Positions 1 through 64,000 of a stretch of 64,000 nucleotides of DNA are shown here, in pieces. How positions within the stretch are numbered: position 1 is the first letter of the stretch; every line of letters begins with the position of its first letter. The stretch is from Bacteroidales bacterium (GTDB lineage Bacteria; Bacteroidota; Bacteroidia; Bacteroidales; WCHB1-69). The stretch lies in contig JAFRUI010000013.1 in assembly GCA_017438945.1 (NCBI GenBank), positions 29,611-93,610 of the forward strand. The letters are read 5' to 3'. Under the pieces are notes generated by a model that worked only from the letters and a program-made list of their open reading frames with translations, searched no databases and was not told the DNA's origin. The translations under genes were made by a program, and so were the position numbers.

Positions 1-617
1 CGGAATTTAAGCGGCAGGTTTTGGAGGTGATGCGTCAGCCGTTGGAGGAACGGCGCGTAACCATCTCACGGTCAAAGTATTCCGTGGAGTTCCCCGCCTC
101 GTTTATGTTCATCGCGGCGATGAACCCCTGTCCGTGCGGCAACTACAACCACCCGACGATTGCCTGCACCTGCAAACCCTTCGAAGTCCAGAACTATTTG
201 AGTAAGATCTCAGGACCTTTAATGGATCGCATCGACCTCCATGTTGAAGTCGTGCCAGTCAGCCATGAGGAGTTAGCGTCCGACAAGCCGTCGGAGCGGA
301 GTGCGGAGATCCGCAAGCGTGTGGTGGCAGCGCGGGAAATCCAAAAGCAGCGATTCGAGGGGTGTCAGGGAGTGTTCGCGAACGCGCAGATGAGCAGCAG
401 GATGGTGCGCGAATATTGCCGTATTGACGAGGCGGGGCAGCTGCTCCTGAAGCAGGCGATGGACCGCCTCGGCCTCTCGGCCCGCGCCTATGACCGCATC
501 CTCAAGGTGGCCCGCACCATCGCGGACCTCGACGGCAGCCCGAACATTGAGATCGGGCACCTGAGCGAGGCCATTAATTTTAGGAATTTGGATAGGGATA
601 ATTGGGGGAGGAGATGA
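1..617 (+). CDS. comM: YifB/ComM-family Mg-chelatase-like AAA+ protein, C-terminal ~200 aa only (gene starts upstream of the window)
   Basis: The frame is open from nt 3 (EFKRQVLEVMRQPLEERRVTISR). Family motifs are present: FMFIAAMNPCPCG, SGPLMDRIDLHVEV, LSARAYDRILKVARTIADL. Stop is TGA at 615-617. The track start at 21 is an internal TTG. Confidence 0.85.
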   Translation, partial: EFKRQVLEVMRQPLEERRVTISRSKYSVEFPASFMFIAAMNPCPCGNYNHPTIACTCKPFEVQNYLSKISGPLMDRIDLHVEVVPVSHEELASDKPSERSAEIRKRVVAAREIQKQRFEGCQGVFANAQMSSRMVREYCRIDEAGQLLLKQAMDRLGLSARAYDRILKVARTIADLDGSPNIEIGHLSEAINFRNLDRDNWGRR

Positions 618-685
618 TTAATTCATAATTCATAATGCATAATGCATAATCATAATGCATGATCATAATCATAATTCATAATTAA
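618..685. repeat. (CATAAT)-word array of about 9 degenerate 6-7 nt units; left arm of an inverted pair flanking the four-helix-bundle gene
   Basis: ttaattcataattcataatgcataatgcataatcataatgcatgatcataatcataattcataattaa. Begins 1 nt after the comM stop. Confidence 0.9.
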
Positions 686-695
686 ATGGTAGGAT

Positions 696-1058
696 ATGAA
701 AAGTAATAAAGATAATCTGATTGTGGTGAAGAGTACCGAATTTGCTGTGGATGTTGTTCGATTTTGTGATTGGTTGCGGAAAGAGAGAAAGGAATGGGTG
801 ATTTCTGAGCAATTGTTGAAGAGCGGCACCAGTATTGGCGCTAATATCCGAGAGGGAATAAGAGGGCAAAGCAGTTCTGATTTTTATTCTAAATTCAACA
901 TCTCTCTTAAAGAAGCAAGCGAAACAGATTATTGGCTAGAATTGTTACACAAAAGCGGTTATTTGGATAATGCCCTATATGAAGAGTTGAAAAACAAATG
1001 TGAAGAATTGATCCGCATATTAACATCAATCGTTAAACACAAAGACCATCGCAACTGA
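696..1058 (+). CDS. Four-helix-bundle protein (23S rRNA intervening-sequence protein / Avd-like family)
   Basis: 120 aa with ATG at 696. Family-typical motifs: LLKSGTSIGANIREG, FYSKFNISLKEASETDYWLELL. Confidence 0.8.
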   Translation: MKSNKDNLIVVKSTEFAVDVVRFCDWLRKERKEWVISEQLLKSGTSIGANIREGIRGQSSSDFYSKFNISLKEASETDYWLELLHKSGYLDNALYEELKNKCEELIRILTSIVKHKDHRN

Positions 1059-1090
1059 TTATGCATTATGAATTATGCATTATGAATTAA
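1059..1090. repeat. (ATTATG)-word array; right arm, reverse complement of the 618-685 array
   Basis: ttatgcattatgaattatgcattatgaattaa. Its reverse complement starts TTAATTCATAAT, identical to the first 12 nt of the left arm. It overlaps the last codons and stop of the minus-strand LytTR gene. Confidence 0.85.
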
Positions 1091-2144
1091 CATGGTAACC
1101 GCCGTGGCGCTTGCTGCCGACGTATTTGACGAGCTTGCGTTTGCGGAGCTCGGAAAGGCAACGCTCGACCGTGCTCAGCGAAATCTCGGTCTGGGCGACG
1201 ATATCTGTGGTGTTGCAGCCCGGATTCGCCTGAACGCAGGATTGAACCATGTCGAGTTTCTGCTGCGGGGGGACGACGGGCTTCCGCTTGGACTTCGACC
1301 GGGGCTTTCTCTTCGGAGCTTGTTCCCCTGCTGTTTCGGCCTTGCATCGCTGAAGACCCTCGGCGACCTGGTCGGCAATCAGGCCACTGTTTTTGGGATC
1401 CAACGTGAACGTGAGCGGCTTCTTCGTCCACGGCATCTTTTTCAGGAACACCTCGCTGCCGTTGCACGACCAGATGTACTTATACGGAACCAAAACGGTG
1501 GGCGAAATGCGGACAAAGTCTTCTTCCCCAAACAGTTGCACAAGATGTTTCATGGAGCCGAGCCGTGTAAACCAACGGTCATGCACCGTATAGATGCGGG
1601 TGAAGTTCCCGTCCTGAACACAATAGTAGATGTCGTCTTTGGGAATCATTAAGAGGTTACTCTCATTGTCTATTACATCCACCATCTGAGTGTCGCGATA
1701 GACCACATGCACCTCCGTGTCCAAGGCCTTTCGCAGTTCCTGCCGTTCGCGGAACATAAACGGGAAGAAGTTGAATGCCAAGGTACGGGCAGCCACAACT
1801 CTCCCATGATGGGTAAACATTCTGAAGGCGCCAAATTGCTCTATAACCTCCGCATTACAATATTTCATCCATTTCCAGGCGATAACCATCTCAATCAATC
1901 CTGCCACAAAGGAAACGAAAACCACTACCACCCAATAGACAACCGGATGCTTTTTATGAAGTAGGGGGTAAAACAGGAAATAGTTGGCATATATGGTGGC
2001 CAACAACAACAGCCCCGCAAGCACTTCATTGGTGACACTGCCCGCCCATGGACGAAGATAGGAGTTGTTGACAAAGAAGTAGAGCAGCACGGCGCAGAAC
2101 AAGACGTTCAGCAAAACGATAACGATGGTTCTTCGGTGTTTCAT
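1080..2144 (-). CDS. Membrane-anchored LytTR-domain protein with a K/P-rich linker and a C-terminal winged-helix module (paralog of 60004-61110)
   Basis: Hydrophobic N-terminal helices (TIVIVLLNVLFCAVLLYFFV, VLAGLLLLATIYANYFLFYPLL, VVYWVVVVFVSFVAGLIEMVIAW). LytTR-like core (IPKDDIYYCVQDGNFTRIYT...FVRISPTVLVPYKYI). C-terminus is NPGCNTTDIVAQTEISLSTVERCLSELRKRKLVKYVGSKRHGGYHV. Start moved to ATG 2144 because a -7 box lies at 2205-2212, inside the longer track ORF. Confidence 0.6.
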   Translation of the reverse strand: MKHRRTIVIVLLNVLFCAVLLYFFVNNSYLRPWAGSVTNEVLAGLLLLATIYANYFLFYPLLHKKHPVVYWVVVVFVSFVAGLIEMVIAWKWMKYCNAEVIEQFGAFRMFTHHGRVVAARTLAFNFFPFMFRERQELRKALDTEVHVVYRDTQMVDVIDNESNLLMIPKDDIYYCVQDGNFTRIYTVHDRWFTRLGSMKHLVQLFGEEDFVRISPTVLVPYKYIWSCNGSEVFLKKMPWTKKPLTFTLDPKNSGLIADQVAEGLQRCKAETAGEQAPKRKPRSKSKRKPVVPPQQKLDMVQSCVQANPGCNTTDIVAQTEISLSTVERCLSELRKRKLVKYVGSKRHGGYHVNS

Positions 2145-2204
2145 AATCGGACATCCATATTTGTTTATTATTATGCTTCTTGTTTTCGGGTCTGAAAGTC
2201 GCTG

Positions 2205-2212
2205 CAAAGATA
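2205..2212 (-). promoter_or_regulatory. Bacteroidota -7 promoter box (TATCTTTG on the minus strand) for the LytTR gene
   Basis: Plus strand reads caaagata, which matches TAnnTTTG on the minus strand. It lies 61 nt upstream of ATG 2144. Confidence 0.55.
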
Positions 2213-2334
2213 GTGAATTAATCCAAACAAAACCCCAGAAAACAGCCCCATTCCCTCACAGAAAAGCCCTCTAAAGCCCTCATAACAGCACAAAAATCAA
2301 ACATTTGCATAATGTATTGAAAATCAGATTTTTA

Positions 2335-2343
2335 CCCCCCCCC
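2335..2343. repeat. Homopolymeric C9 tract in the divergent control region
   Basis: tttttaCCCCCCCCCgaaat. The longest G/C homopolymer I noticed in the window. Confidence 0.95.
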
Positions 2344-2385
2344 GAAATATCCGTTCAAAAACCGTAATCCGGTCACATTTTTACA

Positions 2386-2414
2386 GTGAGGGAACATATT
2401 TTTTATGTGAGGGA
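2386..2414 (+). promoter_or_regulatory. Direct repeat GTGAGGGA x2 with 21-bp periodicity; candidate LytTR-type operator
   Basis: acaGTGAGGGAacatattttttatGTGAGGGAtataaa. Cores are at 2386-2393 and 2407-2414. The second core ends 23 bp upstream of the -7 box at 2438. Confidence 0.45.
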
Positions 2415-2437
2415 TATAAAAGTGTTGCGAAAGATAG

Positions 2438-2445
2438 TATTTTTG
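2438..2445 (+). promoter_or_regulatory. Bacteroidota -7 promoter box (TATTTTTG) for the giant T9SS cargo operon
   Basis: gtaTATTTTTGccg, 35 nt upstream of ATG 2480. The same ...gtatttttgcc context recurs upstream of murG, tRNA-Ser, hflX and mtgA. Confidence 0.65.
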
Positions 2446-2479
2446 CCGTCAGAAACTGATATAATTGAATGATTTCGTC

Positions 2480-5191
2480 ATGAAAAAGTTATTTATTATC
2501 CAATGGTTGATGTTGATTTCAATTCTAACTGTTGTGGCACAGGAGCCTGCTCTTCCCTACACGGCCACTTTTTCCACGTCGGAAGGATGGGTGCTGAACA
2601 ATGGTGATGCTCAGAATTACTGGATATTAGGTACCTCTGGCAGTAACAATGCACTCCTTGTGACCAACAACGGTGTCACCCCCACCTATTCCTACACCCG
2701 GAGTAATGTTGCTGCGGAAAAGACATTTGTGGTCGGGGATGCGGACAAGATTATTGTCTCTTTCGATCTGAAATGCGGCGGCAAGTACAACAAAGACTTT
2801 CTGAAGATGTTTTTGGCGCCTCCTTCCCAGATCTACGAGGGTGGAATCGCCTACTCGTGGGGTGTCAGTACGAATTCCCTCTATGCAGCCAACTTCAGCG
2901 ACCACTTCGACATGACCAACACGCCAAACTATCCTTACATTATCAATTTGACAGATGGCAAAACTATCCATTTGGATGTTCGGATGAACAATCCGATTGC
3001 CAATCCCGATACCAACTCAATTGCAAAACTGGTTTTTGGATGGGTTAATGACTACGGCAGCACTTACGATCACGGAATCCAGCCCGCACCAACAATCACC
3101 AATTTGCGTTTGAAAAGAGAGACCTGCACCCCTCTTACCGGATTGTCCGTCTCCAACATCCAGAGCCATTCAGTAGAGTTGTCGTGGAATATGCCTGAGG
3201 GTGGCACCTCTAATTATATTGTCCAATATGCTAAAGATGGCCAGAATTGGAACGATGCCTATATTACCACCGTGAACGTGCAGGACACGTCTGTGACGTT
3301 GACTGGATTGCAATCTATAACAAAATATTGGGTAAGGGTGGCACGCAATTGCGGTAGCGATACCAGTGTCTGGATCAAACAATCCTTCACTACACTTTGT
3401 GAATATATTGACACCCTTCCTTACATCTGCGACTTATCTCTTGTTTCAAGTACTATGCATCCGATTCCTGTTTGTTGGGAAAGAGGCCCAGGAAGCTGCT
3501 GCGACCCTGTTATTAGCTATGGTGCTATCAATCTTTGGATTCCCAACACCATCTCGATGCCGCATTTGAACAGACAGCTCATTGATATAAATACTGTGGA
3601 GGTTTCCTTTTCCGCCAGAAGTGAAACGAACAATGGCACCTTGATCATTGGTGTGATGACCGATGCCAGCGAAGACTCCACGTTTGTGGCTGTTGACACG
3701 CTAAGCCTGACTACATCATACGAGACTTATTTGGTTCCGATAAACGGTTACACTGGAGTTGGGGACAGAGTCTCTTTCAAATGTATCGACCACAGCGACA
3801 TATACGTGAAAGATGTGCTCCTTGACTATACGCTTTCGTGTCCAAGGCCATACGATTTGGAATCGTCCAGTCCTACGCATAACAGTATCAATTTGAGTTG
3901 GACGGGAACAGAATCATCCTGTAACCTATACTACCGAATCAAGGGGAACAATGCATTTACGGTTGTGCCGAACGTGTCGTTGAATAACAATGGCGTTTAC
4001 ACTTTGTCGGGACTGACCTCGGGTACAATTTACCAATGGTATGTGGCGGCACGATGCGATGACGGCACCGAAGCGGCAAGTCACGAACTCCACGATTTTT
4101 CTACTCTTTGCGATCCAATTGTTGAGCTTCCCGCGACTTGGGACTTTGAATATTATAACAATGAGACCATGTTGCCTGTATGTTGGAAAACATTATCCGC
4201 ATCTGCTACCATTAGGACGGACGAGTCTCACAGTGGTACACGGGTGCTGCGGCTGTACTACGTAGATAACGGGTCAAACATTGTCGTACTCCCCAAAGTG
4301 GAGGACAATCTCTATCCGATTGATAATTTGCAAATTAAGTTCTATGCCAAGAATATGGGAACTTATAGCGATTGGCATGTTCAGGTCATCGGTGGACTGA
4401 TTACGAATCCAGAGAACAGTTCCACCTTTATTCCTAACGACACAATTGATGTGATTGGTGCGGCAGGCGGAAGTTTCCAGGAATATACGCTTCGCGTGGC
4501 GGATTATCATTGGGCGGATGGCTATCCCGCCATAAGGTTTGTGAGAGTTAATGGCCCAATGTGGCTTCACATTGACGACCTGACATTGGAGGCCATCGAT
4601 TCCACATTACTCCCGGTGCGCCCCTCTGTGATGACTGTTGACGCAGACCCCATCGGACAGACAACCGCGACACTGAGCGCCACCATCAACAATCCGGACA
4701 ATCTGCTTGTCTCTGCAGCGGGTTTTGAGTGGCGTGATATTTCGGACAGCGCGTTTACGCAGGTCGATTGTTCCATCTCGAATAACGCTTTCATGACCGA
4801 ATTGACCAGCTTGACCGCAAACATGACTTACGCCTACAGGGCATTCATCACCTATTTTGGTATAACCGACTATAGTGAGGAAACGTTCTTTGCCACTTTG
4901 CCTAATAATAATGACTCGGTCCATGTTGACGACTATTTGCTCAGCTGCATCAAGCTATATCCGAATCCGGCAAATGAGTATATCGATGTACAATGTACAA
5001 TGAACGATGTACAATTGGAGGGCATTGAGGTGATAGATGTTTACGGCAAGGTAGTCCGTACCATTGTAGGTGCGAATAATCATTCGCCCCTACAGACCCG
5101 CATCAACATTTCAGGATTGGCCGGTGGCATCTATTTTGTGCGTTTGACCACCGATAAAGGCATTGTGATAAAGAAATTTGTGAAGAGATAA
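2480..5191 (+). CDS. T9SS-secreted surface protein (903 aa) with FN3 domains, beta-sandwich modules and a type A C-terminal sorting domain
   Basis: Signal peptide MKKLFIIQWLMLISILTVVAQ. FN3-like segments (CTPLTGLSVSNIQSHSVELSWN..., CPRPYDLESSSPTHNSINLSWT). GVMTD...STFVAVDT modules. C-terminus is YPNPANEYIDV...GIYFVRLTTDKGIVIKKFVKR. The track start at 2465 is a TTG. Confidence 0.85.
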   Translation: MKKLFIIQWLMLISILTVVAQEPALPYTATFSTSEGWVLNNGDAQNYWILGTSGSNNALLVTNNGVTPTYSYTRSNVAAEKTFVVGDADKIIVSFDLKCGGKYNKDFLKMFLAPPSQIYEGGIAYSWGVSTNSLYAANFSDHFDMTNTPNYPYIINLTDGKTIHLDVRMNNPIANPDTNSIAKLVFGWVNDYGSTYDHGIQPAPTITNLRLKRETCTPLTGLSVSNIQSHSVELSWNMPEGGTSNYIVQYAKDGQNWNDAYITTVNVQDTSVTLTGLQSITKYWVRVARNCGSDTSVWIKQSFTTLCEYIDTLPYICDLSLVSSTMHPIPVCWERGPGSCCDPVISYGAINLWIPNTISMPHLNRQLIDINTVEVSFSARSETNNGTLIIGVMTDASEDSTFVAVDTLSLTTSYETYLVPINGYTGVGDRVSFKCIDHSDIYVKDVLLDYTLSCPRPYDLESSSPTHNSINLSWTGTESSCNLYYRIKGNNAFTVVPNVSLNNNGVYTLSGLTSGTIYQWYVAARCDDGTEAASHELHDFSTLCDPIVELPATWDFEYYNNETMLPVCWKTLSASATIRTDESHSGTRVLRLYYVDNGSNIVVLPKVEDNLYPIDNLQIKFYAKNMGTYSDWHVQVIGGLITNPENSSTFIPNDTIDVIGAAGGSFQEYTLRVADYHWADGYPAIRFVRVNGPMWLHIDDLTLEAIDSTLLPVRPSVMTVDADPIGQTTATLSATINNPDNLLVSAAGFEWRDISDSAFTQVDCSISNNAFMTELTSLTANMTYAYRAFITYFGITDYSEETFFATLPNNNDSVHVDDYLLSCIKLYPNPANEYIDVQCTMNDVQLEGIEVIDVYGKVVRTIVGANNHSPLQTRINISGLAGGIYFVRLTTDKGIVIKKFVKR

Positions 5192-5220
5192 CTCTGTTTA
5201 TATACAAATAAAAATTCGCT

Positions 5221-8200
5221 ATGAAAAAGTCTTGTATAATATGGTGTTTGCTTTTAATGGCCACATTGTCTCTGCCGACAGAGAAGTTGGAGGCGGAAAC
5301 GAGTGGCACAGGTCTGCCATTTGCATTGTCGAATTCCCTCTCCGATTGCGATTCCCCGAACGCGTTACATGTGTCCTCTGTGGCTGGTTCATCGGCGATG
5401 GTCATCTGGTCACCGCCCACGGCTAATCTGCCCGACAGCTACATCGTGCGGTATAAGGCGGATGCACAACCTGTCTGGACGGAAGTTGTCGCTATTGACA
5501 CCTTTTTGATGTTGACAGGATTAGAGAGAGCTACTCGCTATTGTGTCAACTTGTTCTATGTCTGTGGATTTGACACCACATTGTCATCGTCGGTATGTTT
5601 TAGGACGCTTCATTATCTGGAATGCTTGGAAACAGATCCCAACCCTACTGTCATTTCGGGCTCTCCCCAATTGGAATCAGGAAGTTTTCCGATATCGGGA
5701 GCCCTCCACTCCTACCGTGAAGAGATTATCAGAGCCCACGAACTCAGTCCTGACGGTAGCCCTGTTTTGCTCACGGGTATCTCCTACCAGTACACATCCC
5801 CATATCCTTTAGATACCAAAAATCATGTGGAAATCTATTTGACACATCGTGAAGATAGTGTTTATAGTAATAGCTTTGACTTTACCCCTCTTACTGAAGC
5901 TTCTTTAGTTTATGTGGGGAATTTTTACTGTCAGTTAGGATGGAATTATTTTGAGTTTTCTACCCCGTTCTATTTTGATGGTATTCATAATCTGGTTGTC
6001 TTTGTGTTAGATAAAACAGTCGATACTGCAACCGGCAGCAAAGCATACCACAAGTTTAAATGCCACGCAATACCCAACAACTATGTTTCATTGGGTTGGG
6101 TGACCACTTCACCTTTGGATCCCAATGCACCATTTCTCCCCACAGCTGATTTCATCCGCAACAATATGCGTTTCACGGTTTGTTCGCATTCCGAAAGCGT
6201 TCCTTGCTCTCCACCTAATATTTATCATCACGAATGGTCGAACGACAGCGTAACAATATACTGGGCATCGGGGTTGAATGATTCTGTTTGGGTGTTGCGT
6301 TATAGGTTGTTGGGAGACAATGGTTGGACTTATGATTCCACGGCTACTTCGCCGTACAAGATCTATGCACCATCACCAGACAGCATATACGGCATCGAAC
6401 TCCAATCGAAATGCGGTGACAGTCTGTACAGTGTTTGGAAATCGCCATTCTCAACAACGGATTCCCCTTGTCGTCCGGTAAGCGACATCACCTTGTCGTC
6501 CGTGAGTGAGCATACCGCCGAAATCACCTGGGTCCCAGGCGGAAACGAAAGTTTTTGGACATACTATCCTGTTGCGGATTTCACCACACCCGCCCCACCG
6601 CCTGCTAATGAGGGCTGGATTGCCACGACAGACCCTCTTTTGTTAGACTCACTTGCTGAGGGACATTGTCATCATCTCTGGATTAGAGCAGGTTGCGGTG
6701 CGGGAAACCTCAGTTCAGCCCAACCCTTTGAATTTTGGACAAGTTGCCATGAAATAGACCACTTACCTTATACTGAAGATTTCAACAACCCTGAAGATAC
6801 GATATATCTTGGTGCGCAAAATTCGGGACCGCTACCGCATTGCTGGCAAAAACTGAGCCCTTATCTCAACTCAGGACCTTATTGCACCAGTGATAGCTGT
6901 CTCATGTTTTACAGCACCAACAATGAATACAAGGTGGCCATTCTGCCGCGCCTTTCCGACGACCTGCTGATTTCCCACCTCAAGATGAGCTTCTACTGCA
7001 AGAAACTGCAAAATTCCTATTCATCCTCTTTGATAGTAGGTGTGATGGACAACCCCACAGATCTTTCTTCGTTCACACCTGTGGATACAGTTTACACTCC
7101 AGATGTCAATTGGTGGAATTGGCATCAAAGGGAGGTTTTTTTCGAAAATTACACGGGGACGGGACATTACATCGCTTTGAAATATCAGAATTCTTCCTCA
7201 AATTATTTCAAGATGGACAACTTGACGATAGATACCGCGTTCACCTGCCATACGCCCACAAATCTGATGGCGACAGGCATTTCACCCTCATCCATTTACG
7301 TGACTTGGGAGGATGAGGACGGTGAGAATGAGTGGCAGGTGGCGTTAGTGCCCAGCTATCTCACAGATCCCGACAGTAATCATATTGTTACCGTGCATGA
7401 GAAACATTATCTGGCTACAAATTTGACAGATAGCAATTATGTGTTCTTTGTCCGGACACATTGTGCCAATGGGTGGGGGTACAGTGAATGGACCTCTATT
7501 CCCGTGACCTCTTTTGCTTATCAGCCCGCCACGGTTCCTTACTCCCATAATTTCGAAGCCGGAAACGAGAATGCCGCGTGGCGGATGGAAAGCATGAATC
7601 CTGTCAGTCGGTGGCAAATCGGTGTCCCTAATGGTTACAGTGATTCATTGCTCTTTGTTACCAACAACGGCACGGATGCCTCATACGGCAACTCGTTGGC
7701 TGAGGCATGGGCGTACCGGGACTTTCTGTTAAGCGATGCCACCGAATACGAGATTAGGTTCAGATGGCTTTGTAAGGGGCATTCTTCATGGGCATATATG
7801 CAGGCGTTGGTCGGGGAACCCGCACCGATACCCCCTATAACCAACTTTGCAGACATTGTCTATCCCGAGGGTTCTGTTCCGATAGGCAATTATGCACTTC
7901 AGAATAATTGGAAGACAACCCGTTACGTATTGGGAAGCGAAAACGACAATACGGTGCGGCGTCTCTACTTCCGGTGGCGTAACGCGTATAATTCTGTGTA
8001 TCCTCCGGGAGCGGTCATCGATAATGTGCAGATAGTCCCTTATCACTGTTCGCGCCCTGTGGATGTCACGTTTGAGGGAGCGACGGCACATGAAGCTTTC
8101 ATCTCCTTCTCTTCTGGGGGGATTGAGCAGGTCGCCTGGCAATATGTGATTGATGCCGGTGATTTTGACCCCGACACAGTTTCAAATGTGGTTACGGTAC

Positions 8201-10209
8201 AAGACCCTTATATTCAACTCGCTGGTTTGCAGGCGAATACATTCTACACCCTGTATGTAAGATCAGTTTGCGAAAACAACTATCCCTCCGCTTGGTCAGA
8301 GGAAGTGACCTTCCGAACATCGTGTGATCCGCTTTCCATCCCATACTATGAGGATTTCACACCGGAAGACAGTCATTCAGGCAAGCTCCCTGGCTGCTGG
8401 TCTGCCCTTGCCTCTGAAACTGGCATCCATAGTCCTTCCATATATGTACCACATGCTTCTTGGGAAATAGACAGCAATGCCGTTCTCCGTTTTGCGGGTA
8501 TCGACTCCACAGAAGCTTTGGCCATACTTCCCGAGGTGCCTTCCGATTATTCTCTCAATAGTCTGCGAATGTCATTTTTCATACGCACAAACACGAACAA
8601 CCTCCACTTGATTGTGGGGGTGATGTCTGACCCTGATGATTTCTCGACCTTTGTCCCAGTAGATACAGTTCAAACAGTCGAGCCATTTTATATTGTCCGT
8701 AAGGAGGTTTTCTTTGACCATTATCAGGGCGCGGGTACTTATATTGCCATTTTATCCGATTACGTAGGAGACAACACTTGCCACCTCGATGTGGATGATC
8801 TAGTGTTGGATGTGGCACCCTCTTGTCTTGCTCCGTCCGGATTACGGGCCACTAACGTATCCCAGCATTCGGCAACGCTATGGTGGACGCCAGCCAATGA
8901 TGAACAGGCCTGGGAGATAGCTTACGGCACAGAAGACTTCAATCCCGATTCAACAACAAATGTCTGTGCGGTAAATACAAATCCGTTCGAGTTAACGGGG
9001 CTGGAGGAAGGAACATTCTACGGTTTCTATGTGCGGGCAATATGCTCTCCTGGAGAATACAGCGAATGGAGTCCGCTCGGCTATGTAATCACCCGTTGCA
9101 ATCCGATTTCAGTGGTCAGTCAGCCTTACCAAGAATCTTTCGATAGTTATACCACGGGGATTTCCTCATCGGCTTATCCACCTTTAGCGTATCCCTATAT
9201 CTCGTACCCCGATTGCTGGTCGTTCCTTAATCTCCATGCCATTGTCGGTTTTCCAGACGGGACGCTTCCCGCTGCGTTTTTATACAACGGAAGTATGGTT
9301 GTTTGGGGTAACAGTCTGCAGCTTGTAAACAGCAAAGTTAAGCCGTTGTTCGCGGTTCTTCCTGAATTTGTCGAACACCTCCGTTTCCTGAAGCTGACTT
9401 TCTCCTACAATCATTCGACCCTTAAGTCAATCCTTTCTGTGGGATATATGACCGACCCATACGATGGGGACACCTATCACGATGTGCAATTCTGCCCGAG
9501 TCCGAACTACTTAAGCAATTATTTCACGACTCTGACCATCGACTACAGCACACTTGGGCTGGACACTGACAGCACCTACTACATAGCCATCCGGGCTTAT
9601 GACACCATTAGTAGCTGGTTAAACGCCTCTATCGAAAACGTGAAAGTAGAGCTTGTACCGAATGCTTTCCCTGCACCCACGCAGCTGAATGTCAGCGATA
9701 TCACCACGAATTCGGCTGTACTGGATTGGACCAACGGGAATGACGAAGACCATTGGGTGGTACAGTACAGAGTGGCCGATAAATCCGGATGGACGGACAG
9801 CATGGAAGTTCTTGAGCATCCCGTCCTCCTCGACAGTTTGGCAACCAACACGGAATACGAGGTTCGGGTAAAATCGGTTTATGGGAAGAACAACAATACC
9901 ATGTGCAGTGCCTACACCACCACGGCTTTCACCACCCTCGACGACACTTGGGTGCCCGAATACGGTGGTTTTAACCAGCACGTCACCATCCGACCCAATC
10001 CTGCCAAACAATATATCGACGTGGTTTTGGACGAGGCTTCGGGACCTTGCCAGATCGAGTTGTACGACAGCCAAAGCCGAAAGGTCAGAGAGATGTCTAT
10101 GGCGGGAAAGAGTGTGAGAATCCCTCTCGGGCATCTTGCCTCAGGCGTTTATTTCATCCAAATCAAGAGCGATGATATAAAGGTCACCAAGAAATTCATC
10201 AAAGAATAG
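5221..10209 (+). CDS. T9SS-secreted giant surface protein (1662 aa): FN3 domains, choice-of-anchor-J/MAM-like modules, type A sorting domain
   Basis: Signal peptide. Repeated FN3 segments (CDSPNALHVSSVAGSSAMVIWSP, CHTPTNLMATGISPSSIYVTWED, CLAPSGLRATNVSQHSATLWWTP). GVMDNP/GVMSDP...TF.PVDT modules. One WAYRD...PPGAVIDNVQI module. C-terminus is RPNPAKQYIDV...GVYFIQIKSDDIKVTKKFIKE. Only 29 nt from the upstream gene with no promoter box, so probably co-transcribed. Confidence 0.85.
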   Translation: MKKSCIIWCLLLMATLSLPTEKLEAETSGTGLPFALSNSLSDCDSPNALHVSSVAGSSAMVIWSPPTANLPDSYIVRYKADAQPVWTEVVAIDTFLMLTGLERATRYCVNLFYVCGFDTTLSSSVCFRTLHYLECLETDPNPTVISGSPQLESGSFPISGALHSYREEIIRAHELSPDGSPVLLTGISYQYTSPYPLDTKNHVEIYLTHREDSVYSNSFDFTPLTEASLVYVGNFYCQLGWNYFEFSTPFYFDGIHNLVVFVLDKTVDTATGSKAYHKFKCHAIPNNYVSLGWVTTSPLDPNAPFLPTADFIRNNMRFTVCSHSESVPCSPPNIYHHEWSNDSVTIYWASGLNDSVWVLRYRLLGDNGWTYDSTATSPYKIYAPSPDSIYGIELQSKCGDSLYSVWKSPFSTTDSPCRPVSDITLSSVSEHTAEITWVPGGNESFWTYYPVADFTTPAPPPANEGWIATTDPLLLDSLAEGHCHHLWIRAGCGAGNLSSAQPFEFWTSCHEIDHLPYTEDFNNPEDTIYLGAQNSGPLPHCWQKLSPYLNSGPYCTSDSCLMFYSTNNEYKVAILPRLSDDLLISHLKMSFYCKKLQNSYSSSLIVGVMDNPTDLSSFTPVDTVYTPDVNWWNWHQREVFFENYTGTGHYIALKYQNSSSNYFKMDNLTIDTAFTCHTPTNLMATGISPSSIYVTWEDEDGENEWQVALVPSYLTDPDSNHIVTVHEKHYLATNLTDSNYVFFVRTHCANGWGYSEWTSIPVTSFAYQPATVPYSHNFEAGNENAAWRMESMNPVSRWQIGVPNGYSDSLLFVTNNGTDASYGNSLAEAWAYRDFLLSDATEYEIRFRWLCKGHSSWAYMQALVGEPAPIPPITNFADIVYPEGSVPIGNYALQNNWKTTRYVLGSENDNTVRRLYFRWRNAYNSVYPPGAVIDNVQIVPYHCSRPVDVTFEGATAHEAFISFSSGGIEQVAWQYVIDAGDFDPDTVSNVVTVQDPYIQLAGLQANTFYTLYVRSVCENNYPSAWSEEVTFRTSCDPLSIPYYEDFTPEDSHSGKLPGCWSALASETGIHSPSIYVPHASWEIDSNAVLRFAGIDSTEALAILPEVPSDYSLNSLRMSFFIRTNTNNLHLIVGVMSDPDDFSTFVPVDTVQTVEPFYIVRKEVFFDHYQGAGTYIAILSDYVGDNTCHLDVDDLVLDVAPSCLAPSGLRATNVSQHSATLWWTPANDEQAWEIAYGTEDFNPDSTTNVCAVNTNPFELTGLEEGTFYGFYVRAICSPGEYSEWSPLGYVITRCNPISVVSQPYQESFDSYTTGISSSAYPPLAYPYISYPDCWSFLNLHAIVGFPDGTLPAAFLYNGSMVVWGNSLQLVNSKVKPLFAVLPEFVEHLRFLKLTFSYNHSTLKSILSVGYMTDPYDGDTYHDVQFCPSPNYLSNYFTTLTIDYSTLGLDTDSTYYIAIRAYDTISSWLNASIENVKVELVPNAFPAPTQLNVSDITTNSAVLDWTNGNDEDHWVVQYRVADKSGWTDSMEVLEHPVLLDSLATNTEYEVRVKSVYGKNNNTMCSAYTTTAFTTLDDTWVPEYGGFNQHVTIRPNPAKQYIDVVLDEASGPCQIELYDSQSRKVREMSMAGKSVRIPLGHLASGVYFIQIKSDDIKVTKKFIKE

Positions 10210-10217
10210 TATCTTTG
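10210..10217 (+). promoter_or_regulatory. -7 promoter box (TATCTTTG) immediately after the stop of the 1662-aa gene
   Basis: aaTAGTATCTTTGcac. The stop TAG is at 10207-10209, and the box lies 67 nt upstream of ATG 10284. Confidence 0.5.
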
Positions 10218-10283
10218 CACCCAAAACTTTGAACTTTGAACTTTGAAACTTGAATTCTGAAACTTAGAAAAAAACATATTATT

Positions 10284-13200
10284 ATGAAAAACCTCATTTC
10301 CTTATTCGTTATTTTAGCGACGCTGGTGGCAGGGCTGAACGCGCAAACCCTCACGGTGGCCAATGACCCGAATGGTGTTGCTATGCAGGATCGATACATC
10401 CCTGTATATGGTTATTACATGGATGCGGCACAACGGTCCCAAACCATTTACCCCAATACCATGTTGACGGCGATGACGGGAAAATACATCACCGAACTCA
10501 CCTATTATTTCGCCACCGCGCCTAACGGGACTTGGGGCGGTACCCAGACGGTAAAGATTGGGGTGACGGCGGCCTCGGATTTGGCGAACGGGTTTGTCGC
10601 ATCGCCTGCCACGCTGGTATGGACCGGCACACTGTCGGCCAATATCTCCAACAACCAGATGCACATCGTGTTGGACCAGCCATTCCTGTATAGTGGAGGC
10701 AATTTGCTGATTGAGATTGAAAATCCGACGGCGGCTACCTGGAAAGATTCCTATTTCGCCGGTCAGAGCCAGTCTGATCAGCTGTCGTACATGACTTGGT
10801 CGAACTATGGCACACCCCAGACCCATGCAGCGAACTTTCTGCCAAGACTGACGTTTGCGTATTCCTCCACCCCGGGATGTGCCACACCTAACAACTTAGT
10901 TTCCTCAGTCAATGGCGATTCCGCCCTGCTGACCTGGTCTCCATCTCCATACAGCACTGTCTCAAGTTACACCGTAGGATACAAGTCTTCATTAGACACT
11001 GCCTACACGGATGTGACGACAACGGACACCTTCCTCACCATCAGCAACTTGATACCCAACACAGACATCCAATGGCGGGTTCGCGCCAACTGCGGCGATT
11101 CCGAACAGAGTTCTTGGAAAGCGGCCTCTCTGCACGTGCCGCAAGTCATAGGTAATCTACCCTATCACTGCGGTTTCGAGGATTTGGTCGAAAACCAGCA
11201 GTGGATGCTGCAAAACGGAAGCTACCCAAACAAATGGTGCATCGGGGAAGCCACACACATCAGCGGCAGCCATGCCTTGTACATCTCCAACAACAATGGT
11301 GCCAGCAACCAGTACTCCACCGGCAATTCAAGTTCCACTTCGACGGTTTGGGCTTATCGGGACATTTATTTCGACACCACCTACAACGAATACGACATCT
11401 CGTTGGATGTCAAAGGGATGGGACAAATAGATGCCGGCTTTATGCGTATGTATCTCGGTTCTCCGGCAACCCCTTCGGGAATGTCGGTTCCCGGCAACGC
11501 CATCCAAATGAGGACATTTTATTTCATAGAAAACTGGCAGCATTTCCATTTCGTTGTAGATAGCACGCACCGGGGTTTGCAGCGGATCTATTTTGTGTGG
11601 AACAACGGCTCTACCGTTGGCGTCAACCCTCCTGCCGCCTTCGACAATCTTACAGTGACCGGCGTCAACATTCCAGCCCCTACAGGATTGACCGCCACAG
11701 ACATCACTACCTCGTCCGCGACGCTTTCCTGGAATGGCAGCGCCTCGTCTTCCTATACCCTCTCCTACCGTATTGCCTCTGACACCGTCAGCACAGAAGT
11801 GACGGTCAGCGACACCTTCTTCGTGGCCACAGGATTGGATGTGTCACAGACCTATTTGTGGAAGGTCAAGGTGAACACAGGTACAGGAAGCGCATGGAGC
11901 GGTGAAAGCAGTTTCAAAACCCTGGCGAACATAGCGCAAGTGCCCTACCAGTGCGATTTCGAGGACAATTTGGAGAACCAGCAATGGCAGCTCGTCAACG
12001 GCAACTACCCCAACCGCTGGTTCATTGGAAGTGCCGTGAACCATGGCGGCGAAAAAGCGCTGTTCGTCTCCGACAATAACGGGGTGTCATACAGTTACAA
12101 CACCAATGTTTCCTACATTTGGGCATACCGCGACATTGACTTTGACACCATTTACGCTGGCCACCGTCTCTCCTTCGACTGTAAAAACCACACCTTCTAC
12201 AGCAGCAGTTACCATGGCACTTTCCGAGTGTATATTGGCGACCCCGTTGTCCCGAACGGCGGATATATTCCGGCTGGAGCTGTGCAGTTAGGCAGTGACA
12301 TTTACAACCAGAACAACTGGACACGACCCACTTTCCTGTTAGATTCCACCTACAGAGGAGTGAAACGCCTCTATTTCTATTGGCACACGCCCGGCTCCTA
12401 TTCCCGTGTGAATCCTCCTGCCGCAGTGGACAATGTCACCATCGAGAGCTTCACCTGCGCGACACCCGAGGGGCTTGCCGCCCAACCCGACAGCACCTAC
12501 GCTGTCCTCACCTGGAACGCGCCTGTTTTCGGCACGGCTTCCTCCTATACGCTGGCTTACAAGACATTGTCTGACCTTGAATACACGGAAGTGACGGTAA
12601 CCGACACCTTCTATCTTCTAACAGGATTGACGGCCTCCACCGAATACGAATGGAAGGTTCGCGCCCACTGTTCCGCAAACGATGAGAGCGACTGGAGCGA
12701 GTCGGTTTCGTTCATCACCGCACCCTTGTTAGCGCAACTTCCCTACTTCTGCGGGTTTGAAGATGCGTTGGAGAACCAGCAGTGGCGTTTCGTGAGACTG
12801 GCGGACGAGGGCTGGTTTATCGGGACCGCCACAGCCCACACAGGAGAACATTCGCTGTACAATTCCAACGATGGAGGAACAAGCTATGCGGTGAACCAAG
12901 CGGACTACGGATCCAATGTACACGAATTCTGGGCCTACCGCGACGTTAACTTCACTCCCGGGTATGCCGACTACCAGATTTCTTTCGACTACAAAGGCAT
13001 AGAAAACGCGTGGAGCAATTTGGTGCTGTTTATTGGCAACACTGGGGTAAGTGAGCCGGCCACATACACTTACACACCGGCAGGGACCCTTTTCTCCCAA
13101 TATTTATCCGCCCAAGACACCGCTTGGCATCACTTCTCCCTTACAATTGACTCGACTTATCAGGGAGTGAAGCGGATTTATTTCCATTTCAGCAACTCGT

Positions 13201-16200
13201 ACGATCCGTGCGAAGCGCCTGCCGCCATTGACAATCTCACCATTACGGGAAACGCCTGTCAGAGCGTCCGCAACTTGCAGACTCTCAGCATTTCCGACAC
13301 ATTTGCGATACTCGCTTGGAATCCTGTTGAGGCCGAGAATTACACAGTGGCCTATAAAACAGCTGACGAAACGGGGTTTACGGAAGTGCAAACCAGTGAC
13401 ACGACCCTTCAGCTCAATGGTCTGCTCCCGTCCACAACCTATGAATGGAAGGTGCGGGCGCATTGTTCGGATTCAACGGAGAGTTACTGGAGCGAACCGC
13501 TTACCTTCACCACGATACAGCTGCTTTCACATCTGCCTTACTTCTGCGATTTTGAAAACGCTGACGAAAACGCCCATTGGGAAACAACCGTTATCAACGG
13601 CAACAACCAGTGGTTCATCGGCAACGCTGCCAACAACGGCGGAACATCGTCCATCTACATCTCGCAGGATAATGGTCTTACCAACACCTTTGACATCAAC
13701 AGCACCTCTCAGGCAGGCGCATACCGCGACATCTACTTCGACCCCGAATACAAGGAATACCTCCTTTCCTTTGACGTGCGTTGCCAAGGCGGAGCATTGT
13801 CCATGGCAGCGATTCTAATCGGGAGTTCCACTGACTTCGACAATGACGCGGTACAGCTTGGCGGCGAGATATACGGACTGCCCGAATGGACACACTACGA
13901 AGTAATCCTTGACTCCACCTTTGCCGGCAACCGTCGCCTCTACCTGAACTGGAACAATATCTATTGGAGCTCCTTCAATCCGGGGGAGAATCCGCCTGCC
14001 GCCTTCGATAACATCTCCATATCGGGGGTGAGCTGCAGCAAACCCGTTGCCTTAGCCATGTCTGACATTGGCCTGCACACTGCCACGGTTTCCTGGTCGA
14101 GCGGAAATGCGGGGACAGCCGCCTCTTACACCGTGTCTTACCGCAAAAACACAGACACTGCATACGCTGAGGTGACCGTTTCCGACACCACCCTGCAACT
14201 CACAGAGCTCCAATCCGGCAGTCATTATTTCTGGAAAGTGCGCGCAAACTGTCAAGAGGGGGAAACGGGCGACTGGAGTGCGGAAAAAGAGTTCTACACT
14301 TTTGCGGAACTACCCTATTCATGTGGATTTGAGACTGCGGAAGAAAGTGATTTATGGGTGTCGCATTACCAAGCCACGTATGATAACGTAGCTGTTTATG
14401 AGAACCGCTGGTCGGTGGGTGAAGCGACTCACAGCACGGGAACTTCCGCCATGTATATTTCCAGCGATAACGGATTGTCCAACACCTATTCCTTTGATTA
14501 CGGCTGTACAGCATGGACGACGTTAAGTCTGTATCTTGATCCCGCCTACCCCGAATACCAGATTTCGTTTGACTTCAAAGGGGTCGGCGAGCAGGGACAA
14601 GACTACATGCGTGTGTATTGCGGCGACCCGACCTACACTTCCGACCAATCTTCTTTCCCCAATAATGTGGAACAGATAGGAGGGGATTTCAACCTCACGG
14701 AAGATTGGACGACCTTCACTTTCACGCTCGACTCCACGCACACTGGTTACAAACAGCTGTATTTTAGCTGGACAAACAATTATTACGATGGGGTGAATCC
14801 GCCCGCAGCCGTTGATAACATCATCATCATCGGTAATTCATGCGGCATCCCGACCAATATGACCCAACAGATTGCGGATTCAACGGCCATGCTGAAATGG
14901 TCGGCCAATATCGGTGAGCCCGAATCCTACATTTTGGCTTACAAGAAAACTTCTGACAGTGTGTTCACAGAAATCAACACCACAGACACTTCCCTCCTGC
15001 TCACCGCTCTTTTGCCCGAGACCGACTATGTCTGGAAAGTGCGGGCTGTATGCGATGACGACTCACAAAGTTTCTGGAGCAACACATTAGGTTTCACCAC
15101 CACGCAGCCGCTAAATCACCTGCCGTATCTCTGTTCCTTCGATGATGCGGAAGAGAACGGACAATGGACGATGGTGAATGGCGATGCTGAGAACCAGTGG
15201 GTCATCGGCAATGCCACTGGTTACGGCGACAACAGCGCCCTCTACATCTCCAACGACAACGGCACGACCAACGCCTACGATGTTTACTCCGCCGCCTCGG
15301 TTTGGGCTTACCGCGATGTCTATTTTGACGAGAATTTCCAAGCATACCAGCTGTCCTTCGACTATAAGAGCATGGGACAGAACACTGCTGACTACATGCA
15401 GGTGTTCGTGGGCACTCCCGCCGCTCCTTCCGGCACGGCTATTCCGAGCGGAGCGGTACAACTCGGCGGACAGTTCTCCTACATCAACAATTGGGCTCAC
15501 TATTCTTTCCTTGTGGATTCCACACACGTCGGAGCGCAGCGCATCTATTTCCTGTGGGTCAACAACAACTCCACGGGAGTGCAGCCGCCCGCCGCAGTCG
15601 ATAATCTCGCCATCCTCGGACTGACTTGTGTCACCCCTTCTGAGCCAGTGGTAACGGACATGACGGACAACACCGTGACACTCAGCTGGTCACCGAATCC
15701 GGTCGGCACTGCCGCCTCCTACACGGTGAGCGTACGACAGGCGGAGAGCACCACAACCACCGAATACACGACCACGGACACTTTCTTGACCGTAAGCGGA
15801 CTCACTCCGTCCGCCGCCTACTTCTGCAAAGTGCGCGCCAACTGCTCCGCCAACGACCATAGTGGATGGACCAGCGACCTCAGCGTCCAGATGCCGGCGG
15901 TTTTGCCCTACGTCTGTGACTTTGAAGATGCCAACGAGCGCAATGCTTGGCAAACTGTAAATGGGAATTATATTAACCAATGGTATATTGGCAATGCCGT
16001 TAACAATGGCGGGGATTATTCTATATACATTTCCAATGACGGTGGCGTTTCTTACGCCTTTTCCCAAAGTTACTCTACTGCCAACTTCTCATACGTGTGG
16101 GCATATCGGGACATTTATTTCGACCCGTCCGACTCTGTATATACTCTCTCTTTCGACTTCCGTGGGGTAGGTGGGACAGACTGGCGATATTTATCTTATG

Positions 16201-19200
16201 CGAATGTTTACATAGGTACACCTACTATCCCCAACGGCTCAACAGTACCCGACGATCTCACCGCACTTGAAACCGGTCTTTGCGGAATGTCGGCGTGGAC
16301 AACCAAGACCTACACGTTGGACCACACCTATTCTGGTCTGCAGCGTCTCTATTTCTTCTGGAGCAACACGGGCTATTATGTCGCCAACCCGCCGGCCGCT
16401 ATCGACAACATCAACATTGAAGGCACCCCTTGCACTAACGTTCCTTCCGAACTGACCGCACAGGTGATGGATACGCTCGCCAATCTATTGTGGTCTATGC
16501 CCAACGGCAGTGCCGAATCCTACACTGTCGCTTACAAACTGCAATATGATACCGCCTTCACCTACATCACCGTACAGGACGAACATCTCACCATTGGCAA
16601 CCTCAGTCCGCTGACCACCTACGTTTGGAAAGTGCGGGCCAACTGTACTGCCACCGACCACAGCCAATGGTCTGCGGAATCCACCTTCCAGACCCCGGCG
16701 ATAACCGCCCGTCTTCCATACGTATGTGATTTCGAAGATGCGGATGAGAACAGCCGATGGACGTTCGTGAACGGGAGTTACGCCAACAAATGGCATATCG
16801 GAAACGCTGTGAACAACGGAGGTAACTCATCTTTGTATGTTTCCAATGACAATGGCGCCACCAACACCTACACGACCAACTATTCGATGATATGGGCTTA
16901 CCGCGATGTCTATCTGGATCCCAGCTATACCGATTATGTGATCTCATTCGACTGCAGAGCTTTCGGCGAGCTGTATAACAACAATCCTGTTGACTACGCG
17001 AAGGTATTCTTAGGACCTCCCACGACACCAACTGTCACACCCGTCAGCTCAAATATTATTGTCCCCGACGGTGCAACCCAGATGGGCGATGTCATCTATT
17101 TGGATTCCACCTGGCACAATGTCACCATCAATTTAGACACCGCCTTCACTGGTCTGCAGCGCATCTACATCCTGTGGCGCAGCGATGTGTCATGGGGTAC
17201 CAACCCGCCGGCAGCCTTCGACAACATCTCCATCACACCGGAGGGTTGCGGCATCCCACGCCATCTGACCGCCAACCAAGTGTCGGAGAACGATGCAGTG
17301 CTGTCGTGGACTGCGGTTTACCAAGCCAATTCCTACACGGTGGCTTACCGCCGACAATCCGACAACACCTATAGTTATGTGACCGCCAACAGCACTCAAG
17401 TCACACTGACCAACCTGCAACCCAAGACCAACTATATAGCCAAAGTCAGGACCAACTGCGACACTATGCAAGGCGTTTGGAGCAACGAGTTCCAGTTCAG
17501 CACGACCACACTGCCCTATTTCTGCGGCTTTGAGGAAGCGGATGAGAACGTTTGTTGGATTTTGGATGACGGCATGAACAACCACAAGTGGTACATCGGC
17601 CATGCGGTGCACTGTGATGGCGATTCCGCGTTGTATGTCTCCAACAACAATGGTGCTTCCAACACATTCTCCGACAACGTGAACGCCCAGACCTGGGCTT
17701 ATCGCGACATCTACTTCGATCCGCAATATTCCGAATATCTGATGGAATTCGACATCCGTTCATACGGTTATCCCGGAGCGTCTGTGGACTATGTGAGAGT
17801 GTTCCTCGGACCGCCGGCAACGCCTTCCGGCAGTTACACCCCCGCCAACGCAGAAGTCATCGGCGACTTCTATGGAATGACGAACTGGAACCATTACCGT
17901 TTCGTAATCGACGGATCCCATGCGGGCATGCAACGTCTATACTTCCTGTGGAGACAGCAGGTTGCAGGGACGAACAATCCACTTGCCGGTGCTGTGGATA
18001 ACATCTCCATCGTCGGTTCGCCATGCAGCATCCCGACGGAGCTCACCGTTTCCGACCTTGCCGATGTCACAGCAGTGGTTTCCTGGAGCCCCGGCGCATG
18101 CGGCATCACCAACGACTACACGGTCGGCTACCGGATGAGCAGCGATACAGGATGGTACGAGCTTTCCACCACCGACACGTTCCTCTTGCTGCAGAATTTG
18201 CAGTCCTCCACGCAATACACTTGGCGGGTGCGCAAAAGCTGCGTGCCGTCATTCGCCAGCCAGTGGAGCGATGTAAGCACTTTCTTCACGGAAGCCACCG
18301 AAGCGCAGCTGCCCTATTTCTGCGGCTTTGAAGAGAGTGACGAGAACCGCGACTGGCGTCTGCTGGGTGTGGGCGATAACCGCTGGTATATTGGGCAGGC
18401 CGCGCAACAAGCAGGCCAATACGCCCTTTATGTCTCCAACGATAACGGCGCGACCAACGCCTACGATGTCTATGGCTCAGCGAGCAACTCCTGGGCTTAT
18501 CGTGACATCTACTTCACCCCAGGATATGCTGAATACCAGATTGCCTTCGACTTCCGAGGGCTTGGGCAGAGCGGCGATGACCGCACCCGCATCTTCCTCG
18601 GACCTCCTGTCCCTGTGGAGCCCAATGCCACCTATTCCATCACTATCCCTTCCGAATTGGAGGAACTCGGCAACGGGCTTTACACAGATGCCGCATGGAC
18701 CAGCCATTCGTTCACGGTCGATTCCACGCACGCGGGACACCAGCGGCTCTACTTCCTCTGGAGCAACGGCTACTATGAAGGAACAAACCCGCCGGGCGCC
18801 GTCGATAACATCATGATTTACGGCGGTTCCTGCGCCGCACCTCACACGCTGACGGTGACCGCGACCTCCACGACCAGCATCAGCATCAGTTTCACCCCCG
18901 CCGACACCAGCGACCATAATTGGGAAGCCGTTATTGTGGAAGACGGGCAACCTATTGACACCACGCAGCTTATTGCGCTGACAAGTACCGCTTACACCTT
19001 CAACAATCTGCACAAAGACAGACTCTACACCATCTATGTGCGTACCGATTGCGGGAACAGCAAGAGCGCATGGTGCTCCACTTCCCAAAGGACGGACTGC
19101 GGCACCATCACCGATATTCCTTATGTGGAATCCTTTGACACCTACGGCACCGGTTCCAATCTGGATGGCTATTCCGCATTCCCGAGATGCTGGAGCCGCC

Positions 19201-21437
19201 TCTACTCCTCCTATATCGTCGCTCCTTATCCGTTTATTTTCCCCAATGGATATTACAGCTCACCGGGTTCGCTCTATTTCCAACCCAGCAACGGCCACAA
19301 CGTCGCCATCACGCCCGAATTTGACTCGTCTATCCCGATGAACACTTTGCAGGCATCGTTCAAGTTCAAAGCCAACACGACAGCCCCCAACTCCATTTTG
19401 GTGGTGGGTGTGATGACCGATCCTAACGACTTTGCCACGTTCACGCCTGTTGACACGGTCTTCCCGAATCCTTACGCACTGACATCTTGGATTGACAGGA
19501 CCGTTAGTTTGGCCTCCTATACCGGCAACGGTCACTACCTCGCCTTCATGCAGGAGAACTTCTCCAATCCACTCACACCGGTCAGTATGGACAATCTGAC
19601 GGTGGAATACCTCTCCGCTTGTCCGCTGCCCACGAATGTGACCGCTGAACCCATCACCCACGACAGCGTGTGGGTGGATTGGCAACCCGGCGGGTCGGAG
19701 ACCGCTTGGCGCGTGGTGGTCGTCCCCAACGGCAATACACCGGAGAGCGGTACACCTGTGCAGACGGGAACCCATCCGATCGTTATTGGCGGCTTGGCCG
19801 ACAACACGATGTACGATGTCTTCGTACAGTCCGATTGCGGCAGCTCGAGCAGCTCGTGGTGTACACCCACCACTTTCATGACGACTTGCGCCCCCGTGGT
19901 GGATCTGCCCTACTCGGAGAATTTCGACGACTACCCGTGGATGAGCACCTATATTGTGAGACCTGACTGTTGGATTTTCCCCGTCACCTACGCCGAATGT
20001 CCTAGAATTGACTGGAACACCTACGGTTATTACGGTATGGAGAGCAAAGCCCTGCTCTTCCATTCCGATACATCAATGGCTGCCACCGCCGTCACCCAGC
20101 CATTCGGGGTGGACATCCACTCGCTGCGCGCTCAGTTCCGATTGTCTGCTGACCACGAATATATCGCCGGCTGTATGGAAGTGGGTGTGATGAGCGACCC
20201 GTACGACCTTTCTACCTTCGAATCCGTACAGGTTATTTCCATCGCCCATTTTGATACCTGGCAGGATGTCACGGTGGATTTCCGCAACACGGCGATGACG
20301 GGCACCAACCGCCATATCGCCTTCCGACAGGTGGGATTACACTCCTCTAATATGGCTATGTGGCTTGACGATCTGATTGTCTATCAAGCAGATGAGTGCG
20401 ATGCGCCCTCCGCTTTGACTGCCCACGACCTCACCTCCACCTCGGCTACCATCTCGTTCGAGCCCTCGCAAAGTAGTGCTTCACAATGGGAATACGTGGC
20501 CTGCGCCCCGGGAGTTTCTCCCAGCACCCAAACACCAGTCTCCACTGCCAATACTTCGTTTATCGTGGACAACCTAAATCCTGGACAAACGTACCGCATT
20601 TACGTGCGGACCATCTGTGGCTCGAACAGCCATTCGGGATGGTCAGAGCCACTGGAGATCACCCCAGATTGTGGCATTATCAGCCAATTACCCTACACGG
20701 AAACGTTCGACACTTACGGAACAGACAGCGAGACGGCCTTCCCCGATTGTTGGCGGCGCATTCTGACCCCGGCATCCTACTCCTACTACCCCATCGTTTC
20801 GTCCGAAGTTTCCGCCAGCGGTGTCGGGTCGATGCTCTTCCTCGCCAACTCCTTCAGCGACGACTGGGCCATCACCTCGGCATTCGCCCCGAATCTCTCC
20901 TTCGACAGCATCCAACTGGATTTCAGCTACTTCCAGGAAGCTGGTGCGATTCCGGGTTGGGACACGATGTTCATCGGCGTGATGAGCAGTCCTTACAATG
21001 CCGCCTCCTTCGTGCCGGTCGATACCATCACCCTCCAGAGCTGGGGCGTGTGGGAACCGCATTCCGTGCTCCTTGACCGCTACAACGGCGACGGACGGTA
21101 TGTGGCGTTCCGCTACCACTGCCCCGCCTATTTAGGCAAGGTGTTCATCGACGACGTGGTGTTCTCCGTAAGACCTGATGTCGGGGTTTCCGAGCGTGAC
21201 ATCGACCAACTCTTGCACCTCTACCCCAACCCCACGACAGGCAAATGCATCGTCCGTAACGAGCAAAACCTCATCGAGCAGTTGGAGGTATATGACATGT
21301 ATGGAAAACGGTTAGAGCAGCATTTTGTGCGTGATTACCAAACCGATATCGACCTTTCCGCCCGTGCCTCCGGTGTCTATTTCGTGCGTGTGACCACCGA
21401 ACAGGGCACCGTCACCAAACGGGTGGTGAAACGGTAA
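10284..21437 (+). CDS. T9SS-secreted giant surface protein (3717 aa): N-terminal domain, 10 tandem FN3-plus-beta-sandwich modules, 3 divergent modules, type A sorting domain
   Basis: Signal peptide MKNLISLFVILATLVAGLNAQ. Ten units each carry LPY.CGFE/DFE, W.IG.A, WAYRD(I/V)YF, G.QR(I/L)YF.W and NPPAA.DN. Three later units carry GVM(T/S)DP...F.PVDT. C-terminus is YPNPTTGKCIV...GVYFVRVTTEQGTVTKRVVKR. Confidence 0.9.
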   Translation: MKNLISLFVILATLVAGLNAQTLTVANDPNGVAMQDRYIPVYGYYMDAAQRSQTIYPNTMLTAMTGKYITELTYYFATAPNGTWGGTQTVKIGVTAASDLANGFVASPATLVWTGTLSANISNNQMHIVLDQPFLYSGGNLLIEIENPTAATWKDSYFAGQSQSDQLSYMTWSNYGTPQTHAANFLPRLTFAYSSTPGCATPNNLVSSVNGDSALLTWSPSPYSTVSSYTVGYKSSLDTAYTDVTTTDTFLTISNLIPNTDIQWRVRANCGDSEQSSWKAASLHVPQVIGNLPYHCGFEDLVENQQWMLQNGSYPNKWCIGEATHISGSHALYISNNNGASNQYSTGNSSSTSTVWAYRDIYFDTTYNEYDISLDVKGMGQIDAGFMRMYLGSPATPSGMSVPGNAIQMRTFYFIENWQHFHFVVDSTHRGLQRIYFVWNNGSTVGVNPPAAFDNLTVTGVNIPAPTGLTATDITTSSATLSWNGSASSSYTLSYRIASDTVSTEVTVSDTFFVATGLDVSQTYLWKVKVNTGTGSAWSGESSFKTLANIAQVPYQCDFEDNLENQQWQLVNGNYPNRWFIGSAVNHGGEKALFVSDNNGVSYSYNTNVSYIWAYRDIDFDTIYAGHRLSFDCKNHTFYSSSYHGTFRVYIGDPVVPNGGYIPAGAVQLGSDIYNQNNWTRPTFLLDSTYRGVKRLYFYWHTPGSYSRVNPPAAVDNVTIESFTCATPEGLAAQPDSTYAVLTWNAPVFGTASSYTLAYKTLSDLEYTEVTVTDTFYLLTGLTASTEYEWKVRAHCSANDESDWSESVSFITAPLLAQLPYFCGFEDALENQQWRFVRLADEGWFIGTATAHTGEHSLYNSNDGGTSYAVNQADYGSNVHEFWAYRDVNFTPGYADYQISFDYKGIENAWSNLVLFIGNTGVSEPATYTYTPAGTLFSQYLSAQDTAWHHFSLTIDSTYQGVKRIYFHFSNSYDPCEAPAAIDNLTITGNACQSVRNLQTLSISDTFAILAWNPVEAENYTVAYKTADETGFTEVQTSDTTLQLNGLLPSTTYEWKVRAHCSDSTESYWSEPLTFTTIQLLSHLPYFCDFENADENAHWETTVINGNNQWFIGNAANNGGTSSIYISQDNGLTNTFDINSTSQAGAYRDIYFDPEYKEYLLSFDVRCQGGALSMAAILIGSSTDFDNDAVQLGGEIYGLPEWTHYEVILDSTFAGNRRLYLNWNNIYWSSFNPGENPPAAFDNISISGVSCSKPVALAMSDIGLHTATVSWSSGNAGTAASYTVSYRKNTDTAYAEVTVSDTTLQLTELQSGSHYFWKVRANCQEGETGDWSAEKEFYTFAELPYSCGFETAEESDLWVSHYQATYDNVAVYENRWSVGEATHSTGTSAMYISSDNGLSNTYSFDYGCTAWTTLSLYLDPAYPEYQISFDFKGVGEQGQDYMRVYCGDPTYTSDQSSFPNNVEQIGGDFNLTEDWTTFTFTLDSTHTGYKQLYFSWTNNYYDGVNPPAAVDNIIIIGNSCGIPTNMTQQIADSTAMLKWSANIGEPESYILAYKKTSDSVFTEINTTDTSLLLTALLPETDYVWKVRAVCDDDSQSFWSNTLGFTTTQPLNHLPYLCSFDDAEENGQWTMVNGDAENQWVIGNATGYGDNSALYISNDNGTTNAYDVYSAASVWAYRDVYFDENFQAYQLSFDYKSMGQNTADYMQVFVGTPAAPSGTAIPSGAVQLGGQFSYINNWAHYSFLVDSTHVGAQRIYFLWVNNNSTGVQPPAAVDNLAILGLTCVTPSEPVVTDMTDNTVTLSWSPNPVGTAASYTVSVRQAESTTTTEYTTTDTFLTVSGLTPSAAYFCKVRANCSANDHSGWTSDLSVQMPAVLPYVCDFEDANERNAWQTVNGNYINQWYIGNAVNNGGDYSIYISNDGGVSYAFSQSYSTANFSYVWAYRDIYFDPSDSVYTLSFDFRGVGGTDWRYLSYANVYIGTPTIPNGSTVPDDLTALETGLCGMSAWTTKTYTLDHTYSGLQRLYFFWSNTGYYVANPPAAIDNINIEGTPCTNVPSELTAQVMDTLANLLWSMPNGSAESYTVAYKLQYDTAFTYITVQDEHLTIGNLSPLTTYVWKVRANCTATDHSQWSAESTFQTPAITARLPYVCDFEDADENSRWTFVNGSYANKWHIGNAVNNGGNSSLYVSNDNGATNTYTTNYSMIWAYRDVYLDPSYTDYVISFDCRAFGELYNNNPVDYAKVFLGPPTTPTVTPVSSNIIVPDGATQMGDVIYLDSTWHNVTINLDTAFTGLQRIYILWRSDVSWGTNPPAAFDNISITPEGCGIPRHLTANQVSENDAVLSWTAVYQANSYTVAYRRQSDNTYSYVTANSTQVTLTNLQPKTNYIAKVRTNCDTMQGVWSNEFQFSTTTLPYFCGFEEADENVCWILDDGMNNHKWYIGHAVHCDGDSALYVSNNNGASNTFSDNVNAQTWAYRDIYFDPQYSEYLMEFDIRSYGYPGASVDYVRVFLGPPATPSGSYTPANAEVIGDFYGMTNWNHYRFVIDGSHAGMQRLYFLWRQQVAGTNNPLAGAVDNISIVGSPCSIPTELTVSDLADVTAVVSWSPGACGITNDYTVGYRMSSDTGWYELSTTDTFLLLQNLQSSTQYTWRVRKSCVPSFASQWSDVSTFFTEATEAQLPYFCGFEESDENRDWRLLGVGDNRWYIGQAAQQAGQYALYVSNDNGATNAYDVYGSASNSWAYRDIYFTPGYAEYQIAFDFRGLGQSGDDRTRIFLGPPVPVEPNATYSITIPSELEELGNGLYTDAAWTSHSFTVDSTHAGHQRLYFLWSNGYYEGTNPPGAVDNIMIYGGSCAAPHTLTVTATSTTSISISFTPADTSDHNWEAVIVEDGQPIDTTQLIALTSTAYTFNNLHKDRLYTIYVRTDCGNSKSAWCSTSQRTDCGTITDIPYVESFDTYGTGSNLDGYSAFPRCWSRLYSSYIVAPYPFIFPNGYYSSPGSLYFQPSNGHNVAITPEFDSSIPMNTLQASFKFKANTTAPNSILVVGVMTDPNDFATFTPVDTVFPNPYALTSWIDRTVSLASYTGNGHYLAFMQENFSNPLTPVSMDNLTVEYLSACPLPTNVTAEPITHDSVWVDWQPGGSETAWRVVVVPNGNTPESGTPVQTGTHPIVIGGLADNTMYDVFVQSDCGSSSSSWCTPTTFMTTCAPVVDLPYSENFDDYPWMSTYIVRPDCWIFPVTYAECPRIDWNTYGYYGMESKALLFHSDTSMAATAVTQPFGVDIHSLRAQFRLSADHEYIAGCMEVGVMSDPYDLSTFESVQVISIAHFDTWQDVTVDFRNTAMTGTNRHIAFRQVGLHSSNMAMWLDDLIVYQADECDAPSALTAHDLTSTSATISFEPSQSSASQWEYVACAPGVSPSTQTPVSTANTSFIVDNLNPGQTYRIYVRTICGSNSHSGWSEPLEITPDCGIISQLPYTETFDTYGTDSETAFPDCWRRILTPASYSYYPIVSSEVSASGVGSMLFLANSFSDDWAITSAFAPNLSFDSIQLDFSYFQEAGAIPGWDTMFIGVMSSPYNAASFVPVDTITLQSWGVWEPHSVLLDRYNGDGRYVAFRYHCPAYLGKVFIDDVVFSVRPDVGVSERDIDQLLHLYPNPTTGKCIVRNEQNLIEQLEVYDMYGKRLEQHFVRDYQTDIDLSARASGVYFVRVTTEQGTVTKRVVKR
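10878..18835 (+). repeat. Protein-level tandem array of ten ~265-290 aa modules (FN3 plus ~190-aa domain) inside the 3717-aa gene
   Basis: The module-closing motif occurs ten times: NPPAAFDNLTV, NPPAAVDNVTI, EAPAAIDNLTI, NPPAAFDNISI, NPPAAVDNIII, QPPAAVDNLAI, NPPAAIDNINI, NPPAAFDNISI, PLAGAVDNISI, NPPGAVDNIMI. The units are diverged, not near-identical at DNA level. Boundaries are approximate. Confidence 0.8.
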
Positions 21438-21470
21438 TAAGCTGATAAATTTGTAGGTTTCCCCATTTTG

Positions 21471-21504
21471 TAGGGACGCGATGAATCGCGCCCCTATATT
21501 TTTT
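21471..21504 (+). terminator. Intrinsic terminator hairpin plus T-run after the 3717-aa gene (GTAG-hairpin family)
   Basis: TAGGGACGCGATgaATCGCGCCCCTA forms a ~10-12 bp stem with 1 mismatch, followed by tattttttacg. It lies 34 nt after the stop. Confidence 0.75.
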
Positions 21505-21541
21505 ACGCACCTCCACCACAGATAACCATAATCATTCAACA

Positions 21542-21606
21542 GCTTCAATAACCCATAACCATTAACCCTCAATGTCAATGTCAATAACCTATAACCACTA
21601 ACCATT
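21542..21606 (+). repeat. GCTTCAATAACCCATAACC... heptamer-word element, copy E1, upstream of murG
   Basis: gcttcaataacccataaccattaaccctcaatgtcaatgtcaataacctataaccactaaccatt. The first 20 nt equal the reverse complement of 30318-30337. Confidence 0.9.
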
Positions 21607-21614
21607 AAAAAATG

Positions 21615-21622
21615 TATTTTTG
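21615..21622 (+). promoter_or_regulatory. -7 promoter box (TATTTTTG) for murG
   Basis: aaaaaatgTATTTTTGcggcg, 21 nt upstream of ATG 21643. Confidence 0.6.
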
Positions 21623-21642
21623 CGGCGCAAAACCAAACCGTT

Positions 21643-22749
21643 ATGGAAAAGAGATACATTATCAGCGGCGGCGGCACCGGCGGGCACATATTCCCCGCGT
21701 TAGCCATCGCCAACAAGATCAAAGCGGAGAATCCCGAAGCCAAAATCCTCTTCATCGGGGCGAGTGACAAAATGGAGATGCGACGAGTGCCAGAAGCTGG
21801 CTATCCCATTGAAGGACTGGAGATTTACGGCATCCACCGCGACATGTCTCTCAGCGGTGTGATGTGCAATCTGCGCCTGCCCGTGGTGATGATGAAGGCC
21901 ATGCGCAAGGCCAAGAAGATCATGCGAGAGTTCAAGCCCGACCTGGCCATCGGCGTCGGCGGGTTCGCCAGCGGTCCCGCTCTGAAGGCCGCCTCACAGC
22001 TCGGAATCCCCACGCTTTTGCAAGAACAGAACTCCTATCCCGGCGTCACCAACAAGATGCTGGCCAAAAACGCCAAGGCCATCTGTGTGGCCTACGACGG
22101 CCTCGACCGCTTCTTCCCGCCCGAGAAAATCATCAAAACAGGCAATCCCATCCGCAAGGAAATCTTGCAATTAGTGCGCAAATCACCAGCGGCGTATGAA
22201 TATTTCAACTTCTCACCCGACAAGAAAACCGTGCTGGTAGTGGGCGGTAGTCTAGGCGCACGCACCTTCAACCAAACCATGGCCGCCAATCTGGACGCTT
22301 TCCGAAAAGCCGACCTGCAACTGCTTTGGCAAACCGGTGAACAGTTCTACAAGAACATTGACCCCGAACTGCTGAAACAGCAGGACGAACACATCCATAT
22401 TGTGCCGTTCATCAAGAACATGAACGACGCCTACAGCATGGCTGATGTCATCATCTCCCGCGCCGGCGCGTTGGCATTGGCGGAACTGGCCATCGTGGGA
22501 GCTCCAACCATCCTCGTGCCGTTCCCCTACGCCGCCGAAGACCACCAGACTTTCAACGCCAAGGCCCTATCCACCAAAGACGCCGCGCTCTTCATCCCTG
22601 ACAGCGAAGCCAAAGAGAAGCTGATTCCCACACTGTTACAATTGGTCAACGACCCGCACCGGATGGAAACCCTCGGCACAAACATCAAAACTTTCGCCCT
22701 GCCGAACGCCATCGACTTGATTTACGACGAAATCCTGAAATTATCTTAA
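21643..22749 (+). CDS. murG: UDP-N-acetylglucosamine--N-acetylmuramyl-(pentapeptide) pyrophosphoryl-undecaprenol GlcNAc transferase
   Basis: 368 aa. N-terminal ISGGGTGGHIFPALAIA G-loop. C-terminal SRAGALALAELAIVGAPTILVPFPYAAEDHQTFNA motif. Confidence 0.9.
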   Translation: MEKRYIISGGGTGGHIFPALAIANKIKAENPEAKILFIGASDKMEMRRVPEAGYPIEGLEIYGIHRDMSLSGVMCNLRLPVVMMKAMRKAKKIMREFKPDLAIGVGGFASGPALKAASQLGIPTLLQEQNSYPGVTNKMLAKNAKAICVAYDGLDRFFPPEKIIKTGNPIRKEILQLVRKSPAAYEYFNFSPDKKTVLVVGGSLGARTFNQTMAANLDAFRKADLQLLWQTGEQFYKNIDPELLKQQDEHIHIVPFIKNMNDAYSMADVIISRAGALALAELAIVGAPTILVPFPYAAEDHQTFNAKALSTKDAALFIPDSEAKEKLIPTLLQLVNDPHRMETLGTNIKTFALPNAIDLIYDEILKLS

Positions 22750-22785
22750 CGTACAATTTGAACCTTGAACCATAAACCAACTATC

Positions 22786-23277
22786 ATGAACGGAGATCCA
22801 AGATTATACCAACTGTTGGACGAACTGCATATCCCCTACGAATATCTGGAGCATCCGCCCGCCCCGACCATCGAGATTGCCAAGCAATACTGGGCTGGGC
22901 ACGACGCCAAACACTGCAAGAACCTCTTCTTCCGCAACCACAAGGGCAACCAGCACTATCTGGTCTGCCTCGACTGCGACCAGGACATGAACATCCACGA
23001 CATCGAGAAACAGCTGCATCAGGGCAAGCTGAGCTTCGCCTCGGAACCGCGATTGATGAAATATTTGGGCGTGACTCCTGGCTCCGTGACCCCTTTCGGA
23101 CTCATCAACGACACGGAGCACCATGTGCATGTGTTCCTTGACCGTCAGCTGCAGCAGGCGGAGCGCGTGAGTTTCCACCCGTGCATCAACACCGCCTCGC
23201 TCATGGTGGCGCGCGCGGATTTTGAGCGTTTCCTGCAGTATATGGGGAATCCGTACGAGTGGATCGATTTATATTAG
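22786..23277 (+). CDS. YbaK/ProX-type aminoacyl-tRNA editing (prolyl-tRNA synthetase-associated) domain protein
   Basis: HCKNLFFRN.KG.QHYLV, LGVTPGSVTPFGLIND and VSFHPC.NTASL motifs. The track start at 22765 is a TTG; the first ATG is at 22786. Confidence 0.65.
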   Translation: MNGDPRLYQLLDELHIPYEYLEHPPAPTIEIAKQYWAGHDAKHCKNLFFRNHKGNQHYLVCLDCDQDMNIHDIEKQLHQGKLSFASEPRLMKYLGVTPGSVTPFGLINDTEHHVHVFLDRQLQQAERVSFHPCINTASLMVARADFERFLQYMGNPYEWIDLY

Positions 23278-23337
23278 CTTTTGGCTGTTGGCTGTTAGCT
23301 ATTGGCACTTCGCTAATTCTTTGATTGAAAAATTGTT

Positions 23338-24387
23338 ATGTTGAATTGTAGAGCATTAATATCCCAATTAGAGGAAACGCAAATTCTCAGCAAGGAGGAG
23401 TTTGCCTTTTTGATCGCGCAGCATTCCGAGGAGGACGCGCAGTTTCTGTTTGAGCGGGCACGGACGGTGCGGGAACGCGTTTTCGGAAAGTCCGTCTATT
23501 TGCGCGGGTTGATAGAAATCTCGAACTACTGCGCCAACGACTGCTACTATTGCGGTATCCGGCGGAGCAACGAAACGGCAGAACGCTACCGTCTTACCGA
23601 AGAAGACATCCTCGCTTGTTGTGACGAAGGTTATCAGCTGGGGTTCAGGACGTTCGTGATGCAGGGCGGCGAAGACGCGCATTTTACCGATGAAGTGTTG
23701 GTCCGGTTGATTGGCAACATCAAATCGCGTTATCCTGATTGTGCTGTCACCCTGTCGTTAGGCGAGCGTGCAAAGGAGCGTTACCAAAAGCTCTTTGACG
23801 CGGGTGCAGACCGCTATCTGCTTCGCCATGAGACAGCTAACGCGCAGCATTACGCGCAACTGCACCCCGCGTGGATGTCGCACGCGAGGAGAATCCAATG
23901 TCTGTGGGATTTGAAGGAGATCGGCTATCAGGTGGGAACGGGTTTCATGGTGGGCACTCCCTTCCAAACGCCCGAACTGTTAGCGGAGGACATGCTCTTC
24001 ATCAAGGAGTTGCAGCCGCAGATGGTGGGAATCGGGCCGTTTGTGCCGCACCACGCCACGCCGTTCGCCAACGAGCAAGGCGGCACTGTGGAGCAGACTC
24101 TCTTCATGCTCGGCCTTTTGCGACTGATGATGCCGCAATTGCTTCTGCCTTCCACCACCGCATTGGGCACTATCGACAAAACCGGTCGCGAGAAAGGGCT
24201 GTTGGCCGGTGCCAACGTGGTGATGCCGAATCTTTCGCCGGTATCCGTACGCAAAAAATACGACTTGTACGACAATAAAATCTGCACAGGGGACGAATCG
24301 GCGCAATGCGTCAACTGCCTGGGTGTCAGAATCGCTTCAACCGGCTACAAGATTGACGTGAACCGCGGCGATGCACCGGGGTGGTAA
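23338..24387 (+). CDS. hydE: Radical SAM protein of the HydE family ([FeFe]-hydrogenase maturase E-like)
   Basis: 349 aa. CANDCYYCGIRRSN is the CX3CX2C radical-SAM cluster motif. RYRLTEEDILACCDEGYQLGFRTFVMQGGED is family-typical. C-terminal CTGDESAQCVNC (C-X7-C-X2-C) is an auxiliary cluster motif as in HydE. Confidence 0.65.
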   Translation: MLNCRALISQLEETQILSKEEFAFLIAQHSEEDAQFLFERARTVRERVFGKSVYLRGLIEISNYCANDCYYCGIRRSNETAERYRLTEEDILACCDEGYQLGFRTFVMQGGEDAHFTDEVLVRLIGNIKSRYPDCAVTLSLGERAKERYQKLFDAGADRYLLRHETANAQHYAQLHPAWMSHARRIQCLWDLKEIGYQVGTGFMVGTPFQTPELLAEDMLFIKELQPQMVGIGPFVPHHATPFANEQGGTVEQTLFMLGLLRLMMPQLLLPSTTALGTIDKTGREKGLLAGANVVMPNLSPVSVRKKYDLYDNKICTGDESAQCVNCLGVRIASTGYKIDVNRGDAPGW

Positions 24388-24389
24388 TC

Positions 24390-25016
24390 TCAGAAACTTG
24401 CCACCGCTTTCCTTTTATTGCTTGGACGACTTTTCTTCGTCTTCATAACAGAAACAGCTGTGTTATGGCGATCATGCTGTAAGATCCTCACGTCTGTCCG
24501 TAAATTGGCAATGTCTTTTCGAAGTTCTTCTGTGTTCCGATCCAGCTTTTCAGAAAGGTTTTCTATTTTCCGGTCAAACTTCTTATCCATACTCTCAAAC
24601 CGATCATCCATTTTCTCGAACCGCTCGTCCATCTTCTGTTCTAATTTTTCAAACCGCTCGTCCACTTTCTCGAACCGCTCGTCCATCTTCTGTTCTAATT
24701 TTTCAAACCGCTCGTCCACTTTCTCGAACCGCTCGTCCATCTTCTGTTCTAATTTTTCAAACCGCTCGTCCACTTTCTCGAACCGCTTGTCCACTTTTCT
24801 GAATCCATCGCGCATATCAGCGGACAATTGGTCAATTCTTTTAAGAATCTCTTTATGGCCCTCTTCCAGATGTTTTTGGGAAAGGTCAAGCCGGGTCACT
24901 TTTCTTGCGAACCGAAAGAGAAGCCAAGCAGCTATCAAAAGAAGACTGAAAATAGTAGAAAACATACCAATTGGACTTTCTGCTAAAATTTGCAACACTT
25001 CAATTATCTTATTCAT
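24390..25016 (-). CDS. N-terminally membrane-anchored coiled-coil protein with DERFEK tandem repeats
   Basis: 208 aa. One TM helix (MFSTIFSLLLIAAWLLF). It is followed by a charged heptad-like region containing FEKVDERFEKLEQKMDER x3. Confidence 0.6.
   Translation of the reverse strand: MNKIIEVLQILAESPIGMFSTIFSLLLIAAWLLFRFARKVTRLDLSQKHLEEGHKEILKRIDQLSADMRDGFRKVDKRFEKVDERFEKLEQKMDERFEKVDERFEKLEQKMDERFEKVDERFEKLEQKMDERFEKMDDRFESMDKKFDRKIENLSEKLDRNTEELRKDIANLRTDVRILQHDRHNTAVSVMKTKKSRPSNKRKAVASF
24613..24796. repeat. Perfect 54-bp tandem repeat, 3 identical copies plus a partial fourth, inside the coiled-coil gene
   Basis: Unit ttctcgaaccgctcgtccatcttctgttctaatttttcaaaccgctcgtccact occupies 24613-24666, 24667-24720 and 24721-24774 with 0 mismatches. 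A partial copy follows with a C>T change. Confidence 0.95.
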
Positions 25017-25104
25017 ACTCTGCTTTTTATGATTATTTAATTTTTGAATATTTTGTTAATTTTATTAATTTTTTGTATATTGATATTTCAGAATTATTTA
25101 AGTG

Positions 25105-25112
25105 CAAATATA
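25105..25112 (-). promoter_or_regulatory. -7 promoter box (TATATTTG on the minus strand) for the coiled-coil gene
   Basis: Plus strand reads caaatata. It lies 89 nt upstream of ATG 25016. Confidence 0.4.
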
Positions 25113-25148
25113 ATTTTTTTTTTGATTACAACACCTTCATAAAAAAAT

Positions 25149-25156
25149 TATTTTTG
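25149..25156 (+). promoter_or_regulatory. -7 promoter box (TATTTTTG) for mtgA
   Basis: aaaaatTATTTTTGccgcc, 44 nt upstream of ATG 25200. Confidence 0.55.
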
Positions 25157-25199
25157 CCGCCTCAAAAAAAAGAGGCATCAGCGTAAGATAAGAGGTGTT

Positions 25200-26045
25200 A
25201 TGGCAAAGAAATCGAAAGGAAGAAAGTTTTGGAAAACATTCGGGAAGATCATTCTCATTCTGTTTATTCTCAGCATATTATTGCCGATTTTGTATCGTTG
25301 GGTCAATCCGCCCGTGACGACATTCCAGTGTGTGCAAGCCATTAGCAACGGCACCGGAATCCACAAGAAATGGGTGCCGATTGAGAAAATCTCCCCTTAC
25401 ATGTACCGGGCGGCCATCGCCTCGGAGGACAATTACTTTCTCGGGCATCGCGGTTTTGACGTGATCGCCCTCAACACGGTGATGGAGGAACGTAAAAGCG
25501 GTCGCCGGCATCGTGGCGGCAGCACCATCTCGCAGCAAACGGCAAAAAACGTGTTCTGCTGGCCGAAAAGTTCATGGGTGCGCAAAGGCGTGGAAACCTA
25601 CTTCACCTTCCTGATTGAGACTTTCTGGTCGAAAGAGCGCATCATGGAGGTCTATCTGAACGTAATTGAGATGGGGCCGGGCATCTATGGTGCGGAAAAG
25701 GCGGCGCAAACTTACTTCCACTGCCACGCTTCGCAACTCACTGCGCATCAGGCGGCCTTAATCACAGCTTGTTACCCCAGTCCCCAAAAGCGGAATCCTG
25801 CCAAGCCGACATCTTATCTGCTCGGTCGCGCCGCCAACATCGAAGGGAAAATGGCCAGATACGGAACTCCCAAATTCACAGACGAATATATCTCTCACGT
25901 GCGCGAGCGTTATCTGAAGTCTGTGGAAAAGATGGAGAAAAGAAAAGGGAAGAAGAAAGGCAAAAGCAAAAAAGGCGTTTGGGATTTCATAAAGCACGAG
26001 ACAAAAAAAACAGCGGTAGATGCTACCGCTGTCCAAAACCATTAA
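25200..26045 (+). CDS. mtgA: Monofunctional biosynthetic peptidoglycan transglycosylase (GT51) with a Lys-rich C-terminal tail
   Basis: N-terminal TM helix. GT51 motifs RAAIASEDNYFLGHRGFD, GGSTISQQTAKNVF and KERIMEVYLNVIEMG. The tail is EKRKGKKKGKSKKG. Confidence 0.85.
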   Translation: MAKKSKGRKFWKTFGKIILILFILSILLPILYRWVNPPVTTFQCVQAISNGTGIHKKWVPIEKISPYMYRAAIASEDNYFLGHRGFDVIALNTVMEERKSGRRHRGGSTISQQTAKNVFCWPKSSWVRKGVETYFTFLIETFWSKERIMEVYLNVIEMGPGIYGAEKAAQTYFHCHASQLTAHQAALITACYPSPQKRNPAKPTSYLLGRAANIEGKMARYGTPKFTDEYISHVRERYLKSVEKMEKRKGKKKGKSKKGVWDFIKHETKKTAVDATAVQNH

Positions 26046-26087
26046 CCTATGTAAGACAATGAAAATTAATTCATAATCATTTTACTC

Positions 26088-27017
26088 TTACGCAGGTTGT
26101 ATAAAAAAGTTACAACTTTCCATAATTTTTTTTGCAAAGGCCGTGTTAGCGAAGTGGCCAGGGCGGCTTGCGGTAATCTCCGCACACAACGGAACCCCCA
26201 GTAAATAAAGGTCTCCGATGAGGTCGAGCAGCTTGTGACGGGCCGGCTCATTGGGATGACGTAAATGCGTATTATTAAGAATATGATCCGGGGTCACGGT
26301 GATGTCTTTCATGTGGAAAAAGTCGCCGAGCTGGGTCAGCACCTTGCTGTCGGGCACTTTGTCAACGAATACGATGGCGTTGTCAAGGTCGCCGCCGCGC
26401 GCCAGGTTGTTCTGGATCAGGAACTGCAGCTCGTCAAGGAAGACAAAAGTGCGGCAGTTATAGACATCCGGAACGAAATTCTCCAAATTGTCAAGGACCG
26501 CCTCCTGCTCAGCCAAAACCTTCGTGCCGTAATCCACATGCACGGTCATTTTGAAGCGTTTCGCGGGCTTAATGGTGAGTTCTATCTGTTTCTCTGGGAT
26601 GGAGAACGTGATTTCCTCTTTCACAAATCCGATTTTTTTCGGGGAATCGAGCGTCACGATGCCGACCTCTTTGAGCATCTCCACATAAATGCGGGAGCTG
26701 CCGTCAAGAATGGGGGTTTCCGGACCGACGGTCTTCACAAGGACATTGTCGATGCCAAGTCCGGCGAGAGCGGCCATAAGATGCTCAATCGTGTGCACTT
26801 GCGCTTCGCCTTCTTTGATGGAAGTGCCACGGGAGGTGTCAAAAACCGAATTTGGGGTTGCCTTGACAATCGGGTTCCCAGGCAGGTCGGTGCGTTCAAA
26901 CTGGATTCCGAAATCGGCGGGTGCGGGCACAAAGGTGACCGTCACCTGTTGAGCCGTATGTAAACCTCTCCCCGATACGGAAACCGGAGAGGCGATGGTG
27001 GTTTGTAATGATGTCAT
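26088..27017 (-). CDS. lpxC: UDP-3-O-acyl-N-acetylglucosamine deacetylase, stand-alone (no FabZ domain)
   Basis: 309 aa. Motifs: GRGLHTAQQVTVTFVPAPADFGIQF, TIEHLMAALAGLGIDN, HKLLDLIGDLYLLG. It ends right after the LpxC fold (GHFANTAFAKKIM). Confidence 0.85.
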   Translation of the reverse strand: MTSLQTTIASPVSVSGRGLHTAQQVTVTFVPAPADFGIQFERTDLPGNPIVKATPNSVFDTSRGTSIKEGEAQVHTIEHLMAALAGLGIDNVLVKTVGPETPILDGSSRIYVEMLKEVGIVTLDSPKKIGFVKEEITFSIPEKQIELTIKPAKRFKMTVHVDYGTKVLAEQEAVLDNLENFVPDVYNCRTFVFLDELQFLIQNNLARGGDLDNAIVFVDKVPDSKVLTQLGDFFHMKDITVTPDHILNNTHLRHPNEPARHKLLDLIGDLYLLGVPLCAEITASRPGHFANTAFAKKIMESCNFFIQPA

Positions 27018-27022
27018 GAAGG

Positions 27023-28033
27023 TTATTGGTTCTTTTTGTTGTTTATATATTGTTGATACAGTTCAGGTAATTTGCGGCGCAGCACCATGAGTTTGCGCTC
27101 TTCTGAAGCGGGCAGTGCCGGACTTCCGAGGTAAACGCCCTGTTTAAGGGAGTGTGACACGCCGGACTGGGCTCCGATAACGGTGCCGTCGGCTATGGAA
27201 ATGTGGCCCGCGATGCCCGCCTGGCCTGCAATGATGCAGCGGCTTCCGAGTTTCGCGGAACCGGCCACGCCCGCCTGTGCGGCGAAAGCGGTGCCCTCCC
27301 CTACCGTGACGTTGTGCGCGATCTGCACGAGATTGTCGATCTTCACGTGATCGTGGATGCGGGTCGAACCCATCGTGGCGCGGTCGATGCAGGTGTTGGC
27401 ACCAATCTCCACATGGTTGCCGATCTCCACGTTGCCGACTTGCGGGATTTTCAGGTACTCGCCATCCTGCTGGGCAAAGCCGAAACCGTCAGCGCCAATG
27501 ACCGCCCCCGCGTGCAGGATGCAGTCGGTGCCGATGTGGCAGTCCTCATAGACCTTGACCCCTGCGTACAAAGTCGTGCGGGCGCCGATCTTCACGCGGT
27601 CGCCGACAACGGTCTGCGGGTATATGCTCGCGCCGTCGCCGATTTCCGCACCGTCACCGATGCTCACGAACTCGCCGATATAGACGTTTTGCCCGATTTT
27701 TGCGGTTGGGGCGATGCAGGCCTTGTCGGAAACGCCCGTCTTGCGCGGTTTGTTCTGCTGGTAGAAGTTCAGGAGCTGCGCGAAGGCGAGGTAGGAGTTG
27801 GCCACCTTGATGAGCGTGCAGGGGACTTCATGTTCGGGCACAAAGTCCTTGTTGACGATGGCCGCCGTAGCTTTGGTGGTATATAAATATTGTGTGTATT
27901 TCGGATTGGAAAGGAAAGTCAGGCCGCCGGGCACGCCCTCCTCAATTTTGCATATCGTGGTGATCTCAGCATTGGGATTGCCCACCACTTCGGCAGAAAT
28001 CAATTCTGCGATCTGTGCAACGGAGTACTTCAT
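27023..28033 (-). CDS. lpxD: UDP-3-O-(3-hydroxyacyl)glucosamine N-acyltransferase
   Basis: Starts [21 protein letters not shown] long hexapeptide left-handed beta-helix region follows ([26 protein letters not shown]...). Start trimmed to ATG 28033, downstream of the -7 box at 28055. Confidence 0.9.
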
Positions 28034-28054
28034 TGTTTGACAATTTTGAGGGTG

Positions 28055-28062
28055 CAAAGGTA
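28055..28062 (-). promoter_or_regulatory. -7 promoter box (TACCTTTG on the minus strand) for lpxD-lpxC
   Basis: Plus strand reads caaaggta. It lies 22 nt upstream of ATG 28033. Confidence 0.55.
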
Positions 28063-28084
28063 CACTTTTTTTGGTAATGACTAA

Positions 28085-28112
28085 GTAGAGGCGAATAATC
28101 ATTCGCCCCTAC
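28085..28112. terminator. GTAG-family hairpin (GTAGAGGCGAAT-aatc-ATTCGCCCCTAC)
   Basis: 12-bp stem with 1 mismatch, lying between the tRNA-Ser promoter and the lpxD promoter. On the minus strand it could insulate lpxD from upstream transcription. Confidence 0.5.
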
Positions 28113-28174
28113 GAACAATCACTTCTCGGAAAAAAGATTTTTTTCACAAGATGTCGTCGTATCAAAAAAAAGTG

Positions 28175-28182
28175 TATTTTTG
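28175..28182 (+). promoter_or_regulatory. -7 promoter box (TATTTTTG) for tRNA-Ser
   Basis: aaaagtgTATTTTTGccgcc, 26 nt upstream of the tRNA 5' end. Confidence 0.6.
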
Positions 28183-28207
28183 CCGCCGATTTCAGAAATG
28201 AAACCAC

Positions 28208-28294
28208 GGAGAGGTGGGTGAGTGGCTGAAACCACCAGTTTGCTAAACTGACGAAGGGGTAACTCTTCCGCGAGTTCGAATCTCGCTCTCTCCG
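28208..28294 (+). tRNA. tRNA-Ser (anticodon GCU)
   Basis: GGAGAGG acceptor stem paired with TCTCTCC. D arm is GGTG...CACC. Anticodon loop is TTGCTAA. A long variable arm (cgaaggggtaactcttccg) is typical of class II tRNAs. T arm is GCGAGTTCGAATCTCGC. Folded by hand; CCA is not encoded. Confidence 0.85.
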
Positions 28295-28303
28295 CAAAAC
28301 CCT

Positions 28304-28338
28304 GTAGAGACGTTTCATGAAACGTCTCTACGTGTTTT
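28304..28338 (+). terminator. Perfect palindromic hairpin plus T-run after tRNA-Ser (GTAG-family, GTAGAGACG type)
   Basis: GTAGAGACGTTTCATGAAACGTCTCTAC is a 28-nt perfect palindrome at 28304-28331, followed by gtgtttt. Being palindromic, it could also terminate the convergent ABC-F transcript. Confidence 0.75.
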
Positions 28339-28370
28339 AAATTCTAAAAAAAAACTGGTTGTTGATTTTT

Positions 28371-30296
28371 TTATTCGCTCAGTTCCAGCCATTCCATCTC
28401 TTTCGCTTCGATGTCGGCCTTGATTGATTCGTAAGCTTGGTACAGCTCGCCAGAGGCGATGGCTTCCGCGTTGCCTTCTGGATTGGCCAACCGCTCCTCG
28501 GTGTCAGCCAACAGACGCTGCAACAACTCCAACTCATCCTCCAGCTTGCGCAAACGGTTCTTCTTCTTCCTATCGTCGGCCTCCCGCTGCTTTTTCTGTT
28601 CCCACAACTCTTTGTTGCTGGACACCTTCTCGCCGGAAGCACTGGATGTGGTAACGTTCCGGTTTTGTAATTCGTTGAGCGTCTCCATCTTACGCTGCGC
28701 CAAGAAATCATAGACATCGCCGACGAAAGCATGCATCTGATGGTTCTTGAACTCATAGACCTTGGAAGTCAACCCTTGCAGGAAGTCACGGTCGTGGGAG
28801 ACGAGAATCAGACTGCCTTCGTACTGCAACAGGGCGTTTTTGAGCACATCCTTGGAAGGCATGTCTAGATGATTAGTCGGCTCGTCGAGAATAAGCAGAT
28901 TGAAGGGGGACAGCAACAGTTTCGCCAACGCGAGCCGCGCCTTTTCGCCTCCGGAAAGCACTTTCACTTTTTTTTCGGTATCTTCCGTGTCGAAAAGGAA
29001 ACTGCCGAGGATGGTGCGGATTTTGGGTCTTATATCGCCAACCGCCACATCGTCAATGGTCTCGAAAACCGTCTTTTCGGGGTTGAGCAGCTGCGCCTGG
29101 TTCTGTGCATAGTAACCTACAACCACTTGATAACCAAGCTGCAATTCACCGCTCTCGGAGGGCAGTGCACCTACGATGGCTTTCACCATAGTCGATTTGC
29201 CCTCTCCATTTCGACCCACGAATGCCACCCGTTCACCACGTTCCAAACGGAAATCCACCCCTTTGAGCACACCCGGTTTTGTATTATAACCCAAGCTGAG
29301 ATTCTTGCTCTCCACCACCACCAGTCCGGAATGCGGCGCAGGTGGGAATTTGAACGAAATGGAACTTTTGTCGTATTCGTCCACCTCCACACGATCCATC
29401 TTCTCCAACATCTTGATCCGGCTCTGCACCTGACGCGCTTTGGTGGCCTTATAGCGGAAGCGTTCGATAAACCGCTCGATCTGCGCGATTTCTTTTTGCT
29501 GGTTTTCATACGCGGACTGCTGGCTCTCAATGCGTTCAAGACGCTGTTCCACATATTTGGAGTAGCTGCACTTGTAATCCTGAATATTCCCCAACGTGAT
29601 CTCAATGGTACGGTTGGTCACACGGTCAAGGAAAGCGCGGTCGTGGGAGACCAGAATGACACATCCGTCATAATTGGCCAAGTAATCCTCCAGCCACTGG
29701 ATGGATTCGATGTCAAGATGGTTGGTGGGCTCGTCCAAAAGGATGATTTCGGGTTTTTGGAGGAGGATTTTGGCAAGACAGACACGCATCTGCCAGCCAT
29801 TGCTGAAAGAGGACATCGGTTGGTGGAACTCCTCACGCAAGAAACCCATACCAGCCAACACCTTCTCCGTTTCGGCCTCTATCATATTGCCACCAAGGTG
29901 GTTATATCTGTCGTTCAAGTCGGAAAGTTGCTGGGTCAGCTGGGCATACCCTTCAGATTCGTAATCCGTGCGTTCGGCCAGCTCGTTGGATATCTGCTGC
30001 ATTTTGCGCTCCATGATGCGAATTTCCTCAAACGCGGAGACCGTCTCGTCCCAAACGGAAAGTGTGGATGTTCCGGCGAGTTCCTGCGGCAAATACCCTA
30101 CCCTATGTCCAGAGGTGATGACCATCGTTCCCGACGCCGGCTCTATGTCCCGATGGATAATCTTCAACAACGTCGATTTCCCCGCACCATTATGCCCCAC
30201 AAGCCCGATACGGTCCTTGTCACCCGCCACAAACGAGATATCCTTGAACAGGAAATCTCCCGTGAAATTGACTGACAGTTTGTTGATTTGAATCAT
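28371..30296 (-). CDS. ABC-F family ATPase with two ABC domains and a C-terminal coiled-coil
   Basis: 641 aa. Two Walker A sites (GHNGAGKSTLLK, GRNGEGKSTMVK). Two signature motifs (FSNGWQMRV, LSGGEKARLALA). No TM segments. The C-terminus is K/E-rich. Confidence 0.9.
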   Translation of the reverse strand: MIQINKLSVNFTGDFLFKDISFVAGDKDRIGLVGHNGAGKSTLLKIIHRDIEPASGTMVITSGHRVGYLPQELAGTSTLSVWDETVSAFEEIRIMERKMQQISNELAERTDYESEGYAQLTQQLSDLNDRYNHLGGNMIEAETEKVLAGMGFLREEFHQPMSSFSNGWQMRVCLAKILLQKPEIILLDEPTNHLDIESIQWLEDYLANYDGCVILVSHDRAFLDRVTNRTIEITLGNIQDYKCSYSKYVEQRLERIESQQSAYENQQKEIAQIERFIERFRYKATKARQVQSRIKMLEKMDRVEVDEYDKSSISFKFPPAPHSGLVVVESKNLSLGYNTKPGVLKGVDFRLERGERVAFVGRNGEGKSTMVKAIVGALPSESGELQLGYQVVVGYYAQNQAQLLNPEKTVFETIDDVAVGDIRPKIRTILGSFLFDTEDTEKKVKVLSGGEKARLALAKLLLSPFNLLILDEPTNHLDMPSKDVLKNALLQYEGSLILVSHDRDFLQGLTSKVYEFKNHQMHAFVGDVYDFLAQRKMETLNELQNRNVTTSSASGEKVSSNKELWEQKKQREADDRKKKNRLRKLEDELELLQRLLADTEERLANPEGNAEAIASGELYQAYESIKADIEAKEMEWLELSE

Positions 30297-30301
30297 TAAG
30301 T

Positions 30302-30337
30302 AATGGTTATGGGTTATTGGTTATGGGTTATTGAAGC
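30302..30337 (-). repeat. GGTTATG-word element, copy E2, 5 nt upstream of the ABC-F start
   Basis: aatggttatgggttattggttatgggttattgaagc. It has 36 nt with 1 mismatch to 34929-34964 in direct orientation. Its reverse complement starts with the same 20 nt as 21542-21561. Confidence 0.9.
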
Positions 30338-30350
30338 TTGGTGTATCGCA

Positions 30351-31514
30351 TCACCGTCTCAGCATCTCAAACGGATCCTCTTTCTGATTTTCAAGATAGG
30401 AGATTTTGCCGATGTTGAGCAGCATACCCATGGCACAGCCGGAGACAAACAGGGAGGCACCACCACTGCTGATGAACGGCAGGGTTTGTCCTGTGGTGGG
30501 CAACAGCTCGCAGTTCACCCCGATATGCACCAGTGCCTGACAGGTGAACCAGAATCCTATGCCGAAGGCCAGGATCCTCCCGAATGTGCCTGTCGCCTCT
30601 TTGGCGATTTTCCGCGCTCGATAAAAGATGATCAGATAGGACAGGAGCACCAACACGCCGACCACGATGCCGGTTTCTTCAAACAATGACGCAAAAGCAT
30701 AGTCTGTTTCTTTCTCGGGCAGACGGTTTTTGATAACCCCCTTTCCTGGACCGGCAGGGTTGAAGCCAGAGCGTGCTATGGCAGACCTTGCCAGAATCAT
30801 CTGGTCTCCATATCCGTCACTGTTGTCTTTGGTGATGTAATATTCCCACCTGTTGATAAATGTCGCCATACGGCCTATTTTCGCCTTCTTGTCATCACTC
30901 AGGTTGGCCACTATGATCACAGCCACCAGAAGGATCGCGGACACGATTCCGATCATGCCGGCAATATCCTTCAGCTTGAAGCCTCCCACAAAGAAAATAA
31001 CCATTCCTGTTATGAATAGAATAATGGCAGTGGACATGTTCATGGTGGCGATGCCGACACAGAAGCCACCCAACAAGAGGAAGAGGAACCGGACATTGGC
31101 GCTGGTCAGTTCCCCATGGTTATGATACTGCCGTGCAATATAGTTGGATATGTAGAAGATTATCAGGAAGCCGATAAAGTAGAACGTCTGCACATCTCGC
31201 CCGAAAATGGTGACACCGCGCACCGCCTGTGACAACATGGTGAGGATCAACAGCCCAGCGGCAACAAAGAGGAAAACGGGGGCGAAAACGCCCAGTTTGC
31301 GATAATCGAACTGATACACAACAAACATCCCGACATATCCGAACAACAGATGCTTCAGGTGCTGGAGCACAATGTTGCCACGCATACTATAAACCATGAC
31401 AATGGATATAGCCGTCAGAAATATCACCACTATGGGGATGATATTGTCCGTTTTCAGCTTAATTCTGTGCAACAGAGGCACTCTAGGGGCGTCAATGTTA
31501 GTCTCCATGACCAT
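30351..31514 (-). CDS. ftsW: FtsW/RodA/SpoVE-family (SEDS) cell-division protein
   Basis: 387 aa, polytopic. C-terminal SEDS motifs (DYAFASLFEETG, TGQTLPFISSGGASL). Occupies the dcw-cluster position. Confidence 0.85.
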   Translation of the reverse strand: MVMETNIDAPRVPLLHRIKLKTDNIIPIVVIFLTAISIVMVYSMRGNIVLQHLKHLLFGYVGMFVVYQFDYRKLGVFAPVFLFVAAGLLILTMLSQAVRGVTIFGRDVQTFYFIGFLIIFYISNYIARQYHNHGELTSANVRFLFLLLGGFCVGIATMNMSTAIILFITGMVIFFVGGFKLKDIAGMIGIVSAILLVAVIIVANLSDDKKAKIGRMATFINRWEYYITKDNSDGYGDQMILARSAIARSGFNPAGPGKGVIKNRLPEKETDYAFASLFEETGIVVGVLVLLSYLIIFYRARKIAKEATGTFGRILAFGIGFWFTCQALVHIGVNCELLPTTGQTLPFISSGGASLFVSGCAMGMLLNIGKISYLENQKEDPFEMLRR

Positions 31515-31520
31515 GACGGT

Positions 31521-32078
31521 TTATAGTTGTGCGACAGCCGCCTTGAATTTGTCCCCACGCTCACGGTATGTAAGCTGGCCATTTCCATGAATTCCAGGAG
31601 CATACAACACCAAATCACCCTTTTGACAAGCATAAAAAGCGTGATTGACGGCATCTTCCATGCTCATGGTCATCATTACGGGGACACCCATCTCGGACAG
31701 CCTTTGGTAAACGTCAATATTATACACTCCTTGCAAAACGACCTCCTTCACCTTTGATTTCACCTCTGACAAGACATCCTCCGTAAGGGCGTCAAGAGAG
31801 TCGATATTGGTGATCCAAACGGTGGGCTTGGTCATGGACTGCAGCGAATACCACACCGCATTGGCCGTCGTGGAACGCGCGTCATCCACAAAGTCAACGC
31901 CCGAGAAGCTTTTGACATGTTCCAGCTTATGGGCATTTCCCTCGAAATCAGCAAGAGATTCGGCAATGTTCCGTTGACGTAATTTGATAAGTTGTTCAGA
32001 AAGTGTGCCAACACGTGGATTGGCGGTCTCGCGCGCTTGCTCAAACAAGCGGAAGCTGTTGGTTTTTTTAGTCGGCAT
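31521..32078 (-). CDS. MurD C-terminal-domain-only protein (185 aa), a remnant or stand-alone Mur-ligase C-domain
   Basis: Aligns by eye only to the last ~170 aa of MurD: LADFEGNAHKLEHV matches F.GL.HR.E.V, and GVDFVDDARSTTANA matches G..NDSKATN. It ends ERGDKFKAAVAQL. No Rossmann N-domain and no GxxGKT/S P-loop. Only 93 nt separate it from the mraY stop. Confidence 0.6.
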   Translation of the reverse strand: MPTKKTNSFRLFEQARETANPRVGTLSEQLIKLRQRNIAESLADFEGNAHKLEHVKSFSGVDFVDDARSTTANAVWYSLQSMTKPTVWITNIDSLDALTEDVLSEVKSKVKEVVLQGVYNIDVYQRLSEMGVPVMMTMSMEDAVNHAFYACQKGDLVLYAPGIHGNGQLTYRERGDKFKAAVAQL

Positions 32079-32171
32079 AATGGTTTTGGTTTATTATTCT
32101 ACTTACTTTTATTTATCCAATTATCATATTATCTAATCATCGTTTCATCGTTTCATCGTCTCATCCTCCAA
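32079..32171. repeat. AT-rich spacer ending in a TCATCGT-word array, at the place where the murD 5' two-thirds should be
   Basis: ...aatcatcgtttcatcgtttcatcgtctcatcctcc (32136-32170). The same word family occurs at 39446-39486. Confidence 0.8.
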
Positions 32172-33434
32172 CTACCTGACTTTCAAAGTCACTATAGCCA
32201 AGACTGCGAGAATCATGCTGACCACTATGAATCGTTGTACAATTTTCGATTCATGAAGGCCTTTTTTCTGGAAATGGTGGTGCAGTGGTGCCATCAAGAA
32301 GATCCGGCGCCCTTCGCCATACCGTTTCTTAGTGTATTTGAAATAGGACACCTGCATGATTACCGATATGGACTGGGCCAAATAGACACCGCAAAGAATA
32401 GGGATGAGGAGTTCTTTGCGGATGATGATGCATGACACCGCCACAATGCCGCCTAAGGTAAGGCTTCCGGTGTCACCCATGAATACCTGAGCGGGATAAC
32501 AGTTCCACCAATAAAACCCGATACAGGCGCCAATCACGGCAGAAATGAAAATCACCAACTCCCCTATATTCGGGATATACATGATATTCAAATAGTTGGC
32601 AAATATCACGTTACCCGAGACATACGCCAGGATAGCTATACCGACCGCGATGGAGGCGGTCGTCCCTGTCGCTAACCCATCCAGTCCGTCAGTGAGGTTC
32701 GCCCCGTTGGAGACGGCGGCTATGATGAACACAATGATCGGGATGAAAAGCAGAAATGACCATCTTCCACTCTTGTCTCCCATCCAGCGGGTGAGTGCTG
32801 AATAGTCCAACTCGTGATTCTTCACAAAAGGAATCGTGGTCTTAGAGGAGTGATGGGGTTCATCAAACAGTTTGGGCGTGTTGGCTTTCTCCTGATTCTC
32901 CACCTGCAACAGCTCGTTGGGGCTCACCTGTGTCAACGATTGTTTCTGCACTTTCTTCTCGCTAATCATCGCATCGGGATGGAAATACATGGTTGCACCC
33001 ACTAATAGGCCAAGGATAATCTGCCCGATCAGTTTTTTTCTCGGGGAGAGCCCATCTTTGTTCTTCTTGAACACCTTGATATAGTCGTCGGCAAAACCTA
33101 ATATTCCTAACCATATCGTGGTGAAAATCATCAGGATAATGTAAATATTGGTGAGATTACAAAGCAGCAGCACAGGAATGAGGATAGCCGCGATGATGAT
33201 CAGTCCACCCATGGTCGGGGTTCCCGCTTTCTCGCTTTGGCCCGCAAGCCCCAAATCGCGCACGCTTTCACCTATCTGTTTCTTTTTCAAAAATTGAATG
33301 AAGTATTTTCCTATGAAAACAGATATGAACAATGCCAACACAAAAGCCATTGCGGAACGGAACGAGATGTACTGGAAAATCCGAGTCCCGTGATAGCCGC
33401 TTTCATGAAGCCAAGAAAACAGATGATACAACAT
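32172..33434 (-). CDS. mraY: Phospho-N-acetylmuramoyl-pentapeptide transferase
   Basis: 420 aa, polytopic. Motifs: [31 protein letters not shown]. Confidence 0.9.
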
Positions 33435-33445
33435 AATCTACTGAC

Positions 33446-34918
33446 TTATTTGATGTTGAAAAAATTCTTTATTTCCTCCGTGTCGTCAAAATGATGTTTG
33501 ACGTGGTTGATTTCCTGATAGTTCTCATGACCTTTCCCCGCAACCAACAGAACGCCGTCGGATGGCAGCATCATGCAAGCCGTCTTGATGGCTTCATGAC
33601 GGTTTTCGATGACCAGCACATGCTTCGCTTTGCTTGCAGGAACCCCTTTCTGCATATCATCCAGGATAGCCATGGGGTCTTCGGTGCGCGGGTTGTCGGA
33701 GGTCAGCAGCACCTTGGAACTGTACTTGCAGGCAATCTCCGCCATTTCGGGCCGCTTCAGCGCGTCACGGTCACCGCCACAGCCCACCACCGTAATCACC
33801 TCGGCCTCCTTGCCCACAATGTCGCGGATGGTTTTCAGCACGTTCTCGAGCGCATCCGGCGTGTGTGCGTAATCGACAATGGCAGTGCCTCCATTTTCAG
33901 AATGCAGCATCTGAAAACGCCCTGCCGCACTCTCCAACATACTCATCCGCGCGAGCGCGTCATACTCGTCCATCCCCAACAACACAGCGGCTCCATAAAT
34001 GGCCAATAAGTTGTATGCATTGAATTTCCCGCACAAGCGGAAAAAGACTTCGCGATTGTTGATGCGCATGTGCAAACCCGAAAAGGCATTCTCCATCACG
34101 ACCCCCTTGAAATCGGCTGCGGTGCGCAAACTGTAAGTATGAATGGCTGCTTTCGTGTTCTGCACCATCACACGCCCGTTCTTGTCATCCACGTTGGTGA
34201 GTGCAAAAGCGGATTTCGAGAGTTTGTCGAAAAAGGACTTTTTCGCGGCAATATAATTGGCAAACGTCTTGTGGAAGTCCAAATGGTCATGGGTGATGTT
34301 GCTGAAGATAGCTCCGGCAAAGCGCAGTCCGGACACACGATGTTGGCAAAGTGCGTGCGAACTCACCTCCATAAAGCAGTATTCGCAATGACGGTCCACC
34401 ATTTGCGCGAGCAACTGGTTGAGTTCCACAGCGTCGGGAGTGGTGTGCGTGGACGGGATCTCCTCATCCCCGACTTTATTCACTATCGTGGAGAGCAGAC
34501 CTGTCTGGTGACCGGCAGACATGAACAAACGGTGCAAAAGCGTCACTGTCGTGGTCTTGCCGTTGGTACCGGTAATGCCGACCAGTTTCAGCTTGCGGCT
34601 CGGATGGTCGTAATACGCATCCGCCAATTGCCCCAACGCCACAGAGCTGTCCGCCACCTTGATGTAGCAAACCTCCTTGTCCAAAGTCTCCGGCAGTGTT
34701 TCACAAACCACCGCACGACACCCTTGAGCAATCGCCGCAGCAATGTACTTGTGCCCATCGGTTTGTGTACCACGTTGTGCCACATAAAGTTGCGAACATC
34801 CTTTCGGCTGTGTCGCCACGCGCCGCGAATCAAACAGGATCTCCGTGATTTCAATCCCCGGATTTCCCGTCAGCTCACAGCTACGCAGCGCTTTCAACAA
34901 TATATCTAATGGTTTCAT
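33446..34918 (-). CDS. murE: UDP-N-acetylmuramoyl-L-alanyl-D-glutamate--2,6-diaminopimelate ligase
   Basis: 490 aa. GITGTNGKTT P-loop. DYAHTPDALENVL. The C-terminal DNPR motif (LTSDNPRTEDP) indicates DAP specificity. Confidence 0.9.
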   Translation of the reverse strand: MKPLDILLKALRSCELTGNPGIEITEILFDSRRVATQPKGCSQLYVAQRGTQTDGHKYIAAAIAQGCRAVVCETLPETLDKEVCYIKVADSSVALGQLADAYYDHPSRKLKLVGITGTNGKTTTVTLLHRLFMSAGHQTGLLSTIVNKVGDEEIPSTHTTPDAVELNQLLAQMVDRHCEYCFMEVSSHALCQHRVSGLRFAGAIFSNITHDHLDFHKTFANYIAAKKSFFDKLSKSAFALTNVDDKNGRVMVQNTKAAIHTYSLRTAADFKGVVMENAFSGLHMRINNREVFFRLCGKFNAYNLLAIYGAAVLLGMDEYDALARMSMLESAAGRFQMLHSENGGTAIVDYAHTPDALENVLKTIRDIVGKEAEVITVVGCGGDRDALKRPEMAEIACKYSSKVLLTSDNPRTEDPMAILDDMQKGVPASKAKHVLVIENRHEAIKTACMMLPSDGVLLVAGKGHENYQEINHVKHHFDDTEEIKNFFNIK

Positions 34919-34928
34919 TGTCTTTTTT

Positions 34929-35022
34929 AATGGTTATGGGTTATAGGTTATGGGTTATTGAAGCGGGGTTATAGGTTAAGAGGTTATAGAGGTTAGGAGG
35001 TTAGAAGGTTATGGTTTATTCC
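34929..35022 (-). repeat. GGTTATG/GGTTAKR-word element, copy E3 plus extension, 10 nt upstream of the murE start
   Basis: aatggttatgggttataggttatgggttattgaagc, followed by ggggttataggttaagaggttatagaggttaggaggttagaaggttatggtttatt. Confidence 0.9.
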
Positions 35023-35050
35023 TTGACATCCCGGCAGGGATGAAAGCTCG

Positions 35051-35076
35051 GTAGAGGCGTATCGCATACGCCCGAC
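35051..35076 (-). terminator. GTAG-family hairpin directly after the ftsI stop (possible attenuator or processing site inside the dcw operon)
   Basis: GTAGAGGCGTATcgcATACGCCCGAC forms a 7-bp GGCGTAT/ATACGCC core plus imperfect outer pairs. A second small hairpin, CATCCCggcaGGGATG, lies at 35026-35041. Confidence 0.45.
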
Positions 35077-35078
35077 AT

Positions 35079-37340
35079 TCACGGGTCCAGGTACAATTTC
35101 ACCGTATGCGTTTTGTCATCGTAAACCTGTGTTTTGACGCGGCCTTTACCGATGATTCGTGGGTTATAGCCAGCCCGAATCAACTCCGTGACGGCATCCG
35201 CCGCCATCATGCCACGCACATCCGGCATTTTCTGATAGGTATTTGCCTGTAAAGCCGTCACCGTCACATGTTTGTTCGTATCAGCGGCATCCACTCTCAG
35301 ATAAGGGGCGGCAGTCTCGTAGCTGACCGTGTCGTAACCCAACCCTTTCAACAAAGTGTTGAAATACTTTTTGCGGATGGGTGCGGTACGCGCCAACGGG
35401 GTGAATGGATAATCCTCCACTCTGCGTGTCGCGCTGTAATTGGAGCTGTTCATAATGCTGCGCGCGATACGTGCGAATGCATCCGCCGCCACGGTACTAT
35501 GTTGCGGGACCCCGTAGATATAGACGATGACGGTGTATTGCGGCTTGTCCATCGGGAAATAGCCGCAGAAAGAGACCGCGTTTATGTCTTTCCGGTAATT
35601 ACCGATGCTCTCGTCCCAGATGTCACGGGTTCCCGTCTTGCCGGCGAACATGCAGTTCTCATCGCGGAACCGGTAGGCCGTGCCGTGCTCGCCCCACACC
35701 ACCTGTTCCAAATATTTCCGGGCTTTCATTATCGTGGTATCAGAGGCGATTTTTTCAATAAGAACCTGAGGTTCAAAACGTTGTATAGTATCGTACGTAT
35801 CAGTGACGTACCGCACGAACAGCGGAGCCATCATCTTTCCGCCATTGGCAACAGCGTTATAATACACCAGCGTGCGGATAATCGGGATATTGAATCCCGC
35901 ACCGAAACAAGTGGCGTAATAGGTGTTGAAATCGTTGGTGCCATCCTTGATTCGGGCGGGCATGATGTCCCCCAGCTGGCTGTGGATGGTATCCAGCAAT
36001 CCGAATTTCTTCAGCTGCTCAAGATATTTCGGGAACCCTCTTCTCCCGTAGGTCGTGAAAATCATCTCGGCGATACCGACGTTGGAAGAACGCTTGAAAA
36101 CCTCAATGGGAGGAACGTCAATAGGGTTATACTTGTGATCGCACTTGTAATACCGCTTAATCTGTCCCGACTTTGTGGGAAATTCGAATGTATGGTTGTA
36201 AATGGGATACACTTTGCTGGTGTCATCGTCATTTTTCTCCAGATAAGCCAGCAAAGAGGCCAATTTGAAGGTGGAGCCGGGTTCAACCTTGGCATCGAGG
36301 GCATATTCCATACTTTCCGTATAGTAAGAGGCGTCAGCGGCGGCGCGACGAAGATTGGATATGGCCTTGATCTCACCCGTCTTGGTCTCCATCACGATGG
36401 CGCATCCCCATTCGGCATTCAGTTCCGAAAGCTTCCGCGAGAGTTCATTATGCACCGCGTGTTGGATCTCCAACTTGATGGTTGTGTGTATGTTGTGACC
36501 ATCCTCCGGATCCATACGCTCGCGCAGCGGCACTTTGGCGTGGTTCAGCTCAAGGTATTTTTTACTCCCGTCCACACCGGCCAAAATGTCGTTCATGGCA
36601 TGTTCCAGCCCGAACTGCCGGTCCGGCATCTCCACCCCCAACGTCCGCTTCGCCATCTCACCATAAGGGTTGATGCGCACACTGGCGGGCACATAGTTGA
36701 AATGGGTGTTGACAATCCTTCTCCGAATGGAATCCCCCTCGCTGTTGACGACAGTTCTATATAAATATGGACGGTTCTTGATGAATGCCGTGTCCACACC
36801 CATCACCCACATCTTCTCATCCCATTCTTTCACAGGGAAAAGCGTGGCATATTTCTTCTTTTGGATATTTTTCGTGAAAAAGTCGTAATAGTAGTCCGCA
36901 CTGTATCTCGGGAAACGGTCTTTGAACTGGTAGTAGAAATCATCGGACAACTTGCGGAAAATCTCATCAAAAGCTTTCGGGTTCTTCTGCAGGGTGTCGG
37001 CGTATTCGCGTGCAAAGCCCTTGCCGTCGAACGCCACCTCGAAAACAGTGAAGTTGGCCACCAGCACACGGCCATGGTCATCGTATATCTCCCCGCGGAC
37101 AGGCCGTAGCATATTCTCGCGGACAAAGCAGTAGGTGTCATCCGTGACCTTATCCTCCCATCCTGGTACGGTGGTGTCCACGCATTTGTCAGACGTGCCC
37201 GACGCCACGGCGCGCTCCACGATGGAAAGGTACAGGATTTTGGCCAGGCAAGCCACACCCACCAACACCATCAGCAGGTATACGACAGTCATCCTTCTCA
37301 AAGTGGAAGGGGAAGGCTCCTGTTTGCTACTTGTTCTCAT
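35079..37340 (-). CDS. ftsI: Class B penicillin-binding protein (FtsI/PBP3-type transpeptidase) with a C-terminal PASTA domain
   Basis: 753 aa. N-terminal TM anchor. STFK active-site motif (EPGSTFKLASLLAYL). SSN (KRSSNVG). KTGT (AGKTGTRD). PASTA-like C-terminus (MPDVRGMMAADAVTELIRAGYNPRIIGKGRV). Confidence 0.85.
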   Translation of the reverse strand: MRTSSKQEPSPSTLRRMTVVYLLMVLVGVACLAKILYLSIVERAVASGTSDKCVDTTVPGWEDKVTDDTYCFVRENMLRPVRGEIYDDHGRVLVANFTVFEVAFDGKGFAREYADTLQKNPKAFDEIFRKLSDDFYYQFKDRFPRYSADYYYDFFTKNIQKKKYATLFPVKEWDEKMWVMGVDTAFIKNRPYLYRTVVNSEGDSIRRRIVNTHFNYVPASVRINPYGEMAKRTLGVEMPDRQFGLEHAMNDILAGVDGSKKYLELNHAKVPLRERMDPEDGHNIHTTIKLEIQHAVHNELSRKLSELNAEWGCAIVMETKTGEIKAISNLRRAAADASYYTESMEYALDAKVEPGSTFKLASLLAYLEKNDDDTSKVYPIYNHTFEFPTKSGQIKRYYKCDHKYNPIDVPPIEVFKRSSNVGIAEMIFTTYGRRGFPKYLEQLKKFGLLDTIHSQLGDIMPARIKDGTNDFNTYYATCFGAGFNIPIIRTLVYYNAVANGGKMMAPLFVRYVTDTYDTIQRFEPQVLIEKIASDTTIMKARKYLEQVVWGEHGTAYRFRDENCMFAGKTGTRDIWDESIGNYRKDINAVSFCGYFPMDKPQYTVIVYIYGVPQHSTVAADAFARIARSIMNSSNYSATRRVEDYPFTPLARTAPIRKKYFNTLLKGLGYDTVSYETAAPYLRVDAADTNKHVTVTALQANTYQKMPDVRGMMAADAVTELIRAGYNPRIIGKGRVKTQVYDDKTHTVKLYLDP

Positions 37341-37746
37341 GTTTCCGCTCCTTTCTCTTGAACCAACGGCGTTTCTCCACCGGTTTCGGGGTCGCTTTCA
37401 CCGTAAAGCACTGTTTTTCATCGGTGATATATCCTTTTTCCTGCATCTTTTGGATAAGGATTTTGTTTTTCTCGTATGGAATGAACTGGTTGTTCGCTTT
37501 CAGTCGGCTGATTTCAGCCTTGTAGGTGTTTTCCAGTTCCATGATTTTTTTCTCTTTGATATGGATGCGCTGCTCGCTGACAACCAGCACGGTGACCAGA
37601 ACAAGCAAAAAGAAAACATAGAAATACCACGGCCTCATCTTCTTTTTCACCAATATTTCACCACCGAAAATATTGGAGAAGAACTCGCCAAAACGGGTCT
37701 TTTCCGGCTTTTGATTGGGGTTGATATTTCTAGAGGTGGTTTCCAT
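37327..37746 (-). CDS. ftsL: FtsL-like small bitopic division protein
   Basis: 139 aa. Single TM helix (WYFYVFFLLVLVTVLVV) followed by a short coiled-coil. Located between rsmH and ftsI, overlapping both. Confidence 0.65.
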   Translation of the reverse strand: METTSRNINPNQKPEKTRFGEFFSNIFGGEILVKKKMRPWYFYVFFLLVLVTVLVVSEQRIHIKEKKIMELENTYKAEISRLKANNQFIPYEKNKILIQKMQEKGYITDEKQCFTVKATPKPVEKRRWFKRKERKHENK

Positions 37747-38653
37747 GATTGACAGGTTTTATTTTCTCGGCAACACGCAACTTGGCGCTACGGGCGCGAG
37801 GGTTAGAGTTAATTTCTTCATCATCAGGCTGTATCGCCTTTCTTGTCAGCAGTTTGAACGGGGTCAGCGGATTGCCGAAAAAATCCTTCTCCACCTCTCC
37901 GTCCAGTTTCCCGGCGCGCATGAAATTCTTCACCATGCGATCTTCCAAAGAATGGTAGGAGATGACCACGAGACGACCTCCGACCTTCAGGGCATCAACC
38001 GTTTGTTCCAAAAAGGATTCCAGCACCGACATCTCTTGGTTCACCTCGATGCGGACCGCTTGGAAAATCTTGGACAGCGTCTTGTTCTCCTTGCCGCGCA
38101 GCAAAGAGGGTTTCAGAGCCGCAACCAACTGGTGGGTGGTGGTGATGGGCTGTTCCTCGCGAGCCTTGACGATACGGTGGGCCAAAGCTCGTCCGTCGGG
38201 GAGCTCCCCGTAACGGTAGAAAATGTCACTCAGAGCTTTCTCATCATATTGATTGACAACATCTTGTGCTGATTTCCCCGATTGGGTGTTCATCCGCATG
38301 TCCAAAATTCCATCCTCGCGGTAGGAGAAGCCGCGCTCCGGCGTGTCGAACTGATGGGAAGAGACCCCAAGGTCGGCCAAAATACCGTCCACGGGATAAG
38401 CCTTATGGTACTGCAAAAAACGGGTGAGGTTTTTGAAATTCGATGCCACAAAGGAAAACCGTTCATCATCAACAAGTTGCGATTGGGCGTCGACATCTTG
38501 GTCAAAAGCGACGAGACGTCCGGCAGTCAGTTTCTCTAGAATAGCACGGGAATGCCCGCCGCCACCGTAGGTGACATCGACATAAATCCCATCAGGATTT
38601 GTAACCAGATAATTGACAGAAAGTTGAAGGAGAACAGGGTTATGATATTCCAT
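37730..38653 (-). CDS. rsmH: 16S rRNA (cytosine1402-N4)-methyltransferase
   Basis: 307 aa. Motifs: HNPVLL, DVTYGGGGHS, DLGVSSHQFD, SYHSLEDRMVKNF. Confidence 0.9.
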   Translation of the reverse strand: MEYHNPVLLQLSVNYLVTNPDGIYVDVTYGGGGHSRAILEKLTAGRLVAFDQDVDAQSQLVDDERFSFVASNFKNLTRFLQYHKAYPVDGILADLGVSSHQFDTPERGFSYREDGILDMRMNTQSGKSAQDVVNQYDEKALSDIFYRYGELPDGRALAHRIVKAREEQPITTTHQLVAALKPSLLRGKENKTLSKIFQAVRIEVNQEMSVLESFLEQTVDALKVGGRLVVISYHSLEDRMVKNFMRAGKLDGEVEKDFFGNPLTPFKLLTRKAIQPDDEEINSNPRARSAKLRVAEKIKPVNHGNHL

Positions 38654-39122
38654 TGGGTCCCTCCTTCTCCGGCAAATAGTGACCGAGGTGCATCTCCTCG
38701 TTGAGTTTTTCCAAATCCTCAGGACTCATATCAAACTTCTCGTGATACTTCCGGCTATTCCACATCTCGATCTGACCGTTATCCAGCACCATCACCAGCT
38801 CCTTGTCAATGGCATACATCTCCATCAGCGGTTTCGGGATGACGATGCGGTGCTGCGCGTCACATTCCAACATGGCCGTGTTACGCAGGAAAGCATTCCG
38901 ATACAATTTCACACGGGTAAGGTTCCGATCCAGAGAGTTCATATAGTCCATCTGCTTGCGATAAGCCTTTTCCGACCACAGCATGATATACTCGCCGAAG
39001 CCGTGCGTAACATAGAACGTGCTGCGTTCATCCTCTGACAACGCACGAAGAAGAGCCGTGGGCAGCTTCAGCCGTCCGCTCTTCTCTATTGAGACTTCCC
39101 AATATCCGTATTCCGTTGTCAT
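38640..39122 (-). CDS. mraZ: Transcriptional regulator MraZ
   Basis: Two SpoVT/AbrB-like halves (GRLKLPTALLRAL and HRIVIPKPLMEMYAI). First gene of the dcw run. Start trimmed to ATG 39122, downstream of the -7 box at 39151. Confidence 0.85.
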   Translation of the reverse strand: MTTEYGYWEVSIEKSGRLKLPTALLRALSEDERSTFYVTHGFGEYIMLWSEKAYRKQMDYMNSLDRNLTRVKLYRNAFLRNTAMLECDAQHRIVIPKPLMEMYAIDKELVMVLDNGQIEMWNSRKYHEKFDMSPEDLEKLNEEMHLGHYLPEKEGPNGIS

Positions 39123-39150
39123 AACTTTTTCTATGTTAATTTTCGAGCGA

Positions 39151-39158
39151 CAAAAATA
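39151..39158 (-). promoter_or_regulatory. -7 promoter box (TATTTTTG on the minus strand) for the mraZ/dcw operon
   Basis: Plus strand reads caaaaata. It lies 29 nt upstream of ATG 39122. Confidence 0.55.
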
Positions 39159-39415
39159 TAATTTTTCCATAACATATTTCCATAAATCGCATCTTATTTA
39201 ACTCATGTTGTTAAAAAAACACCTTATCTTACTGATTTTCAATATGGAAAATATTGGAAAAAAGTTATCAACAGAAATCAACAGCAATATCAAAGAATTG
39301 ATACACAGTAATTTAAATCAATCTGTTAAGAAAACTGTTATCTTGTTTATTATCAGCTAGATAAAAATCTAATTGGAATTTTTAGGAATTTACATCTTGC
39401 GAACGGAAGAAATAT

Positions 39416-39440
39416 TGGAAAAAAATGGAACAATTTGGAA
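39416..39440 (+). promoter_or_regulatory. Three TGGAA direct repeats at exact 10-bp spacing (candidate MraZ-type boxes)
   Basis: atTGGAAaaaaaTGGAAcaattTGGAAtcc, with cores at 39416, 39426 and 39436. Further 10-bp-spaced pairs occur at 39245/39255 and at 39374/39384 (the latter AGGAA). Confidence 0.35.
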
Positions 39441-39493
39441 TCCTCTCATCGTGTCATCGTGCCATCGTATCATCGTGCCGTCCTCAAATTTTG

Positions 39494-39501
39494 TATTTTT
39501 G
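39494..39501 (+). promoter_or_regulatory. -7 promoter box (TATTTTTG) for hflX
   Basis: aaattttgTATTTTTGccgctc, 36 nt upstream of ATG 39537. Confidence 0.6.
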
Positions 39502-39536
39502 CCGCTCAAAACCTTTACCGAACCAACAAGAGCATC

Positions 39537-40727
39537 ATGGCGACAGAACACCCTGACAACTACCGCGAAACGGCTGTATTGATTGCCGTCTCCACCCCCG
39601 ATGTGGCAGAAGAAAAAACGATGGAATACCTTGACGAGCTGGCTTTCCTGGTGGAGACCGCCGGTGGCGAATGCGTGAGGAAATTCATCCAGAACCTCGC
39701 CCACCCCGACACGCGAACCTACTTCGGCTCCGGCAAAATCCGCGAAGTGGCCGACTACGTGCACGAGAACGACATCGACATGGTGGTGGTGGACGACGAG
39801 CTTCCGCCGTCACAACAGCGTAACATCGAGGAACTTACGCGGTGTAAGGTGATGGACCGCACGCACCTCATCCTCGACATCTTCGCCAAGCACGCGCAGA
39901 CCGCCCACGCCAAAACGCAGGTGGAACTGGCGCAGTACAAATACCTGCTTCCGCGCCTCACCGGCATGTGGACGCACTTGGAAAAACAGCGCGGCGGTAT
40001 CGGCATGAGAGGCCCCGGCGAAAAGGAAATCGAGACCGACCGCCGTATCATCCGTGACCGTATCTCCTTGTTGGAAAAGCGGTTGAAAGAAATCGACAAG
40101 CAAAAAAAGACCCAACGCGGTCACCGCGAGCAGTTCGTCCGCGTCGCACTCGTGGGCTACACCAACGTCGGGAAATCCACCATCATGAACCTCCTCAGCA
40201 ACTCCGACGTGCTCACCGAAAACAAGCTTTTCGCCACCCTCGACACCACCGTCCGGAAAGTCGTCTTTCAGAACCTCCCGTTCTTACTTTCTGACACGGT
40301 GGGATTTATCCGAAAACTACCGCACGGCCTAGTGGAATCGTTCAAATCGACGTTGGATGAGATCCGCGAGACACACCTGCTGCTGCACGTTGTCGACATC
40401 AGCCACCCCGATTTCGAGGAGCAGATCCAGACCGTGCAGCGGACGTTAGACGAAATCGACTGCGGCGGGAAACCCACCGTCATCATTTTCAACAAGATAG
40501 ACCAATACTCATGGGTGGAGAAGGCGGAAGACGACCTCACTCCGAAGACCAAGGAGAACGTCACCCTAGAAGAGCTCAAGGCCACCTGGATGGCGAAACT
40601 CGGCCCGAAAACGCTCTTCATCTCCGCCAAGACAAAGGAGAATGTCAACGAAATGAAAGACTTCCTCTATGAGGAAATCAAGAAGCTTCACATCCAAATA
40701 TATCCGTACAACAACTTCCTGTACTAG
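39537..40727 (+). CDS. hflX: GTPase HflX
   Basis: HflX N-domain (LDELAFLVETAGG, SGKIREVADYV, LPPSQQRNIEE, DRTHLILDIFAKHA). GTPase motifs GYTNVGKST, DTVGF and NKID. Start trimmed from the track start (39435) to the first ATG after the promoter. Confidence 0.9.
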   Translation: MATEHPDNYRETAVLIAVSTPDVAEEKTMEYLDELAFLVETAGGECVRKFIQNLAHPDTRTYFGSGKIREVADYVHENDIDMVVVDDELPPSQQRNIEELTRCKVMDRTHLILDIFAKHAQTAHAKTQVELAQYKYLLPRLTGMWTHLEKQRGGIGMRGPGEKEIETDRRIIRDRISLLEKRLKEIDKQKKTQRGHREQFVRVALVGYTNVGKSTIMNLLSNSDVLTENKLFATLDTTVRKVVFQNLPFLLSDTVGFIRKLPHGLVESFKSTLDEIRETHLLLHVVDISHPDFEEQIQTVQRTLDEIDCGGKPTVIIFNKIDQYSWVEKAEDDLTPKTKENVTLEELKATWMAKLGPKTLFISAKTKENVNEMKDFLYEEIKKLHIQIYPYNNFLY

Positions 40728-40766
40728 TCTTCAGCTATTAACCAGCCAAAAGCCAACAGCCAAAAG

Positions 40767-41459
40767 CTATTTCCCTTTCTTCGCGGCAATCGACAGGAAG
40801 AGTCCGAGGATGACGCTGCAGAAGGCGGCGAAGAGGACTTGGAGATCCTGAGGCAGACAGAAGGTGAGGGTGTGCGCGGGAATCCAGAACAACGGGATGG
40901 TCTTCTTGAAGACAAAGCCCCACTGCACGCCCCAGTCCATCTCGCAAATATGGCGTTTGACGGCCACCGGCTTGAACAAGGCCGAAAAGGCGCCGCCGTG
41001 CTCGTTGATGTGCATGTCGGAAATTTTGTGGACGGTCATGAAGACGGGGGCGAAAGCGGTGTTCATCATCACGCTGACGCAGAAAGCACCGAGGAGTTTC
41101 AACCACGACATCGGCTCCGCCATTGCCGCCGAGACACCGCTGAAGGCGGCATAACGCTCCATGAAGGCCGGCACGCCGAGGCGGAAAACGTTCATCGCCA
41201 AGGCTATCCACATTCCGAGAAGCCCCCAGACCACGAATTTCGGGGCAAGGCCGAAGCCCTTATGGTAATACTGCCCGGTTTTCACGCGACTGCCAAGCAT
41301 CTCCCCGAAGGTGGCCAAAATACCGAATTTCAGGAAAGCCATCCATAACGGGAAACGCTGGTTTGCCGCACAATAGGCATCATAAACGCTGTCAAACAAG
41401 AAAAATGGAAGCAGGCACAACACGATGACCGCTATTACGATAATGTCTGATTTTTTCAT
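40767..41459 (-). CDS. Integral membrane protein of unknown function (about 6 predicted TM helices)
   Basis: 230 aa, hydrophobic throughout. I recognise no family motif. It has its own -7 box at 41490. Confidence 0.55.
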   Translation of the reverse strand: MKKSDIIVIAVIVLCLLPFFLFDSVYDAYCAANQRFPLWMAFLKFGILATFGEMLGSRVKTGQYYHKGFGLAPKFVVWGLLGMWIALAMNVFRLGVPAFMERYAAFSGVSAAMAEPMSWLKLLGAFCVSVMMNTAFAPVFMTVHKISDMHINEHGGAFSALFKPVAVKRHICEMDWGVQWGFVFKKTIPLFWIPAHTLTFCLPQDLQVLFAAFCSVILGLFLSIAAKKGK

Positions 41460-41489
41460 ACCTCGATGATGTTTTTATTAAACAAACGG

Positions 41490-41497
41490 CAAAGGTA
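41490..41497 (-). promoter_or_regulatory. -7 promoter box (TACCTTTG on the minus strand) for the membrane protein gene
   Basis: Plus strand reads caaaggta. It lies 31 nt upstream of ATG 41459. Confidence 0.55.
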
Positions 41498-41601
41498 CAC
41501 TTTTTTCACGCTGACACCGCCTTCCTATTTTTTTATTCATTATTCTAAAAAAGCATGTAACATCTGGCAATTTTTTTCGTTAGTATGGAAAATGTTTTAT
41601 T

Positions 41602-43860
41602 ATGAAAAAAGTATTCGCTTTCACCATTTGTGTTTTGACATTTCTTACTGGCGCGGCTCAATACGCGCCCTGGGACCCGTCACAAGGGCCGCTGAACTTC
41701 ATGACCCTTGATGTGCCGAACCACCCGTACATAAGACTCACCTATAATGAAAGCGGGAGTTACGACAATTACGAGGCCATCACCGTCAACACAAATGCCA
41801 ACAACAACACTGGCGACATCACCCATCACAAACTGATCACCACAAATGGATCAGACCCTTGTAGATGCTATCAGGTGGGAAACCAATATCCGCACGAAAA
41901 CTTCCTTCCGGACTCCTCCCTCCTCGGAGAGGCCATAGACACCGTTATCCGACTGGGGTGCAACGGAAGCAGCAATGCGTGTCTGAGCAATTCCCAAATC
42001 GAATACTGGTTTTATCCGCAAGAAGACGAGAGCACCCTGCTGGTGGTATTCACCTTCGCTGAAGAGGACGTTACCCACCACAATGCCACGGAGAACCCTC
42101 GTTTTTATATTGAGGTGTTGGACGGCCAGACGAACCAACTCATCGCCGGAGGCTATTATCCCACCGAGGCCAGCAACGGGACCGCCAATGAAATACCCAA
42201 CACCCAGTGGCCATACAACCGTTTCCTGGCCGTGCCGAGCGGCAACCAGTCCTCATTAGACCATCACACTTCACCCAACGACATGGGTATCAGCACTTAC
42301 TATTGGGCATTCACACAGGCCACGCCAACCACTTTCCCCTTCCGTAAATGTCCTGACGCGCAAAACGGTTCAAGCACCACCTATGAGGTCGGTTGGTTCG
42401 AATACAAGCCCATTGCCTTCGACTTGAGTTCTTACGCCGAACAGGGGAAATCCGTGAAGTTGCGTATTCGTTCGAGAGCCTGCCAATATTTCGCTCACTG
42501 GAACTACGCCATGTTTTACGCAAAAATGATTCCCGGCTTCATCAAAGTGGATGCCTGCGGTGCAGAGCCCATCCACCTTTCCGTGCCCCGGGGCTTTTTG
42601 GAGCAGACCTACACCTGGCGATACGGATACAACGCCGCGGACGCGCTCACACGTTCCCCCTTTGAGGTGGATGACCCGCCTACCGGCATCACCGTGCTGG
42701 GCAGCTATGACATTTTCATTGACAGAGATGTGCTGCTTGCACAACCCGGAGGACAATTGTGGCCCTACTACCGCTGTGAGATGAAATCCTACACCGGCGT
42801 CCCCTTCATATATGAGGCGCACATCAAATCTTATTTCCTGGAGCCCGATTTCAATTTCCAACAATTGTTCAACAATTGTGACCTGAGTGTCAAACTCAAC
42901 GATAGCAGCCTCATCTACACCGTGACCCCGCCTACTCAGACGGGAGGCACCAATGACACCACCTACCAGCAGACCCAGCTCATCCAGTGGTTCGTCAAAA
43001 ATCGGCTAACCAACAACTTCGACCCCATCCCCTACTCCGATAACAGCACCAATGTGACCTATACCTTTAATTCTACCACCATAGACACCCTCACAGGGGA
43101 GGCCACCATCAAGATCATCATCCAAGACGAGGAACAAAAGTGTATCAAAGACACCATGAAAACCATCTTCTTGGATCTGTCGGCCATCCGGGACACCCTG
43201 ACAAATGACACGATATACACCTGCGAGGAGAAGCTTCCTTACGTTTACGACGAAGCTTATTTCGGTGACACCCAAACATGGTCCACGGAAGGCACGCGCC
43301 GCGTCAAATATGAAAGTCTGTCTTGGAACGGGTGCGACAGCCTCGTGGATGTCACCCTCATCGTCCGCAAACCCAAAGTGGAAATCTCTTTCGATCTGGA
43401 CTACTGCGACGCCTTCTCCACCACACTTACCGCCGACTGTAACAACAATGTTGCGGAATACAAATGGAGTACGGGGGAGAACACTCCTTCCATCACCATC
43501 AATGCGCCCGGCACATATTCGGTTGACATAGTCAACGACGAAGGCTGTGCCGCTTCCAACAGCATCACCATCCCGGCTTGCAAGCCTTTCCTGAATCTGC
43601 CCAACTCCATTACCCCGAGTAATGTCGATGGTGTTAACGACTATTTCCAGATTCCGCAAAGAAGTCTTATCAAAGAGCTGGAGTTCACCGTTTTCAACCG
43701 CCACGGCGAAATTATCTATCACACCACCAACAAGGATTTTGAGTGGAATGGCACCGAAAACGGCAAGCTGTTTGTGGGGGCCACCTACAACTACATCCTT
43801 CGTATTGTCGATTACGAGGGGGTTGCGTCAAATCACAAAGGTTCGATCACGATACTGTAG
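41602..43860 (+). CDS. T9SS type B (gliding-motility-associated, CHU_C-like) C-terminal-domain cargo protein, 752 aa
   Basis: Signal peptide. The C-terminus (LPNSITPSNVDGVNDYFQIP...FTVFNRHGEIIYHTTNKDFEWNGTENGK...YNYILRIVDYEG...GSITIL) matches the type B sorting-domain pattern. Confidence 0.8.
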   Translation: MKKVFAFTICVLTFLTGAAQYAPWDPSQGPLNFMTLDVPNHPYIRLTYNESGSYDNYEAITVNTNANNNTGDITHHKLITTNGSDPCRCYQVGNQYPHENFLPDSSLLGEAIDTVIRLGCNGSSNACLSNSQIEYWFYPQEDESTLLVVFTFAEEDVTHHNATENPRFYIEVLDGQTNQLIAGGYYPTEASNGTANEIPNTQWPYNRFLAVPSGNQSSLDHHTSPNDMGISTYYWAFTQATPTTFPFRKCPDAQNGSSTTYEVGWFEYKPIAFDLSSYAEQGKSVKLRIRSRACQYFAHWNYAMFYAKMIPGFIKVDACGAEPIHLSVPRGFLEQTYTWRYGYNAADALTRSPFEVDDPPTGITVLGSYDIFIDRDVLLAQPGGQLWPYYRCEMKSYTGVPFIYEAHIKSYFLEPDFNFQQLFNNCDLSVKLNDSSLIYTVTPPTQTGGTNDTTYQQTQLIQWFVKNRLTNNFDPIPYSDNSTNVTYTFNSTTIDTLTGEATIKIIIQDEEQKCIKDTMKTIFLDLSAIRDTLTNDTIYTCEEKLPYVYDEAYFGDTQTWSTEGTRRVKYESLSWNGCDSLVDVTLIVRKPKVEISFDLDYCDAFSTTLTADCNNNVAEYKWSTGENTPSITINAPGTYSVDIVNDEGCAASNSITIPACKPFLNLPNSITPSNVDGVNDYFQIPQRSLIKELEFTVFNRHGEIIYHTTNKDFEWNGTENGKLFVGATYNYILRIVDYEGVASNHKGSITIL

Positions 43861-43899
43861 GGGTTCAAGATTTAAGGTTCAAAGTTGAAATTTGAAGAT

Positions 43900-44877
43900 A
43901 TGAAAAAGATATTGACATCTGTTGTTGTTTCCTTGCTGTTTTTGTGCACGATGCAGGCGCAAAACAACATTCTGAACAGTGATTTCGAGTTATGGTCTTA
44001 CGGGAAACCGGTGGGCTGGACTGTCGGTCTGCACGGAACCATCACCTCGTTTGTGAATCTTCCCGTGGAGGTTAATTTCGGCACCCAGAGCAGCGAAGCG
44101 CATGGGGGCAGTTCGGCCGTCAAATTGATGTCCGCAGACTTCACCATACCTTACGTAGGATATTCCCTGAATTTGCCCGGCATTCTGCAAGTCGGGGAAT
44201 CGGAAGGCTTTACCATCCCGTTGGAAGACATCATGAACATCGCCAACATGTTTCAGGACACGACCGGTTTCGGCGGACTGGATTCCACAGACATGTCCTC
44301 GCTTTCCTCCCTGACACGTCTGCTCTCCAATGGAGTCCCCTGCACTCAGGTTCCCGCATCCGTTACCGCGTGGGTGAAATACCAACCTCAGGAAAACGAC
44401 CAACTTATAATGTTAGCCGTGGCGAAAAAAGAGGGCATGCCTATCAGTTACAACTATGGCAGTTTCCAAACAGATGACCCTAACGCCTACCAAAAAATCG
44501 GAATCGACCTTGACATGCCCAATGCGGAATGCGACTCCATTATGATTGTCATCCTCTCTTCTTTGCAGCTCGGCAGCAGCTCTGTGTTGTATGTGGATGA
44601 CGTCTCGTTGGAATACAGTGGCGTAGGGATTTCTGACATGGAAAGCTATACAGGAAAGATCTATCCTAATCCCGCCGGCGACCGCCTCTTCATACAACCT
44701 GAAAATGAAGAGGTTTACGAATGGACATTGACGGATCTGAAGGGCAAGCTGTTACAAAGCGGCAAAGCCTCCGGTGGAGTTTCCATTGACACAAAAACTT
44801 GTGTTCCAGGCATGTATTTAATTCAAATCCGTGAGCAAGGCGAGACCAGCACCCACAAGGTAATGATTACACGATGA
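43900..44877 (+). CDS. T9SS type A cargo protein with a PCMD-like (putative carbohydrate metabolism) domain
   Basis: Signal peptide MKKILTSVVVSLLFLCTMQAQ. NSDFELW...GWT opening, which I tentatively recall as PCMD-like. C-terminus is YPNPAGDRLFI...GMYLIQIREQGETSTHKVMITR. The track start at 43885 is a TTG. Confidence 0.6.
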   Translation: MKKILTSVVVSLLFLCTMQAQNNILNSDFELWSYGKPVGWTVGLHGTITSFVNLPVEVNFGTQSSEAHGGSSAVKLMSADFTIPYVGYSLNLPGILQVGESEGFTIPLEDIMNIANMFQDTTGFGGLDSTDMSSLSSLTRLLSNGVPCTQVPASVTAWVKYQPQENDQLIMLAVAKKEGMPISYNYGSFQTDDPNAYQKIGIDLDMPNAECDSIMIVILSSLQLGSSSVLYVDDVSLEYSGVGISDMESYTGKIYPNPAGDRLFIQPENEEVYEWTLTDLKGKLLQSGKASGGVSIDTKTCVPGMYLIQIREQGETSTHKVMITR

Positions 44878-45791
44878 AACCTCAGATTTGGCTGGCTCCC
44901 TTGCATGGGATCACCTCCCACACGTTCCGAAACACCCTATGCCGTCACTTTGGCGGCATAGATTTTTTTATGGCCCCTTTCCTGCCGGCACAACCCGCCG
45001 GCAAATTCCGCCCGAAAGTGTGGCAGGACATCGCACCCGAAAACAACACCGCCCTCCCACTCGTTCCGCAACTGATGGGCAACCGTCCGGAACATTTTGT
45101 GGACACAACACGTATGCTGAACGAACATTTTGGATATGAGCGGTTTAATATCAATATCGGATGTCCATCCTCGCCCGTAGTGCGCCATAGGCGGGGCTGC
45201 GGATTGATGCCGCATCCCGACTCGGTGGAAGAAATCGTGGCTGAAGTAACGAAAGCGACACCCTTTCATCTATCACTGAAGATGCGACTTGGTCTGCACA
45301 GTGCCGACGAAGGACGCCAACTGCTCACTCGCCTTAACGACTATCCACTGGATTTTCTGGTCATCCATCCCCGTTTGGGCGTCGATTTGTATGAAGGGAC
45401 TCCCGATTTGGACACCTTCGAGGAGTTTTGCCAGATAACACGGCACAAAATCGTCTATAGCGGTGATGTTTTCACGACGGAGGATTACGAGCGATTGTCG
45501 GAACGATTCCCGCAAGTGGCGGCTTGGATGCTGGGGCGCGGGATGTTACGAAATCCTTTTTTGGCGGAGGAGATCAAAGGGCAAGACACTGGCGACAAAA
45601 ACGGACGGTTCAACGCATTCTATCATGACCTCATAGATAAGCTGCTGCCAATTCGCGGAGAATCGGGCACCTTGGCGAACCTGAAGGAGTTGTGGCACTA
45701 TTTCGCCCATTTCACGCATACTTCCGACGAAAAGCTGCAACAATTGCTGCGGATTTGCGATTTACAGGAATTCGTGAAAGTGAGTAGTTAG
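44874..45791 (+). CDS. tRNA-dihydrouridine synthase family protein
   Basis: 305 aa. LAPLHGITSHTFR. NINIGCPS carries the catalytic Cys context. A TIM-barrel pattern ends in MLGRGMLRNPFL. The start shares a 4-nt ATGA overlap with the upstream gene. Confidence 0.75.
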   Translation: MKPQIWLAPLHGITSHTFRNTLCRHFGGIDFFMAPFLPAQPAGKFRPKVWQDIAPENNTALPLVPQLMGNRPEHFVDTTRMLNEHFGYERFNINIGCPSSPVVRHRRGCGLMPHPDSVEEIVAEVTKATPFHLSLKMRLGLHSADEGRQLLTRLNDYPLDFLVIHPRLGVDLYEGTPDLDTFEEFCQITRHKIVYSGDVFTTEDYERLSERFPQVAAWMLGRGMLRNPFLAEEIKGQDTGDKNGRFNAFYHDLIDKLLPIRGESGTLANLKELWHYFAHFTHTSDEKLQQLLRICDLQEFVKVSS

Positions 45792-45838
45792 CTATTAGAA
45801 CCCTTTAAGTCCTCAGTCTTAAGTCCAAAAATAAATGT

Positions 45839-45846
45839 ATCTTTGC
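45839..45846 (+). promoter_or_regulatory. -7 promoter box (TATCTTTG) for the 1303-aa T9SS gene
   Basis: aaatgTATCTTTGccg, 67 nt upstream of ATG 45913. Confidence 0.55.
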
Positions 45847-45912
45847 CGTTGAAAAATCATCTCTGGTGATTATTCTATCAAACTGGAATTCAAATAATTA
45901 AAAATAAAAAAT

Positions 45913-48900
45913 ATGAAAAAAAATTCTACCATTTTGAGTAAGGCGGCATTGCTGTTATGCTGCCTGATGAGTTTGGTTGGTTTGACTTTTGCACAAACCA
46001 CATATTCATTCAGCAATTATCCTGCAGGAGAACAATATGCTGAGAATGAGGTACATGTATTGGACGACGATATGACTCTCGTCACCAACCAATGCCATTT
46101 TACCACGCAGCTGCGCGTCTATTCCAGCTCTTCCCACGATGGTTATTTTTATTCCTACGCATTGCCGCTCTACATTGACAGCATAGCCTTCAATATGGGT
46201 TACAAAGTTGACAATGTAAACATTTACGGCAGTGTGGACGGCGACAACTGGAATTTGGTCGGCACCATTGCCGTCACCTCGACCAGCTATAGCGATTATG
46301 GATTGTCCTTCGGAAGCAGCAATTACAACTTTTTCAAATTTGACGTTGCCGGTTCACAGCAGATCCGTTTGGCTTCCATGACGATGTATTACAAATCCAC
46401 AGGCCCGTCTGGCCAGACCGCCCAGATTCCGACCTTCTCACCTGCGGCCGGACTTTACACCAGCCCCATATCGGTAACCATCGCCACAGAAACGGCCAAC
46501 GCCTCCATCTATTACACCACCGATGGCAGCACTCCTACCACCAGCTCCACGTTATATACAGCTCCCTTCCCCATCAACCAGACCACCACGGTGAAAGCTA
46601 TCGCCACGGCAGACGGTTATGCCAACAGCTCTGTGGCCACCGCCACCTACTCTTTCCCGGAAGTTCTGGCCAACCTCGCTGCTTTCAAGACTTTACCCAA
46701 CAGCAACCAACCCTACATCATCGGGAACGATGTGACTTTCGTGTTTGGCAATGGCGCTTACACTTATGTGAAAGATGCCTCTGCGGGCTTGCTGCTCTAC
46801 GGCAACAACGGCATTGTGAATGATTTTTCAGAAGGGGACCAGATCGCGAACTTGATGGGCACAAAAACCACTTATCAGAACCAAGTGGAGATGACGGTTT
46901 CCGCTTACGAAAGCTCTTCCGCTGCCAATGTGGGGACAAACACCCCCATCACTCTTACCATAAGCGAATTGAAGAATAATTACAGCACATACGATGCCCA
47001 ATTGGTGAAGATTGAGAATGTCACCTTCCCGGATGGGTTTACCGGAGGGAACAGCACCATCATCACGCAAGGAGATGATTCGCTCACTATGTACAAGCGC
47101 TTCAGCATCGACACCACGATAGCCGCCGGAAGCACGCTCAACATCACGGGTTTCGCAGCCATCTATGGATCCACCATCCAATTGTATCCTCGTAATAATC
47201 AAGACTTCACAATACAACTTCCCACTGTGGAAACCCCTGTATTCACTCCTGTTGCCGGCAGCTACGCCGACAGCGTGACCTTCAGCATCACCTGTGCAAC
47301 GGAGGGTGCGGAAATCCGCTACACCACCGACAGCACAGAGCCAACGGAGAACTCCGCACTCTACAGCGCCCCGGTCACTTTGACTTCCTCCGCCACCGTA
47401 ATGGCCAAGGCATTCAAGACGAACTGGTTACCCAGCGAAACATCCACAGCCGTCTATACCGTTGTCTATGAGCCGGTTCTGAGTGTCAACCCGTCCGTAT
47501 TGAGTTTCAACAGCACCCAACTGACCCAAACCTTCACCGTGAGCGGCGCTTATCTTACCGATCCTGTCACGTTGACCAGCAGCGACTCGCACTTCACCGT
47601 GAGCCCGTCCTCCATCAGCAATCCGAACTCCACCACGGAGGTCACCGTCACCTTTGACGGTACGGAGCCGGCAACGGGAACAGTCGCCGTTGTTTCGGGC
47701 TCCTTGAGCGAACAAGTCGCCCTGAACGCTACAGCCCGTTTATCCGCTCCCACCCTCACCCCCGTCACTGAAACCAGTGATGACGCCATCACGGTGACGA
47801 TGAGCTGCACCGTTGCCGATGCCACCATCCATTACACCACCGACGGCACCGAGCCCACCGAGAATTCCGCTGTCTATAGTCAGCCCATCGTTTTCAGCAC
47901 GCCCGGCACCTACACGGTGAAGGCACTTGCCACGAAAGCAGGTTGGGAAGCGAGCGAGGTCTCTACCGGCAACTATACCATCAACCAACCCGCATCCAAC
48001 GACACGGTGATCTATTCCGTCGGATTTGAAGACGAGGAGGGATTCACCGCCAGCAACGTCTATAACAACACCACAGTTGAATTTACCGGTGCGGAAGGGG
48101 CACAATGGGGCACTTTCTATGGCACACCGTCCACCAACAACCATATTGCCGGCGCTCAGTCCATGCAGATGCGCTGGTACACCTCCGCCACAGAGAATAT
48201 CGGTTACACTTACACGAATTTCGACCTGCACAACGTGACCCACGTCACTTTCGCTGCAGCAAGCACCAACGGCTTGAATGTCAAGGTTTCCCACTCCATT
48301 GATGGCGGAAACACCTACTCGGCCGGACAAGTGTTCACGCTGGGCAGTACCGCACAAGTTTTCAACTATGTGGTGGATGAGGAAGGCAGCTACAACTTTG
48401 TACGTCTGAAATTCGCCATTGAGCTGCCCGAGACTGACCCCACCTCCACCTCCCGTGTAGTTATTGACAGTTTGGTGGCCTTCGGTATTCCAGGAGTGGT
48501 TCCCTCCACGGTGGCAACTCCGGTTATCAGCCCGAACAACGGTTTCTACTACGAGCCCCAGACCGTCAGCATCACCTGTTCTGACGCTGACGCGGTGATC
48601 CGTTACACCACCGACGGCACCGAGCCCACGGAGAACTCCACCCTCTATAGCCAGCCGTTCACCGTAAGCGCCACCACGACCATCTCGGCCAAAGCGTGGA
48701 AAGCCAATATGACCCCGAGCTTTACGGCTACGTCCACTATCTCATTCCCCGCTCAGGTCGCCAACATCGCCGCTTTCAAGGCCGCCGCTTCCAATGATCC
48801 GCAACAGATCATGAGCGATGTGACCTTCGTGTTCCGCAGCGGTCGTTACATGTTCGTGGAGGACAACACCGCCGCCATGCTCATCTACGACAATTCAACT

Positions 48901-49824
48901 CCCGTGATCACCACCACCTACAACGAAGGCGACGTGATTGAAGCCGGAATCTTCGGCAGATATACCACGTACCAAGGAATGGTGGAAATGGTGCCCACCC
49001 ACAATGCCAATGAAGCCACCGGAACGCCCGTCACCGTCACACCTGCGAATGCCACCATCACCGATATTAAGGCACAATATACGGATGTTTATGAGTCCAA
49101 ATTGGTACACTTAAGCGATGTGGAATTCATCAGCGCCACCCAATTTGTGCAGAACGGCGACACAATGGCCATCTACAACCGCTTCAACACCGTCACCACG
49201 GAGATTTCCGCCGGCGACATGGCTGATGTGACCGGCTTTGTCAGCTACTCCACCAACTACGGTTACCAGATTTATCCTCGTGGCGATGAGGATATTGACA
49301 TCCACCCCGTAGTGATTATGGACACCGTTGCCACGCCCGAATTTGACCTGTTCAAGGATGGCGAGTTCTATAGAGTGAATATCACCTGCGCCACAGAAGG
49401 TGCCAGCATTTACTACACTATCGATGGCACCGACCCTGACGAATCCTCCAACTTGTTTGACGGCATTTTCCCGTTGAACATGCAACCTCGCATCCTGAAG
49501 GCCATCGCTATGAAAGAGGGTATGGTGAACAGCGCCATTGCCGTTTACGATTACAATCCGAGCGGCATCAACAGCTATGAGTTGCGCGATAACCTCAGCG
49601 TTTACCCCAATCCCGCCATCAACAATGTGGCCATCAGTGTGAAGAATGACAATGTCACGATCGAGAAAGTGGAACTTTACAACATTTATGGTCAACTGCT
49701 GAATACGATGTATGTGAACGGAAACACGACAGAAGTTTCTGTCCAAGCATTCGCCACGGGCACCTATCTCGCCAAGGTTTACACCGACAAGGGCGTTGTT
49801 ACGATGCCGGTAATCAAGAAATAA
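45913..49824 (+). CDS. T9SS type A cargo protein (1303 aa) with repeated chitobiase/hexosaminidase-C-like (Fn3-associated) domains
   Basis: Signal peptide. At least five copies of the P.F.P..G.Y......V.I......A.I(Y/R)YTTDG(S/T)(T/E)PT..S..Y..P motif. C-terminus is YPNPAINNVAI...GTYLAKVYTDKGVVTMPVIKK. Confidence 0.8.
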   Translation: MKKNSTILSKAALLLCCLMSLVGLTFAQTTYSFSNYPAGEQYAENEVHVLDDDMTLVTNQCHFTTQLRVYSSSSHDGYFYSYALPLYIDSIAFNMGYKVDNVNIYGSVDGDNWNLVGTIAVTSTSYSDYGLSFGSSNYNFFKFDVAGSQQIRLASMTMYYKSTGPSGQTAQIPTFSPAAGLYTSPISVTIATETANASIYYTTDGSTPTTSSTLYTAPFPINQTTTVKAIATADGYANSSVATATYSFPEVLANLAAFKTLPNSNQPYIIGNDVTFVFGNGAYTYVKDASAGLLLYGNNGIVNDFSEGDQIANLMGTKTTYQNQVEMTVSAYESSSAANVGTNTPITLTISELKNNYSTYDAQLVKIENVTFPDGFTGGNSTIITQGDDSLTMYKRFSIDTTIAAGSTLNITGFAAIYGSTIQLYPRNNQDFTIQLPTVETPVFTPVAGSYADSVTFSITCATEGAEIRYTTDSTEPTENSALYSAPVTLTSSATVMAKAFKTNWLPSETSTAVYTVVYEPVLSVNPSVLSFNSTQLTQTFTVSGAYLTDPVTLTSSDSHFTVSPSSISNPNSTTEVTVTFDGTEPATGTVAVVSGSLSEQVALNATARLSAPTLTPVTETSDDAITVTMSCTVADATIHYTTDGTEPTENSAVYSQPIVFSTPGTYTVKALATKAGWEASEVSTGNYTINQPASNDTVIYSVGFEDEEGFTASNVYNNTTVEFTGAEGAQWGTFYGTPSTNNHIAGAQSMQMRWYTSATENIGYTYTNFDLHNVTHVTFAAASTNGLNVKVSHSIDGGNTYSAGQVFTLGSTAQVFNYVVDEEGSYNFVRLKFAIELPETDPTSTSRVVIDSLVAFGIPGVVPSTVATPVISPNNGFYYEPQTVSITCSDADAVIRYTTDGTEPTENSTLYSQPFTVSATTTISAKAWKANMTPSFTATSTISFPAQVANIAAFKAAASNDPQQIMSDVTFVFRSGRYMFVEDNTAAMLIYDNSTPVITTTYNEGDVIEAGIFGRYTTYQGMVEMVPTHNANEATGTPVTVTPANATITDIKAQYTDVYESKLVHLSDVEFISATQFVQNGDTMAIYNRFNTVTTEISAGDMADVTGFVSYSTNYGYQIYPRGDEDIDIHPVVIMDTVATPEFDLFKDGEFYRVNITCATEGASIYYTIDGTDPDESSNLFDGIFPLNMQPRILKAIAMKEGMVNSAIAVYDYNPSGINSYELRDNLSVYPNPAINNVAISVKNDNVTIEKVELYNIYGQLLNTMYVNGNTTEVSVQAFATGTYLAKVYTDKGVVTMPVIKK

Positions 49825-49844
49825 CAAGAAATAATTTGTCCCTT

Positions 49845-49874
49845 TGTAGAGACGCGCCATGGCGCGTCTCTACA
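49845..49874. terminator. Perfect 30-nt palindrome between convergent genes; bidirectional terminator candidate (GTAG-family)
   Basis: TGTAGAGACGCGCCATGGCGCGTCTCTACA. The stop codon of the minus-strand 1770-aa gene (49870-49872) lies inside the right arm. Confidence 0.7.
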
Positions 49875-52800
49875 GTACCGTCACGCTGCCCGTGACGCGG
49901 TACGGTTTGCCGCCGGCGAGCGTGTATCGGATGATGTACGTATAGACCGTGTTGACGAACGTCTTCCCCTTGAAGGATCCGTCCCATTGGAAGTTCTTGT
50001 CCGTCGAGTAGAACACCTGCTCGCCCCAACGGTTGAAGATGCTGATCTCGAAGTCGGCAATCATGCTCTGAACCCTTTGCGGCAAGCTGAACACATCGTT
50101 CAAACCGTCGCTCTTGGAGGGTGTGATGGCATTGGGAAGCCACAACTGGAAATCGCAGCCCTCCACCGTGTATCTCGCTGTGGCGCGGCAGCCGCCCTGC
50201 ATGGCCGTGACGCTGTACACCCCGGGCTGCGTCACCGTGATGTTCGGCATCTCCTCGCCCGTGCTCCACTCGTAGTCCGTCATCGACGTCACCACCGACA
50301 GCTCCGCCGACATCCCCTCGCAGAAATCCTCCGTCAGGGAGATGATCTCCAACGCCGTGTCGATGACCGTCAGGTGGAGGGTGACCGTGCTGTCACAGCC
50401 CACCATGCTGGTAAACGACCGCGTATAGTCGCCCGATTCCGTGTACGTCTCCCCGTTCCACACATATTCCTCGCATGCCGCCTCCGCGATTTCCGCGACT
50501 TCCGCGGGATAGACTGTCAGATGCAGCGTCACCACACTGTCGCAGCCCGCCATGTTCGTAAGCGTCCGCGTGTAGTCGCCCGATTCGGTGTAGGTCGCCC
50601 CGCCCCACGGGAACGTGTCGCACGCCGTCTCGTACAGCTCCGTGGAATCCAGCCCCAGCACGGCAAGCTGCATCGTCACCACGCTGTCGCAGCCCGACAC
50701 CGTCTGCAGGGTGACCGTCTGCGTGTCCGGACCAATGAAGGCAACCCCGTTCCACAAGTACGGGAGCTCGTCCGCGCAGACACTCCGCGACTGCATCTGC
50801 TGGTAGGTGCTGGAAACGGACAGCGTCATCGTGACCGTGGAGTCACAGCCGCTGACGGTCTGATACGTGACACTCTGCGTGCCCGGACCGCTGAACGTCA
50901 CCCCGTTCCACACGTATGGTAGCTCGTCCTGGCAGACCGTCCGCCCTTCGGACAGCTGGTAGGTGCTGTTGACGTGGAGCGTCATCGTGACGGTCGAGTC
51001 GCAGCCGCTGACGGTCTGATGCGTGACACTCTGCGTGCCCGCACTGCTGAACGTTACCCCGTTCCACAAAAGCGGGAGCGCGCCGGCGCAGACGGAGGAG
51101 TCCAGCTGGACCGCGGCATTCTGAGCTATCGCGAGATGCAGCGTCACCACGCTGTCGCAGCCCGACGCGTTGGTGAATGTACGCGTGTAATCTCCCGATC
51201 CGGTGTAGGTCTCCCCCTCCCAGACATATTCCTCGCAGGACGTCTCCGTCATCTCCGCGGTTTCCGAGTGGTGCAGCGTCAGGTGCAGCGTCACCACTGA
51301 GTCGCAACCCGCAGCGTTGGTGTACGTCCGGGTATAGTCACCCGATCCGGTGTAGGTCTCCCCTTCCCAGGCATACTCGTCGCAGGACGTCTCCGCGATT
51401 TCCGTTGTGTCCGCGTGGTGCAGCGTCAGGTGCAGCGTCACCAAACTGTCGCAGCCCGCCGCATTGGTGTACGTCCGTGTGTAATTTCCCGATTCGGTGT
51501 AGGTCTCCCCTTCCCAGACATATTCCTCGCAGGATGTCTCCGCGATTTCCGTAGTGTCCGCGTGGTTCAGTGTAAGATGCAGCGTCACCACTGAGTCGCA
51601 GCCCGACACGTTGGTGTACGTCCGTGTATAGTCGCCCGGCTCGCTGTAAGTTTCCCCGTCCCAGACATACTCCTCGCAGGATGTCTCCGCAAATTCCGCA
51701 GTGTCCGCGTGGTTCAGCGTAAGGTGCAGCGTCACCACGCTGTCGCAGCCCGCCACGTTGGTGTACGTCCGCGTGTAGTCGCCCGGTTCAGTATAGGTCT
51801 CACCTTCCCAGACATATTCGTCGCAGGACGTTTCCGCAAATTCCGAAGTGTCCGCGTGGTTCAGCGTAAGGTGCAGCGTCACCACGCTGTCGCAGCCCGC
51901 CACGTTGGTGTACGTCCGCGTGTAGTCGCCCGGCTCGCTGTAGGTCTCCCCGTCCCAGAGATACTCGTCGCAGGACATCTCCGAAATCTCCACGGTTTCC
52001 GCGTGGCTCAGCGTCAGATGCAGCGTCACCGTACTGTCGCAGCCCGACGCGGTGGTGTATGTCCGCGTGTAGTCGCCCGATTCGGTGTAGGTCTCCCCCT
52101 CCCAGACGAAACTGTCGCAGGACGTCTCCGTGACCTCCTCCGTCTCCGAATAATGGACCGTCAGATGCAAGGTCACCACCGAATCGCAGCCCTCCGCATT
52201 GGTGAGCGTCTGTGTATAGTCGCCGGACCCGGTGTAGGTCACCCCGTTCCAGACATAACTGTCGCACGATGTCGCCGAAACTTCCGCCGCCTCCGCATGG
52301 TTAACCGTCAGGTGCACCGTCACCACGCTGTCGCAGCCGTGGATGTTGGAGAACACCTTCGTGATGTCGCCGCCCTCCTCGTATTCGTCGCCAGCCCATT
52401 CGAAGACATCGCAGGCGGTCACCGACTGCTCCACCGTGTCGGGTTCAACCGTGCGCAACCGATACTCCGCCGTGCTGTCGCAGCCCATGGCGGAGACGCC
52501 CGTGAAATACAGCGTGTCGGCGTGACCGAAAAGGTATCCGCGCCACTCCACGGGAAGGTCGCCGGCGCAGACCACCGTGTCGAAGACCGTCAACGGTGGC
52601 GCAACCACCGTGACATGTGCCAAGACCATGCTGTCGCAGCCCGAGGCGCCCGGCAACTGCTTCATGTACACCCCGCTCTGCGTATAGATACTACCCTCCC
52701 ACTCGAACACACCGCACACCGTGGTGTCGAACGTGGTGTAGGACACCTCGGTCACCTCCAACGTCATCACCACCACGCTGTCGCAGCCGTAACGGTTCTG

Positions 52801-55182
52801 GAGAATCTGCGACTGGGTGCCGGCAGCGAGGAACACCAGACCGTTCCAGCTCAGCGGAAGCTCGTTCTGGCAGCAGACGCTGTCAACATGCACCGTGTCC
52901 GAATAGTTCACCGTCAGCTCTATCCGGCGAGTGTACGGGCAGCCGTCGGAGTTGTTGATGACGCGCTCGTGAATCCCCGATTCCGTATAGACCGTGTCGA
53001 ACCACGCATAGCGGTTGCAGACCGTAATCTCGGAGACCACCGCGGAGGTGTCCGACACGTCCACGTGGACCGTGGTGGTGCTATCGCACCCGTGGATGTT
53101 GGGGACGGTGACGCTCTGCGTGCCCGCCTCTGTGAATGTGAAACCCCGCACGGTCACCGGCAGGCTCTGAGGGCAGACCAGCGTGTCGAGCTGCACCGTG
53201 TCCGCGTAGTGGACCGTCACGTACGCCGTCACAATGCTGTCGCAGCCGTAACGGTTCTCCAGCGTCTGCGCATACACTCCGCTCTCAGGGTATACTTCCC
53301 CGTTCCAGACGAACGCCCCGCACACGACGGTGTCGAAAGCGGCGACGCTAGACGGGTTTACTGTCAGGGTCAAAGTGACAACGGAGTCGCAACCGAAACG
53401 GTTGGTGAAAGCTTTCGTATAAACACCTGATTGCGTGTAAGTTTCACCAGCCCAAGAGTAAAAATCGCATGCCGTCTGGGCGATATTGACAGAATCTGAA
53501 ACATTCACTATGAGATGGACGGTAACAATACTATCGCAACCGAACTGATTCGCAAATGTTCTTGTATAAATTCCTGATTGTGTATATGTTATTCCTTCCC
53601 AAATTAAAGAATCGCATACCGTCTGGGAAACGCTGGTCGTCGAAACGGGGTTGATATGGAGAGTCATCACCACTACACTGTCATATCCCTGGTAAGATGG
53701 GATGGTCACGTCATGTGTTCCGGCCTCTGCAAACATAATCCCATTCCAAACGAGGGGCAGGGCATTTTCGCAAACCGTGCTGTCCACTCTAACCGTGTCC
53801 AAATGCAAAATGGTGATATTTAATTGGATAACACTATCGCAACCGTACTGGTTCTGGTATTCAAACGTATAAGTCCCTGATTCTGTGAAAAGAGTATCGT
53901 CCCAAACCAAACCGTCGTAGGCACTGGTATCTATGGTGAAATATTGTGAGTAATGAATCGTGATGTCCAAAAACACGACACTGTCGCAGCCGTTGCCGTT
54001 GGTGAGATGTTGTGTATAAGTTCCTGAATAGTTGTATGTTGTACCATTCAGCGTATAGGAATCGCAGGAGGATTCGGTCAGATAGGCAGTGTCGGGTTCA
54101 TGGAGGGTGAGATGGAGGATCACCGTGCTGTCACAACCATTGGAAGAGAGGAAATGTTGCTCGTAATCGCCTTCTTCATAGAGGGTTATACCATTCCAAA
54201 GGTAAGTCTGGCAGGCCTCTTCGTAAATCTCGTTGGTGATAGAAGGCAGGACGGTCAGGTAGAGGGTCACGACAGCGGAGCAACCGTCGGCGGTGACGGT
54301 GCGCGTGCGGGTGATGGTGCCCGGCGTGGCGGTTTCCTCCGCGCTGACAGTGAACCCGTTGGCCTCGTACGGCTCACCCTGACAAACCTCATCGTAAATC
54401 TCCTGCGGCATGTTCTCGGCCACGAAGATGGTCCGTTCGGCTGTCGCACTGCATCCGCTTTCGTTGGTGGCGGTCACGGTGTAGGTGGTGGTCTGCGGCG
54501 GCGACGGGTTGATGTACGGCTCTGTACTGCCCGTGCTCCACTGGTAGGTCAGAGAAGTGTCATACTCAACCGGAGGAATTACGAAACTGCGAATGGCTCG
54601 TACTTTATGGTAGGTTCCACGATTGTATTGTGCGGGAATGAAAAATGACACAGCCCAAGCTTCGGTATTACTTACAAGACTACTGCTCCAATAATCACCT
54701 TCAGGGAGAGTGCCTCCCGCATTCGTCATTTTCTCATCAATAAAGGGAAAACTTGCCGTTAGCCGGAGCAACTGTCCGATCGCAGGAAGATACCATCCAT
54801 TGTCAAAATCCACCTCGGTGGCGGCGACAGGAACTGGATATGCCAGCGTTGCTTGGAAATTCCGGATAAGTTGAGTGTTGGAATAGCCAGCGGTATCATC
54901 TGTCATAAGTTTGTATAGCTCCATATTCCGTACATAATCATTTGGATTTGGATACGAAAAATACGGAAGCCCTGTGAACACAGGACCGTTTTGAGACCAT
55001 CTGATACTTTCCGACGCATCATCCAAAGCCACCACCCAACCCCCGCTTCCATCAGGGTGAAGATAAAAAATGATTCCCTGACTCCCGTCCGGTGCAGTAT
55101 ATAGGTCTCCTATCTGGTAGCTTTGTCCGAACAAATCTGCTACAAGAAAGAAAAGTGCCATATATACCACAATTTTCTTCAT
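49870..55182 (-). CDS. T9SS type B cargo protein (1770 aa): N-terminal DUF1566-like domain, ~30 two-Cys ~49-aa repeats, type B sorting domain
   Basis: Signal peptide MKKIVVYMALFFLVADLFGQ. DFDNGWYLPAIGQLLRL resembles the DUF1566 W.LP...EL core. Repeats follow C..Y.W.G.TYT.SG.YT.T.TN..GCDS.VTLHLT. C-terminus is LPNAITPSKSDGLNDVFSLP...ISIFNRWGEQVFYSTDKNFQWDG...GSVTVL. Confidence 0.85.
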   Translation of the reverse strand: MKKIVVYMALFFLVADLFGQSYQIGDLYTAPDGSQGIIFYLHPDGSGGWVVALDDASESIRWSQNGPVFTGLPYFSYPNPNDYVRNMELYKLMTDDTAGYSNTQLIRNFQATLAYPVPVAATEVDFDNGWYLPAIGQLLRLTASFPFIDEKMTNAGGTLPEGDYWSSSLVSNTEAWAVSFFIPAQYNRGTYHKVRAIRSFVIPPVEYDTSLTYQWSTGSTEPYINPSPPQTTTYTVTATNESGCSATAERTIFVAENMPQEIYDEVCQGEPYEANGFTVSAEETATPGTITRTRTVTADGCSAVVTLYLTVLPSITNEIYEEACQTYLWNGITLYEEGDYEQHFLSSNGCDSTVILHLTLHEPDTAYLTESSCDSYTLNGTTYNYSGTYTQHLTNGNGCDSVVFLDITIHYSQYFTIDTSAYDGLVWDDTLFTESGTYTFEYQNQYGCDSVIQLNITILHLDTVRVDSTVCENALPLVWNGIMFAEAGTHDVTIPSYQGYDSVVVMTLHINPVSTTSVSQTVCDSLIWEGITYTQSGIYTRTFANQFGCDSIVTVHLIVNVSDSVNIAQTACDFYSWAGETYTQSGVYTKAFTNRFGCDSVVTLTLTVNPSSVAAFDTVVCGAFVWNGEVYPESGVYAQTLENRYGCDSIVTAYVTVHYADTVQLDTLVCPQSLPVTVRGFTFTEAGTQSVTVPNIHGCDSTTTVHVDVSDTSAVVSEITVCNRYAWFDTVYTESGIHERVINNSDGCPYTRRIELTVNYSDTVHVDSVCCQNELPLSWNGLVFLAAGTQSQILQNRYGCDSVVVMTLEVTEVSYTTFDTTVCGVFEWEGSIYTQSGVYMKQLPGASGCDSMVLAHVTVVAPPLTVFDTVVCAGDLPVEWRGYLFGHADTLYFTGVSAMGCDSTAEYRLRTVEPDTVEQSVTACDVFEWAGDEYEEGGDITKVFSNIHGCDSVVTVHLTVNHAEAAEVSATSCDSYVWNGVTYTGSGDYTQTLTNAEGCDSVVTLHLTVHYSETEEVTETSCDSFVWEGETYTESGDYTRTYTTASGCDSTVTLHLTLSHAETVEISEMSCDEYLWDGETYSEPGDYTRTYTNVAGCDSVVTLHLTLNHADTSEFAETSCDEYVWEGETYTEPGDYTRTYTNVAGCDSVVTLHLTLNHADTAEFAETSCEEYVWDGETYSEPGDYTRTYTNVSGCDSVVTLHLTLNHADTTEIAETSCEEYVWEGETYTESGNYTRTYTNAAGCDSLVTLHLTLHHADTTEIAETSCDEYAWEGETYTGSGDYTRTYTNAAGCDSVVTLHLTLHHSETAEMTETSCEEYVWEGETYTGSGDYTRTFTNASGCDSVVTLHLAIAQNAAVQLDSSVCAGALPLLWNGVTFSSAGTQSVTHQTVSGCDSTVTMTLHVNSTYQLSEGRTVCQDELPYVWNGVTFSGPGTQSVTYQTVSGCDSTVTMTLSVSSTYQQMQSRSVCADELPYLWNGVAFIGPDTQTVTLQTVSGCDSVVTMQLAVLGLDSTELYETACDTFPWGGATYTESGDYTRTLTNMAGCDSVVTLHLTVYPAEVAEIAEAACEEYVWNGETYTESGDYTRSFTSMVGCDSTVTLHLTVIDTALEIISLTEDFCEGMSAELSVVTSMTDYEWSTGEEMPNITVTQPGVYSVTAMQGGCRATARYTVEGCDFQLWLPNAITPSKSDGLNDVFSLPQRVQSMIADFEISIFNRWGEQVFYSTDKNFQWDGSFKGKTFVNTVYTYIIRYTLAGGKPYRVTGSVTVL
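51115..52465 (-). repeat. Tandem 147-bp (49-aa) coding repeat, at least 9 consecutive units, several nearly identical
   Basis: The landmark gcagcgtcacca(c) recurs at 51138, 51285, 51432, 51579, 51726, 51873 and 52020, with variants at 52167 and 52314. Spacing is exactly 147 nt. Outer boundaries are approximate. Confidence 0.9.
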
Positions 55183-55194
55183 TTCTTGAGAATA

Positions 55195-57558
55195 CTAAAA
55201 ATCGATAATACTGCGAACTTTCCTTGCGTCCCCCGGTACTCCTGACATTAGCGTTAGACTGAAAAAATCAACAAAATAGGGACCTGCAGAGTTATCTCCT
55301 GGTAATGGATTGTTTGGCATCGAAAAAGAAGCGGGAGTGATTGACCAATAGCAGTTACTCATATAATCATCCAACATATCAAAAGTCGACGAAGAGGAGA
55401 AAGGGGGTAGGAAAGGGCTTCCATTGACAAGCGACAAGGACTCATTAACAGCCGACAATTCATAAAACAGAAAAATCAGTTGCCCAACGGCTGGCAAATA
55501 CCAACCATTGTCAAAGTCAACGGCCCACACGGCAGGGAAGTCGGTGGCACTGCCGTATAGTCTTAACTTCTGTGTGTTGATTTTTCCATCCAGAAAATAT
55601 TGTGGTTCTAAAACATAACCTCCTGTAATGCCGCTGCTTGCCGGCAAATAGGCCGTGCCCCAAGGAAAGCTGCCTTGGTCTTGGAGATGTACCGCCCAGC
55701 CGTGCTGCCCGGTGGAATCCACAAAATAGACAACGGCTTTGGCTGTCTTGCCCGGCACCGGCCATTCAGCAGGCTTCACGATGGTGTTGTCGGTGCATAG
55801 AATGTCACCCGGGACCACTTGCTGCGGATTGTGGGGTACTATCGCCCCGTGATCCCCAACGGCAAGGACGATTGTACTCTCACCGGCGCAAAGATCCTCC
55901 GGTTGTGCCAGTGTGGTGAGCGTCGGTGTTGGATTCACCACCAACCGCACCATCACATCGCTATCACAGCCGTTCACCGTGGTACCGTTATAGGAAAGAT
56001 AATAAAGCCCTGGATTGTCCAGAAGTGGGGTCTGGATACCATGGCTGTTGTACGACACCCCCACACAAACCGTGTCCTCATAAATGATATGATAGGCCGG
56101 GGTATGATAGACCGTCTTGGTCAGCGTATAGCTTCCGCAGGCGTTCGTCCCCGTCACTGAGATGACGGCAGGGTTGGGCGAATTCTCAGTGAAGTATAAA
56201 TGCACCGACTGCCCAGGAGTATTGCTATAGTTTGTCACCCCTTCCGGAACATCCCATTGGTAAAGGAATATTGGCCCGAGGCAATTCAGCATATAGGTGT
56301 TGACCGTCATATCACAGACTGCCGTGTCCCCGAACAACTCGCCGGAGTCTTCCAAATGAGGATTCACCGTCAGATGGAGGTATTTGTAAGCGGGAAAACA
56401 TCCGTTTTCGGTCGTTAGCGGAAGACTGTCTGTGAATATTCCGGCCTGCAAGTTGGTGTAATGGAACCCGTATTGGTCGTAATCCGTCCCTTCACAGACC
56501 GTGGCGTAGTAATGTTCATTCCGCTGAATCACAGTAAGATGCAGTTTGTAAATATTTCCTGAAAGACAGTTGCCAGGGTCCAGAACAGTCCTTGAAAAGG
56601 TGAACTCGCCGGAAGACTCTTGCGGAGGCAGGTCGAAACCGTGTCCGGAATAACTTTCCCCTTCGCAGATAGTATCATACCATGTTTCGTTTGTAATCAG
56701 CGACATTCCCTCTATGGAGTTCAAATCGAAGTAGAAGTCGCAATCAATGCCAGGGTCGGAAGAGACGTGACAGAGGACATCCAAGTTATCTTGCAACGGA
56801 TAGGTGCTGGTGACGCTGGTAGAACCGTTATTCCAATCATAATGGGCATATCCTTCCGGCGCCGCCAGGGTGACTTGTTCCCCGTCACAGCCCACCACGG
56901 TGAGACGGTCGCTCATACACGAGGCGGTGAAGTATGCGTACCCGAATGACGCATTGTTGAATTTGCTGTCATAGGTGATGAACCTTGCCCTGACCTGCTG
57001 TCCTGCATGTTGCGACAGATCTATGCTGATGGTTGTCCAAGGCCGCCAAATCACCGAACCAGCCACCTGAAAGTTTCCGAAAAACGGGTAAGGAAAATAA
57101 TAATGCCCGCAAGGATATATGGAACCGTAAGCATAACTGTCACCACTTTGCTGTCCTAATAGGTAAATGCAAAACATTGGGCACCCAGAGGACATTTCTC
57201 CGAAATTCTGCAGCACAAAGGCAAATTTGACGGTCAGAATCGGATTGTCGGGATCCACCACGAAATCATAGTCAATGCATTCAGACTGTTTGCCGCCGAG
57301 GTCGTTGCCGAGTTTCACCACCGCAGTCTCGCCGGGCGGCAAAATGGGCAGCTGGAAACCCGTATGAGGGTCCATTCCCTGCTGGGTGACCACCGTATGC
57401 CGCCCTTCCACAATACCTGTGTTCATCGTCGGATTTTCGTACGGCCCATACCTACAGAACACCCCCGGGCCACTCAGATCCGTGAAATCCGGACACTGCG
57501 CCCGCCCGGCTGCCAGAACCGCCAAAATAGACACAGCCAACAACAGAATCCGTTTCAT
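55195..57558 (-). CDS. Secreted protein (787 aa) with a Cys-containing N-terminal domain, two-Cys repeats and a C-terminal DUF1566-like domain; no recognisable T9SS sorting domain
   Basis: Signal peptide MKRILLLAVSILAVLAAGRAQ. The C-terminal region (AVVYFVDSTGQHGWAVHLQD...AVDFDNGWYLPAVGQLIFL...KVRSIIDF) is homologous to the N-terminus of the downstream 1770-aa protein. A 12-nt gap separates it from that gene. Confidence 0.75.
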   Translation of the reverse strand: MKRILLLAVSILAVLAAGRAQCPDFTDLSGPGVFCRYGPYENPTMNTGIVEGRHTVVTQQGMDPHTGFQLPILPPGETAVVKLGNDLGGKQSECIDYDFVVDPDNPILTVKFAFVLQNFGEMSSGCPMFCIYLLGQQSGDSYAYGSIYPCGHYYFPYPFFGNFQVAGSVIWRPWTTISIDLSQHAGQQVRARFITYDSKFNNASFGYAYFTASCMSDRLTVVGCDGEQVTLAAPEGYAHYDWNNGSTSVTSTYPLQDNLDVLCHVSSDPGIDCDFYFDLNSIEGMSLITNETWYDTICEGESYSGHGFDLPPQESSGEFTFSRTVLDPGNCLSGNIYKLHLTVIQRNEHYYATVCEGTDYDQYGFHYTNLQAGIFTDSLPLTTENGCFPAYKYLHLTVNPHLEDSGELFGDTAVCDMTVNTYMLNCLGPIFLYQWDVPEGVTNYSNTPGQSVHLYFTENSPNPAVISVTGTNACGSYTLTKTVYHTPAYHIIYEDTVCVGVSYNSHGIQTPLLDNPGLYYLSYNGTTVNGCDSDVMVRLVVNPTPTLTTLAQPEDLCAGESTIVLAVGDHGAIVPHNPQQVVPGDILCTDNTIVKPAEWPVPGKTAKAVVYFVDSTGQHGWAVHLQDQGSFPWGTAYLPASSGITGGYVLEPQYFLDGKINTQKLRLYGSATDFPAVWAVDFDNGWYLPAVGQLIFLFYELSAVNESLSLVNGSPFLPPFSSSSTFDMLDDYMSNCYWSITPASFSMPNNPLPGDNSAGPYFVDFFSLTLMSGVPGDARKVRSIIDF

Positions 57559-57580
57559 TGCAGATTGAACTTTTTTTCGG

Positions 57581-57588
57581 CAAAATTA
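57581..57588 (-). promoter_or_regulatory. -7 promoter box (TAATTTTG on the minus strand) for the 787-aa/1770-aa operon
   Basis: Plus strand reads caaaatta. It lies 23 nt upstream of ATG 57558. Confidence 0.55.
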
Positions 57589-57629
57589 CATTTTTTTGTG
57601 AATTGTGAATTGTGATTGGTGAATTGGGG

Positions 57630-57657
57630 GTAGGGGCGAATAATTATTCGCCCCTAC
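57630..57657 (-). terminator. Perfect 28-nt palindromic hairpin after the LRR gene (GTAG-family, GGGGCGAATAAT type)
   Basis: GTAGGGGCGAATAATTATTCGCCCCTAC, 17 nt downstream of the stop at 57674. Confidence 0.7.
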
Positions 57658-57673
57658 AACATCCCGCAATCCG

Positions 57674-59272
57674 TTATTTCCTGACGATTTTCTGACGGTA
57701 TTCCTTCCCGTCACCGTTCGTCACGCGCAACACGTACACGCCCGCGGGAAGATTGGAGACATTGACGCGAATCGGGTTGCCCGTCACATTCTCCGTGTGG
57801 ACCAATTTACCGTAAATATCGAGAACCTCAACGGTCTCAACCTCAATTTGTACATTGTTCATTGTACATTGTACATTGACGTAATCGCTCGCCGGATTGG
57901 GATACACCTTGAAATCCGCCGGCGCGTATTCCTCCAAACCGACACACTCCTCATAGACGAGATTGCTGTAGTTGCTCCAACCAGGAGCGGACTGATACTC
58001 CGCTGTTTTCCCGCACGGCACTCGAACGTAAATAGTGCCCTGCTTGCTGAAAGTTGGATAACCGTCTCCTCCATTAATGGCGGGAGGTGTTTCACAGTAA
58101 ATATCCAACACCCTTAACCCTTCTCCAGCACTTGTAAAGAATGCTTTTTTGCCGATAGAAGTTACGGAAGCGGGAATGGCTATTTGCGTCAGCATAGGTG
58201 TGGCAGAAAAAGCATAGTTGTCAATGACGGCCAGCTGTTGAGGCAGTACGACATAATTCAAATTGGGACATCCTTCAAAACAGTATTCCGGAATAGTGTC
58301 AACCTGTGGCGGTATGACGACTGAAGAAATTGCTGTTTTTTCAAAGCAATAATGACCTAACCGCACAATATTGTCCGAAAGGATGAGTGTCTCCAAATGA
58401 TTGAGACCCATGAAGCAGAAGTCTGCCAATTCCAAAGGATTAGCTCCGGCCTGGAATTCTATGTAACGACAAGAATAGTCTTCATTTTCATACGAAAACC
58501 CGTCTCCCAGTGCAATTTTCTGCAAACTTCTCGGGAAAACCAAAGTATCAATGTATCTCGCCGAAAACGCTAACTGTTCTATTTCTTGTAACCCCTCATG
58601 AAAAGTAATCTTGGTCAGCGGACATCCCTGGAAGGCTCCGTAGGGTAACACGGTAACACCTGCTGGAATCTCCACTTCGCTGAGAGAAGAGTACGAAAAA
58701 GCAAAGTCCCCGATATAAGTCAAGACCGTGGGCAAATCAATGGATTCCAGCGGGGTGGACGAAAATGCGCCATAATTGATTCGGGTTACATTGGGCGACA
58801 TCATAATCTGATGCAGTGTGGAACCGTAAAAAGCACCAGTGTCAATGGTCTCCACCGAAGCAGGCAACACCACGGTGTGCATGCCCTTCTGATAGTAGAA
58901 AGCCTCTTTATCAATGGATTTCACCGAATAGGTCTGCCCTTGATAGGTCACCGAGGAGGGTATTGTTATCAGCGAGTCGTAATCATACACGGGATAAAGG
59001 AACCCGGGCTGCCCTATTTCAACAGAGCTTTGGGGTAGCGGAAGGGTGTGAAAGACCGAGTCATGACAACGGGTCACGGCCACGGTATAAGGCGCGGTGG
59101 CCGAAGTGATACGGTAATAAAGGGTGTCGCCATCTGCATTGGCGATCATGAAATCGTAGTCGGGATAAGGGTTCTGGGCGGAGAGGCTGCCCGTGAACAG
59201 GGAAAGCAGCAGAGCCAATGCGGTACCGAAATATCCGCGGATTCTCTTTCTTTGTGTTATTTTCTTTTTCAT
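57674..59272 (-). CDS. BspA-type leucine-rich-repeat protein with a T9SS type A sorting domain
   Basis: 532 aa with a signal peptide. Repeated I...AF..C..L..I.(I/L)P.SV..I...AF units. C-terminus is YPNPASDYVNVQCTMNNVQ...GVYVLRVTNGDGKEYRQKIVRK. Confidence 0.85.
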   Translation of the reverse strand: MKKKITQRKRIRGYFGTALALLLSLFTGSLSAQNPYPDYDFMIANADGDTLYYRITSATAPYTVAVTRCHDSVFHTLPLPQSSVEIGQPGFLYPVYDYDSLITIPSSVTYQGQTYSVKSIDKEAFYYQKGMHTVVLPASVETIDTGAFYGSTLHQIMMSPNVTRINYGAFSSTPLESIDLPTVLTYIGDFAFSYSSLSEVEIPAGVTVLPYGAFQGCPLTKITFHEGLQEIEQLAFSARYIDTLVFPRSLQKIALGDGFSYENEDYSCRYIEFQAGANPLELADFCFMGLNHLETLILSDNIVRLGHYCFEKTAISSVVIPPQVDTIPEYCFEGCPNLNYVVLPQQLAVIDNYAFSATPMLTQIAIPASVTSIGKKAFFTSAGEGLRVLDIYCETPPAINGGDGYPTFSKQGTIYVRVPCGKTAEYQSAPGWSNYSNLVYEECVGLEEYAPADFKVYPNPASDYVNVQCTMNNVQIEVETVEVLDIYGKLVHTENVTGNPIRVNVSNLPAGVYVLRVTNGDGKEYRQKIVRK

Positions 59273-59306
59273 TGTTGTGGAATTTAAGGGTTATAAATTT
59301 ATTTGG

Positions 59307-59314
59307 CAAAATTA
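59307..59314 (-). promoter_or_regulatory. -7 promoter box (TAATTTTG on the minus strand) for the LRR gene
   Basis: Plus strand reads caaaatta. It lies 35 nt upstream of ATG 59272. The context aaaaaaatgtaattttgcc is nearly identical to the box at 57581. Confidence 0.55.
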
Positions 59315-59333
59315 CATTTTTTTACGGTTTGCG

Positions 59334-59367
59334 GTTGTGGGGGCGAATAATTATTCGCCCCCACAAC
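59334..59367 (-). terminator. Perfect 34-nt palindromic hairpin (GTTGTGGGGGCGAATAATTATTCGCCCCCACAAC)
   Basis: Same element as 57630-57657 but with a compensatory A>G / T>C pair in the stem. Confidence 0.65.
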
Positions 59368-59380
59368 ATCCCGCAATCCG

Positions 59381-59670
59381 TTATTTCCTGACGATTTTCT
59401 GACGGTATTCCTTCCCGTCCCCGTCCGTCACGCGCAACACGTACACGCCCGCCGGAACGTGCCGCACGTTAATGGTGGCGGTGCCGACTTGTTGGGGCGT
59501 ATTGAATACGCCCCATAAAATACCAAGACAGGTCCGCTTTCCTTGCTACCCGTATTTGACAGAAAGACTCTGTTTCCCCATGCCTGAGTTTTTTCATCCT
59601 TTTGACATCCACTTGCTGTGAATAACATTATCCAAACGGAGAATGACAGCCATAGTAATTTTTTTCTCAT
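59381..59670 (-). pseudogene. Decayed T9SS cargo gene: a lipoprotein-type signal peptide joined out of frame to a ~50-codon sorting-domain tail
   Basis: The ORF 59670->59428 begins MRKKLLWLSFSVWIMLFTASGCQ. A different frame, open over 59545->59384, ends ...INVRHVPAGVYVLRVTDGDGKEYRQKIVRK with stop at 59381-59383. That matches the tail of the neighbouring LRR protein. No body domain lies in between. Confidence 0.6.
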
Positions 59671-59714
59671 AATTTTTACTTTTTTTGAATTTGTTATATA
59701 TGATATTGCGTCAA

Positions 59715-59722
59715 CAAAAATA
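59715..59722 (-). promoter_or_regulatory. -7 promoter box (TATTTTTG on the minus strand) for the decayed cargo gene
   Basis: Plus strand reads caaaaata. It lies 45 nt upstream of ATG 59670. Confidence 0.45.
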
Positions 59723-59802
59723 CAAATTGTTCGGCTCGTTTCCTCTTTTTTCTGTTTACTTTATCCTTCAAAGGGGCTTTTCATGACGAAATTGCCATAA
59801 TT

Positions 59803-59837
59803 TGATAGAATAACGATAAAATAAATGATAGAATAAA
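59803..59837 (+). promoter_or_regulatory. Direct repeat TGATAGAATAA x2 (23-bp period) in the divergent control region next to the second LytTR paralog
   Basis: ttTGATAGAATAAcgataaaataaaTGATAGAATAAac, with cores at 59803-59813 and 59826-59836. Confidence 0.35.
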
Positions 59838-59976
59838 CATTGACGAATGATATATATAACAAATTGGAAAACAACAATATACAAACCTTGTCTCCTGTTT
59901 TGCGGAATCTTATTTGCAAATAATCAAAATTTCGTCATATTCTTTCTTCAATCATGCCATTGAAACCTTAAAATCG

Positions 59977-59984
59977 TATTTTTG
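59977..59984 (+). promoter_or_regulatory. -7 promoter box (TATTTTTG) for the second LytTR paralog
   Basis: aaaatcgTATTTTTGcgctc, 20 nt upstream of ATG 60004. It lies inside the longer track ORF that starts at 59914. Confidence 0.55.
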
Positions 59985-60003
59985 CGCTCCTAAATTTCGC
60001 AAT

Positions 60004-61110
60004 ATGAGCAATAAATTGTCAACTTTCGGAAAAATCTGCATCCATGTCGGATTCTGTGTTATCATTGTCTTCTTCTTTGGTAGGAACACTGTCCTGCGTT
60101 TACCCTCCTGTGGCGCGATGTATAAAGAATACGTAACAGGACTATTGCCTTTGGTCTTGTTCTACGGCAATATGTTTCTCCTTTTCCCGCTTTTGTTTCT
60201 GAAAGAAAGACTGTTTGCGTACATTGGTTCTGTCACCCTATGCCTACTTGCCGCCACCTGTGCGGAACTCGCATGGGTTTATCCACAAATCGCGCCTTCT
60301 TTGGTAAGCTTATTTGGAGCGGAATCCAGTAAGTATCTTATTGTCTATTACTTCCCTCTGGTTTTCTTACGAAATACAGGTTTCACCCTGTTCTCCTTCG
60401 CTTTTTGTGACATTCGCCATCAAACTACTCTAAAGGAGAAATATGAATCCCGACTGAAAGAAATCGCGGGCGAGGTGGACATCCAAAAGACAGACAATAC
60501 ACCAGTCTTTGCCAATATAAATGACATTCTCTATTGCCAACAGGGTAAAAATTTCTCTTGGGTATTTATGGCTGGAGGTAAATTCTATATCCGATACGGT
60601 TCCCTGAAGACATTGAAAAAACTGCTTGGGGAGAATCTTTTGATTGATGTGTCGAAAGGGTTGTTTGTTATGCTGGATAAAATCCACTCCTACGATGAGG
60701 CATCCATCACCATAAGGGATTCAGTTCAAGACAAACTGCACTCGTTTGAATGGGGGACTGGCTATTATGAAAATGCACGACGGAAGTTGTCTGTCAGCCC
60801 TTCACAAGAAGCTAGGGAAACCTTTTTGAAAAACTCCTCGGAAAAGGCAACAAACGCGCCCCTGACCCTTGAAAGCAAAAAACATCTGAACGCCGTTTTC
60901 AGATTGCATCCGAATTTCCGCCCTGTCTATTCTTACATTCGGCAGCATCCAGGTTGTAAGGCAAACGACATCTCCTCAAAACACACAATCCCTACAGGCA
61001 GCCTCAACCGCATCCTCAAACAACTCAAAAACGAGGGTCTCATCGAGTACACCGGCAGCAAGAAGACCGGCGGGTACCGCGTGCGACAACAGCCATCATC
61101 GGAAAGCTAA
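60004..61110 (+). CDS. Membrane-anchored LytTR-domain protein with a C-terminal winged-helix module (paralog of 1080-2144)
   Basis: Same architecture as the first copy: TM helices (ICIHVGFCVIIVFFF, LLPLVLFYGNMFLLFPLLF, IGSVTLCLLAATCAELAWV), a LytTR-like core (ININDILYCQQGKNFSWVFM...), and the C-terminus HPGCKANDISSKHTIPTGSLNRILKQLKNEGLIEYTGSKKTGGYRV. Confidence 0.6.
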   Translation: MSNKLSTFGKICIHVGFCVIIVFFFGRNTVLRLPSCGAMYKEYVTGLLPLVLFYGNMFLLFPLLFLKERLFAYIGSVTLCLLAATCAELAWVYPQIAPSLVSLFGAESSKYLIVYYFPLVFLRNTGFTLFSFAFCDIRHQTTLKEKYESRLKEIAGEVDIQKTDNTPVFANINDILYCQQGKNFSWVFMAGGKFYIRYGSLKTLKKLLGENLLIDVSKGLFVMLDKIHSYDEASITIRDSVQDKLHSFEWGTGYYENARRKLSVSPSQEARETFLKNSSEKATNAPLTLESKKHLNAVFRLHPNFRPVYSYIRQHPGCKANDISSKHTIPTGSLNRILKQLKNEGLIEYTGSKKTGGYRVRQQPSSES

Positions 61111-61126
61111 CAGCCAAAAAAAATAC

Positions 61127-61134
61127 TATCTTTG
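61127..61134 (+). promoter_or_regulatory. -7 promoter box (TATCTTTG) for the hemerythrin/LuxR pair
   Basis: aaaatacTATCTTTGccg, 18 nt upstream of ATG 61152. Confidence 0.5.
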
Positions 61135-61151
61135 CCGAAAAATATTTGACA

Positions 61152-61871
61152 ATGAGTACTATCATCTCCAATCTTCCGCAACTGTCGCCGAAAATGAAAA
61201 TGGCCGATGCTATCAACCAGTACCACAGCCTGTTGACTGTTCTGCCGCGACTCGGCATCCCCCTCGGCTTCGGGGAGAAAAGTATCGAACAGCTCTGCTC
61301 CGAACACCACGTCTCGCTCCCCCTGTTCACCCTTATCGGCCGCATATATTGCCAAGAAGACTATTACCCCACCGCCAACGAGCTGCAACAATGCCCCATG
61401 ACCGACATCCTGCAATATCTTGTCTCCTCGCACAAGGACTACCTGGAGAACAAACTGCCCCATATTGAGCAACATCTCCACACTCAGTTGGCTTCCATGG
61501 ACAAGAAATACATCACTCTCATCTCCAACTTCTACGCCGAATTCCGCAAAGAGATGGAAAAACATTTCCGTTACGAGGAGGAGGTGATTTTCCCCTACCT
61601 GCGGCAGATTCTCTCCGAACAGGAGGCCACCGAGTCCGCCACCTACCAGAAGAACACCTTCCACCAACAGCACGATGACATCGAGGACACCCTCAACGAC
61701 CTCTCCAACCTGCTGCTCAAGTACATCCCCGCTGAAATCTCCCCCGTGGAGCGCGTCGATATGCTGTTAGACGTTTATGCCCTCTCCAACGACATCGCCA
61801 GACATGCCATGATGGAAAACCGCATCTTAGTTCCTTATATCCAACTGTTAGAATCCAAACGCCATGACTAA
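61152..61871 (+). CDS. Hemerythrin-like (HHE cation-binding) domain protein, RIC/ScdA-like architecture
   Basis: H...E motifs in a helical C-terminal half (HKDYLENKLPHIEQHL, HFRYEEEVIFPYL, QQHDDIEDTL, ARHAMMENRILVPY). The N-terminal ~65 aa resemble ScdA_N/DUF1858 but lack Cys. The track start at 61146 is a TTG. Confidence 0.5.
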   Translation: MSTIISNLPQLSPKMKMADAINQYHSLLTVLPRLGIPLGFGEKSIEQLCSEHHVSLPLFTLIGRIYCQEDYYPTANELQQCPMTDILQYLVSSHKDYLENKLPHIEQHLHTQLASMDKKYITLISNFYAEFRKEMEKHFRYEEEVIFPYLRQILSEQEATESATYQKNTFHQQHDDIEDTLNDLSNLLLKYIPAEISPVERVDMLLDVYALSNDIARHAMMENRILVPYIQLLESKRHD

Positions 61872-62454
61872 GATCGCCATCGCCGAACCCTCCATCCTGC
61901 TGCGCACAGGACTGGAACAGTTGCTGCACGAGCTGCCGGACGCGGAAATCATCTTCTCCACCGACAACCTGAGCTCCCTCTATGCGAGAATCAACGCCCT
62001 GCACCCTGACATTCTGATTGTCAACCCGTTGCTGTACGACTACGCCAAACGCGCCACCATCCGCGCCGAGTTTGACAACTTGCCGAACCTGCGTCTCATC
62101 GGATTGGTCACCTCCTACGTCGAATCGCAGCACCAGCGGCAGTTCGCCGGCGTCATCGAACTCAACGACGACTTCCAACGCATCAAATCGACCCTCAACC
62201 AGGTGACCAACTCCCTCCAATCCGACGGCGACGAACCCGACACCGACCCCCTCTCCGACCGCGAGAAAGAGGTGCTCGTCTGCCTCTCCAAAGGACTGAA
62301 AAACAACGAAATCGCCGACACCCTCAACATCTCCGTCCACACCGTCATTACCCACCGCAAGAACATCGTCCGCAAAACCGGCATCAAATCCGTCGCAGCC
62401 CTCACCGTCTATGCCATCCTGAACAACCTCATCGAAGAAAAAGACATTATCTAA
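61864..62454 (+). CDS. LuxR/GerE-family HTH regulator with an atypical receiver-like N-domain
   Basis: C-terminal LSDREKEVLVCLSKGLKNNEIADTLNISVHTVITHRKNIVRKTGIKS. The N-domain lacks the acidic pair (AEPS), and Asn replaces the expected phospho-acceptor Asp (PDILIVNPLL). It overlaps the upstream gene by 8 nt. Confidence 0.7.
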   Translation: MTKIAIAEPSILLRTGLEQLLHELPDAEIIFSTDNLSSLYARINALHPDILIVNPLLYDYAKRATIRAEFDNLPNLRLIGLVTSYVESQHQRQFAGVIELNDDFQRIKSTLNQVTNSLQSDGDEPDTDPLSDREKEVLVCLSKGLKNNEIADTLNISVHTVITHRKNIVRKTGIKSVAALTVYAILNNLIEEKDII

Positions 62455-62567
62455 TTCAGAATTAAGAATGCAGAATTAAGAATTTTTTCATGGACATTAG
62501 CCATTGACATAAATACATTCCTGATTCTTATTCATCATTCTTAATTCTTAATTTTTAATTCTTAATT
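62455..62567. repeat. Inverted AGAATTA / TAATTCT heptamer-word arrays flanking a 38-nt core
   Basis: Left arm is ttcagaattaagaatgcagaattaagaatt (62455-62484). Right arm is gattcttattcatcattcttaattcttaatttttaattcttaatt (62523-62567). Confidence 0.85.
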
Positions 62568-64000
62568 ATGAATTTAAGAACCCTACTATCAACCCTGCTG
62601 CTGTGCCTCGGCATGGCAGCCACCGCGCAGGAGAGCAATCCCTACGCCGGCTACGACCGCGTGACCCTCTACGACAGCATGACCGTGCGCATGGAGGAGA
62701 ACGGGCTCAGCCACTACGTCAACCACCAGCGCTACCGCATCTTGAGCGATGCCGGCGGGCGCGACTACAACACCGTCATCGTCGATTACGACCCACTGTC
62801 GGCCTACTGCGAGATCCGTGACGTGGTCGTCTATCGCCACGACGGCACCGAGGAGCACCCCGACTTCATGGTTTGCGACTACCCCGCCCCGGCCCACATG
62901 ATCTACTGGGGCGCGCGGCAGAAGATGGTCGCCCTCGGCCGACTTGAACCCGGCGACGAGGTGGAGTTCCTCACCTACAAGAAGGGATTCACCTACGCCC
63001 TGCTGCAAGGCGACGACCCCGACGCGAAGTACATCCCGCCCATGCGCGGCCACTTCTACGACATCGTCCCCTTCTGGAACAACCAACCGGTGAAAGAGAA
63101 AGTATATCAAGTCAGCGTGTTGTCGAGCAAGAACTTGCAGTACAAAATCTACAATGGTAATCTCAGCGTGAAAACGAAGAAGGACGGTGACCGCACTATC
63201 TTCACTTTCGAGAACAAGGACTACTTCCCACTGAAGACCCCGCGCTACACGGTGGCAAACAACGACATCGAGCCGAAGCTCATCGTGACCACCGCGAAAG
63301 ACTGGGAGGCCAAGTCGATGTGGTTCTACGGCGTGAACGAGGACTTCGGCAGTTTCGAGGCCACACCGGAGATCCAAGCAAAGGTCGATGAGCTGCTGAA
63401 GCCGGCCAAGACCGAGAACGACAGCTTGGACATCCTCACGCACTGGGTGGCCGACAACGTGCGCTACTCCGGCATTTCGATGGGTGAGGGCGAGGGGTTC
63501 ACGCTCCACAAGTGCGAGATGACCTTCCGCGACCGCTGCGGCGTCTGCAAGGACAAGGCCGGGATGCTCATCGGCATGTTGCGGGCGGCGGGCTTCAAGG
63601 CCTACGCCGCGATGACGATGGCCGGCGAGCGCATCGAAGACATTCCCGCCGACCAGTTCAACCACTGCATCACGGTGGTACAGCGGCGCAACGGCAACTA
63701 CCAACTCCTGGATCCCACGTGGGTGCCGGGCGTGCGCGGCGAACTGTGGTCCAGCGCGGAGCAGCAGCAAAACTACCTGATGGGGCTTCCCAACGGCGCG
63801 AAGTTGGGACTCACGCCCGTCTCCGATCCGAAAAACCACTACGTGCGCATGACCGCTAACACGCAGGTCACGAAAAATGGCTCGCTGAAGGGCACCGTCA
63901 CCATCACCGCCGACCGACAGAGCGACCGCACCGTGCGCGGGGTCTTCCACGGCTTCCGCACAGAGTGGCGGCGCAGCGTGGAGGAGATGTTCTACCTAGA
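62568..64000 (+). CDS. DUF3857-like plus transglutaminase-like cysteine-protease-fold protein, N-terminal 477 aa (runs off the window; absent from the ORF track because no stop is reached)
   Basis: Hand translation from ATG 62568 gives MNLRTLLSTLLLCLGMAATAQESNPYAGYDRVTLYD... The frame is open to nt 64000. A transglutaminase core is present: RDRCGVCKDKAGMLIGMLRAAGFKAY...FNHCITVV...LLDPTW (Cys-His-Asp). Confidence 0.75.
   Translation, partial: MNLRTLLSTLLLCLGMAATAQESNPYAGYDRVTLYDSMTVRMEENGLSHYVNHQRYRILSDAGGRDYNTVIVDYDPLSAYCEIRDVVVYRHDGTEEHPDFMVCDYPAPAHMIYWGARQKMVALGRLEPGDEVEFLTYKKGFTYALLQGDDPDAKYIPPMRGHFYDIVPFWNNQPVKEKVYQVSVLSSKNLQYKIYNGNLSVKTKKDGDRTIFTFENKDYFPLKTPRYTVANNDIEPKLIVTTAKDWEAKSMWFYGVNEDFGSFEATPEIQAKVDELLKPAKTENDSLDILTHWVADNVRYSGISMGEGEGFTLHKCEMTFRDRCGVCKDKAGMLIGMLRAAGFKAYAAMTMAGERIEDIPADQFNHCITVVQRRNGNYQLLDPTWVPGVRGELWSSAEQQQNYLMGLPNGAKLGLTPVSDPKNHYVRMTANTQVTKNGSLKGTVTITADRQSDRTVRGVFHGFRTEWRRSVEEMFYL

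Follow-up and report, generated by a model that had tools for sequence, protein, structure and literature searches.

Tandem arrays of seven-nucleotide units are known from Xanthomonas, as (GGGAATC)n, and from Nostoc/Anabaena, as (GGGGA(C/T)T)n, of the cyanobacterial STRR type (Rehm et al. 2015, PMC4692102), and a quadruplex, some other structure or protein binding has been proposed for the Xanthomonas and Nostoc heptamers (PMC4692102). Initiation in Bacteroidetes relies on unstructured 5'UTRs and an A at -3, with leader sequence logos that differ by lineage (PMC3155529, PMC6847099). Here we describe a heptameric element in a 64-kb stretch of Bacteroidales DNA (the whole stretch that was analysed, hereafter the window), where an earlier note had read inverted copies as the possible ends of an inversion that would have separated murG from ftsW. 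Taken jointly, two statements are very likely to hold: the three window sequences belong to an intergenic element that is lineage-specific and present in many copies, and do not mark an inversion, and, judged from synteny, the cluster break after ftsW long predates the nearby placement of murG. The whole explanation, which combines a dispersed element, an old cluster break and a leader or spacer role, we consider likely.

The dcw run, murG and three copies of a short element

Genes were identified by NCBIfam profile matches, and the window holds the following features.

21542..21563, plus strand: copy 1, short; GCTTCA, two ATAACCN units and TT; reads GCTTCAATAACCCATAACCATT
21564..21607, plus strand: degenerate continuation of copy 1; TTAACCC, (TCAATG)x2.8, ATAACCT ATAACCA CTAACCA TT
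21615..21622, plus strand: TATTTTTG, a match to the -7 promoter box (TAnnTTTG) by direct reading; putative function
21643..22749, plus strand: murG (TIGR01133, 300 bits, above cutoff)
28208..28295, plus strand: tRNA-Ser(GCT), within the 268-nt gap that marks the loss of synteny with relatives
28304..28331, no strand assigned: perfect hairpin GTAGAGACGTTTCATGAAACGTCTCTAC by direct reading, between the convergent tRNA-Ser and ABC-F; looks like a terminator (candidate)
28371..30296, minus strand: ABC-F ATPase (NF000355, 471 bits)
30301..30337, minus strand: copy 2, canonical four-unit; GCTTCA (ATAACCN)x3 ATAACC ATTA
30351..31514, minus strand: ftsW (best NCBIfam match TIGR02614, 173 bits, under the curated cutoff of 337.5)
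31521..32078, minus strand: MurD C-terminal-domain-only protein, 185 aa, in the murD slot
32172..33434, minus strand: mraY (NCBIfam)
33446..34918, minus strand: murE (NCBIfam)
34928..34964, minus strand: copy 3, canonical four-unit, 10 nt ahead of the murE ATG
34965..35019, minus strand: degenerate TAACC-rich array directly upstream of copy 3
34919..35138, minus strand: ultra-conserved block, the whole 160-nt ftsI-murE spacer and the last 60 nt of ftsI
35079..39170, minus strand: ftsI, ftsL-like, rsmH and mraZ (5' part of the dcw run)

The ftsW assignment, for which rodA was the runner-up profile (137 bits), is supported by the place of the gene in the dcw run. The ftsI and mraZ profile scores fell under their curated cutoffs, and the ftsL-like ORF had zero NCBIfam family matches, leaving ftsL putative. 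The slot read as murD is occupied by a protein that aligns only to positions 281-440 of the 441 in the TIGR01087 profile; every relative carries this gene as well. The dcw genes do end at ftsW, but the minus-strand run continues past it, since ABC-F lies on the same strand 54 nt downstream. We confirmed that murG is 8.7 kb from ftsW on the opposite strand, with eight housekeeping genes in the block between its copy and copy 2, and by NCBIfam that murC, ftsQ, ftsA and ftsZ are found nowhere in the 64-kb window.

The sequence GCTTCAATAACCCATAACC is present three times in the window, at 21542 (+), 30337 (-) and 34964 (-), and these sites are its only TAACC clusters; in 100 shuffles, 0.00 matches to the 19-mer were expected against the three found. 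The positions and sequences reported earlier for the copies were correct, including the inverted 20-nt identity at the two ends of the block. It had also been said that all three lie in sense orientation just upstream of a gene start, which holds closely for ABC-F and murE; the murG copy is an interrupted short member 79 nt from the ATG. Copy 1 was unchanged in four independent assemblies. It lies upstream of TATTTTTG, which fits TAnnTTTG, a sequence we take to be the Bacteroidetes -7 promoter box consensus, and is therefore probably outside the murG transcript. This box is conserved in the relative L009, and one of the same type, TGTAnnTTTGCC, precedes other window genes too. The degenerate continuation of copy 1 stops right ahead of the murG promoter. 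At the murG locus of a relative at 88% identity, homology to the window begins only at 21606.

Copy 2, the reverse complement of which (30302-30337) is GCTTCAATAACCCATAACCAATAACCCATAACCATT, lies 13 nt past the ftsW stop and 5 nt ahead of the ABC-F ATG, and orthologous copies are found in L050, L117 and L125. Copy 3 (reverse complement of 34929-34964) differs from this 36-mer by one mismatch and has an ortholog in L125. The ftsI-murE spacer around it, which contains two hairpins, the TAACC array and copy 3, has 1 G in about 95 nt and is identical to that of L125 at 156 of 160 positions (97.5%) with zero indels, with changes inside the element confined to N positions; in the flanking genes, identity at four-fold degenerate sites is just 44-62%.

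The element family and its placement

The family was scanned for with the 19-mer, one N allowed, against GTDB species genomes, and all counts given here are among the matches listed. The 19-mer occurs in at least 109 places across about 25 rumen Bacteroidales MAGs, which hold 105 of the 109 loci listed (4 lie elsewhere), with at least 17 copies in the RUG083 genome. The consensus is GCTTCA-(ATAACCN)4-ATTA, about 37 nt overall. Exactly four units are present in 78 of the 112 copies listed, ATT follows the array in 91, and at the seventh base of the unit G appears in just 2 of 234, the rest being A, C or T. The other six positions are invariant over more than 100 loci and several species, and the number of units was constant across eight assemblies.

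Of 105 listed copies, 75 have their ATT (3') end no more than 15 nt from a coding boundary, 50 at sense starts and 25 at the stops of convergent genes; in 16 of these 25 the element's own TTA provides the TAA stop. The last ATAACC is 3-10 nt from the ATG in 48 of 56 copies (mode 8), A stands at -3 in 40 of 58, and G is nearly missing from -14 to -3. In 13 of the 112 copies listed, including that of murG, the element lies upstream of a -7 box and is probably not co-transcribed with the gene. By their first codons, as distinct from a family search, the downstream genes include tyrS, lepA, gpmA, panD, leuS and prfB and look like unrelated housekeeping genes; identical downstream genes recur across species. 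One copy sits in a phage structural operon between a Neck1 gene and the next cistron, beginning 5 nt past the stop and finishing 7 nt ahead of the ATG. In a sub-clade of rumen Bacteroidales the element lies at the boundaries of coding sequences, oriented like the neighbouring gene. Because orientation tracks the gene, copies beside the convergent murG (+) and ABC-F (-) would automatically be inverted with respect to each other.

Synteny in relatives and the cluster break

In relatives, ABC-F directly follows ftsW in L125 (FtsW 92% identical), L050 and L117 (90%) and L126 (82%), and also in the same-species JGI contig L128; L127 has it some 4.6 kb downstream of ftsW. ABC-F itself is 90.6-97.5% identical over six loci, L125-L127 included, and 99.5% in L128. 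In L125, L050, L126 and L127 it is followed by a dCache/SpoIIE-STAS gene, so the breakpoint specific to the window lies at 28.1-28.4 kb, at the tRNA-Ser, and not at 30.3 kb. In all five relatives examined, murG stands apart from ftsW, down to 64% MurG identity, and is solitary in five differing contexts (MurG identity 88-64%). These data indicate that mraZ-rsmH-ftsL-ftsI-murE-mraY-(MurD C-domain)-ftsW-ABC-F is very probably the ancestral truncated cluster of the clade and murG a long solitary and mobile gene, which in the window species very probably reached its place 8.7 kb from ftsW secondarily, by a rearrangement with its breakpoint downstream of ABC-F, beside the tRNA-Ser.

The proposal that a homologous or site-specific flip between the copies at 21.55 and 30.32 kb detached murG is largely refuted by this synteny, and we regard it as highly improbable. 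The inverted identity at the block ends is real, and the arithmetic of the flip is right in that it would place the start of murG past the ftsW stop. The surroundings of murG are clearly rearranged between close species (in L009, the ybaK-like gene and mtgA lie on opposite sides of murG as compared with the window), the L129 lineage likewise has murG near its dcw cluster on the other strand, and the three copies in 13.4 kb are denser than the roughly one per 100 kb in the flanks of other genomes. However, the ftsW-ABC-F junction recurs in four or more further species-level lineages, of which L126 lacks the element, and the ancestral neighbour of ABC-F puts the breakpoint elsewhere. Moreover, the motif precedes dozens of unrelated genes, and 0 of the 105 loci listed from other genomes lie beside murG. 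One arrangement was seen in all 25 + 19 contigs with the exact MurG or FtsW protein (44 independent metagenome contigs, from short-read assemblies that show the majority orientation only). The flipped orientation predicts the junctions ...ACACCAA-GCTTCAATAACCCATAACC-ATTAACCC... and ...TCATTCAACA-GCTTCAATAACCCATAACCA-ATAACCC..., and the predicted recombinant junction had 0 matches in JGI metagenomes, a low-power test in which the native junction matched only once. No recombinase gene was found in the window, GC skew does not reverse across the block, and a flip would leave murC-ftsQAZ unrestored. RecA recombination usually requires at least about 25 bp, and the 20 nt of identity fall under this minimum.

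Possible functions and likeness to known systems

The alternative of a leader element, which the earlier note had also raised, fared better: the 112 copies listed from other genomes are strongly oriented to the downstream gene, and about half end 3-10 nt before a sense ATG. We tentatively propose that the element may act as an unstructured mRNA leader or intercistronic spacer. It is G-free on the sense strand and would not fold, has no start codon or SD-like sequence and typically ends just before an ATG with A at -3; such a spacer would keep the start codon exposed, as suits the Shine-Dalgarno-independent initiation that Bacteroidota use, and the invariant ATAACC hexamers suggest recognition by some factor. 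The 61-nt ftsW-ABC-F spacer folds with just -0.7 kcal/mol, and folding z-scores near 0 indicate that base composition alone yields the low structure. Set against a pure leader role are the 25 of 105 listed copies at convergent stops, the 13 of 112 above a -7 box, and the point that a plain unstructured spacer needs neither an invariant ATAACC nor a GCTTCA cap.

Other readings have less in their favor. Functionless arrays, arising from a lineage mutational bias or slippage for 7-nt units and tolerated only in non-coding DNA, are unlikely, although such tolerance would by itself stack arrays against coding boundaries and slippage has been proposed for bacterial heptamer excess in work cited in PMC4692102. 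The window's intergenic DNA has 13 period-7 arrays, of many units, against 0.4 expected; such arrays are found in L009, L125 and L127 and are absent in more distant relatives, and orthologous spacers hold differing arrays by species. Slippage, however, duplicates neighbours exactly, and adjacent units of the element mostly differ at the seventh base. Four units in 70% of listed copies, a constant unit number, the non-repeat GCTTCA cap and ATTA end, six invariant positions of seven where four-fold degenerate sites are near saturation, the strong orientation bias and the copy in a phage operon also argue against it. A DNA-level role, with the G-rich strand (NGGTTAT)4 acting as a quadruplex, another structure or a protein site, would account for copies both inside and outside transcripts, and the heptamer period, four-unit preference and strand and position rule match those of the Xanthomonas and Nostoc repeats (PMC4692102). 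We consider it quite unlikely, as the G tracts are merely GG or GGG (always GG in the last unit), 7-bp spacing fails to align the repeats on one face of the duplex, and the ViennaRNA quadruplex model predicted no G4 in the element, unlike the positive control (GGGAATC)4 (-8.4 kcal/mol).

The C-rich, G-poor sense RNA, the extreme composition of the ftsI-murE spacer and the lack of RNA structure would also suit a Rho-loading (rut-like) site. At gene boundaries, such a site would stop transcripts that are untranslated or read through, antisense ones running into convergent genes among them, and would give a single account of copies before sense starts and of those facing convergent 3' ends. Rut sites are C-rich, G-poor, unstructured RNA without sequence conservation; this conserved element is also short for one at 37 nt, and loading a terminator right ahead of housekeeping start codons would be costly, making this reading very unlikely. 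The element is multi-copy and has defined ends, as would suit a miniature mobile element (MITE-, REP- or PATE-like) inserting at TAA/TTA, and such targeting would explain the link to stops and A/T-rich starts, including the terminal ATTA that overlaps a convergent TAA stop in 16 copies. Yet terminal inverted repeats or a hairpin are absent, flank composition shows no evident target-site duplication, and no transposase was seen nearby. Copies also occupy orthologous sites across species (ABC-F, murE, gpmA, panD, prfB, lepA), which indicates vertical retention and not recent spread, and we give mobility little credence.

Among described systems, the element can be set beside the SD-independent initiation regions of Bacteroidota, which share G-poor, unstructured pre-ATG sequence, a favoured A at -3, the lack of AUG or SD-like sequence and a lineage-specific logo (Accetto and Avgustin 2011, PMC3155529; Baez et al. 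2019, PMC6847099). Those are compositional biases, whereas the window element is a discrete 37-nt repeat with invariant hexamers, and 25 of its 75 boundary copies abut the 3' end of a gene, with 13 of 112 placed above promoters. REP/BIME and other dispersed repeats are similarly short, multi-copy, intergenic, lineage-specific and frequently at gene ends, but the window element is non-palindromic, without a stem-loop, and consists of tandem heptamers oriented to the downstream gene. Invertible segments (Bacteroides invertons, shufflons, Hin/Gin switches) also place a DNA block between short inverted repeats; the window block differs in having no nearby recombinase, in spanning 8.7 kb and eight housekeeping genes instead of a promoter, in its single orientation in 44 contigs, and in repeats drawn from a family of tens of copies.

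The nearest precedent is the heptameric, four-unit type of intergenic repeat known from Xanthomonas and Nostoc. Such repeats, too, have a 7-nt unit in tandem, degenerate at one or two positions and mostly four to an array (PMC4692102); about 90% of them lie between genes, dispersed over both strands. Their G-rich strand is either non-coding, 0-50 bp upstream of ORFs, or coding, directly past the stop codon and at times overlapping it; they are kept between the same genes in relatives with varying sequence and length, and are unconnected with mobile elements, surface genes or phase-variable genes. The window element differs in its phylum, Bacteroidota, in its unit ATAACCN (GGTTATN on the opposite strand), with G tracts too short for a predicted quadruplex, and in its conserved GCTTCA cap and fixed ATTA end. 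It also sits much tighter to the ATG, at 3-10 nt, and apparently in fewer copies, with at least 17 found in one genome and a density of about 1 per 100 kb in flanks, versus about 185 per genome.

Gene order around ftsW and murG

Genes in the window were called from their best NCBIfam matches and graded against the curated cutoffs. Those of the division and cell-wall (dcw) cluster, together with the ABC-F gene that follows it, were as listed.

Genes of the dcw cluster and the adjoining ABC-F gene in the window
38640-39170, minus strand: mraZ, below curated cutoff
between mraZ and putative ftsL, minus strand: rsmH, above curated cutoff
between rsmH and ftsI, minus strand: putative ftsL, no family match
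between putative ftsL and murE, minus strand: ftsI, below curated cutoff
33446-34918, minus strand: murE, above curated cutoff
between murE and the murD slot, minus strand: mraY, above curated cutoff
31521-32078, minus strand: 185-aa protein in the murD slot, matching MurD profile positions 281-440 of 441, the C-terminal domain
30351-31514, minus strand: ftsW, below curated cutoff
28371-30296, minus strand: ABC-F ATPase, on the same strand as ftsW after a 54-nt spacer
21643-22749, plus strand: murG, above curated cutoff

The canonical Bacteroidota dcw order was absent. The cluster ended at ftsW followed by the ABC-F gene, murD was reduced and murG lay elsewhere; murC, ftsQ, ftsA and ftsZ were absent from the window when its other ORFs were scanned with Pfam and NCBIfam. 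Two details of the earlier note have to be corrected accordingly: the minus-strand run, which it had ended at ftsW, continues into the ABC-F gene, and the 'murD' of the cluster is matched in its C-terminal domain only. The same truncated cluster was found in three relatives from other assemblies (L125, L126 and L127). The ABC-F gene came directly after ftsW in L125 (FtsW 92% identical), in L050 and L117 (90%) and in L126 (82%); in L127 (78%) it lay 4.6 kb further on. Across these species, whose FtsW proteins are 78-92% identical, the ABC-F ATPase was 91-97.5% identical, and the ABC-F ATG was preceded in L125, L050 and L117 by the same short element as in the window, GCTTCA-(ATAACCN)4-ATTA. The ftsW-ABC-F junction at 30.3 kb is old, and in this clade the dcw transcription unit ends with the conserved ABC-F gene, which takes the place that is normally murG's.

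The spacer between ftsW and the ABC-F gene measures 309 nt in L125 (11159-11466) versus 54 nt in the window; before the conserved element it has gained about 18 copies of the 8-mer GATGARRC and some seven heptamers of the sequence CACTAAT. Its length is therefore free to change while the last ~40 nt stay fixed. The 185-aa gene with only the MurD C-terminal domain was present in all relatives examined, and its product was 96% identical in amino acids to that of L125, with 57% identity at four-fold degenerate sites. A full-library HMMER search returned many stand-alone homologues of this domain (~175-210 aa, 30-50% identity) beside full-length MurD. From the window it is apparent that a stand-alone MurD C-terminal domain can fill the murD slot of a dcw cluster.

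In every relative examined, murG was detached from ftsW and had different neighbours each time.

Surroundings of murG in relatives, by MurG identity to the window
88% (L009): adh_short / asnB-like
75%: aspartokinase / DUF179
70%: folD / transposase fragment
66%: gldN / birA-like
64% (L129): murG ~5 kb upstream of mraZ, divergent, on the opposite strand

The last of these is a second, independent case of a murG that lies near the dcw cluster yet is detached from it. Between the window and the 88% relative, homology started only at 21606, inside the murG promoter, and a (CACTGNT)5 array stood there in place of the element. None of the 105 loci listed from other genomes had the element beside murG or murE.

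The relatives also located the point at which the window departs from their order. A dCache/SpoIIE gene follows the ABC-F gene in L125, L050, L126 and L127, and a STAS gene comes next in L125, L050 and L126; L127 ends within the dCache gene, and L117 keeps a remnant of a downstream NRPS, judged from one translated ORF. This shared order indicates that ABC-F-dCache/SpoIIE is the ancestral arrangement. The window leaves it at 28.1-28.4 kb, where a tRNA-Ser(GCT) gene and a hairpin lie between the ABC-F gene and lpxD-lpxC. The nearness of murG to ftsW arose secondarily and does not preserve an earlier adjacency.

The tRNA-Ser(GCT) gene (28208-28295, plus strand) has its own promoter-like box and, with a perfect 28-nt hairpin at 28304-28331, sits exactly at the synteny break. 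This hairpin belongs to a second dispersed family, GTAGRGRCG-loop-CGYCYCTAC, whose other members in the window (21470-21497, 28085-28112 and 35051-35073) likewise stand just after gene ends, and similar hairpins were found directly 5' of the element in four loci of other genomes (L035, L039, L080 and L103); they are probably terminators. In Bacteroidota, LpxC usually takes the form of an LpxC/FabZ fusion. The lpxC of the window (region 26088-28102, minus strand) encodes 309 aa that match only positions 2-300 of the 464-position fusion profile, and it is followed by a convergent mtgA, not by lpxA, so that the lpxD-lpxC/fabZ-lpxA unit is disrupted in the window as well.

The earlier note had read the block at about 21.56-30.30 kb as an inversion that split ftsW from murG. 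The inverted repeats at both ends of the block, on which this reading rested, are present, with 20 nt of exact identity between 21542-21561 and 30318-30337. The repeat sequences themselves were also as described: GCTTCAATAACCCATAACC occurs three times in the window, at 21542 (plus strand), ending at 30337 (minus strand) and ending at 34964 (minus strand), where none is expected by chance, and these three sites are the only TAACC clusters in the 64 kb.

The element copies in the window are:
21542-21563, plus strand: copy 1, near murG
30301-30337, minus strand: copy 2, before the ABC-F gene
34928-34964, minus strand: copy 3, before murE

Copy 1 differs from its earlier description, being short and interrupted, 79 nt from the murG ATG and upstream of a TAnnTTTG-type -7 box (21615-21622). 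Nor are the repeats specific to the two block ends: besides the third copy, the element recurs in at least 109 places in about 25 genomes. Their inverted orientation follows from murG and the ABC-F gene pointing toward each other, each with an element in its own sense, and the block has repeats on its flanks since a copy of this common element comes with each gene. Both orientations in the population, or an un-inverted order in relatives, were sought without success. The exact MurG protein was found on 25 metagenome contigs and the exact FtsW on 19, all with the same neighbours, so that 44 of 44 assembled contigs have one order, and the relatives have ftsW-ABC-F. L126 has this order too; its (ACTTAGA)n array is unrelated and the GCTTCA element is missing, an outcome that the earlier note had itself named as counting against an inversion. 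Moreover, a flipped block would place a ybaK-like gene and hydE after murG, not murC. The predicted recombinant junction had 0 matches in JGI metagenomes, a weak negative in that the native junction itself matched only once. GC skew showed no block-wide reversal, a test confounded by gene-strand effects. No ORF searched in the window matched a site-specific recombinase or integrase family in Pfam or NCBIfam; with one orientation only and repeats not unique to the block ends, we rejected an inverton. An assembly artefact was rejected as well, since assembly k-mers exceed the repeats in length and the 44 independent assemblies are consistent with one another. Together, the population data, the old ftsW-ABC-F junction, a breakpoint that lies elsewhere and the solitary murG of relatives do not support an inversion: the dcw break after ftsW is an ordinary, old, clade-wide rearrangement, neither live nor recent.

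Distribution and position of the heptamer element

A dispersal scan of one genome per GTDB species with the query GCTTCAATAACCNATAACC gave the at least 109 stretches. Rumen Bacteroidales MAGs, produced by several independent studies (RUG, RGIG, Tb.RUG, UBA), accounted for all but 4 of those listed, with at least 17 copies in RUG083, at least 12 in RUG13189 and at least 10 in RGIG6723. The element is thus dispersed, and its architecture is uniform. Among 112 copies listed, GCTTCA was followed by four ATAACCN units in 78, three in 18 and two in 9; the six ATAACC positions were essentially invariant, the array was followed by ATT, usually ATTA, in 91, and the seventh unit position was A, C or T, with G in only 2 of 234 units listed. 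Other heptamer arrays, such as CACTAAT, AACTACT, AAACCCT and their complements, usually lay 5' of GCTTCA. Only 2 of 115 copies listed fell inside an ORF.

Two IMG/VR viral contigs also bear the element. In L131 (IMGVR_UViG_3300031993_004049) a canonical four-unit copy (5734-5780, minus strand) forms the spacer between two structural genes of a morphogenesis operon (portal, head morphogenesis, Neck1), starting 5 nt past the Neck1 stop and ending 7 nt before the next ATG. In the second contig, L130, one element stands directly before an ATG. An Rfam search of 20-40 kb at a permissive E-value returned nothing at the three element sites, only the tRNA-Ser and two sub-threshold chance hits. Full-text literature searches with the sequence strings of the element returned soybean primer matches only, none relevant, and a query on intergenic heptanucleotide repeats of Bacteroidales had no direct match but led to a paper on Xanthomonas and Nostoc (PMC4692102). 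The element is a heptamer family of a sub-clade of uncultured rumen Bacteroidales for which we found no earlier description in Rfam or by sequence strings in the literature.

The ATT end is the one that abuts genes. Of the 105 classifiable copies listed, 75 had a coding boundary no more than 15 nt away from this end, 50 of these boundaries being start codons of genes in the same orientation and 25 stop codons of convergent genes; in 16 of the 25, the element's own TTA supplied the TAA stop of the convergent gene. The element is therefore tied to coding boundaries and points the same way as the downstream gene. At sense starts, the gap from the last ATAACC to the ATG was 3-10 nt in 48 of 56 listed, with a mode of 8, A stood at -3 in 40 of 58 cases, and G was almost absent from -14 to -3 in the copies listed. 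In 13 of 112 copies listed, a TAnnTTTG box lay directly 3', which puts the element upstream of the promoter, as at murG. Two divergent copies in L041, a locus of another genome, lie downstream of such boxes and hence sit inside 5'UTRs. By position, then, a place in the mRNA right before a start codon holds for about half of the copies and also for the one in the phage operon; it does not hold for the 25 at convergent stops, nor, probably, for the 13 that precede a -7 box.

The downstream genes, judged by eye from their first codons without a family search, look like unrelated housekeeping genes (tyrS, lepA, gpmA, panD, leuS, prfB, mpl and ABC-F). The same ones recur in different species, which indicates that copies are inherited at orthologous sites.

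The sense RNA of the element does not fold: the ftsW-ABC-F spacer gave -0.7 kcal/mol for 61 nt, and on both strands of elements and spacers we found no secondary structure beyond that of composition-matched shuffles. Having a single G, the element contains no ATG, GTG or TTG, and G-free sequence offers no start codon, no Shine-Dalgarno-like sequence and no G-C pairs. AACC as a universal ribosome-binding motif was rejected, with only about 8 of 33 window genes, mostly cell-envelope genes, having AACC within 20 nt of their start. We know of no free segment in the Bacteroidetes 16S 3' tail that is complementary to the element.

Conservation of the element and period-7 arrays

At four-fold degenerate sites of murE, mraY, the MurD C-terminal gene and the ABC-F gene, the window was only 44-62% identical to L125. 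The ftsI-murE spacer was identical at 156 of 160 positions without an indel, and 2 of the 4 differences fell on N positions of the element. This conserved tract has sharp limits, about 60 nt before the ftsI stop on one side and the murE ATG on the other. In the same way, the element copies before the ABC-F gene in three species differed only at N positions, and the relatives at 82% and 78% FtsW identity carried other TAACC-type arrays in the same spacers. These patterns indicate that the element is constrained within a species group and replaced over longer distances; in these alignments, it is conserved beyond neutral expectation.

The whole stretch at 34919-35138 (minus strand), comprising this spacer and the last 60 nt of ftsI, was 97-100% identical to L125, with synonymous sites near saturation. 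It contains hairpins at 35027-35042 and 35051-35073, a TAACC array and copy 3, and from comparison with one divergent homologue it has the look of a non-coding element under strong constraint within the dcw operon.

Period-7 arrays of at least three units numbered 13 in the window versus 0.4 in shuffles, more than arrays of periods 5, 6, 8 or 9. They were also found in L009, L125 and L127 and were absent from more distant loci (MurG 75% or less). These short arrays, of many different units, fill intergenic regions (for example 619-683, 1058-1089, 10225-10265, 23277-23306, 40744-40767, 57596-57626 and 62453-62567), with different heptamer units at orthologous spacers in different species; 8-mer arrays lie at 32137-32165 and 39446-39477. 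A 54-nt (18-aa) in-frame tandem repeat of 3.8 copies (24595-24801) lies inside a coiled-coil ORF (24390-25016, minus strand). Between same-species assemblies (L001 versus L002-L004), this gene call and the downstream coordinates are shifted by 154 nt, and the repeat number appears to be polymorphic in the population.

Possible roles of the element and known systems

The most likely role of the element would be that of an open leader, or of a spacer between cistrons, in the mRNA, serving Shine-Dalgarno-independent initiation. The earlier note had offered a leader as its other option, and this part is borne out to a degree by the boundary anchoring, the orientation and the G-free unstructured RNA. 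It also fits published results: 5'UTR structure influences translation in Bacteroidetes, unstructured leaders are a proposed binding target of ribosomal protein S1 and leader sequence logos are lineage-specific (PMC3155529), while initiation is enhanced by A at -3 and AUG is avoided near starts (PMC6847099). Against a leader stand the one third of boundary-abutting copies (25 of the 75 listed) at 3' ends of convergent genes and the 13 of 112 listed upstream of promoters. In addition, low structure already follows from composition, and openness does not account for the invariant hexamers or the cap. Weighing both sides, we consider a putative leader function possible, at somewhat below an even chance, and divide the rest between four alternatives: a slippage product without function, a role at the DNA level, a site for Rho loading and a mobile element. 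As regards the last, a REP- or MITE-like element was rejected on the grounds that there is no palindrome or self-complementarity, that copies occupy orthologous sites and that no strain-level polymorphism of the element was seen across 8 assemblies.

The invariance of the hexamers, and the cap, suggest that a putative factor recognises the sequence, or that the element has a DNA-level role. One specific form of this, which we hold to be unlikely, is that GCTTCA-(ATAACCN)4-ATTA would be the recognition site of a putative trans-acting factor, a lineage-specific non-Shine-Dalgarno 'cistron boundary' signal co-evolving with that factor, which may be a single-strand RNA- or DNA-binding protein reading the 7-nt register or a ribosome-associated component. 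If true, such recognition would explain the different heptamers at the same spacers in sister species, the six of seven positions that are invariant within a species group, and the presence of the element between structural genes of a phage of these hosts. How start codons are chosen without Shine-Dalgarno pairing in Bacteroidota is still only partly understood, and a repeated, sequence-defined leader module common to a phage would be a convenient experimental handle on this choice.

Among known systems, the heptameric intergenic repeats of Xanthomonas, (GGGAATC)n, and Nostoc, (GGGGAYT)n, come closest, and the element obeys the same rules. Those repeats have mostly four units, are ~90% intergenic, have a G-rich strand that is either the non-coding one, up to 50 bp upstream of ORFs, or the coding one, immediately past the stop codon, and are kept between the same genes in related species (PMC4692102). 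Like Xanthomonas GGGAATC and cyanobacterial STRR, the element consists of tandem 7-nt units, is mainly intergenic and is multi-copy; it too is mostly four-unit (78 of 112 copies listed), and its G-rich strand follows the same placement (50 sense starts and 25 convergent stops within 15 nt, among the copies listed). It differs in belonging to another phylum, in having a cap and a fixed end, and in lying much closer to the ATG. The Xanthomonas and Nostoc repeats have been studied for quadruplex formation, whereas the G-rich strand of the element is predicted not to form a G-quadruplex, with (GGGAATC)4 giving one as a positive control. With the Shine-Dalgarno-independent initiation regions of Bacteroidota, the element shares an unstructured, G-poor sequence, A at -3 and no upstream AUG.

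Follow-up and report, generated by a model that had tools for sequence, protein, structure and literature searches.

In this Bacteroidales bacterium, the place in the dcw cluster where murD would stand, between mraY and ftsW, is taken by a short open reading frame (ORF) of 185 amino acids. The encoded protein is a functional stand-alone protein made of domain 3 of MurD and the last helix and hinge of its central domain. It belongs to a widespread family of MurD-derived stand-alone domains, and no published description of such stand-alone MurD C-terminal families was found in the literature. Our preferred explanation, held with only a little more confidence than doubt, is that the protein, though descended from MurD, is not catalytic and serves the MraY/FtsW precursor machinery as an accessory module, while the true MurD is encoded at another place.

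In the window, that is the whole 64-kb stretch of DNA analysed, the gene order is mraZ-rsmH-ftsL-ftsI-murE-mraY-[185-aa ORF]-ftsW (Table 1). The ORF is intact and starts with ATG; its coordinates include the stop codon. murG has moved about 9 kb off the dcw cluster and lies on the opposite strand. The initial annotation of this DNA, made from the sequence by eye, had placed a 185-aa ORF in the murD slot at 6 nt from ftsW, and the coordinates agree with this (31521-32078 versus 30351-31514). The peptides it quoted, LADFEGNAHKLEHV, GVDFVDDARSTTANA and ERGDKF, are all present in the ORF. It had also described an AT-rich spacer of 93 nt with an array of TCATCGT words. This spacer is real, and the array consists of about 3.75 copies of the tandem 8-nt repeat TCATCGTT at 32137-32166.

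Table 1. Position of the short ORF, its parts and the neighbouring genes in the window, with the basis of each assignment
Feature	Position	Strand	Basis
Stand-alone MurD C-terminal-domain protein, 185 aa	31521..32078	-	ORF, TIGR01087, homologues, dN/dS
Core with predicted MurD domain-3 fold, residues 51-185	31521..31928	-	AlphaFold2, Foldseek, kept motifs
Helical N-terminal arm, residues 1-50	31929..32078	-	TIGR01087 start at residue 25, predicted helices
AT-rich spacer between mraY and short ORF, 93 nt	32079..32171	.	sequence
mraY, upstream neighbour of short ORF	32172..33434	-	TIGR00445 E=8e-97
ftsW, 6 nt downstream of short ORF	30351..31514	-	PF01098 E=1e-41, synteny
Upstream part of dcw cluster, murE to mraZ	33446..39170	-	domain and profile matches, synteny
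murE	33446-34918	-	dcw cluster
ftsI	35079-37340	-	dcw cluster
ftsL-like	37327-37746	-	dcw cluster
rsmH	37730-38653	-	dcw cluster
mraZ	38640-39170	-	dcw cluster
murG	21643..22749	+	50% identity to canonical MurG; Glyco_transf_28 domains

The NCBIfam model of MurD, TIGR01087, matches the ORF with E=1.4e-25 and aligns its residues 25-183 with model positions 281-440 of 441. The score of 90.3 bits misses the equivalog cut-off of 211.95 bits. MurD chains in the PDB align with the ORF over their residues ~292-441 (E=6e-8). The Pfam model Mur_ligase_C (PF02875) gives 20.2 bits (E=0.0011), which is under its gathering threshold of 28.4 bits. In the AlphaFold2 model residues 51-185 are predicted with confidence (pLDDT 85-94), and residues 1-50 are helical with pLDDT of only 44-53. 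A Foldseek comparison of this model with the PDB returns MurD for all of the top 30 matches at a probability of 1.00; the best of them cover MurD domain 3, with TM scores of ~0.60-0.66 and an rmsd of 2.5-4 Å over ~145 columns. The predicted structure thus identifies the protein as a Mur ligase domain 3 fold. The alignment proposed in the initial annotation, from the last central helix through MurD's C-terminal domain, is borne out by the TIGR01087 match and by the MurD fold. In the comparison with PF02875 and with a predicted structure, which it had named as a check, Pfam stays below its cut-off; the similarity to MurD, by TIGR01087, the PDB chains and Foldseek, is well above chance and limited to the C-terminal part.

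In the N-terminal arm, residues ~25-50 show homology to the hinge and the last helix of the central domain in MurD, and a family-specific motif, MPTxKTNxFxLFE, lies in residues 1-24. Leu30, Arg34 and Phe45 are conserved across the window family, by which we mean the 185-aa protein and its homologues of 181-187 aa in the slot adjoining mraY. The motifs of the fold core and those specific to Bacteroidota are kept, including Trp76, Leu79, Met82, KVK, Gly117, Pro161, Arg174-Gly175 and Phe178. The three-domain architecture of MurD is not present, since the ORF has neither the UDP-binding nor the ATP-binding (P-loop) domain.

A homology search for the window family returned more than 149 protein clusters, nearly all of 181-187 aa and with 44-94% identity, from ruminant, gut and termite-gut Bacteroidota MAGs. 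The exact 185-aa protein is recorded in 146 blocks of an assembly collection, and the four contigs inspected that carry it (80-486 kb) have an identical gene order. A scan of one genome per GTDB species detected the short gene in 14 or more of them (L011-L024). The remaining matches, save one cut at a contig end, are canonical MurDs of 443-470 aa, whose C-domains are only 29-38% identical to the window ORF.

All loci with the short gene share the order rsmH-ftsI-murE-mraY-short gene, and mraY lies directly upstream of it in every locus examined. This constant position suggests co-transcription with mraY. ftsW normally comes next as the last gene of the cluster; in the clade of the window it is never followed by murG, murC or ftsQAZ, which canonical Bacteroidota retain there. 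Three divergent lineages have the short gene apart from ftsW, yet it still abuts mraY: a symporter gene follows it in L019, and restriction-modification, RmuC or YhcG-nuclease genes are inserted before ftsW in L020 and L021. The spacer of relatives contains simple repeats of its own or is a gap of only 2-30 nt. The repeat of the window was considered as a conserved regulatory element and rejected; it is a species-specific simple repeat, not conserved in relatives. Scans for sigma-70 promoters and terminators gave nothing usable, and the sigma-70 model does not cover Bacteroidota promoters. A single tRNA is the only Rfam match in the window.

No species shows a disrupted reading frame, and both the N and the C termini are conserved. 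By the Nei-Gojobori method dN/dS of the short gene is 0.03-0.10, with synonymous sites near saturation in many pairs, and the corresponding values of its neighbours are 0.03-0.05 for mraY, 0.04-0.10 for murE and 0.05-0.14 for ftsW. Such strong conservation points to a working protein. In a tree of MurE and MraY the carriers of the short gene form a deep monophyletic clade; their MurE sequences are 63-100% identical among themselves, and none exceeds 57% identity with the canonical lineages sampled. A very recent deletion, one of two readings offered by the initial annotation, is refuted by these data: a deep clade has the short gene in common, with identities down to 63% for MurE and 44% for the short protein, and purifying selection acts on the gene as strongly as on mraY and murE. 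The comparison of orthologues and of dN/dS suggested there turned up short orthologues at the same position under this selection. The ORF is also not unique to its assembly among relatives with a full-length murD at this place, an outcome that would have spoken for a deletion or an artefact, as the short gene recurs across species. A decaying pseudogene remnant or an assembly artefact could be suspected from a gene far shorter than expected and from a Pfam score under threshold. With 146 assembly blocks and the same arrangement on each of the contigs inspected, and with an unbroken frame, conserved termini, low dN/dS and a length of 181-187 aa across the clusters, we reject both possibilities and give them a negligible chance.

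Further short families are observed in Bacteroidota. When 1.84 billion representative proteins were searched with a profile, the window family came back together with many proteins of 181-182 aa that begin with Met, have their start exactly at column 263 of the canonical MurD profile and keep canonical-like sequence there (the 182-aa class). A second homology search returned at least 202 of them. They are found in a complete dcw cluster without full murD, in the order mraZ...murE-mraY-[182 aa]-ftsW-murG-murC-ftsQ-ftsA-ftsZ, and their carriers include the NCBI MAG GCA_045639025.1 and Bacteroidetes bacterium 4572_112 (OYT10636.1). No dedicated NCBIfam model exists for this class. Those proteins of 182 aa in which all motifs are intact group with full-length members; they are therefore probably truncated gene calls and were left out of the statistics of the class. 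Proteins of 250-400 aa in the representative search were set aside as uninformative: their motifs are intact, and they are fragments at contig edges, variants with internal deletions or run-through fusions. P0137, P0138 and the other top full-length matches of the short-family profile turned out to be ordinary canonical MurDs unrelated to the clade.

A different arrangement is seen in a clade of Flavobacteriales MAGs, where a degenerate MurD-C-like gene of 164-170 aa lies between murD, full-length here (447-451 aa), and ftsW (L075, L089, L098-L101, L114 and L167; the short gene has 195 aa in one locus). This short gene has at least 426 database relatives, and its dN/dS of 0.13-0.32 resembles that of the adjacent murD. 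In the tree of C-domains the members of the window family form a monophyletic group (98% bootstrap) that stands beside sequences of the 182-aa class, with P0125, likewise without an adjoining murD, as its nearest outgroup. The Flavobacteriales family forms a separate monophyletic group (100% bootstrap) apart from the MurD of its own genomes, and it joins neither of the other two.

These families bear on how the short gene arose. The start at column 263 and the canonical-like sequence of the 182-aa class fit an in-place deletion of the 5' part of murD, and this origin is favoured by them. The Flavobacteriales arrangement suggests instead that the short gene is an older stand-alone paralogue and not a truncated murD, the whole murD having later been lost or moved from the cluster; the consequences for function would not differ. 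An old paralogue would agree with the order murD, short gene, ftsW that exists there, and also with the L075 short ORF, which scores 88 bits against the profile of the 182-aa class and 64 bits against that of canonical MurD. But the separate position of the Flavobacteriales family in the tree, the exact start of the 182-aa class and the lack of an adjoining murD in the nearest outgroup all argue against it, and we consider this origin unlikely.

Active-site residues were compared on a common profile in 26 canonical Bacteroidota MurDs, 114 members of the window family and 57 of the 182-aa class, with the numbering of E. coli MurD, whose reference sequence is identical to the PDB chains (Table 2). 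Asn268, Asn271, Arg302 and Asp317 we take to be the invariant residues of the Mur superfamily, with the roles given to them in the mutagenesis literature, and Thr321, Lys348, Ser415, Phe/Tyr422 and the GGxDKGN loop are presumably the D-Glu-contacting elements of MurD. Neither set is preserved as a whole in the window family.

Table 2. Residues at active-site positions of MurD in canonical and stand-alone proteins (E. coli MurD numbering)
Position	Canonical	Window family	182-aa class
H267, N268	26/26	lost (N268 in 3/114)	lost
N271	26/26	59/114	4/57
R302	26/26	K in 106/114	kept 47/57
D317	26/26	114/114	57/57
K319	26/26	R in 100/114	K in 29, R in 18
T321	26/26	94/114	mostly S or C, T in 14
G344-G345	26/26	N-[I/M]	kept
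K348	26/26	V/P/I	8/57
S415	26/26	55/114	53/57
D417	26/26	G	42/57

The window family does keep His301 (108/114), Glu304, Tyr422 (110/114), Arg425, Gly426 and Phe429. In some of its members five residues are deleted in the D-Glu loop (the equivalents of S415-F422), and new invariants have appeared, namely Tyr119 in place of Asp372, Tyr149, Gln116 and a C-terminal VAQL. The exchange of K to R in the SKAT motif and the altered C-terminal loop, both pointed out in the initial annotation, are real and family-wide. Arg302 is located in the hinge loop and binds the α-phosphate of ADP (PMC4816537). Against one canonical reference, the C-part is 68% identical in canonical proteins, 46% in the 182-aa class and 37% in the window family. 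Judged from these residues, the 185-aa protein would no longer be a D-glutamate-adding ligase.

The N-terminal and central domains of MurD are absent from the ORF, from the spacer and from the six-frame translation of the window, as had been stated for the UDP-binding and P-loop domains at the outset. An HMM of the canonical N-terminal plus central part, run against the window, L001-L024, L091 and L092, matches only MurE and MurC, and a Pfam scan of the other large ORFs of the window gives no further Mur ligase. In about 20 species, the 10 kb to either side of the short gene contain neither a full nor a partial catalytic MurD; the span inspected was about 20 kb per relative genome and 64 kb for the window. 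In JGI metagenomes the N-part profile leads to full-length murD inside dcw clusters at 80 of 80 loci, with no orphan or N-only gene, in a sample biased toward query-like sequences. Both results count against an accessory role of the 185-aa protein: the complete MurD that it requires was not found in the window or at the ~20 loci, and all murD genes in the query-biased JGI sample lie in dcw clusters.

That full-length murD is seen near none of the loci also agrees with a split MurD, the main rival explanation. Here a gene for the N-terminal and central domains would be located elsewhere, and the 185-aa protein would be a trans-acting C-terminal subunit completing the active site, docked via those helices of the central domain that it has kept; its recognition of the amino acid might be altered. 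The ORF retains the last central-domain helix and the hinge besides domain 3. A complementing fragment of a split enzyme would keep these same helices, which again counts against an accessory role, and their low confidence in the predicted model is as expected of a segment that needs a partner. Several ligand-contacting positions are conserved as well (Asp317, His301, Thr321 in 94/114 and Arg425-Gly426, together with Phe429), and K319R and R302K are conservative; these too speak against the accessory role, and some ligand binding, even catalysis in trans, may be compatible with the conserved cleft. As murE, mraY and murG, its neighbours in the pathway, are intact, D-Glu addition is needed. We nevertheless hold a split enzyme to be improbable. 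Positions that are invariant in all 26 canonical proteins, His267/Asn268, the Gly344-Gly345/Lys348 loop and Asp417, are lost, Ser415 is kept in only about half of the window family, and the D-Glu loop is shortened by five residues in some members. The C-part is about twice as far from canonical MurD as catalytic C-domains are (37% versus 68% identity). A similar free domain exists in Flavobacteriales next to a complete MurD, and an N-only murD occurs in no fetched locus and at none of the 80 JGI loci.

It is also conceivable that MurD-type N-terminal and central domains are missing altogether and that another enzyme or a salvage route adds D-Glu; the short protein would then assist this route or do something unrelated. 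The catalytic part of MurD is indeed in none of the accessible sequences, and the label MurD given to short proteins in IMG might mask a true absence in automated pathway reconstructions. This explanation appears very unlikely to us. The inspected sequence amounts to only ~20 kb per genome and 64 kb for the window, murE is under strong purifying selection and MurE needs the product of MurD, and we know of no D-Glu-adding enzymes other than MurD-type ligases. A broader statement, that whole uncultured clades of Bacteroidota, the rumen/termite-gut clade and the lineages of the 182-aa class, have no complete MurD, is a tentative one that we think unlikely. If true, the D-Glu step would be carried out by a two-piece enzyme with domain 3 in trans or by a different enzyme, and the absence of MurD would have gone unnoticed because annotation pipelines call the short protein MurD.

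We return to the non-catalytic accessory module as our preferred explanation. The 185-aa protein would serve as a scaffold or regulator, possibly as a ligand sensor, acting on or near the MraY/FtsW step. A ligand sensor is suggested by the old cleft, which keeps His301, Glu304, Asp317 and Arg425-Gly426 and in which K319R and R302K are conserved in their new state. The N-terminal helices, poorly self-packed, probably dock on MraY, FtsW or a Mur ligase, a partner that would belong to the membrane-proximal peptidoglycan-precursor/divisome machinery. The essential D-Glu ligase reaction would be left to a complete MurD encoded elsewhere in the genome. Sequence comparison suggests such a role by the loss of canonical invariant residues, and also by an accelerated divergence that is now under tight constraint. 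By analogy, the free domain of Flavobacteriales beside a complete MurD suggests the same, as do fusions of MurD with FtsW, which would point to a link at the same gene junction (PMC10214165). The second reading of the initial annotation, a retained non-catalytic module, is thereby better supported, with the fold core kept, invariants lost and coexistence with MurD in Flavobacteriales; it is not proven.

A comparison of the short protein with MurD (TIGR01087; EC 6.3.2.9) shows shared domain-3 homology, fold and operon slot between mraY and ftsW, and the Bacteroidota-specific motifs NxxW[FY]AL[QE]SM, KVKxIV and RGxxF are present in both. The differences are the missing UDP- and ATP-binding domains, the lost or changed active-site invariants, and a C-part with 37% identity to canonical MurD, whereas canonical C-parts share 68% among themselves. 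Chain Q of PDB entries 8r6s and 8ras is among the fold matches of the 185-aa protein. We take this chain to be the MurE-like PAP11 subunit of the plastid-encoded RNA polymerase complex. It is a Mur-ligase derivative kept as a structural subunit and so a precedent for non-catalytic reuse, but it is eukaryotic, full-length, three-domain, MurE-derived and part of an unrelated complex, with kinship at the superfamily level only. MurT of the MurT-GatD lipid II amidotransferase (6h5e, 6gs2) is only a distant fold match (E ~3e-4). Its C-terminal domain is used as a docking surface for a partner enzyme; unlike the short protein, MurT keeps the ATP-binding central domain, is catalytic, and occurs in Firmicutes and Actinobacteria. 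Natural chimeras in which full-length MurD is fused to FtsW are described in Proteobacteria and Actinobacteria, and a functional or regulatory link between the MurD C-terminus and FtsW is suggested from them (PMC10214165). The corresponding junction is conserved here, but with a free domain and no fusion.

The short proteins of the window family and of the 182-aa class are labelled MurD in IMG, and PGAP names them 'cyanophycin synthetase', 'glutamate ligase domain-containing protein' or 'hypothetical protein'. Because of such labels, pathway reconstructions for Bacteroidota MAGs from rumen, gut and sediment may be wrong at the MurD step. The conserved free C-terminal domain in the murD slot also reveals that annotation goes wrong here in a systematic way. 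As an enzyme MurD is essential, nearly universal and a target of antibiotics, and murD is among the most stable genes of the dcw cluster. Against this background, the finding would mean either that domain 3 has an unrecognised non-catalytic role in organising or regulating the MraY/FtsW step, which the Flavobacteriales paralogue beside an intact murD supports, or that D-Glu ligation in these bacteria is non-canonical.

In other Bacteroidota MAGs, the murD slot of otherwise complete dcw clusters is held by a 182-aa class of stand-alone MurD C-domains, which is widespread and separate from the family of the short gene in the window. Its members begin precisely at column 263 of the profile for canonical MurD. 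His267/Asn268 and Lys348 (E. coli MurD numbering) are lost, and the majority of the remaining motifs are retained. A different arrangement is observed in a clade of Flavobacteriales MAGs, where a full-length murD is followed by a degenerate MurD-C-like gene and then ftsW. Its product has 164–170 residues (195 in locus L075), at least 426 database relatives are found, and the gene is under purifying selection. The names of the short proteins in databases are inconsistent (P0002, P0317, P0334, P0342, P0387 and others). IMG calls them 'UDP-N-acetylmuramoylalanine--D-glutamate ligase', and the NCBI names are 'cyanophycin synthetase', 'glutamate ligase domain-containing protein' or 'hypothetical protein'.

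The FtsW (window 30351–31514) and FtsI (window 35079–37340) of the short-gene clade are unusually divergent. Identity to a canonical Bacteroidota reference is 26–33% for FtsW and 27–31% for FtsI; with this reference, other Bacteroidota reach 31–50% and 34–56%, respectively. Neither MurE nor MraY of the clade is unusually divergent. The dcw cluster of the window ends with ftsW, followed by an ABC-F ATPase gene, and murG is found apart from it, next to ybaK-like and radical-SAM genes. No murC, ftsQ, ftsA or ftsZ is found in the 64-kb window or in any related locus of the short-gene clade.

Several other features of the window were recorded. LpxC, which is usually fused to FabZ in Bacteroidota, is a stand-alone protein of 309 residues with the FabZ domain neither attached nor adjacent. 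The window is dense in very large ORFs, with lengths from 908 up to 3717 aa, and the three scanned against Pfam carry fn3 or BspA-type LRR domains together with a type IX secretion C-terminal sorting domain. In two paralogous-looking ORFs, one close to each window end, a LytTR DNA-binding domain is followed at the C-terminus by an HTH of winged-helix or TrmB-like type. Rfam gives no match in the window besides a single tRNA gene.

Coordinates of features in the window and in loci of relatives (L-numbers, own coordinates)
Feature	Locus	Position	Strand	Remark
Spacer word TCATCGTT	window	32137-32166
Spacer word TTGACnATTGAC	L011	upstream of 10001
Spacer word AAACCTTAAACC	L012	upstream of 10001
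MurD-C-like gene, Flavobacteriales	L075	10501-11088
same	L089	10521-11015
same	L098	10001-10495
same	L100	10001-10513
same	L114	7328-7801
same	L167	3844-4353
182-aa class gene	L091	10001-10546
same	L093-L095	10001-10549
same	L096-L097	10001-10549
same	L182	2951-3499
lpxC	window	26088-27017	-
Large ORFs, Pfam-scanned	window	2465-5191, 10284-21437, 57674-59272
Further large ORFs	window	5221-10209, 45913-49824, 49870-55182
LytTR + HTH ORF	window	1080-2207	-
LytTR + HTH ORF	window	59914-61110	+
tRNA gene	window	28208-28294	+	between ABC-F gene and lpxD
ABC-F ATPase gene	window	28371-30296	-
murG	window	21643-22749	+	other strand, ~9 kb from dcw cluster
Inserted genes, short gene–ftsW junction	L020	10646-15814
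same	L021	6124-7224

The spacer that separates mraY from the short gene carries short tandem word repeats that differ by species, and in other species the gap is only 2–30 nt. On the other side of the short gene, restriction-modification methylase, RmuC and YhcG-type nuclease genes intervene before ftsW in termite-gut lineages. Mobile or defence insertions are tolerated at this junction.
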